From Selaginella moellendorffii (taxonomy: Eukaryota; Plantae; Lycopodiophyta), in assembly GCF_000143415.4 (NCBI RefSeq), contig NW_003314296.1, positions 849,645-913,644 of the forward strand: a DNA stretch of 64,000 nucleotides, in the 5' to 3' direction. A program made the position numbers and the translations under genes. Position 1 is the stretch's first letter; the number at the start of each line of letters is the position of its first letter. This document shows positions 1 to 64,000 of the stretch, piece by piece. The notes under the pieces were generated by a model. The model saw only the letters and a list, made by a program, of their open reading frames with translations. It was not told the origin of the DNA and ran no database searches.

Positions 1-163
1 CTTGTGAGGATCGAGCGAGTCGCGGCACTGCTTGATCGCTCTCGCAAAGCGCGATACTTCTTGCTTAGATCTACTCAAGGTCACAAACATGAGCTATAAG
101 AAAGTTCTCATTGTGATCTTAGATAAACTACCATCTCTCCAGGAAACCTTGCGAGAATGATCT

Positions 164-1177
164 TCATGGAATGTAGATCTTGTCCCCGGGATAGATCCTA
201 TCGGGATCGCTGGTAACGCTCATGTTGGCTTCGAAAACATCGTCCGGGGACAATCCATACTTGTTCGCGATAGAACTCATCGTATCACCTTCTTTCACCT
301 GGAGAGGAAGAGCTCAAGCTCACGAAGAAAACGATGTATAGGATACGAACCTCGTGATACTTGGACTTTTGTTTCTGGTGGCTCGTCCAGGCGAAAACTG
401 AGAGGAGGATCGTCGCGGCGGCAGTAGCAGCGACGACGAAGTATTTGCTTCGTCCCGTGTTCTTGGCTTGATCTTTCTTTTTGGAGCGATGATCGTCGTC
501 CTGTGGCACGATCCCGTCTTGATCGTCATCTTCGCGCGACAAAGACGAGGTGGAGGACGAAAGCTCCGAGTTTGCATCGCCATTTAGGAGATGGTGGTGA
601 GCGCTGGGAATGGAGGCACCGTTCTCTCGCTTGACGTCACTGATCTCTGAAAAGAGAAGAAGAAAAATCTAGAAAACCATCGTTTTTGGCTTTGCCATGG
701 AGCAAACCTTTGAGAAACCGAAGAACTAGACATATTTGTCCAACATCTCTTCCGGAAGGATCTTTCAGTGTGACCCACTGAACCGCGGTCCCGATCGAGA
801 TTAGATCACGGATGGGAACGAGAGATTTTCCCACTGGATGGCTGGAGTGATCATCCAGAAGTGTCACCTATGAAGATCAAGGAGATAGAAACACGAATAA
901 AAGGAGAAGAAGAGAACTTGTTACCGTGAGGCAAGAGTCCTCCGACGCCACATCCAGTCTAAACTCTGCTAGCCATTTGGAACTTAAGTTCTTGAGCGGC
1001 GCCGTTCTAGCCTAGAGAAAGAAATCCATCATCCAAAACTCTAGAGACGGATAAAAATAACCAGCATTTTACCTGTTCTTTGCCGATCTGTAGCAAAACA
1101 GAGGGCCGCGCATCGATCTTGACAGAGAGATTCCTTCCCTCCACCACGGATATATGAAGGTGCCCCAAGCACCGCAT
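164..1177 (-). CDS. C2-domain / linker / single TM / C-terminal LysM protein (~260 aa, 5 exons: 1177-1073, 1011-925, 867-708, 646-351, 298-164)
   Basis: Hand splicing with GT-AG introns keeps one frame: MRCLGHLHISVVEGRNLSVK...WLAEFRLDV...VGKSLVPIRDL...WVTLKDPSGRDVGQICLVLRF (C2 beta-sandwich pattern), a charged linker, hydrophobic YFVVAATAAATILLSVFAW, then YHE|VKEGDTMSSIANKYGLSPDDVFEAN...PDRIYPGDKIYIP* (LysM consensus). Confidence 0.85.
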
Positions 1178-2025
1178 TTTCTTCGCGATGGAACGAGCCC
1201 TAAAACTGCCAGAGGCACTACAAGGACATTAACGGTCCAGATCTCGCCACGGCGAAGGAGTCCAACGGTATGGTTTTAAAGTTCTTTGATATATCTTTCT
1301 AATAATACTAAAATAATATGTGGTCAAAACTTTTGTTTATCTATGTGGTATAGTAATTGATATATTTATTTTTTCAATTAATATAAGCATTATTAAGGTA
1401 TTAATGAAAATGTATGACCTGTTTTAGTTCTTGTGGTGCCTGTCTAGAAGCATAGCATGGACATCTCAAATTAGTATAGAACATGACAAATTATTATTAT
1501 TATTTTGTTTAAGCTCTCTTTCTTCATTTGATAATGATGTATAATCTAAAATCCATTTTCTATTTATAAAAGGGTACTATTGTATGTTTTTGGCAGAATT
1601 GCACTATAGCCAAGTTGCCATCGCTGACATAATGTTAGTAATGCTATGTCCTACAGTCATGACATTATATCATCACCACAACACAACCAAGACCAAATCC
1701 ATATACTCCCCCTGATACCCCTTTTATTGTTACCTGGCCTTGCCAAGTTATCACTGAGGGCCTGCAAAGTAAATGCTAAAGCTAGAGTAACACCAAAACC
1801 ATCAACACTCTCTTTTATAAGTTTGGTGTGCTAAGATATGGTTTAATACTAATCTTATTTTTAAGATGAACTTTGCTATTTGTTTGGTTAGCAAGAGCTG
1901 GAGTATTTTCTTTTTTAGTGATAGACATGTGGATCAATGTATTTCAATTTCTTTCTGAATTGTGCTCTATAGTTTAAGCAAAAATGTTGGTTTTAATGTT
2001 TTATAATTACCATTATAAATTATAA

Positions 2026-2933
2026 TTATCTCAAACAGAGAAAATGGTTATTTGTATTTGTTGTCCACCATACTTTATTTGGTGCTTTTGCCTCATATGC
2101 AACTATATTACAATCATTTTGTATAGTTAAAAATGTAAAAATAAGACAATTTAAACAATATTGTTACTAGACCAAATTGCAATTTTTTTCTCAGTATATA
2201 AAACTAAATTTCCATCATTTTGAAGAATAATTAAACATTCACCAATATAATCTATTTTATTACTTGACTTCCATAATAAATACTTTCCAGAGTAAAGAGC
2301 AAGTTGACAATTAGATTCTAATATTAATAAATTTTTACGATTTGGGGATGTTATAAACTGGCCTTTGTAAAGATAATTATTTTTAAATCCAGCATTTAAA
2401 GTAGTTAAAGTAGTATCACAAATTTTGTAAGGAGAATAAGAGTTATTATATGTATTTATTTTATCAAAAGAAAACAAATAATATTGTTTTTGAATTAAAA
2501 TATATTCAAGTTGATATACTCTAGATGTAATTCGGCAACTATCAGAAGAAGCACTAACTATATCATCTCTATATTTATTCATTAAATTACTTATTGCATG
2601 CCTCATAGAAGTACCAGTAACATTTTTACTAATTGAAGATTGTCCAGATGAACAATATGGAGTTTCACCATCCATGCGTTGAAAAGTTATTAGAATATTA
2701 CCTCTATCACCAATATTAATAACTTGTATATCTTCATAATTTTTTGGATAATATGGAATTATTGAAGTAGAGATTCTATTATGTATTAATTGAATTCCCT
2801 CATCAATTATCATTCCAATTTCATTACGAGTTAAAGTGTTATTATTTCCAAATTCTACACTCACTTTCCTTTTTGCAGAAACAATTTTAAGAATGAAAAA
2901 ATACCATATAAAGTGTTTTCTTTTGTATGACAT
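2026..2933 (-). pseudogene. Secreted-type protein: unknown N-terminal domain + bulb-type (GNA) lectin; 1-nt frameshift near 2160
   Basis: Signal-like N-terminus; B-lectin motifs ESNCQLALY and QNDGNLVLY. After the frameshift the next frame reads YCLNCLIFTFLTIQNDCNIVAYEAKAPNKVWWTTNTNNHFLCLR*, which matches the paralog at 57.5-58.3 kb. Intronless and very AT-rich. Confidence 0.75.
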
Positions 2934-3482
2934 TTTTTATACAAGAGACTTCAATTCGTTTATTTACTCTTTTTTAATTTTTTCTACCAGATTACTCTTT
3001 TCTTGTTATATATAAAAAAATTGCTGTAAAATAACAAAAAAATATCTTTAAAATATTTTTTAAAATTAACTTTAAAAAAGTGTTCCTTTTGAAAATATTT
3101 AAACTTTTTTTTCTATTTTCTAGCTGATATAATGGTGTTTTCTATAGATGACAGTGTAGCTATTTATTAAAGTTTAAACCTAATACTTTACCAATAACTT
3201 GTTTGATTTTTCTTTCTATGAATTCACTTTTTTTTTTTTTTTATCATTTGACTCTTTCCATATGTTACGTCAATATACTTGGAGAAGTTAATTGATTAAA
3301 GGCAAATGCTTCCTTCCACTGGTATTGTAGGTCAAACACACGACTTCACTCCTTTATCTCTTTAGTCAAAAAAATATAGAAAAGAAGAACCTACAGCACA
3401 ACACTGAAAAGAAACAAGAGGATAGACAAGAAACAATGCTTTTAACCTTGACTCGGACTTTTCAGCACGGAGTTCAGTCCGA

Positions 3483-4349
3483 TTACGGAAGAGAATCGCT
3501 TTGCTGCTGCCTGTTCCTTCGAAACGAAAAAACACGGCTACTCGACCACGAACGTCTCATCCTGCAATCCTCTGGCGACGACGACGACGATGGCAGCGAG
3601 GGATTTTGATCATCCGGGGGAGCACCAGCTCTCGAGAACCTCGCAAAGATCGATCGAAACAAGGGGCTCCCTTCCTCGAGACTGGAGCTCTTCTTCCTTA
3701 TCCCCGGTGTTACTACTCCTCCTGCGCGATCAGATCCTATAGTGGCATGATCTTCTAGAGGTGGAGAGGATCCATCTTCGATCACTTGGGCGGCTGCTGG
3801 ATCGATCGAGACAACGATCGCGGCCGGATCCTCAACCTGGGCTCGACACAGGGGGCAAACGTTGGAGTGGATCGAGAGCCAAGTATCGATGCACTCGACG
3901 TGGAAGCCATGGCCACACTTTGGAAGTATCTTGACGTCCTCGCCCTCTTGGAAATCGCCCAAGCACACCGCGCAGTCGGACGACACTCTCTTGCTCTTGG
4001 AGCTCTTGTAGACCGGGAGTCTCTGGATGAGCGATTTCGAGAGAGCGGGGGTCTGGATCAAGAGGGTCGGCTGCTGCTGCTGCTCTTCGGGATCGCGATC
4101 TTGTTGATGGTCTTGCGGAGGAGAATTCGACGTTTCTGGGATTTGGGGAGAGTCGCCAGTGATCCAGGATTTGTAGCAAGAGGCGAGGAGTCTGTAGTAG
4201 CTTACCAGCAAGAAGAGAATGACGAGGAGAGTGACTAGAGCAACCACAACCGGCGTGATGCTCACTGCTGCTGTTGCCATAGCGTTGTTGTTGTTGGAAA
4301 TGCGGTGACCATCTTTGTGATCTTCGTCTAGAACTCGAGCGTGATCCAT
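3483..4349 (-). CDS. ATL-type RING-H2 E3 ubiquitin ligase (TM + GLD-like motif + RING-H2)
   Basis: Hydrophobic VVVALVTLLVILFLLVSYY, ALSKSLIQRLPVY, RING-H2 CAVCLGDF...LPKCGHGFHVECIDTWL...CPLCR. Intronless; first in-frame ATG at 4349. Confidence 0.93.
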   Translation of the reverse strand: MDHARVLDEDHKDGHRISNNNNAMATAAVSITPVVVALVTLLVILFLLVSYYRLLASCYKSWITGDSPQIPETSNSPPQDHQQDRDPEEQQQQPTLLIQTPALSKSLIQRLPVYKSSKSKRVSSDCAVCLGDFQEGEDVKILPKCGHGFHVECIDTWLSIHSNVCPLCRAQVEDPAAIVVSIDPAAAQVIEDGSSPPLEDHATIGSDRAGGVVTPGIRKKSSSLEEGSPLFRSIFARFSRAGAPPDDQNPSLPSSSSSPEDCRMRRSWSSSRVFSFRRNRQQQSDSLP

Positions 4350-4474
4350 GGAGGAATGGACTCTTCCCCAAATCGGGGCTTCCACTCTTGGAACTTTTCT
4401 TCCACTCGGAGTAAAACTTTACCTTCGTATCGTCATCTAATAGACAAAGTTAACGGGATTTTAGGGTTCTTGGC

Positions 4475-4482
4475 TAGGGTTT
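4475..4482 (-). promoter_or_regulatory. Telo-box (AAACCCTA) in the ATL/RPL39 divergent promoter
   Basis: TAGGGTTT about 30 nt upstream of the RPL39 ATG; telo-boxes are typical of plant ribosomal protein promoters. Confidence 0.55.
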
Positions 4483-4512
4483 TGGAGTGTCGCCGCCGCG
4501 AGTGCTGCCGCC

Positions 4513-4803
4513 ATGGTATGTATTCTCTGTTTCGCTTTCTCAGCGTGGCGCTGATCGATTCTCGCGCAGCCGTCGCACAAGACGTTCCGGATCAAGCAGA
4601 AGCTGGGGAAGAAGCTCCGCCAGAATCGCCCAATTCCTCACTGGATAAGAATGCGGACGAACAACACCATCCGGTAAAGCGCTTTAGATTTCTCATCTCC
4701 AAGAGAAAATTTCTCACTTATTTCTTTCTTTCGTTTCTCCTTCCGAATTTGCAGCTACAATGCGAAGAGGAGGCACTGGCGAAGGACCAAATTGGGTCTT
4801 TGA
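4513..4803 (+). CDS. RPL39: 60S ribosomal protein L39 (exons 4513-4515, 4570-4673, 4755-4803)
   Basis: Spliced product [51 protein letters not shown]; GT-AG introns. Confidence 0.97.
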
Positions 4804-5049
4804 ATTCCAGTTCCAGTTCGATCGATCGATGGTAGTTCTTTTGAGATGAAATCTCTGTTAAGTCGAATCTTGGTAGGAGTTTTTGTTGATCCTTGAGGAA
4901 CTTCAGACCAAACAAAGAAATTTTAGTTTTCTAGTCCATAAGCGATGAGACTGGTTCGTGCATCTCGATGTGCTTCTATAAAACTTAGATCAAAGCTCCA
5001 AGATCGAAGCTGCAGAGCTTAGCAGATTTCCATCACAAGAGCCTCAGTG

Positions 5050-5395
5050 AGATGTGGAGCGACGATGGTGGAGTTTGTGACGTTGAGGTGGGGGCTGGCA
5101 TGGAGTTTCTCCAGTGCTGGAGCAGTGAAGGGTGGATCTGGCGCAAGTTCTTTCGGGGCTACGAGCAGCAGCGGGAGTTTTTTGGAGGGAAAATGCAGTG
5201 CATTTGAGGTGCTGGAAGATCTTGGGAGTCACTTGGAAGCTCGATGCGGCCACTTTTGCGATCCTTGGATCAACAAAACTCTGATGGCAAATTGGAGTTT
5301 AAGGAGACGTTCCAGCAAATTTCCACATGCTTGCTGACAAAAATATGGATAAGGCTAATATGGATAAGGCTAGTAGTGCAGCTCTTGGGAGCTTG
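5050..5395 (+). pseudogene. Deletion-riddled fragment of the 3' part of the METTL16/FIONA1 gene
   Basis: Shares blocks such as GAGGTGGGGGCTGGCATGGAGTTTCT with 19120-19560 but has many short deletions. Confidence 0.85.
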
Positions 5396-5666
5396 AATAT
5401 AACATTTTTGTAAAGATCATTTGCTGCTGATAAATATAGTAAACTTAATAAATTGAATATGTAGTTTTTTTTTTCTAATTTGCTAAAAACTAAACATAAA
5501 CTTGTTTACATAAATTTTTTTTAAAAAAGAGCACCATTAAGAAAAAATAATTTCACTTTGTAAAGTTTGTAAATATAAAATAAATATATAAATAAATAAA
5601 TAAATATATATATATATATAGAGTAAAGTTTATATATGTATATACATATGTATATAAATGTATGAA

Positions 5667-6259
5667 TGTAAACTCTTGAGTTTGAATTTTCTGGGAAGTC
5701 ACCCAACCTAGTACTATTCAAACCCAAGGATGCTTAACCCTAAATATCCTAAAACCCTTAACCGATTGAAAAAAGGGGTGCACTCTTATTCATAGGCCCT
5801 TGCCCTCTATATTTAAACCCTTATGGATCGTCTCTTAAGTTGTTCCTTTTGGTTGTTTACAATCCACTATGCTTCCTTGTAAATTCACACCTTCATAAAT
5901 AGAAGCTAAAAGTTACAGCTCTCTCGAGAGCTCTGTTCTCTTGACACCTTACCCTTTGGGTCAAGCTCAGTAGGAGTAAACTGGACCAGCTAAATGTCAA
6001 TCAACATATGGTGTGATTCCCCTAGCCAACCAACAGAGTCGGATCCGAAACCTCTTTGATACCAAATGTAAACTCTTAAATTTGAATTTCCCAGGAGGTT
6101 ACCCAGCCTAATACTATTCAAACTCAATAATGTTTAACCCCAAATATCCCAAGACCCTTAACCGATTGGAAAAGGGGGTGCACTCTTGTTCATGGGCCCT
6201 TTCCCTCTATATTTGATCTTATGGATCGTCTTTCAAGTTGTTCTTTTTGGTTGCTTACA
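5667..6259 (-). mobile_element. TRIM (terminal-repeat retrotransposon in miniature) with ~195-bp LTRs 5667-5861 and 6067-6259
   Basis: Both LTRs run TG...CA; 5-bp TSD ATGAA (5662-5666 and 6260-6264); tRNA-iMet PBS TGGTATCAAAGAG on the minus strand at 6064-6052; ~205-bp non-coding interior. Confidence 0.9.
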
Positions 6260-9200
6260 ATGAACCGTCCATTTAGGAGTGAATTTAATCTATCCATTCT
6301 TGTATATAAGCAGGGGTATAAACCCCAATGAAGATACTTATTCCTATATCCCGAGCACTCACATTGGTGGAGGTGAGAGGCACTGCAATTTGTCCCTAAA
6401 GGCCAAAACTTTTTGGTAGTGTTTTGCTCTAGTGTTCGGGATCGTGTTTTTTTTATTCTTATTTCTTCATTCTCTTTTAGATCTAGATTTATATTAGCTT
6501 TTTGCAAGATTTAGAATTTTAACTATTGTTGTGCTTAGATTTGCTTTTTTCTTTTGATCTTCATTGCATTTTCTTCTTCTATAATGCCACGTTGTTATCA
6601 ATCAAGGAGTATATCACTTGAGGCTATTAATGCTACTCTGTTGGATCGAATTTTTTGTGTTGTGGGGTGTGATCATATTGGTGTTGCACCCATCCTTGGT
6701 GTGTTGCCGTCTTCAGCTTTTGTGGGACATGATTACACGACTTGTCTTGTTCTCGGCGTTCTGCCATCTCTTGTTGATGTGGAGTATGATTGTGATATTG
6801 ATTGGCAAGCTATGGATGATGTAATTCAATTCTTGGAGAATGTTCGAGGATCAAGTTTATGGGAAGATGATGTGTACAAACTCGAGTGGATTCCAGAGTG
6901 TGATGATGAGCTTGATTATTATGGAGATAGCTTTGGAGATGAAATGAAAATTTCACGAAGTATGTGTCAATATTTCAATCTGCCATCTAATCCTTTCTTT
7001 TTCCCTTTTTCTTTTTCCCAACCTTTTCTTATTTCTCGGCCTGAGCCACTTGCTCATGTTCTTAGTATTTCCTCCTCATCTGCAGTGTTTTCTTCTCTTG
7101 ACACGTTGATCATTTGTGATTCTCATGATTCTCATTCTTAGTCTAGTGTTGAGTTGAATGCTTTCTGTCCTCATACTAATTTAGATGTTGAGTGTGTCCA
7201 TGAAGTTGAGAATCTTGATTTTGTTTCATTGGTAAAGTCTTTGAACAGTTTTGGTGTTGAGTATTCCCTTGTTCCAAGGGTTGAGTCACTTTGGCCAAAG
7301 TTTCAGGTTGAATGCATATCCCCACTTATGAGTGCCACTGAGAATCTTTACTTTACTATTACTGTTGAGGAATTTATATATTCCCTTGAGAGTGTGGATG
7401 TTATTATTGATTTTCCCATCTCAAGTGTTAAATTGTGTATTGAGGAGGTTGAGCGGTGTGAAATTTTTGCTTATATTGTGGTGGCCAAAGTATTTTATAA
7501 TAGGAAGTCCTTTATTTTTCAAGCTTTAAGCACATGTTCTTTTGATTTCCCCATTTCTATATTGTCAGTTATTGTAAATTCTTCTTCCGATGCTTCTTTA
7601 TCCACTTTTTCTTCTTCCATAATTGTTTTTCCTCAATTTTTCTTGTTTTCTCCTTTTTGCCCCGACATTTCAAACTTTTTTTTTTTCGGAGGAGGGGGTA
7701 GAGGGGATAGACGGGAGTCCAGCCTCGACGATGGAGTGAGGATGAGTGCATACGATAGTGGAGCGAGGACAAACAATATAGATTGTGGAGTGAGGACGAG
7801 TATATCAAATCTAAACGGAACATTTGGCCCCAACATAGTAAGGCTAAATGGATATGATAGTGGAGTGAGGCCAGACATAGATGGTGGAATGAGGACAAGC
7901 GTAATGAGTTTGAATAGAGCCAGTGCTTCAAAATTTTTTTTCCTTCAAAGAGGGGATAAAGAGAATGTAGAGGATGAATAGAGTGAGTCTGACCTCCCTA
8001 GTTCAAAATTATAGTTACATGGTTGGTTTGAGCATTTAGGAACTATATATGGAGTTACAATTAGTTCATCAAGGTTCCCTAGTCAATTAATGCTTAGGCC
8101 ATGGCTTTGAATTTTATTTCAATCATAATTATCAATAACTTTGTTGGTGGCTTTGTGGGAGCTTTAGATTTTTATGGTAGTTTATAATCACCCAGCAGAA
8201 ACTCCAAATATTCCACCTGACTTATTATCATCACCTTTTCATCTTCCAAAGGGAAGGATGGTATAAGGTTTATAAATACATATATATATTACCTTAGCTA
8301 GGTAATACACTAATTATAGTACTATAACATATGGATCATCCATTTAGGATTGAATTTAGTCCATCCATTCTTGTATAAAGTAGGGGTTTAAACCCCAATT
8401 AAGATATTTATTCCTATATCCCAAGTAGTCACAATATATATTACATTAATTATAGTACTATAACATATAAAGTGACAAGGCTGGAGATCTAGCACCTCCA
8501 ACTATATCTATTGTTGTATATAAGTAAACTCATATTAGTGGACGTAAGAGGCATTGCAATTTGTTCCTAAAAAGTAAAGATTGTAGCATGTCCTAATGTA
8601 GCACATGCTCTTTCTTTTAATTTTCATTACATTCTGTTTTTCTACCATGCCACACTATCATCAATTAAGAAATATATCACTTAAGGCTATTGATAATACT
8701 TCATTGAATTGAGCTTTTGATGTTGTGGGGTGTGATCATATTAATGATACACCCATCTTTGATATATTGCTGTCTTCAATGTCTATGGGATATGATTATA
8801 TGACTTGTCTTATTCTCAGTGTTCTTCTACCATCTTTCATTAATGTGGAGCATGATTATGATATTGATTGGCAAGTTATAGATGATGCAATCTAGTTCTT
8901 TGAGAATGTTTAAGAATTGAGTTTATGGGAAGATGATGTTTATGAGCTCGAATATATTCCAGATTGTGATAAAGAGTTTGATTATTATAGAGATAGTTAT
9001 AGAGATAAATTAGAGATTTCATAGGATAGGTATCAATCCTTTAATCTACCATCTGATCCTTTCTTTTTACTTTCTACTCTTTCCCAACTTTTTCTTATTT
9101 CTTAGACTATCTCATGTTCTTAATATTCCTTCCTCATTTGCAATATTTCCTTTTCTTGGCACATTGATCAATTTTTACTCTCATGATTTTTATTTTCAAT

Positions 9201-9658
9201 CTAATATTGAGTTAAGTGTTTTCTATTCTACTAATACTGAATGTTAAGCATATATATGAAGTTGAGAATCTTATTTTTATTTCTTTTGGTGAAGTCTTTA
9301 ATCAATTCTAATATTAAGTATTCTCTTATTCCAAGTGTTGAGTCACTCTAACTAGAGTTTCAGATTGAGTGCATGCCTCTAGTTGTAAATGCTATTGAAA
9401 GCTTTTATTTTATCATTGCTACTGAAGGGTTTATATACTCCCTTGAGAGTGTAGATTTTTCTATTAATTTTCTTGTCTCAAGTGTTAAATTATGTGTTAA
9501 AGAGGTTGAGTGGTGTGAATCACTTATTTATCTCGTGCTAGCCAAAATATTTTATCACAATGTAATCTCATAAATTTGGACTTCCTAAGTTGTATTGAGG
9601 AAGTTGAGCAATGTGAATCTTTTACTCATTTTATGCTAATTGAAGTATTTTATCATAG

Positions 9659-9845
9659 TGTAAACTCCTGAGTTTAGACTTTTTGAAAGGTCACCCAGCT
9701 TAATACTATTCAAACCTAAAGACACTTAACTGATTAAAAAATGGGGTGCACTCTTATTCATGAACTCATTCCTTTTATATTTGAACCTTTATAGATCGTC
9801 TTTTAAATAGTTCTTTTTAATTGTTTACAATTCACCATGCTTCTC
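9659..9845 (-). mobile_element. Additional degenerate LTR of the same TRIM family with adjacent PPT-side sequence
   Basis: TGTAAACTCCTGAGTTT...GGGGTGCACTCTTATTCAT...TTGTTTACA aligns with 5667-5861. Confidence 0.75.
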
Positions 9846-10817
9846 TAAAAGTTCTTTTTGAGTTATTCTTTTTTGTTATTTACACAATAGATCTTTTTTT
9901 CATTAGGCTTTGAACATATTTCTTTCTTTTCTCCCATTTCTACTTTGAAAATTATTAAAAATTCCTCTTTTAATGCTTTTTTATCCACTTTTTTTTCTTC
10001 TATAATATTTCATCCTCCCTTTAACATTTTTTTTTTCTAACATTTAAAAATTTCTTATCTTCAAAGGAGGGGGTAGAGGGGATGGATGGGAGTCCGGCTT
10101 TGATAATGGAATGAGGATGAGTGGATATAATAGTGGAGAAATAATGAACAATATAAATTGTGGAGTCAAGATGAGTATAATGAGTTTGAACAAAATATCT
10201 ATCCCTTATGTAATGAAGCCAAATGGATGTGATAGTAAAGTGAAGCTAAACATAAATGGTAAAGTGAGGACAATTGTAGTAAGTCCAAATGGAATCAATA
10301 TTTCAGAACTTTTTTTCCTTCGAAAAAGGGATAAAAAGGATGTGGAGGATAAATGAAGTGAGTGCGACCTCCAATGTGTGGTATTGGACGAGAATGACAG
10401 TTATGATTCTAAGTTAACATAGAACATAGATCTTGAATGTTGATAAAAAAAAAAGACGCAAAAGTAGATTCTACTTATGGTTGTAAGTCCGAGTTAATGA
10501 TAGTCTTGGTGGATTGTTGACAGATAAACTTAAAGATGGGATATATTATTTGCTATAATAATGCTTTATAGACTGTAGTGGCTTTCAAAGTCCTTTGCTT
10601 TAGTTCAAAAATATGGCTTTATAGTTGACTTAAGCATTTGATAATTGCATATAGAGTTGCAACTGATTCATTAGGATTCTGTAATGGACTAATACTTGTG
10701 CCATAACTTTAAAGTTTTGTGATAGTTTTTAATTGTGTAGTAAAAGCTCCAAATGTTCTATCTGACTTATTGTCATCACTTTTTCATCTTTAAGAGGGAA
10801 GGATGGTGTAAGGTTTG

Positions 10818-10832
10818 TATATGTATATATAT

Positions 10833-10910
<78 letters not shown>
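10818..10910. repeat. Compound microsatellite (TACA)n(CA)n(TA)n within LTR3
   Basis: Seen directly in the sequence. Confidence 0.95.
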
Positions 10911-10912
<2 letters not shown>

Positions 10913-11479
10913 CTATACACTAATTATAGTATTATAGCGTATGTACCATCTATTTAGGATTAAATTTGGTCCATCCACTCTTGTAAATAAGTAGAGGTCT
11001 AAACTCCAATTAACACACTTATCCTATATCCTAATCACTCATAGCTTCATTATAAGTTTTTTAATTATTTTTGTTTAATGAAAATCCTTTTTAAAAATAG
11101 TATTTATATAAATGATATATATGTCTAATTAATATTTAAAAATATATATTAAAAAATAAAAAATTATAAAATATGAGTACATGGAATACAGAAATAGAAT
11201 ATACAAATATGCATATCAATTAGCCCAAAAACCCTAGTTTATATATAAGAGCAAGTGGTCCAGATTAAAACCAATCTAACAACTATCAAAATCCTATTAT
11301 GCTAATATTAGTATACGATATTATAGCCATACATTTGGACCTTCATCACCTCCTCTAAGAATGATGAAAGATAGTCAAGGTTCTTTAGTGGATAGGCTAA
11401 GATCTAGAGGAACATTAGAAGGAGGTGTCAATGGATTTATAGATTGTGCTAATTATATTAACACCAAATCATCCACTTT

Positions 11480-11690
11480 GTATCTAACAGTAGTTGTAAA
11501 TGCATTAGCAAAAGTACTAACTTCCACCTAGCAAGTTAAGTAGTCATAAACAATAATAACATACTTAGTTTTAGCAATTGACCATGGAAAAGGCCCTATT
11601 AGATTAAATGCCACCAACTTAAATAAACAAGAAATTACAATTAACTCCAATTGTCCTTTTGTAACACAAGAGGGAGTATTATGAACTTAA
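11480..11690 (-). mobile_element. Degenerate Ty3/gypsy integrase fragment
   Basis: Minus strand reads LELIVISCLFKLVAFNLIGPFPWSIAKTKYVIIVYDYLTC*VEV, similar to the gypsy GPLP...YILVAVDYFTKWVEA motif. Confidence 0.55.
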
Positions 11691-23945: not shown

Positions 23946-25247
23946 ATCCGATGAACTCTTTGTCATTTTGGTCATGCTTTCGGGGATCCTTTAGCCTACA
24001 ACACCTTGGGGAGTTGATTCCTTACACTTACATGCCGATCATTGTTCTGTGTCCGGCTTGGGTCTAAGCCCAAGTTCCACACCATGCTAGTTGATGGAGT
24101 ACCTATATCCTCACGTTAAGCCACTAGTATGCTAAAATTGAGCCAAATTCTATTTGGCTCCATTTTACATGTTTGTCCTAGAATTGAGATGCTAGATGCT
24201 CTAGAAGTGTTTCTACATTGCTTCGTGCTCTTGTCCCTTCACTCCTTGGGTTGAATGCTATACCATAGTCCCACAGTGGTGTAAGTGATTAAATTTTCCA
24301 TTTTACTTTATTCATTTAACCACACCTTTGACCATTTGGAGGAATCCCACTCATGAACTCCATAAGTCTTATTCTTGACTTGGGGATATGCTAGCCTTTT
24401 GAATGATATATATACTACTTCACTCTTACACTTAGTTTAAGTGCTCCACATATCTAATCCCATAACTAACACCCAAAGGTATTATTGATATATAAAGCCA
24501 TGGTTATTCACCCTTGTCACATTGGTAGTCCAAGACAACTTGCATCACAATCTCGTCTCTCAAAGACTAAGCTATCTGTCTATGAGTGATCATCCTTTGA
24601 CCACACCTTAGCACCCTTAGGGTGCCTGGAAACATGGGAAACACCCTTCCCTAATATCCCTTCTTTGGTCCCCATTAACTCCTTCATCCATGGCTGTGTT
24701 TGCCAACCCCACTATTGGGTCAAGGCATAAAGGCCCAACCACTAAGTCCCACTATCCTCTGGGAGTTCCTCACCATATGATTATATTCTTGGTCACTACA
24801 CTAAAGGATTATTCGTCAGTTTGGGATTTTTGGATGACATTTTGAAACATTATAGCTCTACATGTGCCTTGTGGGTACTTTTCCCACCTTCCACCCTTAG
24901 ATGCCCTAGCCATGTGGCTAAAGTGAGGTTTTGAGGAGCCACGCTAAGTATCCAAGTAAGTAGTGCCACCCACACTTGGATTGGGAGTATTGACCATTTA
25001 ATCTCCCGAGGGAGCTAGAGCTAACTCTTAAATACTTCACTAAGTTACCTCACTTATCTATCCATATTCACTCTAGTTGTGGACTCCTTAGTGGTTATAT
25101 CATCACTCAATATATGGGTATAGGCTTCATTGGTCACACTCAACTTTTCTGGCTAAATTGACTCTACTGGAGTCTTCCCCCTACTATACTTTTGGAGCTC
25201 ACTAAACCCCTCAGGGTTTGGAAGACGATTGCTTTGGGCTTTCACCC

Positions 25248-25530
25248 TCGGACTTGGACTCAAATTTAGACTCGGTCTCAGACTTGGTCTCAAACTCAGT
25301 TTCGAACTCGGTCTTGGACTCGGTCTTAGCCTCAATCTTGATCTTAGTCTTGGTCTCGGTCTCGGTCTCAGTCTCTTTCTCGGCCTTGACGTCAGACTCC
25401 ATCTCGAGTCCATCTTGGATTTGACATCAAACTCCATCTCAAATCCATCTCAAGCTCTTCTTGGGTCCATCTTGGACTCCATTTTGGGTCCATCTCAAAC
25501 TCCATCTCAGGTTCATCTCAAACTCTATCT
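25248..25530. repeat. 6/12-bp-period tandem array
   Basis: Seen directly; gives low-complexity ETKTKIK/ESK ORFs. Confidence 0.85.
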
Positions 25531-26229
25531 CGGTTATGGGCCATTCATCCATGAGTGGTCATCCCTTAACCACACCTTAGCACCCTTAGGGTGCTTCAAG
25601 ACATGGGGAACACCCTTCTTTAATATCCCTTCTTCTGTCCCCACCAAATCCCTCTTTATCCACAGCTATGCTTGCCAACACCGCCATTAAGTCAAGGCTT
25701 AAAGGTTCGACCACTAAATCCCACTATCCTTTGGGGCTTCCTCACCATGTAACTATATCCTTGGTCACTACATTAGAGGATTATTTCTCTTCCTTTCCAC
25801 AATCTGGGATTTTATGATGACATTTTGAAACACCGTACCTCTACATGAGCCTTGTGGGTACTCTTCCCACTTTCCACCCTTAAATGCCCTAGCCATGTGG
25901 CTAGAGTGAGGTTCGAAGGAGCCACACTAGGTATCCAAGTAGGTAGTGCCATCCATATTTGGATTGGGAGCATCAACTATTTGATCTCCTAAGGGAGCTA
26001 GAGTTAGCTCTTGAACACTTCACCATGCTACCCCACTTGTCTATCCATATTCACTTTAGCCTTAGACTCCTTAGTGATTATATCATCACCCAACATGTGG
26101 GTATAACCTTTACTGGTCACACTCAACTTTCCTAGCCAAACTGACTCCACTAGAGTCCTTCCCCTACTATACTTTTAAAGCTCACCAAACCCCCTAAGGT
26201 CTGAAAGACGATTTTTTTGGGCTTTCACC

Positions 26230-26620
26230 CTCGGACTCGGACTCAGATTTAGACTTGGACTTGGTCTTGTACTTGGTCTCAGACTCGGTCTTGAACTCGG
26301 TCTTTGTCTTGGTCTTGGTCTTGATCTTGGTCTCAGTCTCGGTCTTAATCTCTTTCTCAGCCTCAACCTCGAATTCCATCTTGGGTCCATCTCAGACTCA
26401 ACCTCAAACTCCATCTCGGATCCATCTTGGACTCCATCTCAGGTCCATCTCGAACTCCATTTTGGGTCTATCTCAAGTCCATTTTGGATCCATATCAAAC
26501 TCTATCTCGAACTCCATCTCAAGTCCATATCGGACTCCATCTCGGACTCTATCTTGGATCCATCTCAAGTCTATATTGGATTCTATCTCAAACTCCATCT
26601 TGGACTCCATCTCAGACTCC
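26230..26620. repeat. 6/12-bp-period tandem array (ACTCCATCTCGG-like)
   Basis: Seen directly. Confidence 0.85.
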
Positions 26621-29600
26621 TTTCTAATATTTCTATATGTCACGACATTCGTTATATGTCAATCTTTTTTGTGTCCCTTTTTAGAGACTCATTCACTGAT
26701 TGTTCCATGCTCATCCCTCGAGCACTTCATTTAGAGTTTCACTCCTACTTTTGACTTTCTAAGTCAAAGCCTTTAGTTTAAACATGTTATGCTTATTAAA
26801 CTTCTATTTTGACCACTATTATATGGCCTTTATGGTTTAGAAGTTTATATTTCACAACTATAGACAAAATTCAATGTCCTCATTGAACAATAAACCATTT
26901 TATAAAGTAACCCTATCATGGATTACCACTTTTCATCCTTGACACCCAGCTAATATTTGTCAATGGTTCAACATTGAAGGCTTACTATGCTTTGCCCATC
27001 CTCTAAGGAGCATAATCTCTCCAACTTAGAGACTCATTAAACCACATATACTGGTCCTTCCCCTTTTATTCGTTTAAGTCATGCTTAACTCATTAGAGAC
27101 ACCTTCTCTATTTCATTTTTACTACTTATTTAGGAGTAGTCTCAACCTTTATCAACATAAGCCACTCTAGAACTCTAATATTGACATCTTATATCAATTT
27201 TCTAGGTGTGTTTGACACTTTGCATTGTATTGTTTATGCAAATCCCACTTCCCCACTTAGGAAGTTCTTTACTAAAGGGCACCATCATTTTCTCTTTTAT
27301 TTCATGCCATTCTTAACACTAAATTTCATTTATCCATAATTTGTGTTAAATTTATTCATATCCCTATCATTTAGCTACTTTACCACTCCATCTTTATTAA
27401 AGTTTTCACCTTTGCTAAATTGGAGCATTTGAGAATTCATTTTTGGAAACATATTTCTTTTCCCACAATCTATTAGCCTTTACCACGTGGGTGTTCCTTG
27501 TCTAACTTATCATTTAGATTCCTTCCAATGATTTCCATGGTCCATTTTTGGCCACTAGTCTTTTGCTTCTATCCTTTGTTGCACCACATAACATAAAATC
27601 ACTACCTCCATCCTTAAAATATCTTTTCGATTCTATAGCAAAAACTCTATTTTGCCAAGTCCAAAGGGTGTTCACCCATAGTAAGTCTCTTTAGTATTCT
27701 TTTGTTGTAAGTTTTATCCACAGCCCAACTTTATTTTATAGGTCTTTCCTAAAGACTATTTTTTTGGACTCACCATACCATTGCATTAGCATAACTCATT
27801 TTCTTGAGGTGTCCTTCTCACTTGGTCACCTTGACTTAGTTATACCATTACTAATAGTTCAAATCAACATTTTGAACTAAGAATTTTATTCTTTAACCAA
27901 ACAAGGATTTTATCCTAGTTTAACCACAAGATCACTTAGTAATCTCACTTTAACATCTTAACAAATTTGCCAATATACCATGTTTTCACATTAAGAAATC
28001 TAATTGTGTATCATGACTTTGAGGCATCCCCCACTTGGTGGTAGGCCCAAGTTAGTCTCTTTATTGAGAGTCTATGACCATTGAAAAATAAGTATTCTCA
28101 TATTCTAAACCATCACGATGCCCTAGTGAGTTGAGACTCGAACCCAAGCACTAAAAGGTTGAGACTTCAACCCAACCTCCATATATGCATCTACGAATAA
28201 CATCACTTAGGATGCCTAACATGACTCCCCATGCTAATGCACTAATTTATACCCAAAATACGGTACAGATCACTCTCTAAGAACTTAGCTCCTCTAATTT
28301 GCCAAGTCCTCTCACTTAACAAATTTGTGATTATGTATGAATTCCTTAATATTTAGCCCCATAGGCCACCTTTTTTTAAGTTAACACCTTCAATTAAGGT
28401 CTTCGTTTTTCTGACTTGCCAATCTTGCTTAGCAAGCACTTGACTAGCATAACATAGTTCTATATATAAGCGTGAAAGTCTTTAAATACCAACTTTTGTT
28501 CAAAGCCATATTTTTTAACACTCAGGAGCTACCTCCCCAACTTTGATAGCATCACCTCATGGCAAACTTCAAGACCACACTTCTGTTGCACCACTCTAAT
28601 TTCACACAATCCGATAAATTATGTAAACTTGTCTTTTTAAGCACCAACCTACCCAAAATTGTCTTTTGGGAACATTGAAGGGACTCTATCCTTTAGTTTG
28701 TTAAAACCTCTCTTTTTGCAAGCTTTTTCATTGCTATATAGTCTAATATAGATATTTCCATACTTTAGATTTTATATGGCATCACAGTTGCCAATAGCAA
28801 CACCTTCGAGCACCCACTTGAATCTCCACTTTTAACTTGCATATGCCTTTCGATTTCTATGGTTTTGTTTTATCCCCTTATTACTTACTTTCAACCTTAC
28901 ACATTTCCTTCGGTTATTTTTCCTTTAAGCTAGGAGAATAATTTTGCACTTTTTATCATGCTTTAGCAATTATTCTTAGGGATGAACCTACCCGATGGTC
29001 TAAGGAGTGATTCCTCAATTCGAATATACTCACGTTATAATCCTATATATTAAAATTAACTTTGCTATTTATGAGCCTTTGTGTGCCCATTATTAGCTTA
29101 TCCAAAAAAAATTTTGGCTTTGTCTAATTTTGGATAAATAGACTTCTTTTGTCTCTAGCTTTTTGCAACTTTAGATATTAAATAACATTAAACACTAAAT
29201 TTGCTTTCTTTCGGGAACACCTTTGCCATGACTTTAGTATGGCATATTCTACCATCAATAAAATATTCATTATTCTCATACTTGGATTTTATGATCTTCC
29301 CCATCCTTTGTAGGGTATAACACACTTCAGTCCAAATGCTTTCACAAATCTTTTAAGACCATTCTTTAACCCCACTTGAGTTATAGCTTTTGGACTTTGC
29401 TAATCTAATAATTAGTAAGGTTTTACTTTGAATTGTCAACTCACTAGAATACAACTTTTTATATTCATACTCTACTCATAAAGATCATTTTTACAAGTGT
29501 TACTCTAACACTTAATTATTCTTTGTTCCATGTGGACTACCTCTACCCCTTAAGACTATCTATCCATATGATAAGAATACCGACTTATCCTCTAAGTACA

Positions 29601-31094
29601 CCCCGAACTCCTTGGGTTGTTCCAATATGTATTAAAGATAGCCTTGGCTACCATTTTAAGGATTTGTGTTCTCATCTGTATTTATCCTACAGTCACTAAC
29701 TTTAGTCTCAATTCTTAAGAACTATCCTCAAGTGTATGGAGATAATCTTATGACTCTTTTATCGTTCAGAGTTTTCATCATTCCCGTGATCCCAATTGTA
29801 GTTGTATCCCACAACCACATTATCTAGTTTGCTAAGTCAAACACTTTTATAAATCACATTTTCAACTCTTTGAGGAAAACTTTGTACTATTCTCAAAATC
29901 CTAAAGTCATTCCTTTGTTGGCCCCTTTCTATCCACCGCATTGCCTATATGTTCACAAATGAACTAAAATAGAGAGTTATGCCTTCTTGACATGCTACTC
30001 CTTGAGGATAGGCCTACACTTGGGACATCTTGATGCCAATACAAGTGGTGATATACTTAAATACCAATAAAAGTTGGATTAAGGAATAGTTCCAATACCA
30101 AATTGTAAACAATAAAATTTTCTATTTTACTTTAAGCACTTAACCACATCTTTAACAATTTAGAGAAGTTTCACTCACGAACTCCATAAGTTTTATTTCT
30201 GACTTGGGAATATGCTAGCCCTGTGAATGATATCTTTGCCACTTAGCCCTTGCACTTGGTCTAGATGCTCCACATGTCCAATCCCATGATCGACATCCAA
30301 AGGTACCACTAACATATCAACTTGTTATGCTAAAGCCATGGCCATTCACCCCTATTACATCAGTAGTCAAAAACCACATGCATCACAGTCCCATTTCTCA
30401 AAGACTGGGCCATCTGTCCATGAGTGGTCATCCTTTGACCACACTTTAGCACCCTTAGGGTGCTTCAAGACATGAAGAACACCTTTCCCCAATATCCCTT
30501 CTTCCATCCCCACCAAGTCCTTTTTCATTCATGGCTATGCTCGCTAACACCGCCATTGAGTCAAGGCTCAAACACCTGACCACTAAGTCCTATTGGCCTT
30601 TGGGATTTCCTCACCATGTGACCATATCCTTGGTCATTACATCAGAGGACTATTCCTCTTCTTTTTCATAATCTGAGACTTTGGGATGACATTTTGAAAC
30701 ACTGTAGCTCTATGCAAGCTTCATAGGTACTCTCCCCACCTTCTACCCTTAGGTGCTCTAGCCATGTGGCTAGAGTGAGGTTGGATTAGGAACATTGACC
30801 ATTTGATCTCTTAGGGGAGCTAGAATTAGCTTTTGAACACTTCATCAAGCTACCCTGCTTGTCTGTCTGTATTCACTTTAGTCTTGGACTCCTTAGTGGT
30901 TATATTATCACCAAATACATGGGTATAACCTTCTTTAGTCACACTAGCTTTTCCTAGCTAAATTAGCTCTACTGAAGTCTTCCCCTTATTATACTCTTGG
31001 AGCTCACCAAACCCCCCAAGGTTTGGGAGACGATTATTTTAGGCTTTCACCCTCGAACTCGAACTCAACCTTAGGTTCATCTCAAACTCAACCT

Positions 31095-31465
31095 CGAACT
31101 CCTTCCTGACACTTCCCTCATCCCTTGAGCACTTCATTTAGAGTTTCACTCCCACTCAAGCTTTCACCTTTGGATTTGAACTCAATCTTGTACTCAACCT
31201 CAGGTCTATCTCAAACTCGACCTCGGACTCCTTCTTGACACTTCCCTCATCCCTTAAACACTTCATTTAGAGTTTCACTCCCACTCTCAACTTTTTAAGT
31301 TGCCTTTATCCCTTAAGCACTTCCTTCATCCCTTGAGCACTTCATTTAAAGTTTCACTCCTACTCTCAAGTTTTTAAGTTGCCATTATCCCTTGAGCACT
31401 TCCTTCATCCCTTGAGCACTTCAATTAGAGTTTCACTCCCACTCTCAACTTTTTAAGTTGAAGCC
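31095..31465. repeat. Tandem repeats of CATCCCTTGAGCACTTCATTTAGAGTTTCACTCCCACTC-like units
   Basis: About four full copies plus partial copies. Confidence 0.8.
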
Positions 31466-32134
31466 TTTGGTCCAAACATGTTACGTTTATTGGACTTTCA
31501 CTTCATTTTTCTTAAAAATTTATATCTCAAGATGGATTCCTTTCATTGTATAGACTAACTATTTCATGTGAAGCAATTAGTCATCCATCTATACTATAGT
31601 CTTATAATAGATACCTAATATATACGATTTTAAATTTAGGAAAAGGAATATACTTTGCTCAAAGGTATATTATATTTTAAATAACCACTAATCAATGAAA
31701 ATTGACCATTTACTCCTATATTACATATAACATAGTTTATCTCTTTCCCCTTAAACCAACTAGAAAAAAAGTAATTGCTTAATAAGAGAGCCTTTAGTAG
31801 TTATTTTATTCCACATGTTTCTAAGGATTCATAGTGACAATATATTTAAATCTCATCCTATAATCACATACACTACAAAAATGATAAAAGACATTTTTAG
31901 AAAAGTGTATAAACTTTATCTAACTCAATTATTTAAGCCTCTTTTTCAAATAGTATCATATAGTTTCATCAAGTTGAAGAGTTGAGCTTGTTTTTATTAA
32001 ATGTTTCATAATGACTTTTTAATGCACCTTAAATATTGACTTCTTATTCATTTCAAAATATTAACTGGATTTTTTATCCATTTCAAGTATTTAATTACCT
32101 TTTGCACTTTTGTTTCAATAAAGGGAAAAACAAC

Positions 32135-34491
32135 CTAACTGATGCTGGTCTGCTCAGAGTTTTGCCTTAAATCACAGAGGAAGCCAGGCTTTGAGATGGT
32201 GCCACTGATGTCCATGTCACCCATGAGCATCCCCACCACTTTATACATCACTGGGCGCTTGTTTTGACTGGCTTGTGTGCAGTGGAGAGCAACTGTGAAC
32301 ACTCGCTTGATCTCGTGAATCTCTCGCTCACCCACCTCCAGTCTCTTGTCAATGATCTCTTGGAGATTGCCACTTTGGAATGCATTCCATGCCTGTGGTG
32401 ATCACACAAATCTAGAAGATCTAAACTTTAAAACCACATACTCACCCATTCGAGCAAGAAAAACTCGCTGAAGTCCATGTTTTTTCTTCCACTTATGATC
32501 TCAAGAACAAGAATCCCAAACGAATAGACGTCGGCCTTCACGGTGAGCTGACCATAGAGAGCATACTCTGGAGCTAGATAGCCACTAAAGATGGAAAAGT
32601 TAAAACAATTAGATAGAGAATTGGTGGAATAACTCACGCTGTTCCTGCTGCTCGTGTGCTGATATAGCTTCGACTTTGCTGGATCAGTCTTGCCAATCCA
32701 AAGTCCGAGATCTTTGGCTTGAGATCGCTGGCTAGAAGAATGTTGAGGGCTTTGATATCTCTGTGTACGATGGTTACCTGCGATGTTTCTCCGTGCAAGT
32801 ATGCCAAACCTTGGGCAACACCCACACAAATGTTGTATCTGGCAGTCCAATCTAGCTGCAAATCATTCCGCACTGAAATGGAAGAAACTCTAGTCAATAA
32901 CTCTTCATGATTTCTTAAAAGATCTCTTTAGAGTTGCTAACCAAACAAGGCGTCCGAGAGGTTCCCATTCTCGACGAGCTCGCAGACGATGAGCTTGTGT
33001 TCTTTCTCGGAGCAAAACCCGAAAAGCCTGACAACGTTTTTGTGTTGGAGCAGGCAAATCGTGGACACCTCATTCTCGAAATCCAGCCTCGCTTTCTCCG
33101 ATAGATCGGAGCTTGTCAAGTATTTCACCGCAACAACGTGACTGTCTATAACTCCCTGAGTGTGTGTATCAACAATGGAGTTTTTCTCGGTAAGAAAGAC
33201 CATCGAATTTAGACGAATACCTTGTATACACTCGCAAATCCGCCGGTGCCAATCAAGTTCTCCTTGTGAAATCCTTTCGTAGCCTCCTGGAGCTCTTCGT
33301 ACGAGTATTTCTTCGCCTTGCTACCGGGTGGTAGCCAGTTCAATGCTTCCCCACCAGCTCTTATACTGCGCGTTCTTCGTCGCAAAATCACCACGACAAT
33401 TGCCACTCCAACAACGAGCGACACCGCTCCCAAGAAAAATCCAAGAATCTTTGATCGTTTGTTGGACGAGCTTGAGCTCGTTCCATTCGGCAAAGGCAGC
33501 GAAACTGGACTGATCGTCGTGCCATTTCTCCCAATTGAAGATGGATCTGCACAACAAAGGTATGATCTCATCGTAAGCTCTTCAAAAGCTCGCCTTTGAA
33601 AGTGTTTGAACTCCACACAGGCATGGGACTCTTCATATTGCTGATGGCGTAGATCACCATGTTTCGATCTTTCTGCATCGCAAACAAGGACGCATTCGTG
33701 GAGTTGTTCGTCCCAAATCTCGCTAACACAGTCCCGTTTCGATCATACACGCCCAGCGTCGCCGTCTCCTCGAGAACAAGCTCGCACTCCCGTCCACTCC
33801 CCTTCGTTCTCGACTGCCACAAGACCTCGTTGCTCGAACTGTCGCTAAACACCGCATTGCAATCCTCTCCCATCTCCAGAACGTACTCGGGCCTTCTCAT
33901 GGATTTAATCCGGCAGCCCGGGTAGAGCCTGTCGAAAGCACTGAAGCTCAATCGCGTCCCCTCGTAGCCGTAGCAGTAGCCGATACTATCCGTGGTGTTT
34001 TCGATCCGGAGAGACGAGCACGATCCATTGGATCCTCGCAAGTTCATCCCCTGGATGTAGTATCCGGCTTGGAACTGGCCTTGCGTGACATAGGCGGCTC
34101 CATAGCTGCGGTTCATGAGACTTTGAAGATCCGGCAAGAGAGCCGTGAATCCTTCGCGAAGCTTGCTGCCACTGCTACCAAAATGTGGGCTAAAGCCGGG
34201 GCCGCAGTGGTCGACGTTGTAGAAGTAGAGATTGAGAACCAACGAGAGATTGGATTCCGGGAGAAACAAGGTGTCGCCAATGGCCTGGCCCCGGAAGTAT
34301 GGATCCGTGGCTCCATCGTAGACGAGCTGGGCAGGGATTGTGGTGATGAGGGCTAAGAACCTGGCGTGGAGCTCGTTGCTGGCGGCATCGGTGAGGGTGT
34401 GATCGTCGTCTTGGGTGTGCATGAGGAGCTTCCCAGCGGCTAGAAAGTTTGCTCCAAGGATCATCAAGAGGGTCAGGAATAGCATAATCAT
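32135..34491 (-). CDS. Receptor-like Ser/Thr kinase: signal peptide, unknown domain, B-lectin, TM, RD kinase (exons 34491-33594, 33546-33221, 33155-32942, 32872-32638, 32584-32446, 32392-32135)
   Basis: B-lectin [11 protein letters not shown]...[10 protein letters not shown]...VWSSNT; [24 protein letters not shown]; kinase motifs [46 protein letters not shown]. The first intron is GC-AG, the others GT-AG, and all exons join in frame. Confidence 0.9.
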
Positions 34492-34929
34492 GACAATAGC
34501 TGATCTGATCGATGGCTAGTTTGCATAATCCAGCCCCCCTCCCCTGTTTGCCCCAGCCAGAAGGAGCACCCAGCTCGCAACATCCTCCGGATTCAAGCTT
34601 CTGGTTGCACTTGATCAGCTCCAAGAGTGCTTGCTGCTAGCGAATATAACCGGGGAGACAGGAAACGCATTTGTGGTTCAAACTATGTTATTAGCTGAAT
34701 ATGCTCCCTGGCACACGAAGTCTTGTCCAACACGGAAATAAAGATGGCACGAAGTGTGTACCTCAAACTCTCCGCAGAGCGCACGAGAAAGAGAGGGGCC
34801 AGCTGGAGCATTCCATCTGTTTGATTTTCTTTGTTTTTTTTTACGGTCTAACGAGCGTATTGAGCTCTCTTTCGTGTTTCTCTGTCCACGAGCGGAAAGA
34901 CTGGTGGAGATCGATCCAAAGAACTTGCG

Positions 34930-35450
34930 CTTTGCCTCCCTGCACGCGATTCCAAGTCATGGTCGCGTCAACAAAGCTAGTCGCAGAGGGCATTTACAGT
35001 CTCATCTTGACACAATGCCGCACCGGAACACAATGATACAAGCGGCTGCTGAGAAGGTGTTCGCCAAAAGTGGTAGACTGCATATACCACGGCCAGACAT
35101 TTGGAAAGAGTCAAAACACGTTGTTGGCGTTGAGGCATACATTATGATGGAAATATTCTTAAGATAAAAACCCTGTTTGATGAAAGGGATATAATTTCAT
35201 ACACAACATGGAACGCTATACTCGTGGGATATGCTGAGAATCAAAAGCTAGAGGTGTTTTTAATTGCATGCCACAATGAAATCTGGTGTGGACAATAAGG
35301 ATCTCTGCATATGCCAAGGCCAAGTGTAACACAAATGCCATGAGCTTGTTTGAAGTGGGATATAACTTGCTGTTCTTAACACAACTCTAAACTGTAAAGA
35401 GATTTGGAAAAGGCAAAAGAATTCTTTGACAAGATGCCGGTGCAGCATTT
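34930..35450 (+). pseudogene. Fragmented PPR pseudogene
   Basis: Residual motifs DTMPHRNTM, TWNAILVGYAENQKLE and AKEFFDKMP in broken frames. Confidence 0.5.
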
Positions 35451-36149
35451 GTCCTAAAAAATATTTAATACTAGCAATTGCTCAGCAAATGTTGCGTGGT
35501 TGACAAATTTGATGCCATTTCAAGAGGTTTGCTAAGCTTAGCTATGTTTACTGTTTGATCAACTTCACAATTGAAAAACATTCTTTTGACCAAATGTGTT
35601 ATTTGTAATCATAAAATAGTAATGCATTTACCATACTTGATTGTTGTCTAAACTCCTCAAATCCAAATTTCCTATGTTGGAATTTATGAATTTTTCCCAT
35701 AAGCATTACATAAGCTAGATTAGATCACTATTAAGTTGCATTCCTCCATTTTGAATGCAAAGAGCCCAAAGAATACTTCCAAGTCCATCTTTGATGCAGG
35801 TGTTGCTACTTGCTCCACAGCCCATTAGAGAGGTTCCTCTTGGGATGAGCTGGGAACCATTATACTGCAATGAGAGTTGCACTCAAGAAGCAATAGGATG
35901 AAAACTGTACCTCTGCCATTAGTAGCATAATAGCATGTTGCCATAACCAAAATGGCACACCACCCAATGCACACCACTCAATGCTAGCTTTGTTGTGGTG
36001 TGCACTTCAAACTCATAACTGCAGGTCAAAGGTGGCTGAGTTAATAGCTTTGTGGAATCATGGTTGGATTTGGAATTGTGCCATATATTGGTCAGTCTAC
36101 TTAAGAATTTTAGCATAGATTGTATTCACAATGTAAAAGTGTTGATTAT

Positions 36150-39100
36150 GTGGTATAAGATTGCCTTGAAGGGGGGTTGTGAGCACTTGAACACGAAGTT
36201 GTTTAGGTGATTTACACCTTGATAGAGCAACATAAAGTTGACTATGTGTGAAAATAAGTTGAAGGAGGTAAATGCCAACACGATCATGATCGAAATTTTG
36301 GCCTTAAGCTTTAGAAATAGTTAAGCAATAACCCACACGAACTAAGAATTCTCTTCAGGACATCTTAAAAGGGATTTCAAGATCAGAAGGTGTAAAGGTA
36401 ATACATAGAATAAAAACTCGTAATCCCTTGAATTGTCTTATGATAATTTCACAATCCAAAATGTTTTGAGATGCTTGAATGAGAATGAGGTGAGTGTGAA
36501 GATATACTCCTAAGAAGAATCAAAATCACATTTTGTTTTAGAATTAATTTGTGTGGTGTAGTCTCGATAGGGTGATTGAATTTAAAAATTCAATTGAGAA
36601 CTCTTCAGGCTGATCTAAGTCAATTGTGTCAATGCTCAAGTAAATAAATGCTCAAGACTACGTAGTAGTCTTCCAACAATGTCATTATTTATTCTAAATA
36701 TGTCATCATTGAGTGGGGTGAGAATAACCTTTGATGCAACTGTGTAAGTCTTTATAATATCATCGGTATTTGGGAAAACAAAGTTTATAACAAGTGTAGA
36801 GATAGATTATTCATGTGGTATTTTGATAATATCTGGTGGGAGATATGGCAACTACAAATTACTATCACCATTGCCAAGTTTGAGATGCCATTCAGAAAAA
36901 TAAAGATTACTTGAATGTATGTTCTTTATTAGTGTTAGTGTTGTAGAGAGTGACTATAATCTATTTATTTTAACTGAGCTTGAAATAATAGAAGTTCTAT
37001 AGCCATAGGGAACAATAAAAAGGGTTTGACAAAAGTCAACACTTGTAACCATTATAATGCCTCCAAATAGTACATTTGAGATGCTTTAAAAATTTATCAA
37101 CTGCAGAAAAAGCATGTGTGTGGACCATATTAATTTCATCCCATATGAAAATATTTTCTTGTTAATGGTTTTTCTAGCAATACTATTAATTGTTAAAGTA
37201 GAAATAGAAGTTTCATTGAAAGGAACAGAAAGCTTAAAAGTTATATGTGTCATTTAACCATATTTTAGCAAAATGCCTGCAATTCTAGTTCATGCCATAT
37301 TGATTACTTTTTATTTTTTTAATTGTAATGTTGTAATGATGGTATTAAGTAGAAAAGTTTCCCAGTACCACTAGATGTAGCAAAAAAGAAACATTGATGA
37401 TGGTTAGTGTCATAATGAATTCAAAAATATAACGTTGTTCATGATTGAATTGATTTATGTTTGCATTGATTTGGTTTTGTGATGGATTAGAGATTTATGT
37501 ATTAAGCATGTGTTCGACAATGGGAGTAAGAGTTGGGAGTGGTAAACAAAAATCACAATTAGATTTATTCTGTAGTTGGAATTTTTAGTTAATATTGAGT
37601 AAAGCAATATCAAAATAGTTTATATAATTTCTAGCATAATCCTTAAATATATCAATTTGAATTGATTCTATAATAGATTTGGATCTTTTAGTGAATAATA
37701 CAAACAAATAAAAAATAATAATTGTCTTAATTGGGATGGCATTTTAAAAGTAGAAGCTTCTTATATACAATATTGCCATTTTGAATCATCTGTTAGAAGT
37801 TCTATTGCCATAGCTACTTGTTTAAAAAAGGAGAAAATAACACCTTTGACAATATGTATATATCCTCAAATGATATAACACCTTTTTTATGGAATAATAA
37901 AATGGTACAACTCACTATTAGAAGAAGATATAGAATACATTCTTGGTATGAATTTAGCTTTTCATTGGCATAATTGCCATTTATGAAAGGATTTATTATA
38001 TATATAGTATAATGGAATTTGAGCATATGTGTATTACCTTGCATTAGTATCTTGCATGTTTAAATTGAACCATTGTGTAAGCATTATTCTATTTTGAGTG
38101 GTTCTTTCTAGTGCTTTTTTTTCATGACCTGGTATGAAATAGACATTTTAAAAATTAGGTAAATGAACTAGAAAGCATATAATAGTTAGTGATTTATCAT
38201 GCATATGAAACTTAAATATATGCCACATGGCTTTGGGAGCATAAATATATCAAACATTGACAAAACTTGAGATTTCGTCCCAATTTAAAGTTCCTCATTG
38301 GTCAAATGTAGTTAGGAATTCTAATGTCACATAGTCATAACCTTTGTATACATATTAAAATAAATACTTAATACTTTTAATAGAAGCACAAATTTCTACA
38401 TTGAGGTGTGCTTTATATTTCTTACAAAGGTATTTATTATAAAGAACAACTCATCTATTATCAATAGTACAACCATTTTTTATGAAAGTGCGTATATTAT
38501 TGAGTCGGTAGTAATAAGGATAACCATCAATACAATAAATGGTTTCAACATTAAATTCTTTTAGATAATTCTTAGAGCATTTGTTATTTTCCATGCAAGG
38601 GCTTCTAGAATTTATATTACCATATGGACCATATATCATATAATTTGTAATTATGTTATGCAATTCTGGTTTTAGCAGTGGGTGTGGCAACTGTGCAGTG
38701 GTAAATTTGTCAACCGAGTCATGGTTTCTTATCTTGTCTTTGCTTAATAATATTGCTAAGAAATGACAATGAGGCAAACCTCTTTTCTGGAATTTAATAA
38801 CATAAACATATGCAATGCACTTCCTAAAAATTCCTTTGATACTTATGTCATGTAGAAATTCTTTAAGTTTTAAGTTGAAAACTCTTGAAATAAGATCAGG
38901 TCAATCCTCAAGTGATTTATTGGATTGTAAATTTTACACAATTTCAAGCCACTTTGGGTTGCGTGTAAATGTAATAAATAAGTCAGATTTTCCAAAATAT
39001 GTAACAATAGCAATAGCATTTTGATAATATTGTTGCATTGCTCATAGGCTATTAGAAAATACAGAAGGTAAAATTATAACTTTTCTAGACTGAACGTTAT

Positions 39101-40100
39101 TAGTAGCACCTCTATTGCTAATATAGTCCATAAGACCTATGTAGCAATCCACTTTTAAATATTTTTGATGAGTGCTAAAGAAAGTAAAGTTGCTAGGTTC
39201 AACTTTTACATAAGCATCAACCATAAATTGTTAAATAAACTTCCCAACATGTAACAAAGGAAAGAGTTGCCAATGCTATTTTGTTGAGATAATTAATATA
39301 CATAGTATTGGAGTAACGTTACATTGGACTCATTGTGGTAGATTTTTTCATGCTAACCTTTATCACCAAATGGTAAAAGTAAAGGATAAACTATAGAATC
39401 ACAATTTTCATTAAGAATAGATTTTTTTTTTGGCTGTGAGTTTTATGGATGTATGTGTATTTCTTTGTCAAGAGATGGCTCACCCTCATCAATAGCAAAA
39501 GCAACAGCAACATCATTAGTTTGTGGCAAGTCATAATAATGTAAATTAGTACTTTCACTTCTAACAATCATATAAACATCATGTTTCGGAATTCCATTGC
39601 AAATTGAGCGACGTTGTTCTTGTGATTCAAGATTATACATCATTTGAAAAGCTTTTGCATATGGGTTTATTGGTCTTAGCAAGTGATCTAATTGTAATAA
39701 CAAATTAGGACCACAATTTGTGTTGAATGGGTTTTGCTTTCTAATATTTGTACCCTCAAATGTGTCAAGCATGTAAAGTTTTTCATATGATGGTGGCACT
39801 TTAGCAGCAAGATATGCTAAAGCAATACTTTGATATATTTAACCATGTATTTTAAAGCAATATGGGCCTTTACCACTTAAATTATTAACATTAGCACCCA
39901 TTGATGCAAAAGCTAAAGCACTATTAAAATTTCTTATGTTAATTTTAAAGTTGAAGTTTTTATTTTCATTAAAAAGCATACGCAATATAATAGGTAAAGA
40001 TACAAGTTGGGGAAGGGAAACCTTTCCATTTTAGCAGCACATTGATCTTGACTCATTTTCAAAATGTAATGCACTACAAAAGACACATATGGATGACATA
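36150..40100 (-). mobile_element. Decayed Helitron (Rep/HUH + PIF1-like helicase)
   Basis: Minus-strand motifs INPYAKAF, MVDAYVKVE, FGKSDLFITFTRNPKWLEI, FQKRGLPHCH (HUH), DGYPYYYR...IDNR, helicase GK(T/L)FLL Walker A remnant, IWDEINMVH, FGGIIMV; many stops. Confidence 0.85.
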
Positions 40101-40929
40101 TTTCCAATATTAAACATATATATTATATGGTCATTATAATTCTTTTGATGTGCTAATTTGTAGATAGTGTAACTATGATGATTGCATGCATTTGTATTAC
40201 TTTCATTAGCATTTTCAAGGTCTATATTTGTATGACCTTCATCAGCATATGCTATATTTGTATTAGCATCATCAAGATTTAAAGTAATTTTTGCATGTTA
40301 AATTAGTTTCTTCATTACCATATGCAAGGTTGTTGTAAATATGAATATATGTGCTAGTGTCAATAGTTGGAGGTAATTGGTGACATATGCCTCTTAGTAC
40401 TCTGCGAAGCCAAGGTATATTTGCTAGGGAGGAAGTTTTATTTGATAAATGAAATGAAATAACCTATTTAGTGCAAATTTAATCTTAAGGCAAGAAGTAG
40501 ATGCGAGTGATGCATCAATCTAAAAGAAAATCAAAACACTTATCTTATAAGTTTTAGAGATTCTAAGTAAAAGCCAGAACTCGCATTCTTACACTAGAAA
40601 AAAAATAAAAATAAAAATAATCGAAGATTATACAGTGAGAGCACAATCTATATACACCTTAAGCTATAAACAAAAGAGACTAATCTACTAGCACACCTTT
40701 TCCAAGGCATGGTGAGCACTCAAAAAGCCTCTCATGCTTTTTAGAATACAATGACACTTGAGCTATGAGAGGTGAGTGGGCTTTGCAAGTTTGAGAACTC
40801 ACATTGGGCTTGTTCTCTCTTGTAGAAGGATAGGGACTGCAAACTCTCTGATGGTTCTAGCCATGAAGGCTGGCTCTAGCTCCAACTTTGCTGCTTAGTG
40901 GCAACCATAGGGGGGTTCTGTAGGGGTTG

Positions 40930-42460
40930 TTGCCAAATGTATAGTAGGGATAGTGGATAGGTTAGGCATGACCTAAAGTGTAATTTAGGTCTTGTTTGTA
41001 TGCTTATCTTTGTTTTGCATCTGGTATGAGTTTAAGCCCAAGCTCTATACCATACTAGCTGGTGGAATACCCATATCCTCACGCTAAGCCACCAGTATGC
41101 TGATATAGCACTAAACTTGGTTTAGCTTCATTTTATATATTGCTTTTGGCATTGGATGTTAGATGCTTTAGGACTATTCCAACATTGCTTTCTACTCCCA
41201 TCCCTTTGCTCCTTGGGCTGAACACTCAAGAGTCACTCTGTGCTTCAGTTTTTTTATGTTAATACCTATACTATAGCTTTGTCTATTAGGATGTTGTGTA
41301 CCATATGAATCCATCTCGTGATTTTCACTTTAGTTTTGGATGAGTGTTGATTATGTATGGCTAGCCTCTTTGATTATGCTTGAAGTTGTTGGCTATACGT
41401 ATTAATGGGCTTATTGGAGTTGAATTCGATTCGAGTAGTTATTTTGTCCATACTTATCCATGTTTCTATATATTATACCTAGTGTGTTACCTTCTTGTTA
41501 AACAAGGGGGTTCCAAATGTATATTAGGGATAGTGGGTAGGTTGGGCATGGCTAACCAATCTAAAGCATAATTTAGGTCCTATTTGCATGCCTATCTTTG
41601 TTTTGCATCTAGCTTGGGTCTAAGCCCAAGCTCCATACCATATTAGCTAGTGTAATACCTATATCCTTGCATTAGGCTTCCAGTATACTAAAATACTGCC
41701 AAACTCCATTTGGCTCTATTTTGCATGCTAGCTTTGGCATTGGGATGTTAGATGCTTTAGGACTATTCCAACATCATTTTGTGCTCCTATCCCTTTGCTC
41801 CTTGGGCTGAATGCTCAAGAATCACTTCGTGCTCCAATTCCTTCACTCCTTGGTTGCAAACTCAAGAGTTAGACATAAATCCCTAAGCCTCAAAGTTGGT
41901 AGTGGTTGATGTAAAAGTCTAACAAGTATAATATGTTTGGACCAAAAACTTCAACTCAAAAAGTTGAGAGTGAGAGTGGAACTTAAAAAAAAATGCTCGA
42001 GGAATGAACATAAAGTGATCAATGAATGAGTCTCTAAAAAGGGACACAAAAAGGACCGATACATAGCAAATGTCATGACATATGGAAGTGTCAAGACCGA
42101 GTCCGAGATGTAATTCAAGAAGGAGTCCAAAAAGAAATCTAAGATAGAATCTGAAATGCAAAATGACCAAGAGGAACATATAAGGCCAAGAGCTAGTAAT
42201 AAAAGGATTGAACTAAATCATAGTAAGGATAGTGGATAGGTCAAGTATGGCTAACCAACCTAAGGCATAGTCTATGTCCTGCTTGCATGTCTATCTTTGT
42301 TCTGCATTTAGCTTAAGTCTAAGCCCAAACTCCATACCATGCTAGTTGGTGGAGTATTTATATCCTCACGTTAAGCCATTGGTATGCTGAAATAGCACGA
42401 AACTCTATTTGGCTCCATTTTGTATATTGTTTTTTGCATTGGAATGTTAGATGCTCTATT
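40930..42460 (+). repeat. Three diverged copies of a ~250-300 bp module related to the middle of the young LTR (43585-43870)
   Basis: Repeated GGGATAGTGG(A/G)TAGGT...CTAAGCCCAAG...GCTAGCTGGTGGA at about 40935, 41515 and 42220. Confidence 0.75.
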
Positions 42461-42988
42461 GCTCTGAGGAATAAAAACCCTGATTGAAGGTGTCGACTTC
42501 AAAAAGAGCAGCCCATGGGGCTAAGCATGGAGGAGTCCATGTATGATCATAAGCTGATCAACTAATTTGTCAAGTGAAAGGACTTGGAAACTCAAAGGAA
42601 CTAACTATCTAATTTATGATCTATAGTGTGTATTGGGTATAAGTTGGTGCACCAGCATAGGGAGTCATGCCAAGCATTCTGGGTGATGCCATCCATAAAT
42701 GCATATACAAAAGTTGGGTTTGAATTCTAACTCTGTAGTGCTTTAGTTTGAGTTCTAACATACTAGGGCGTAGTGATGGTTTGGAATATAAGGACACTCA
42801 TCTTTCAATGGTTATAGACTTTTAGTAAGGAAGCAGGGGATGTCCTAGAATCATGATGCATAATTAAAGTGTTTAGTGTAAAAGTTTGGCATATTTAATT
42901 TGAACACTCTGGTGCAAGTGGCACTGAGGACGTGGTGAATAAGATGGGGACACCCAATCTCAATTGCCATAAACTCTTAGCCAAAAGG

Positions 42989-45900
42989 TGTCGCGAATGT
43001 GACTTCAGGTATCGAAAGTTACTTGTCAGCTAGTCCTTACGGACACTCTTACCTTACTACCACGATGGCAGGAGGTCGGTATTGCTGGACCCTTTATCAG
43101 TCTCCGCCTAAGCTAGTTGAGAAACTGGTCCTCGCGTGTGCACTTGACCAGATGAGCATAAGGACGGAATTCCTACGTGCTATTTGTCAAGCATACTTGA
43201 CCTGGTTAGAGAAACTCATTCGTTGACTTGCACTTGCTAGTGTTGGGAACCCCCGCGATATTGAGTTTGGTCCCTCAATATCGCTAGAAGATAGCTTACC
43301 GTGTCTGCCAAACACCCTCGCTATCATGCCCTTTGTGTTGGTCTCATTTCGGTCCCAAATGCTATTTATGGAAAGTGTCTAGATTTGCTCATTTGGCATA
43401 TCTACGGAATGTAGAGATCGGCCTGAACACAATGGTGTTCGTCCCGTGTCCAAATTCGCAATCTAGCGCCATTCTATATTTAGTAAGTTTCGAGCTTGTC
43501 CCAGAGACTAACTCCTGGTACTAAGGGAGGCTTGGGGTGAAAGCCCAAAGCGTGTGTTCCTCAACGGGGGGGGATATGGGGGGTTCCAAATGTATAGTAG
43601 GGATAGTGGGTAGGTCGGGCATGGCTGACCAACCTGAGGCATAGTCTAGCTCCCACTTGCATGCCTGTCCTTGTTCTGCGTCCGGCTTGGGTCTAAGCCC
43701 AAGTTCCATTCCATGCTAGCTGGTGGAGTACCCATGTCCTCACGTTAAGCCACCAGTATGCCGAAATAGCGCCAGACTCCGTTTGGCTCCGTTTTGCGTG
43801 CTGGTCCTGGCATTGGGATGCTGGTTACTCTAGGACTGTTCCAAGTTGCTCCGGGCTCCTGTCCCTTCGCTCCTTGGGCTTTATGCTCGGGAGTTGCTCC
43901 GTGGTTCGGTTCCATCACTCCTTGGCTCCATGCTTGGGAGTTTGGCACCGTTCCTTTGTTCAGTGGCCCAAGGCCCTGAACCTTGGGTTCCTAAGTACAC
44001 GTGGCATGGACACGTGGCATGTGACACGTGGCATCCGTCACGTGGCACAAAGAGGGTTTAGGTTCCGCTTCGTGGTGTTATCCTATGGTAAATCACCATA
44101 GGATAAAGGGTCAAAACCACGTGCGCTACATTTGGTATCAGAGAATATGTCTCAGCGAGTACTATACAATGAGATTGGGCAACTAGTCTTGTTGCATACG
44201 CAGAGATGAAATGATGATCCGAGTGGGTACACGTCTGGGTGCAAAGGCTTCGCAATCGTTCATTGGGTATAGATTTGGTTACCTTGTTGTACCATATTTT
44301 GTGAGTTTGAGCTTGGGCTCACAAGAGGGATTAAGTTGTTCCGTTCGCACGAGTTTAAGCTTGGGCTCGTGAGTGAGGCACATTAGCAACTTGAGGTTAC
44401 ACTTTGAGTTGGCAGGATTAATGTTAGCCTATCAGTGGTTCCATGAGTTGTTCCTTGTACCATGGGTTTAAGTAAACTTTCCCTGGGTTTGCTATGAGTG
44501 GCAAATAGGCTGGTCCGTAGTTGTTTAGCACGGCACTAGTGGATCCTTCCTAGGCATGGTTACAAGTGGATCAATCAAGATTGTAGGGATAAGTCTATTG
44601 ATTTCAAGTAATTGTTGCTGTGCTCTCTCATAAACTTTTCTTGGATTGGACTGAAGGCAGTGCGAAAGCAAGCTTGAGGTTTAGTCAAAGATGAGACCGA
44701 AAAGAGAGTCATCGGGGACGAAGGATCAAACACGTAAATCATCTTCTCTTCTTGGAGAGATGATTTGCAACGAGGTGTGACTCATTGCTCGTATTCACAT
44801 TATGCAATCAAGAGTCCCTATCTTGATGCATGTTGATTATGATGGTCTTACAAGTGGTGAGTCGTGGGATGAATAGCGGTGAAGCGCTAAACCATTTTGT
44901 CTAGGCTTGCTATTGGAAGACTTGGGTTGCAATGCTCAATTCTTTTCTGGGGAACCTTGCTATTGCTCCTTGAGTAGCTTGGTGTTGGACTAGTTTTGAG
45001 TTTGGTTGGAAAAAGAGTGGCATGAGCTTGTCCGTGTTGTGAACAAAAGTTAGTGGTGTTGGGTGTTGTAAATCTCTATCGGTGGAGTGTGGCATTTGTG
45101 TTGCATTTTGTCGAATTGAGTTGGCACTTGATAGTCACTTAAACCTTTGTAGTAGTGACATGGGCATTGCTCGTAGTGTTGCTTGATTGATGATCAAGTC
45201 ATTGTGATACTTATATCATATCCATGTGAGAGTGAGCAATGTGTTTACGAAGTTGCTTAGGTAAACGATGATCAATCCCAAAGTGGTTGATGGTGAAGCT
45301 AGTCTACTTGTATGATGTAGCATTGTAGTAGCTTTGACTAAATTCTTAATGGTGGTCCATTATGCTAAGCTTAAGTTAGTTCCTTGTTCCTTGAGGATTT
45401 GCCCATGAGGTGTTGGGAAAGGTTATAGCATTCATTTGCTATGGCTTATTGGATGATCTGTTAGCACTTGGAGTAGATTGTTGGATGGAGAAAGTGTGTA
45501 GTTGAGGCATTGACATCATTAGTACTTGTGTTAGTGGAAGTGGCATTGTTGTTCAAGTGATGAGGAATTTTCCTTAAAGCTTGATTTTCCATGTCATTTT
45601 TCTTGTTAGTGTTTTGGCTTTACATTGGATCTTGAAGATGGTTGAAGAGAGTGTTAATGCAATGTGGATATCTAAAGATGTGGTCTTCGTGATCAAGCCT
45701 TGGATATTCACTTTGCATTTTGCGGATGTCGGTGTAGATATCAGAAAAATGGGCAAAAAGATGTTCGATGCTTAAACATGCTATTAGGTTTTGAGAATTT
45801 GTGTTGAGGTGAACTTATGTGAAATTGTTAGTAGGAGGAAGCTGGTTGAGTCTTGGAAGTTTGTATTTCTAGACTAAGAGTCATTCTTTCTCTAGGATGG

Positions 45901-48900
45901 AAATTTTTCCACAAATTTTCTTAGGCTTTTCCAATGGCTGATCTATTGATCACTTTGTCCGAAAACCATTCCGTTTTTGTAAGCCGATACAAACTAGTGA
46001 AGGGGTTGGAGTTGACTTCGGTTAGCTTAAACCTTAGTAGGTAGTTGTATGATGCAACCCGAAAGGGATGTTGACTTTTGGGGCTAAAGCAATTGAGTTG
46101 GATAGAGTCTGGAGTTGGTGTAGAAAAGTGGTTGTTGCACTTTTCTAAGAAAGGTGACCCTTGTGCCTTTCTTTTGTAGCGTTATGCTTGGTGGTAGGTT
46201 GCACCCTGCATTTCGTTAGACTCTATAAGAGTAGTGAGCTCTCACTGATCTTGACTTAGTCTTGGTAGCCCTGCGCCTTGGCTGAGGATGGTGATGTCCA
46301 ACTTAGTTGTTTGAGGTTGAGATGTTAATACCCGTACTATAGCTTTGTTTATGAGGAGGTTGTGTACCGATATGAATCCTTCTCATGGTCTTCACTTTAG
46401 TTTCGACTTAGTGTTGATCATGTGTAGCTAGCCTCTTCAAGGCATGCTCAGAGCTATTGACTAAATGTGTTGGTGAGCTTATTGCGGTTGAGTTGGATTC
46501 GAGTGGTCATTTAGTTTGTGCTTGTCTATGAACCTTTATCTCGTCCATGAGGTATTACGTTCATGTTGGACAAGTATATGACTCGATGGCATAAGTTTAG
46601 TGTTTGGGTCTCGTGAAAGCAAGTTGAGAAAGTGATAGTTAGTTGCTTTGCGACTAATGGTTGCTTGTAGACTTTATCAAGGACTGTTAGACACTTGCTT
46701 CGCTTAATGAAGATTTAGTAGTGATGGGTTTACTTTACCGGATGGTGTTGCAGAGGATCGTGTCATTTGACTTACATGGGTTTTCTATGTTGGCATGTCG
46801 ACTCTACCTCTGTTGATATTATTTGGTTGCGTTTAGTTCATAATGTTGGATTTCATTGAGTCTTGGACGTGGTGATGCACTCCTTGAGGAAGTGTTATCT
46901 GTACCTGAGTAATGTTGAAGAACTAGTCTCGGATACTGACTAAAGTATCTTTGACTTTAGTTAGCTTGGTTGCAAGAGAGTTTTGAGAGGTGATTCACTC
47001 TTACTTTCTTTTAGCTTTGTTCTGATGTTGATGGCATTGAGGTGATGCCTTGTCATTGATATTATTGATGTTGAGATTCAGGTGAGATGATATATCTATC
47101 CTTAGGATTGATATTGAGTTTCATTGTTCTCGATGAAGATAGTGTTGATGATTTGGCTATAGCTTTGTGTTATTAGCATTTGTGCATTTGCTAGTTAGCA
47201 ACTATATTGACGTTCAAATGAACTGAGTGGCAAGTTTGAGTTAGTTGTGTTCTAGACGAGATTATTTAGTAGAGGTTGGGCTTTAGCTTTTCCTTGAAAA
47301 GTGATTCAGTCGTGAACTATGCTAACTCTACAAGTGGAAGAGTCAGTGATCGATATTGGAAAGTTTGAATCCTTATTGGATTTGAGTTGGAATATATCAA
47401 TCATTGATGAATCTTCTTGTGCTTGTTATGAAGTGAGTTACGTCTTGCTATAGATGGATTCATGGAGGATCATTTGGTGATCACTTGTTGAGCATAGCTT
47501 TGTTATGCTTAGCTTTTGGATTGATGCAGATATGCTCTTCATTAGCTTTGGCATTATGAAGTTTAGCTTATGGATGTGTTGAGGAGGATATTGTGGGTTA
47601 CACCATGATTTCTTCTTTAGCATTGAAGTTAGTTCATGCAAGACTTATGATCATTGTTAGGCAAGATTTAGCTATAGACTTCTTCAAGATTTTGGTTCTT
47701 TGAGTTTTATGCTCATTATGCCATTTGCTAGAAGTTGTTGGGGAAGGCATTTTGGCTCATTAGCTTCAATGTTGAAGTTGGCTTTTGCATGTAGCAATCA
47801 TTGGTGATGATTGACTACCATTTAGGATAATTGATTATTCTTGTCAAAAGGTTTTGTTTGATTATTGTTGGTATAGAATGATTTGCCGTTCTTCGGGATG
47901 GTAGATTGTTTCTTCGACGATGATTATGCATCTCCTCATTGGTGGGATGATTGATGTTCTTTCATGATAGTTAGTTATTCTCTTTGATAGCTTATGGCTT
48001 TTCGCAATACCACATGTTCTTTGTGGTTTGCTCTAGATTGGTTTTTTGGGTTTGAGATATCAATAGGATGTTGCTGACACTTGCTTGAGCAACTTTGGTT
48101 CCTTGGTATTATTGATCGAGATCTATTCGGATTGGCTTTTATGATAGTTGGCATGAATGGGTGTTTGTTGGTCTTACCACATTCATTCTATTGTGTTGAT
48201 TGTTGCTTGAGCTAGTTTTAATAGATTGGGATGTTCTTTCTTTTGGGTGATACATTCGCGAGCATTTTGCTTGTCAGTCAATAATACCTTGTGTTCTTTG
48301 AGTTATCTTTAGTCAGTTGTTTGGCATACTATCTGCCATCTTTAGTAGTTAAGTTTCATCATTAAATTTCCTTGATGATATACTTACTATTGAATTTTGT
48401 TGGATGGTAATTCCTATGTTTACCATTTATAATGATCTTGGTGGTTCTTATACTCTACTATTGGTTTATCGGATGATACTTTACTTGGAATACTTTTGTG
48501 TTCTAATCTAAGATATATTCACTGATAATTAAAACTCTAAGATATCATTGTCTTTGACTTTGATATTGTCCATCTCTTGATCTTTGAGTTTGGGCCAGTA
48601 ATGGGCAAACTGGCTTCGGCACTTCGTGTGCATGTTGAAATCTCTAGTCATGGGGTAGCTACTGTCGACTGGTCACATAACCCGCCTCTTTGTCGATGTT
48701 CCTTATTCCGTTGAAAGGGCGTGACCATGTAAACAACTCTAACTGCCTGTTTACAGTAGTCTATCTAAACCTTACCGACGGGTTTGGTTTCTTTGCTCAG
48801 GAGGGTTGGGGCCTCTGGTTCCTCTCTCTATGTCTCTGCGGGTAGGGCATATCACACTTTTGTAAGCTGGGTGACTCCCAGAGTAGCAAGGGTGGCTAAC

Positions 48901-50259
48901 TCCGTTGGTCATTTCCTTGTCGGCGACAGCCGGAAGGTGTCTGAGTGGGTAGTGCATCCGCGTTAGACAAAGAGGTTGTCTCCTAACTCATTTAAGTTGG
49001 TGCATTTCTCACATAGTGTGAGTACCGTGAACTTTTTCTGGAGTTGTTTCCTTGGCGGTATTCTAGACTCGAGTGTGCATCGACGAGGACGTCGATCTTC
49101 CCTAGGGGGGGAGAGTGTCGCGAATGTGACTTCAGGTATCGAAAGTTACCTGTCGGCTAGTCCTTACGGACACTCTTACCTTACTGCCACGATGGCAGGA
49201 GGTCGGTATTGCTGGACCCTTTATCAGTCTCCGCCTAAGCTAGTTGAGAAACTGGTCCTCGCGTGTGCACTTGACCAGATGAGCATAAGGACGGAATTCC
49301 TACGTGCTATTTGTCAAGCATACTTGACCTGGTTAGAGAAACTCATTCGTTGACTTGCACTTGCTAGTGTTGGGAACCCCCGCGATATTGAGCTTGGTCC
49401 CTCAATATCGCTAGAAGATAGCTTACCGTGTCTGCCAAACACCCTCGCTATCATGCCTTTTGTGTTGGTCTCATTTCGGTCCCAAATGCTATTTATGGAA
49501 AGTGTCTAGATTTGCTCATTTGGCATATCTACGGAATGTAGAGATCGGCCTGAACACAATGGTGTTCGTCCCGTGTCCAAATTCGCAATCTAGCGCCATT
49601 CCATATTTAGTAAGTTTCGAGCTTGTCCCAGAGACTAACTCCTGGTACTAAGGGAGGCTTGGGGTGAAAGCCCAAAGCGTGTGTTCCTCAAAGGGGGGGG
49701 GGCTATGGGGGGTTCCAAATGTATAGTAGGGATAGTGGGTAGGTCGGGCATGGCCGACCAACCTGAGGCATAGTCTAGCTCCCGCTTGCGTGCCTGTCCT
49801 TGTTCTGCGTCCGGCTTGGGTCTAAGCCCAAGTTCCATTCCATGCTAGCTGGTGGAGTACCCATGTCCTCACGTTAGGCCACCGGTATGCCGAAATAGCG
49901 CCAGACTCCGTTTGGCTCCGTTTTGCGTGCTGGTCCTGGCATTGGGATGCTGGTTACTCTAGGACTGTTCCAAGTCGCTCCGGGCTCCTGTCCCTTTGCT
50001 CCTTGGGCTTTATGCTCGGGAGTTGCTCCATGGTTGGATTCCATCACTCCTTGGCTCCATGCTTGGGAGTTTGGCACCGTTCCTTTGTTCAGTGGCCCAA
50101 GGCCCTGAACCTTGGGTTCCTAAGTACACGTGGCATGGACACATGGCATGTGACACATGGCATCTGTCACGTGGCACAAAGAGGGTTTAGGTTCCGCTTC
50201 GTGGTGTTATCCTATGGTAAATCACCATAGGATAAATGGTCAAAACCACGTGCACTACA
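42989..50259 (+). mobile_element. Young non-autonomous gypsy-derived LTR retrotransposon (LTRs 42989-44130 and 49116-50259)
   Basis: TG...CA LTRs of about 1.14 kb with roughly 20-25 differences by eye; TSD AAAGG on both sides; PBS TGGTATCAGAG at 44133; PPT AGGGGGGGAGAG at 49104-49115; no long internal ORF. Confidence 0.95.
43998..44047 (+). promoter_or_regulatory. Cluster of four G-box/ABRE motifs (CACGTGGCA) in the 5' LTR
   Basis: Four exact CACGTGGCA within 50 bp; two are mutated to CACATGGCA in the 3' LTR (50127-50176). Confidence 0.6.
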
Positions 50260-50264
50260 AAAGG

Positions 50265-52270
50265 GTTGGATTAGGTGCACTGCCAAGTGTGGGGGATGCC
50301 CTTGGGGTCGTAATCAATAACTTAAAGGTCTAGTAGATATAGTATTTATTAGTAAGCCCATTAAGATGCTTATGTGGGATTACTAAGTAATAATCAAGGA
50401 TAAGCTCCTTAGTAGATTAAGGAATGGTGTTCCTAATTCAAAGTGTTAATTTAAACTATTAGTAATGGTGAAACTTGGTCAAGGTAATTAAATAAATAGA
50501 AATGAGTTGTGACAATGCAATGGTATTGTGAGTCTAAAAAAGTAATCTCTAAAAAAAGATCTATAGGATGGTCACAAAGTAGGGTTATAGATAGAGCCCC
50601 TAACAGAAAATGGTAAAAGAGACTTATTAAAAGTGAACACTCTCTAGATTTGGCAAAGTAAAACCTTTGCTATGGAGCTGAAAGGATACCTCAAGAATAG
50701 AAATACTAATCTTATATTGCTTTGTGTAAAGATCAAAGGATAAAAGCAAAAAACTAGTGGCCTAGAATGGGCTATGGAAATTATTGAAAAAAATCCAAAT
50801 GATAAATTAGACGAGGAACACTTATGTCGTGGATGCTAATGGATTGTGGGAAAGGAAATATGTTTTTAAGGATGAATTTCCCAAATGCTCCAATATGGTG
50901 AAAGTGAAAACTCAAAGAAATAAAGTTGTAAGGTAACTAAATATTAGGGCTATAGAAGGCCCTAACACAAATATGGATAATTGGAACTTAATGCATACAT
51001 GAAATAAAAAAAAGGATGATAGTGCCCTCAAATAAAGAACTTTCTAGGATGGAGAAGTGGAGTTTACATAATATGTGCAATACAAGGTGTCGAAGGCACT
51101 GAGAAAATTAACTCGAGAAGTTAATATCAAAGTTCTAAAGTATGATGGTGATATTGATAGAGGTAGAAATTACTTTGGAATAAGTAATAAGATTGAGATA
51201 TAGAAAAGTGTTTGTAACAGATTTAGCAAAAACTAAATAAACAAAAGAAGAGAACCACCACATGTGATTTAATGAGACTCTAAATTGGAGAGATTATGCT
51301 CCTTAAAGGATGGGTAAGGCATGGTGAACCTTTGGTGTCAAACCATTAAAGAATATTGGTTTGGTGCTAAAGATGAAAATAATAATCCGTGACAAGGTTA
51401 TTTTATATGGTTTATTATTCGATAATGACATCAAACTTCATCTATGGGTGGTAAAGTTTTGAGACACAAATCTTTAAGCCCAAAAGTGGAGCCAAAAGTG
51501 TGCCACATAGTAGTGGTTGATATAGAAGTCTAACAAGCATAACATGTTTAGACTAAAAGCTCTAACTTGGAAAATCAAGAGTGGGAGTGGAACTCTGAAC
51601 AAAGTGCTTAAAGAATAAGCATAAAACAATCAGTGAATGAATCTTTAAAAAAAGATATAAAAATACAAGTGTTATGATACATGGAAGTGTCAAGATTGAG
51701 TCTAAAGAGTCTGAGATGGAATTCGAGAAGGAATTCGAGATGGAGTTTGAGATGGAGTCTGAAAAAGAGTCCAAGATGGAATTCAAGAAGGAATTCGAGA
51801 AGGAGTTCGAGATGGAGTCTAAAATGAAGTCCGAAAAGGAGCCCAAAATGGAGTCTGAGAAGGAGTCCAAAATGGAATTCAAAAAAGAATCCAAGTTAAA
51901 GTCCGAGAAAGAGTCAAAGATGGAGTCTGAGAAGGAGTCCAAGATGGAGTCCGAGAAGGAGTCCAAGTTAGAGTTCGAAAAGGAGTCAAAGATGAAGTTC
52001 GAGAAAGAGTCTAAGATGGAGTTCGAGAAGGAGTCCAAGTTGGAGTTCGAGAAGGAATCCAAGGAGTCTGAGATGGAATCCAAGATGGAGTTTGAAAAAG
52101 AGTCTGAGATAGAGTGAGAGAAGGAGTCTGAGATGGAGTCCAGGATGGAGTCTGAGACCGGGATCGAGACTGAAACCAAGACCAAAATTAAGACCAAGAC
52201 TGAGACCGGGACCAAGATGGAGATCAATACTGAGACCAAGACTAAGGTTGAGACTAAGATTGAGTCTGAG
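50265..52270 (+). mobile_element. Older degenerate retroelement (host of the young insertion), ending in a 12/24-bp tandem array at 51690-52270
   Basis: Reverse-complement homolog of 26230-28040; the array encodes ESKMEFEK-type repeats. Confidence 0.65.
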
Positions 52271-53289
52271 TACATAGGTTTCACTTCAATGTTTAGAGTG
52301 ATGTATCAACTCTTCCCATAGTTATACTTGTATTGTGGATTATTGATAGCTAATTGGTGGTGGATGACAATACATAAGACTTTGAAAAGGGTGATAAAAC
52401 ATGCCTTAGATGCTACATATGGTGAGATCTTGATGTTTCAGATCCTCGTGTCCAAGATGCAACTCGATTGCCCTTGCACATTTGCTTTGCTCCATAGGTT
52501 TGGAACGAGTGCATAAATATAGCACACATCACCACTCCACTATAGGTAGTGTTCGCTAAACTCTATGTGGAGTGTGTTACATAATAATATATATGGCTAG
52601 TGTATCCTTGGGACAATGTAGGTTGGCACTAGGTATATGCATCACACACTCTTTGTAAAATTGGAGACAATTACCAATAATTTATGCACAGGCTTTTACC
52701 ATTGTATGATATCCACCACAATGCCTACTAGCACTCAGTTTGTGGACATCATAAAAGACATTTGTGACTTTGCAGCAAGTTAGTCTCACCCTTTAAAAAT
52801 CATCACATCTTTCATATTTGCTTACAAGCACTCGGTGGTGAAGATGAGTATGGTTCTGTGCTTTTTTTAAGGTAGTAGTGATTATACTTCATCACTTTGT
52901 GGTCTTTGCTAGCGGCCCAATAGATTGCTATTAAGGTCTTCCCTTATCAAACCACCATTACCACCACATATGGAGCCAAGATGAAGATCTGCTCCTCTAC
53001 CGTATGAGAGGTTCATTGTGATATGGAGCAATTTTGTGTACAAGATAAAATATGTAATCACCCCTCTTTAAATGGTTTGACATAAAAGTCTATTTTAAAT
53101 ATATAATATAAAAATAGATATATCATGAACTATTCACAACTTCAAGTAGCATCCTGCCTGCTTCCAGTTCCAAAAGTCATATGGTATTACTCCAAGGACA
53201 TAAAGGAAGGGTGCTTGGGATGCTCATTCAACCTCTAGCATGTATGTGTGGTAAACATAGTATGTTTACTAGGTTGATGTTATGGTAGG

Positions 53290-53762
53290 CATGTGGGGAT
53301 AGAGAAAAATGCAACACTTGAGTCTAGGGCTTTATGTCTGATCATCATACTCCGAGGAACTAGGATGAGAAACATGGGCAATTGAAAGGGCTTGATCGAT
53401 TTGGTTTGCAAGCTATTTGCATTGTGGAATATTATGTTTCTTTTGTGCATTTTTGCTTGCAGCTGCACAAAGTGGATAGATCATTGGATTTAATTGTGCT
53501 AAAAAATTCGAATAACCACTTTAGTGGGGTTTGGAAGGAAATTACATAAATTTTTTAGGTGTAAATTTGCTTTTTCTCTCTTTGCTGTGTGGATAAGAAG
53601 AGTTTATCTGGGTGAGAAATTGTTACTTTATGTGACTCGTTGAGAACAAAATACTGTAGATTTTATTTTTCTTTTTCACAATTTTTTATGAGCAGCCAGC
53701 TTTATTTTGTAATGTGCTTGGAGCTCCATGCTAGATAGGGTATAAGCAGTAAAAAGTAAGGG
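53290..53762 (+). repeat. Inverted copy of 56822-57245 (upstream region of the papain-like gene)
   Basis: Shared blocks AGTCTAGGGCTTTATGTCTGATCATCATA, TTTGGTTTGCAAGCT, GAGCTCCATGCTA and AGCAGTAAAAAGTAAGGG. Confidence 0.85.
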
Positions 53763-54235
53763 AAGAGCAGAAAATCCCCGGGATTTCCTCCCACGATCTG
53801 CTCTGAAGATCATACAAGGGTAAAAACATACCCTCCTTACACTTAATGAACTTAATTATAAAAATTCTTACAATTAAATTCTCTAGCTTAATTGTAATTG
53901 GCAGGATCTTTAAATTATGCAGTTAGATTTAGCCTAATTAAATGGTCCATTAATGGAATTATGCGGAAAGACACATTAGGCAATTAGCCCCATTAAACTA
54001 CTTTAATTTTAACTTAATGTAGGTTCTATTTCAATTTAATTTTCTTGGAACACAATTCAGTGTCAATTAAAAAGGCTAGAACAAAAGCCAGCGAGGCTTT
54101 CAGATCAAAATAACTTTCGAGCTGGACCTAATAGATTTATCAATTTCCAGTTAGGACACCTTATATGTTAGCACTTCAATTCTCTACTTAAAGCTTTTTC
54201 TTCCTAGGCCTTATTTCATAGTACTTATATCTATA

Positions 54236-55112
54236 TCATGGCTTTTCCCATAATCAAAGGTGTTTTTCCATGTCATATAAATAAACATTTCCATCATCTT
54301 CAGCCATCAATACCAACTTACTGTGTCTGTTCTTCAGTGCAAATCTCCATACCTCTTTCACCGAACTGAAAATGTATAATCCACTTGATCTTAAAGATAA
54401 GTAACAACCTTCACCTCTTCCATTTGTGTCTGCCACCCACAATACAACATGAACTTCATAAAAAACCAGATTGCAATCTTTTTGCATAATCAGTTTAAAA
54501 ATTCCGTTTGGTGATATGATTGTATTACCTTCCATTATGTAATTTCCAAATGCTTGTGATTCTTCAAAAATGGAACTCATAATGCTTGAACTATATACCT
54601 AGCAATCAACATCACCATCATATACAAATTGACTCTGTAAGTTCAAAGGAGAAGGAAAGGTTTTATTTTGGATTGATGAAGGAATTCGATATCTTGAACG
54701 TTTGGAATATTCCAGTGATACATGTCTAAAAGTTCCAATTACAGTTCCAAAGTTTCTTATAGAACCATCTTGAATAACAGCAGCTGCAAGACCCATAAGA
54801 AGTCCTTTAATTAGATCACCCCAAACATACCCTAGGACACGATAAGCACGACAAACACGACAGTTCCATGGGCATCCTAATGATTGTGAAAAAATTGAAA
54901 ATGTATATTGTATAGTTGTTAGCGGAACTGTGTTCGACCAACTACCAACACGTTGAGGACCATCTGGTATAGTTTGAATTACAGAATCAACGTGTTGACG
55001 AAATGATTCAATGCCTTCAACACTGATCCCTAATGGATCTGCAACATAATTAATGGTTTGACAATAGAAAATATATCATTATTACAAAGGAAAATATTGT
55101 GATTATTTTCAC
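54236..55112 (-). pseudogene. Unknown-domain + B-lectin gene with a frameshift in the signal peptide and in-frame stops
   Basis: KIITIFSFVIMIYF/YCQTINYVADPLGISVEGIESFRQHVDSVIQTIPDG...DVDC*VYSSSIMSSIF...MQKDCNLVFY...AEDDGNVYLY...HL*LWEKP*; the two listed ORFs are in one frame across the TAG at 54601-54599. Confidence 0.7.
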
Positions 55113-55808
55113 TTCAAACAAATTATCAATATAATTAATATCCAGCCTAACCCTCTATGTATATACAAACGTTGATGACAAGAAAATTCATATGCTGGGA
55201 GCATAGTCGATTTCTTAGCCATCAAGAAGTGACGGAGTCTGAGATTTGAGCTTTGTTCAACCTGAAATAAAGGTTCTGATCTGAAAAAACACATTCATCT
55301 TATTTTTGTCCTGTATTTGTTTCAAATATTTGACTCAGCTAGTCCATCTGATTTGTTTTATACTTTTGTTAAAACCTAAATTATAACAATAAGCTAAATT
55401 AATAATAACTTTAATGAGAATTAAAGGCACTAACTGCAGCTACAAAAAACTAGCCTAAACAAACTCGTGTTCGCTGTTGGAACGAGTGCTAATACGTATG
55501 TGTCATCGCAGCCCCATTGCAGCTCAAAATCCCATGCTCTTGAGCGACCAATCCCTATTCGCTTCTTCTTCCTTGCACAATCCTGCCTGCTGCTTCTGAA
55601 TTTGAATGCGAAGGAGATGAAGCTAGCAGCAGCTAACAAGTGAGGAGGCACTCATCGCAACGCCCTGCAGTGTGCCTTGGCACTTCTTAACAAAGTACTT
55701 GTTTATGAGGTCTTTGGTTTGATGCGGAGTCTCGTTAGTTAAGAGGTTTAGCTAGAGAGATACATTTAGAAGCAAAACAAATTACATTCTGCAAAATGTT
55801 AATCGATC

Positions 55809-56664
55809 TCAAAAGTTTGCCACATGGAATATTTCACCGAATCCGGAGCGTTTATCCCCAAAATGGATGTAAAACAATCCACTGTCACCATAGCTCTCAC
55901 CGTGTGAATTTAGCAAAGTCCATAGCCGCTCCTTCCACTTGAAGCCGACAACAAGAAGACAATGCTTGAACTCTTGCTCGTAGTCTCCAACATACACGTA
56001 GTTGTTATCCAAACTGTCTCGTCCCCAATCACGGCACTTCACAGCAGTTACTGCAGGCCCACGGTGAGTCAACCAGCTGGCAAACGCAAGGATCGCAGAC
56101 TCATCAACAAGATTACCAATGTCCACTCCCATATTGGCCACCCTTTTGAGCCGAAACTTCTCAGGGTCCCCATACAACCACTTGTCATAAGCGATCTCCA
56201 ACCTCGACCGGTTACGTGCCTGATACTGCCGGTAGTTTGCAGCCCTGGGAACTCCAACGTTGGTAAGGAAGTCCAAGCAAGCTCCGGGAGATCCGCCCTC
56301 ACAAGAAACTGTAAAGCCAATGGAGCCGAGGAACTTAGTCTTCAAGCTGTCTTTAGCCTCAAAGCCTGGCTCACAAAAGTCATTACAAAACTGGATGCTT
56401 AACAACTCATTATGCCCTGCGATTTTTATCAGACTTTCCATCAGGCCAATCGAACAAATCACCCAACAATCCCGCAGCCCCAATGTAGTTTTCCAGTTGA
56501 TAGATGGCGCTGCAACTGCCACGTCAACCGATGAGTCAGCCACCAGAAGCATGAGACTAATGGATCCAAAAATGCAAGTTGGATTATCATTTTTGCATCA
56601 GTGGTGTCCTTGTTGTTGTGGTGATTCCGCTCACTGGCCTTGCCTTCTTCTTTTCTGCGGCCAT
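55809..56664 (-). CDS. Divergent papain-family (C1A-like) cysteine protease without signal peptide or propeptide; probable frameshift at about 56592
   Basis: DCW (catalytic Cys), SCEGG, KHCLLVVGF (His), LLNSHGESYGDSGLFYI (Asn). The ORF from ATG 56552 is intact; the upstream ATG at 56664 joins it only if one A is removed, as in the copy at 63.2-63.4 kb. Confidence 0.7.
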
Positions 56665-57489
56665 TCAAGGTCTCTGATTATGGTTGCCTTCATTGCATGT
56701 GTGATGCCATCACAACTCCATGTATTTCAGGTAATTGGCGAGGGATGAGGTTGTCTCCTTGATTGCGAGGATTATATGTGTTTCCTGTCCTAGTCGATCT
56801 GGGGCAAGATTTGTACTTTGAGCCCTTACTTTTTACTGCTCACACCCTATTTAGCATGGAGCTCAGCTACGTCAAGGATCCCACATTACAAAAAGCTGGC
56901 TGCCCATAAACAAATGCGAAAAAGAAAAATAAAGTCTGACAGTATTTTGCTTCAGTAACCCAATTTAGCTAAGAGACACAAAAAGGCAAATTACACCTAA
57001 AACATCTATGCAATTTCCCTCTAGTCCCAGCTAAAGTGGTTGCCATTCAAATGTTCTAGCACTATTAAATTTAGTGATCTATCCACTGTGAAAAATGCAC
57101 AAAAGAAACATAAATATTCTATAGTGCAAAGAGCTTGCAAACCAAATTGATCAAGACCTTTCAACTTGTCTCGGTTTCCAAATATGATGATCAGACATAA
57201 AGCCCTAGACTTGTGTGCTGTCACATTTTTCTATTTCCCCACATGTCCAATAACAGTTTCAGATTCTCATTAGCAGATTTATTTTTTTAGAAAAAATAAA
57301 TATTTTATAGAAAATTAAATATAAAATATTAATGGATATTTCCTAATTATCCATAAGCTCTATATTATTTTATAACTTACATATGTTATTATACTTACAC
57401 TATAGTTAAATCAAATATAATTTAAACATATACATATATATACATATACATATATACATATATACAATTAAACTTAGTTTTAGTTTAGG

Positions 57490-58311
57490 GAATACGTAAT
57501 AAAAATATTGGGGAGAAAATAATACTTTAAATTACCAAGAAATGAATGAAATATTTAGATCAGGCTTTCATGAAATTTTGATGTGTATTAATACATCTAT
57601 TGAATATAATTCAAATGATATCTATTATGATTTTCAAGCAATAGATTTTGGTAGAGGCTCTAATAGTAAAGGATAAAATGGTATATTTCATGGTTATCAA
57701 ATAAGAGATAGTTTAAAACATTTAATATGTTTAGAAAACATATGTATATTGCAGGTTCTAGTTTATTTAGTGTTACTGGTCTACATTATTCCTTTGCATA
57801 TAATGCTTTTTATTGGTGGAATAATTCAACAACTTTAAATTCTTTACAAGAAAAAATTAGATATATTGAATCAAATAACCTAAATTGCTACATAAAATTA
57901 ACAACTTTATATGGTGGATTTCCTAATAATTTTCTCATGACAGATTCTTTACTTGTATCTCCAAATGGTAAAAATATTTTATTATTAAGATCAAATTGTA
58001 AACTTGAGCTTTATTCTGGAAAAATCTCTATATGAGTATCCCCAAATAAAGAAGAATATTATAGTTTATGTAAGCTAATACTTCAAATTGATGGAAATTT
58101 AGTTTTATATAATGAAAAGAAAAAGGTAGTCTGGTCCATTAATAAATATTGTAAGCATTCATATTGTTTACAAATTACATATTTAACTATACAAGATGAT
58201 TGTAATATTGTTATATACAATGGAAGGGTACCAAATTATCCTTGGTGGGATTCAAAAACTTATAAACATCCATATTGTATAAATAATTATAGATTTATTT
58301 TAAATTTATAA
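57490..58311 (+). pseudogene. Paralog of the 2026-2933 unknown-domain + B-lectin gene (stop at 57674, frameshift ~57725, TGG>TGA at 58033)
   Basis: YWGENNTLNYQEMNEIFRSGFHEILMCINTSI vs FGNNNTLTRNEIGMIIDEGIQLIHNRISTSI; SPNGKNILLLRSNCKLELYSGK; QIDGNLVLY; QDDCNIVIY. The 5' end is uncertain. Confidence 0.8.
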
Positions 58312-59213
58312 TAATAATAATAATCATTATGATAAGATTTATTAATATTTAATTTTAAGCTTATAGGGAAATGACTAATAGGGAAAAAAGGAAAACTATT
58401 CTTAGTATCCCTATTGCCAAATCTTATTACCCATTCCTTATATGAGAACCTACTATAACTTGTATTCATGCCTCACCTAAAATAAGCAACTTCAAAATTA
58501 GTATTGAGGTCAATTAAATATTCTTAGTTGGAATAGGATGATATATTACATTTTTTATGTAAAATAAAAAATTGAATTTAAAAAGGTTAATATACTCCTT
58601 TTGGAGCTAATTAACAGTCATATCATCATGATGAACTAAAAGTATTTATCTACATAGAGAAGTAGAGTTAAAATAAACATGATAGAGTGACTCACTCTAT
58701 TCAGTGTTTCATTGTCTTTTTAACTTCTGATGCAGAAATGTTTAAGCTGTCTGGTTGTTGGAGAAGCTCCTCTAGCACCCAGATCAAGCTCCATTGAAAC
58801 ACCTCTGCCACTTTCAAGCGGATATGGCCCTGCAGCTCCGGCGTACTGATTCCCAGCCTGGAGATACGCGATGACGGGATCCTCGGAATTTCGCATTTGT
58901 CCTGTCTCTCGCCAAGTCTGGTGTTGGGCTTTAGCTGCCATGGTGGTTGTGGGGAATTTTTATGGATACATAGACTACCGCCAACATCTTGGTTGCTCTT
59001 GACCACCTTAAGCTGCCACTGCCAGTAGAGTTTGCACGGGACATGGAGCGTGATCGAGCAAGAATGGGAGATCAAGCTTGGCAGACAGGAAGATCATCGT
59101 CAAGGCCATCGTCCAGAGAGGTCTGGAAATCATCTCGAGGTGAGCAGGCGCTCATCGCAGGAGCCGCATCGCATGCGATTCTTCAGTTTGAATTTAAGTT
59201 TTGCTAAAATATA

Positions 59214-61746
59214 CTACGAAATTCTAGGTATATCCACTATCGTTAGACCTTTACTTATTTTTCTGGAGAGAATCTCTTGGACTCTTGCAGCTTTCCCTCG
59301 CTCTCCTAGGACGCTGTAAACATTAGAAAGCAGCACATAAGGCCCAGCTTCGTCACAGCCCGGCATGTCAATTATCAAATCACCAATGCTCGAGGCTCTA
59401 GTGAGATCGCCATGTATGCAACAGGCATTCAAGAGTGCCGTCCAGCTGCTAGAATCCGGCAAAAACGGCATGCACTTGATCAATTCCTGTGCAGCTTCCA
59501 ACCTCCCAGATCGGCCCAGCAGATCGATCAAGCACCCAAAATGCTCGCAGATTGGATCAATCATGAAGTCCACTTGCATCGAGAGAAAGTAGCCTCGAGC
59601 GGTCTCCACAAGCCCCGCGTGGCTGCAAGCTGATATGGCGGCCACAAACGTCACGGCATCCGGTATGAAACCCTGCTGCTGCATGAGCCCAAAGCACGTC
59701 AAGGCTGACATGTTATGCCCATTCTGGGCATATGCCGTTATCATGGCGCTCCAGGCTTTGTGCGCATGCCATGAAAGATCGTGGTAGCCTCGGATATGTT
59801 GCCACATTTCCCGTAGACGTTTACAAGCCCAGTGGCGACGCTCACGTCGGAGAGGAATCCACTCTCGAGGATCATCGCGTGGAGAGCTCTCGTCTCTCGC
59901 AGCGATGAAATCCCTAAGAGGGCTTCCAGTGCACCAACAAAGGTGAAGTTATTCGCATGAAAGCCATCCAAGTTGAGAGTTCTGTAAAGCAGCCATGCGT
60001 CGCTGTAGTGGCCATTTTGGGCAAATGCGAGAATCATCGTGTTCCATGACACGATGTTCTTCTCTTGCATCTTGTCAAAGATACACTTTGCTTGCTCCAG
60101 CTTGAGAACCTGGGCATATCCCAGCATCATTGTGTTGTTTGAGACAACATCCCGGTCTGGCATTGTCGAAAGCATCTTCTCGGCGTCATCTATGAGCCCG
60201 TTTTGGACGTTCATGGTTATCATCAGGTTGAAAGAGACTGTATTTTTTTCCTTCATTTGTGAGAACATCCTCTTGGCTGCCTCAAGATGCCCGTTTTGAG
60301 TATACGCATAGAGCATAGAGTTGCATAGCATGACATCGTGTTGATCCGCATTGTCAAACACAAGTTTGGCGCTGTCCAGATTCTGGCACCTCGCCATTGC
60401 CACTAATGCGGTAGCAATCGCAACTTGGTGTGTAAACTCCATTTCCTCGACAATTGAGAGGACCATTCTTCCCAGATCGGTGTTTCCGATGTTAGAACAG
60501 CAAGAAGTGTCACTCGGTTTGGACGAAGTCCCTCGACATCCATTCTCATCAGCAGCTTGATGGAATTCTCTCCACGCCCGTTTTGGGCATTTGCAAAGAT
60601 GATGGTGTTCCAAGATATCAGATTCGGCAGCGGCATTCGATGGAACAAGTCCGTGGCTTCCTCCAAATCCCCGCTCTGGCCAAACGCCGCAATCAGCGTG
60701 TTCCACGTAGAAGCGTTTTGCATGGGCATAAAATCAAACATTGCTCCTGCTTCATAAATCCGTCCACCCTGCACGAAAGCCGCCAACATTGCATTCCACG
60801 TAACATCGTTTCGCTGTGGCGCCCGTTCAAATATTTCTCTCGCTTCTTCAAGATGCCCATTCTGGGCATATGCTGCAACCATTGTCGTCCACGACACGAC
60901 ATTCTTTTGCGGCATTTTGTCAAAGATCTCAGTGGCTTTCTCGACCCGACCAAACTTCCCGTACATGCTAACGCAGGCAGTGGCCACGGAGACATGCGCC
61001 ATGAGGCCCAAATCAACGACATCATCATGGAGCTGTCGCCCCGTCACCTGGCAGCCGACAGTGGAACAGCAATTTATGCTGCTGATGAATGTTATGTTGT
61101 CGAGCTGAAGGCCCTCCAAATCCATGTTTCTGAGCATCTCAAGATCCTCGTAACAATACCCAGCTTGGGCATATGCTGTGATCATCGCGTTCCATGAAAT
61201 CCTATCCTTTTCGGGAATTTCATCGAAGATTTCTTTCGCTAGCGAGACTTCCCCGGTGGATGCATAAGAGTAAATCATGGCAGTCCACGACACATCTGTT
61301 CTTCCAGGCATCAGATCAAAGAGATTCCTTGCGCCGTAAAGATGCCCGTTTTGGGCAAGTGCGCCAAGCATGATGTTGTATGAGAAAACGTTCCTGGGAC
61401 GAATTCTCGCAAAGAGACTCCTTGCTTCGTCCAATCCACCGCAAGCGCCAAACATCCTCACGGCTAGATTGTTGAGGACCAGCTCTGAGTTGTATCGATC
61501 GCGTAGGATCAAGGCATGGATCCGCCGTGCCGCGGCGAGGCATCTGGCGGCGCTGCATTGAGCTAGGAGCGAGCTGTAGAGGGTGAAATCTCCTCGGATC
61601 TCGCGGATTTTTGGATTTTTGGTCGAGGGATTTTTGGAGCTGGGTCTTTGCGAGATCTGGCACCGATTGATCCTTGGAAGAGAGGTGGATCCCGAGAGAA
61701 GGAAATCGTTGCTGCGGGTTTCTCTTCTTCTTCGAGCCAAGAACAA
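59214..61746 (-). pseudogene. PLS-class PPR gene (E subgroup) broken by two frameshifts (~60490 and ~59765)
   Basis: Three overlapping ORFs (60403-61746, 59741-60706, 59214-59807) each carry PPR motifs in series and end with E motif IDLLGRSGRLEAA...PYVLLSNVY. Confidence 0.8.
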
Positions 61747-61850
61747 GGATCATTCAAAGGATTCGTTGAAACTTTGACTCTAACACGTGGCAGTTTGACT
61801 GTGAGATGTGGACTTAAGATGAAGCCTAGCGGAAGAACAACACCGCGGCT

Positions 61851-62789
61851 ATGGCGATCCAGCTCTACAGCCTTGCCACTCCAAATGGCAGGAAGGTATT
61901 GATCACAGCCAAGGATTTTCTCTTGTTTGATCGGAGTTTGATCTAAACGATCAGGTGAGCATTGCGCTCGAAGAAATGGGGCTTGACTACGAGCCGCACA
62001 CAATTAACATCCGAAACAACGAGCAGTTCCATCCGGACTTCGTTGCCATCAATCCCAACTCCAAAATCCCCGCAATCGTCGATCCAAATGGCCCAGGTTT
62101 GCTGCTCTTTTGATCGCTTGTCTTTTCGATCTTTCTAATTTGGATTCGCTATCCAGATGGAAAACCCATGAATGTCTTCGAGAGTGGAGCGATTCTTCTC
62201 TATCTGGCGGAGAAGACGGGCAAGTTCATCTCGCAAGATCCCAGGCTAAAGTGGGAGACAATCCAGTGGGTCTTCTTCCAAATGGCAGGCGTTGGCCCAA
62301 TGTCCGGCCAGGTTAGAGAAACTTGTGAATTCCTAGATTTCATGGATCATCGTTGTGTTCTTCGTTGATGCATGGGTTTTGTTCTCGTATCTTGGTGTTC
62401 TTGGTGTTCTTGGCCTTGTTTATCTTGTTTGGGATTTTGTTCTTCATGTTCTTGAGCTCTCATTTGTTTCTTTCTTTCATTAGTTTGGGCACTTCTACTT
62501 CCATGCCAGGGATAAGTGCGATCATCCATACCCCCTGGAGCGTTACTCCACCGAGGTGAAGCGCCTGATGGGAGTGCTGGAGAAGCGGCTTGAAGGGCGA
62601 GAGTTTTTGATAGATGGCGGCTACTCCATCGCAGACATGGCCACTTTCCCATGGATCTACTGTATCGAGGTTTCCTACAAGGGGGCGGAGGTCATAGGCC
62701 TCGAGAACTTCCCAAACGTCATGGCTTGGAAGGAGCGTTGCATGGAACGCCCGGCCACTGCCAAAGGTATGAAAGTGTGTAAGTTCTAA
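61851..62789 (+). CDS. Glutathione transferase, Ure2p/Nu (YfcG-like) class; exons 61851-61895, 61955-62096, 62157-62311, 62484-62789
   Basis: MAIQLYSLATPNGRK|VSIALEEMGL...INPNSKIPAIVD...FESGAILLYLAEK...QWVFFQMAGVGPMSGQ|FGHF...YSIADMATFPW; the TPNG motif is typical of this class. Confidence 0.92.
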
Positions 62790-63199
62790 ATAGTAACTAG
62801 AATAATTTGAAGGTGTTCTGTTTAATACTAAGAATTTAATCAATAATTGTCCAATACTAAAGTATGTTAAATAATATTCAGTAAGTACTAACTCCCATAT
62901 TGCTAAAACTGATGCAAATCATCATGCCAGCCATTGCCCTACGTGATTTTTAGTTTGCATATGTCTACCATCTTTAATAATGGAGTTGGATAACAGAGGA
63001 AAAGCTCCTGTCGAGATATGTTTTTCTTCCACAAAAAGGAAGAACAATAAATCTGGCCTATCGCAATTGGAGCAAAGGATCTCAAGCAAGCAATAAAAGT
63101 GTTTACTGTGCCACCTCTAAATCAAAAAGGAAATATTAAAAATCTCAACTCAAAGCTAAGGAAGAAAAAGGAAAATCGGGTCCATATGCTGTTTTGATA

Positions 63200-63432
63200 A
63201 TCTTGTGGTGCCCAATTGGAAGCATGAGATTGATGGATGCAAAAATGTAAGTTGGATTATCATTTTGTATTAGTGGTGTCTTCGTTGTTGCTGCGATTCC
63301 ACTCATTGGCCTTGCCTTCTTCTTTTCCACGGCCATTTGTGTATTTCCTGTCACAACTCCATATATTTCAGGTAATTGGCGAGGGATGAGATTGTCTCCT
63401 TGATTGCAAAGATTATATGTGTTTCATGTCCT
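63200..63432 (-). pseudogene. Copy of the 5' end of the papain-like gene (56535-56790)
   Basis: Direct similarity; encodes MAVEKKKARPMSGIAATTKTPLIQNDNPTYIFASINLML. Confidence 0.8.
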
Positions 63433-63472
63433 GGGAGTGGCTAAATCTAACAGCCTAATTTAACGAAATTTT

Positions 63473-63593
63473 CTTCCCGCCAATTACAATTAAGCTAGAG
63501 AATTTAATTGTAAAAATTCTTATAATTAAGTTCATTAAGTGTAAGGAGGGTATGTTTTTACCCTTGTATGATCTTCAGGGATCTTCTGCTCTT
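63473..63593 (-). repeat. Inverted near-identical copy of 53763-53905
   Basis: CCAATTACAATTAAGCTAGAGAATTTAATTGTAA...AAGTGTAAGGAGGGTATGTTTTTACCCTTGTATGATCTTCAG is the reverse complement of 53800-53900. Confidence 0.85.
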
Positions 63594-63629
63594 ATCTGGA
63601 AGAGTGATTCGAATTCTCGCGAAAGATTT

Positions 63630-64000
63630 GAATATCGGCTGCGGCGGACGGGAAGATCTATGTTGCGACGAGAACAGGAACGCGCTCAAGAGCTGCAAGA
63701 GACTCGATCCAGCTCGCAACGAGTGGGAGGCTATGGCGGATTTAGGTCAAGAACGCAGGGGAATCGTGATGAATTGCAGCCAGTTTGCGGTTATGAGCGG
63801 ATAGAACGGATTCGCAAGGCGAGTTCAGTTCCAGCTCCGAAAGTTTTGACGGTGATTCCTCATGGCAGATTGGCAAGGGATCTGCAAGCGGGGCAGTGTA
63901 TTGCTTCCCTGTCACTAGGAAGATCATCTCTGCTTGCCTTGGTAGTGAGCGATTGCAGCAGGAGATTGTTGCTGTGGTTCAAGATCAAGGCGGGGAGTGT
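63630..64000 (+). pseudogene. Kelch-repeat (F-box/kelch, KFB/KMD-like) gene fragment
   Basis: DENRNALKSCKRLDPARNEWEAMADLGQER...FAVMSG resembles the plant KFB kelch repeat DEDKNALRSAEAYD...EW...M.EER; the frames are broken. Confidence 0.6.

Follow-up and report, generated by a model that had tools for sequence, protein, structure and literature searches.

A recurrent theme of immunity and self-recognition in plants is a sensing module shared by receptor kinases and secreted paralogs, as in SRK/SLG, CRK/CRRSP, and the LysM receptor kinases with their LysM proteins. In SRK/SLG of the Brassica S locus, a B-lectin receptor kinase is genetically linked to kinase-free secreted ectodomain paralogs, and in CRK/CRRSP (DUF26), small secreted proteins have a lectin-like extracellular module in common with receptor kinases. 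Both systems resemble the situation in a 64-kb region of Selaginella moellendorffii, the whole stretch of DNA that was analyzed and is called the "window" here. It is most probably understood, at a probability of about 0.6, as the site of a lineage-restricted module composed of an orphan N-domain and a GNA-type lectin, which exists in a receptor-kinase form and an AT-rich secreted form sharing descent.

The differences from the described systems are considerable. The lectin model of the Selaginella receptor kinase superposes on the lectin of the SRK9 ectodomain (5gyy_B) with a Z of 8.2, but the Selaginella protein is devoid of S_locus_glycop/EGF or PAN domains and carries its lectin adjacent to the membrane, behind the orphan domain. 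Its soluble counterparts are 25 to 33% identical to the receptor instead of near-identical, and they are broken in the window. The likeness to SRK/SLG implies no self-recognition role for the Selaginella module. Unlike the CRK/CRRSP proteins, the N-domain possesses neither the C-X8-C-X2-C motif, which its cysteine positions do not fit, nor a Pfam match to Stress-antifung (PF01657), so that a DUF26 identity was rejected. The monocot mannose-binding lectins (GNA, Polygonatum lectin, and SCAfet) are homologous to the C-terminal domain of the Selaginella proteins, in which QxDxNxVxY sites are kept, but the latter have a single lectin domain behind an orphan domain of about 150 aa.

Loci of the window and their lectin domain

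All four loci of the first-pass annotation were present, and the following features were assigned.

2029..2933, minus strand: 2k stand-alone copy with a C-terminal GNA-type lectin
32147..33546, minus strand: remaining receptor-kinase exons, with a Ser-rich stalk, a transmembrane helix plus basic residues, and an RD-type kinase
33385-33221, 33158-32622, 32583-32449, and 32395-32147: tblastn blocks of P0002 and P0013 in these downstream exons
33547..33593, minus strand: putative 47-nt GC-AG intron, which would connect exon 1 with the membrane exon and preserve the reading frame
33594..34491, minus strand: receptor-kinase exon 1, with signal peptide, orphan N-domain, and GNA-type lectin
about 33594-33927, minus strand: GNA-type lectin of exon 1, mannose site III intact
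about 33928-34419, minus strand: orphan N-domain in the exon 1 open reading frame (ORF)
54257..55075, minus strand: 54k copy, with an N-region and a GNA-type lectin
57503..58308, plus strand: 57k stand-alone copy, a pseudogene with a GNA-type lectin

The C-terminal GNA or bulb-type lectin claimed for these loci was recovered in four of four, and all six pairwise alignments of the lectins surpassed shuffled sequences, with p values from 3e-4 to below 1e-7 (about 1e-7 for the homology of the 54k lectin). The ectodomain of the receptor kinase matched solved GNA lectins in the PDB at E values between 6e-14 and 1e-8, among them 1dlp (5.9e-14) and 3a0c (8.6e-11). Residues 180 to 290 of its AF2 model (pLDDT 50 to 75), the only one of the four to be compared in this way, matched the beta-prism II fold, and the modeled lectin was assigned to GNA lectins by Foldseek (E 2e-7) and to 3mez_D by VIA (Z 11.1). 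A motif scan found the QxDxNxVxY mannose motif intact at one site at least in each of the four window lectins, namely site III in the receptor kinase, sites II and III in the 2k and 57k copies, and site I in the 54k copy; in the lectin of sL003, a stand-alone paralog outside the window, site II is intact and sites I and III deviate solely in the Q. Pfam B_lectin (PF01453) remained below the gathering threshold, with 13 to 28 bits versus 32.4 and E values of 4e-4 to 0.1. Judged by similarity, fold, and motif, the lectin domain is of a predicted mannose-binding GNA type. A FastTree tree of 281 lectin domains lacked resolution and did not place the receptor-kinase and stand-alone lectins as sisters; the 54k lectin grouped with those of the receptor kinases, but on a long branch.

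For the window receptor kinase to be one gene, the putative GC-AG intron has to be spliced out between the ectodomain and the membrane exons. The donor AAAG/GCGAGC and the pyrimidine-rich acceptor of this intron are kept in three paralogous loci. In GenBank, the locus is represented by two separate genes, the first of which reads through the putative intron to a stop and yields a protein of 307 aa. A membrane helix with basic stop-transfer residues is readable in the frames of the window gene, as are all of the VAVK, HRD, DFG, and APE kinase motifs, and Pfam gave Pkinase at an E of 1e-43 in the paralogs. If the 47-nt intron is spliced, the window receptor kinase is probably functional. Paralogs of exon 1 are P0002, P0152, and P0153 at 75 to 80% identity and P0013/P0155 at about 32%, with P0002 and P0013 being receptor kinases of S. 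moellendorffii. The source names the receptor kinases as similar to LRR-VIII-2/At1g56140, a kinase type grouped together with those of DUF26 and SD-1. The domain order had been described as unlike that of canonical S-domain kinases, which agrees with a membrane-proximal lectin preceded by the orphan domain and with the absence of S_locus_glycop and PAN from P0002 and P0013, in which Pfam gave kinase domains only.

State and base composition of the stand-alone copies

None of the three stand-alone "genes" was intact (0/3), since stops and/or frame changes occur in all of them, and the broken copies were read with an X at each break. The 2k copy is nearly intact. Its 260-codon ORF (2151-2933) opens with a signal-peptide-like stretch and continues through the N-domain into lectin subdomains I and II; a frame change between 2151 and 2163 puts subdomain III into a different frame (2029-2163). 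From the base composition (24% GC), the chance that a frame stays open over 260 codons is estimated at about 1e-11. The 57k and 54k copies are pseudogenes. The 57k copy is interrupted by two stops (57674-57676 and 58033-58035) and shifts frame near 57724; its lectin is 54% identical to that of the 2k copy at the amino acid level and 70% at the nucleotide level, and this likeness is confined to the coding sequence, with no similarity between the flanks of the two copies. In the 54k copy, an N-region of 158 open codons ends at an in-frame stop (54599-54601), behind which lies a lectin lacking its last strand. Removal of the 54k stops by splicing was rejected, the obvious GT..AG candidate being out of frame. 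Of the signal peptides expected, those of the receptor kinase and of the 2k copy are visible as hydrophobic N termini; the 57k copy lacks one, as had been noted, and the 54k copy has neither an in-frame start nor a signal peptide. The copies end right after the lectin, and tblastn with P0002 and P0013 revealed no kinase remnants beside them.

Within the same 64 kb, the receptor kinase has a GC3 of 0.70, compared with 0.12 in the 2k copy and 0.22 in the 54k copy; its observed/expected ratio of CpG is 0.8 to 1.0, compared with 0.06 to 0.49 in the stand-alone copies. The AT-rich copies display GC1/GC2 values of 0.30/0.33 versus a GC3 of 0.12, and this strong periodicity, together with the 2k ORF, shows coding constraint maintained over a long time. 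The attribute "fast-evolving" given to the family suits the stand-alone copies, which are 27 to 54% identical at a dN/dS of about 0.4 to 0.7 with saturated dS, but not the ectodomains of the receptor kinases, where omega values of 0.18 to 0.30 (about 0.3 for the N-domain) indicate purifying selection.

An intact AT-rich stand-alone paralog exists outside the window at L003:20212-21081 (minus strand). It lies 8 kb from the receptor kinase P0002, and its ORF of 289 aa includes a signal peptide and lectin subdomains I to III. No further copy besides this one turned up when four paralogous loci were searched and a contig was walked over 6 kb, and neither its ORF nor that of the 2k copy had an exact entry among public gene calls. 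Both forms of the module exist and are clustered at two loci, the window and L003, but the window does not contain three working soluble partners as proposed, three of three copies being degraded. Because of this degradation, a receptor/decoy pairing is unlikely to operate at the window locus now.

Kinship, distribution, and identity of the N-domain

The N-domains of the 2k and 57k copies are clearly homologous, as had been claimed (Smith-Waterman score 80, p 5e-6). The echoes between the N-domains of the receptor kinase and the stand-alone copies were not significant in pairwise comparisons (p 0.03 to 0.4) and emerged in profile-profile comparison only, with a P of about 0.003 that was reached only after the intact paralog from another contig had been added to the stand-alone profile. 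In this comparison, hhalign gave a score of 25 over 74 to 86 colinear columns (P 0.0025 to 0.003), and none of 360 column-shuffled profiles reached the observed score (mean 11.6, standard deviation 2.1, maximum 20.9). The unrelated N-domain of P0123, a protein of 291 aa composed of an N-part and a GNA lectin that had been considered as a relative and rejected, served as the control (P 0.12 to 0.76). The outcome depends on the rows of the profile, with a P of 0.2 for two stand-alone rows and of 0.012 when each piece of the 57k copy forms a row of its own, and comparisons of HMM versus sequence resulted in p values of 0.008 to 0.17. A cysteine 35 to 38 residues ahead of the subdomain-I cysteine of the lectin is present in all receptor kinases and all AT-rich copies, and a second one, 104 to 115 residues ahead, in the receptor kinases, sL003, and the 2k copy. 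Invariant columns of the seven-row N-domain alignment are L-T, C, G, and Y. Homology of the N-domains of the receptor kinases and the AT-rich stand-alone copies is supported by these comparisons, but not strongly.

The 54k N-region displayed no significant similarity to any other N-domain in pairwise, HMM, and profile tests. Its "ITTIP/IQTIP" echo of the receptor kinase is present, yet no better than chance. To speak of four members sharing one N-domain therefore goes too far because the 54k region cannot be shown to belong with the others.

With regard to distribution, the N-domain was covered by P0002 and P0013 only among the best 150 of 449 hits of an exhaustive phmmer search over 1.84 billion representatives. 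This restriction to Selaginella receptor kinases among those hits fits the suggested lineage-specific module. The N-domain had no match in Pfam and none in the PDB, by sequence or by profile. Word-index protein searches with the 2k ORF, the receptor-kinase exon 1, and the P0013 N-domain returned self-matches only, ESM-Atlas feature searches with the N-domain gave no usable match, and tblastn against a phage collection was blank. An identity as a degenerate first lectin domain was not favored because a low-confidence model predicts helices and the N-part gave no lectin match. The AlphaFold models of the N-domain are unreliable, with a pLDDT of 39 for a single sequence and of 46 overall for the seven-row alignment (25 to 64 in the N-domain). 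Since the N-domain was left unmodeled in this way, the fold searches bear on the lectin alone.

Explanations for the two forms and their meaning

In the explanation preferred here, the module would combine the beta-prism GNA-type lectin with the orphan N-domain, which is about 150 aa long and has two cysteines conserved in position. One form would be the ectodomain, encoded by a single exon, of RD-type receptor kinases that make up a small family, the other a set of small secreted proteins whose codons are extremely AT-rich and depleted of CpG. Local duplication most likely gave rise to one form from the other, in parallel to SRK/SLG or CRK/CRRSP: either a secreted-lectin exon may have been fused to a transmembrane-kinase gene, or the ectodomain exon may have been partially duplicated. 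At the cell surface, the receptor kinase would sense glycans of the mannose type and signal via its kinase, and intact soluble members elsewhere may work as secreted lectins. An extended version, in which the N-domain is a new extracellular fold forming a composite ligand sensor with the lectin, within a Selaginella system of receptor and soluble partner or decoy analogous to SRK/SLG or CRK/CRRSP, and in which the soluble arm resides in methylated, AT-rich, TE-like chromatin and is expressed conditionally, is unlikely.

Alternatively, the lectin may be all that is shared; the receptor kinases, the AT-rich copies, and the 54k copy would then have unrelated N-terminal regions, and the "family" would be a set of neighboring GNA-lectin genes. 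The nonsignificant pairwise comparisons of the N-domains would then be expected, as would the P of 0.2 with two stand-alone rows, the failure of the 54k N-region to match anything, and a lectin tree that does not group the two forms. A colinear profile-profile match above 360 of 360 shuffles argues against this, as do a cysteine framework kept relative to the lectin, the same domain length and order, and the closeness of the two forms in the genome at two loci; this explanation is rather unlikely. The window copies could instead be dead partial duplicates of the receptor-kinase ectodomain exon that decay by methylation-driven C-to-T changes, with no independent secreted family behind them. All three copies are indeed broken and CpG-depleted compared to the receptor kinase, and the 54k copy, with its intermediate GC3 and its long branch among the receptor-kinase lectins, may have this origin, as the only one of the copies. 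For the copies together, this origin is quite unlikely given the intact AT-rich paralog of 289 codons at L003, the coding constraint seen in the 2k ORF and its GC1/2-versus-GC3 periodicity, the low identity to the receptor kinases, the unrelated flanks, and the missing kinase remnants.

It had also been suggested that the N-domain is an effector or toxin, for instance, a very diverged RIP A chain or RNase that would make these proteins AB-type lectin toxins. The layout of a domain of catalytic size followed by a lectin is compatible with this, but the suggestion found no support: Pfam gave no match to RIP (PF00161) or another family at E values up to 10 (RIP being searched for in the 2k copy, the receptor kinase, sL003, P0155, and P0002), the PDB was blank, and no motif of a RIP or RNase was seen. 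A RIP A chain is much longer than about 150 aa, and the N-domain also occurs in a receptor-kinase ectodomain under purifying selection, which makes a toxin very improbable.

The new element in the preferred explanation, that of a module with shared descent, is the link between the stand-alone and receptor-kinase families through a shared N-domain, for which there is support, albeit not strong. The practical value is limited because the stand-alone copies of the window are decayed. The contrast in coding style within 64 kb provides a natural case of methylation-type mutation pressure alongside coding constraint. If true, the explanation would add a domain family absent from the annotation, in which the stand-alone genes were missed and the receptor kinase was split in two, and it would represent a lycophyte-specific, independent example of the assembly of a new receptor ectodomain from an orphan domain and a mannose lectin.

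The receptor kinase and its ectodomain

All four lectin loci of the first-pass annotation, one receptor kinase gene and three kinase-free or "stand-alone" copies designated 2k, 54k and 57k, are present in the window, which is nuclear DNA of S. moellendorffii (GenBank assembly GCA_000143415.2, contig GL377600.1). The receptor kinase gene was modeled as follows, with the exons downstream of exon 1 located by tblastn with paralogues.

34491 to 33594, minus strand: exon 1, signal peptide, N-domain and lectin
33593 to 33547, minus strand: putative 47-nt intron with a GC donor (GC-AG), needed for an in-frame join of exon 1 and the membrane exon
33546 to 33221, minus strand: stalk/membrane exon
down to 32147, minus strand: kinase exons

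The frames encode a membrane helix with basic residues after it, together with the kinase motifs VAVK, HRD, DFG and APE. The donor context and the pyrimidine-rich acceptor of the GC-AG intron are conserved in three paralogous loci, and from this conservation the gene should be intact if the putative intron is spliced. The RefSeq models of these paralogues use another, GT-AG intron, which cuts out the last lectin strand. The acceptor of this GT-AG intron has been lost from the window copy by deletion. Accordingly, GenBank lists two genes at the locus (32135 to 34491), one for a 239-aa kinase and one for a 307-aa protein that runs on into the GC-AG intron, and leaves out the membrane exon. Exon 1 compared with two paralogues gave omega values of 0.28 to 0.30 (N-domain) and 0.18 (lectin), which indicate that this exon is under purifying selection.

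An exhaustive phmmer search with exon 1 against 1.84 billion representatives yielded 449 matches. Among the best 150 of these 449, only P0002 (80% identity to exon 1) and P0013 (E 2.5e-16, query residues 76 to 226 aligned) covered the N-domain, and the others matched the lectin alone. Both come from S. moellendorffii, are receptor kinases laid out like the window gene and possess neither an S_locus_glycop nor a PAN domain; their source names refer to At1g56140, with one older model named "Bulb-type lectin domain-containing protein." Word-index protein searches returned no further relatives. The N-domain and lectin ectodomain on an RD kinase is consequently lineage-restricted, as had been proposed, and conserved among paralogues.

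The C-terminal GNA-type lectin assigned to all four loci was confirmed. In tblastn searches of the window with the 2k open reading frame (ORF) and exon 1 as queries, the other copies were recovered via their C-terminal parts, and all six lectin pairs were significant (p 3e-4 to <1e-7, Smith-Waterman versus 400 shuffles). The receptor kinase ectodomain matched solved GNA-family lectins with E values from 5.9e-14 (SCAfet) to 1e-8, and the lectin region in the AlphaFold model of this ectodomain resembled them too, with a Foldseek E of 2e-7 and a VIA-align Z of 11.1. Every copy contains at least one complete QxDxNxVxY motif. The Pfam B_lectin model scores these domains below its gathering threshold, and for this reason public annotation mostly misses them.

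State and composition of the kinase-free copies

The three stand-alone copies had been described as genes, but none of the three is intact, owing to stops, frame changes and missing parts. A fourth kinase-free copy is located at L003, a paralogous locus that also harbors P0002.

2151 to 2933, minus strand: 2k ORF, 260 codons, with a hydrophobic N-terminus
54599 to 54601: in-frame stop of 54k, between the N-region and the lectin
57674 to 57676 and 58033 to 58035: in-frame stops of 57k, with a frame change near 57724
L003:20212 to 21081 (contig GL377583.1), minus strand: intact, AT-rich, unannotated gene of 289 codons

In 2k, a frame change between 2151 and 2163 puts the third lectin subdomain into another frame, down to 2029. 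No signal peptide was seen in 57k, in agreement with the first reading. The 54k copy is without an in-frame start and stops short of the last lectin strand; a spliced start was rejected, the sole plausible upstream GT..AG intron being out of frame. Despite these breaks, the window copies were coding until recently: the 2k frame is long (the chance of 260 open codons at 24% GC is about 1e-11 by our own estimate from base composition), the codon-position contrast is kept in the AT-rich copies (GC1/GC2 of 0.30/0.33 versus GC3 of 0.12), and the nucleotide similarity between 2k and 57k does not extend beyond the coding sequence.

The L003 gene encodes a signal peptide, the N-domain and all three GNA-lectin subdomains, at a distance of 8 kb from P0002; a look-up in public gene calls returned no entry identical to its product. 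Paralogues that carry a secretion signal but no kinase thus exist, and the intact L003 copy means that such family members are real genes elsewhere. The kinase-free form adjoins a receptor kinase at two loci, the window and L003, so that both forms are linked in the genome.

Stand-alone gene units reside in AT-rich islands of about 1.3 kb, one per unit (1900 to 3250 and 57300 to 58650 in the window, 20200 to 21250 in L003), with a GC3 of 0.12 to 0.17 and a CpG observed/expected ratio of 0.06 to 0.31. This ratio is 0.8 to 1.0 in the receptor kinase and RING genes, and the receptor kinase exon with the related module has a GC3 of 0.70 and a ratio of about 1; 54k is intermediate (0.22 and 0.49). 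CpG depletion of this kind is the footprint that would be expected of long-term cytosine methylation, and it is notable that open frames outlast such a decay signature. Other AT-rich islands of the window have a similar ratio of about 0.2; those at 8000 to 12500, 19800 to 22500 and 36500 to 41000 contain only short ORFs without a Pfam match and are probably old repeat debris. Such AT-rich, CpG-poor islands alternate with ordinary plant genes around the lectin copies; these genes are listed here together with one repeat pair.

3483 to 4385: RING-H2 gene
15987 to 18224: PPR gene
18190 to 19602: RNA methyltransferase gene
53278 to 53762 and 56823 to 57255: inverted repeat pair, about 485 nt each, 71% identity
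55809 to 56552, minus strand: papain-like protease ORF, 247 codons, weak Peptidase_C1 (papain family) match, E 6e-10
59214 to 61746: PPR gene

The protease ORF is situated 730 nt upstream of 54k on the same strand and displays, by eye, motifs reminiscent of the Cys, His and Asn surroundings in a catalytic site of this type. The inverted repeats, which flank 54k and this ORF on both sides, may be a transposon remnant.

Kinship and identity of the N-domains

The proposed kinship of the 2k and 57k N-domains was borne out (p 5e-6), and the L003 copy aligned with 2k at p 0.009. The wider claim, a domain common to receptor kinase and stand-alone copies, found no significant pairwise comparison. When a receptor kinase profile of four rows was compared by hhalign with a stand-alone profile (L003, 2k, and 57k with X at the breaks), the score was 25 over 74 to 86 colinear columns (P 0.0025 to 0.003), and 360 shuffles of the stand-alone columns gave a mean of 11.6, a standard deviation of 2.1 and a maximum of 20.9. 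This result depends on the rows used, with P 0.012 when the 57k pieces were separate rows and P 0.2 with just two stand-alone rows, and HMM-versus-sequence tests gave 0.008 to 0.17, so the signal should be regarded as fragile. The control P0123, a 291-aa protein retrieved by the exhaustive search, with an unrelated N-part and a GNA lectin, gave P 0.12 to 0.76 and was rejected as a relative of the N-domain. P0123 is another case of an unknown domain, here of about 175 aa, preceding a GNA lectin; its lectin is canonical, and all three sites are intact.

A common N-domain is further supported by the positions of the cysteines. Receptor kinases and AT-rich copies without exception have a Cys 35 to 38 residues ahead of the Cys of lectin subdomain I, and a second one, 104 to 115 residues ahead, is shared by 2k, the L003 copy and the receptor kinases. 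In the seven-row alignment, columns with L-T, C, G and Y do not vary. The 54k N-region, also counted as a member before, had no significant similarity to anything compared; its position and length are the only features that place it in the family. Overall, the first-pass annotation is confirmed in part and its interpretation supported in part: the loci, the lectins, the 2k/57k kinship and the lineage restriction hold, the three stand-alone copies of the window are broken, and the 54k N-region showed no significant kinship.

The N-domain had no match in Pfam at permissive thresholds, in PDB by sequence or by profile, or in an ESM-Atlas feature search. AlphaFold gave no usable model of it (pLDDT 25 to 64), with low-confidence elements at 35 to 50 (helix), 70 to 89 (hairpin) and 108 to 129 (helix). 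A RIP or RNase was rejected, no search having returned a match, as was DUF26, which also had no match and a cysteine spacing that does not fit.

Comparison with known receptor systems

The nearest known pattern is SRK/SLG, with CRK/CRRSP as a looser likeness. Unlike SRK/SLG, the Selaginella module is without EGF or PAN domains, the orphan domain comes first, and the lectin is membrane-proximal; moreover, the soluble copies are deeply diverged and, in this window, decayed, which makes a working receptor/decoy pair at the window locus unlikely. The receptor may sense mannose-type glycans, the intact kinase-free members would act as soluble lectins, and one of the two forms may have originated in the other, through local duplication or exon fusion. 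The main value of the finding is the orphan domain and the link between secreted and receptor forms.
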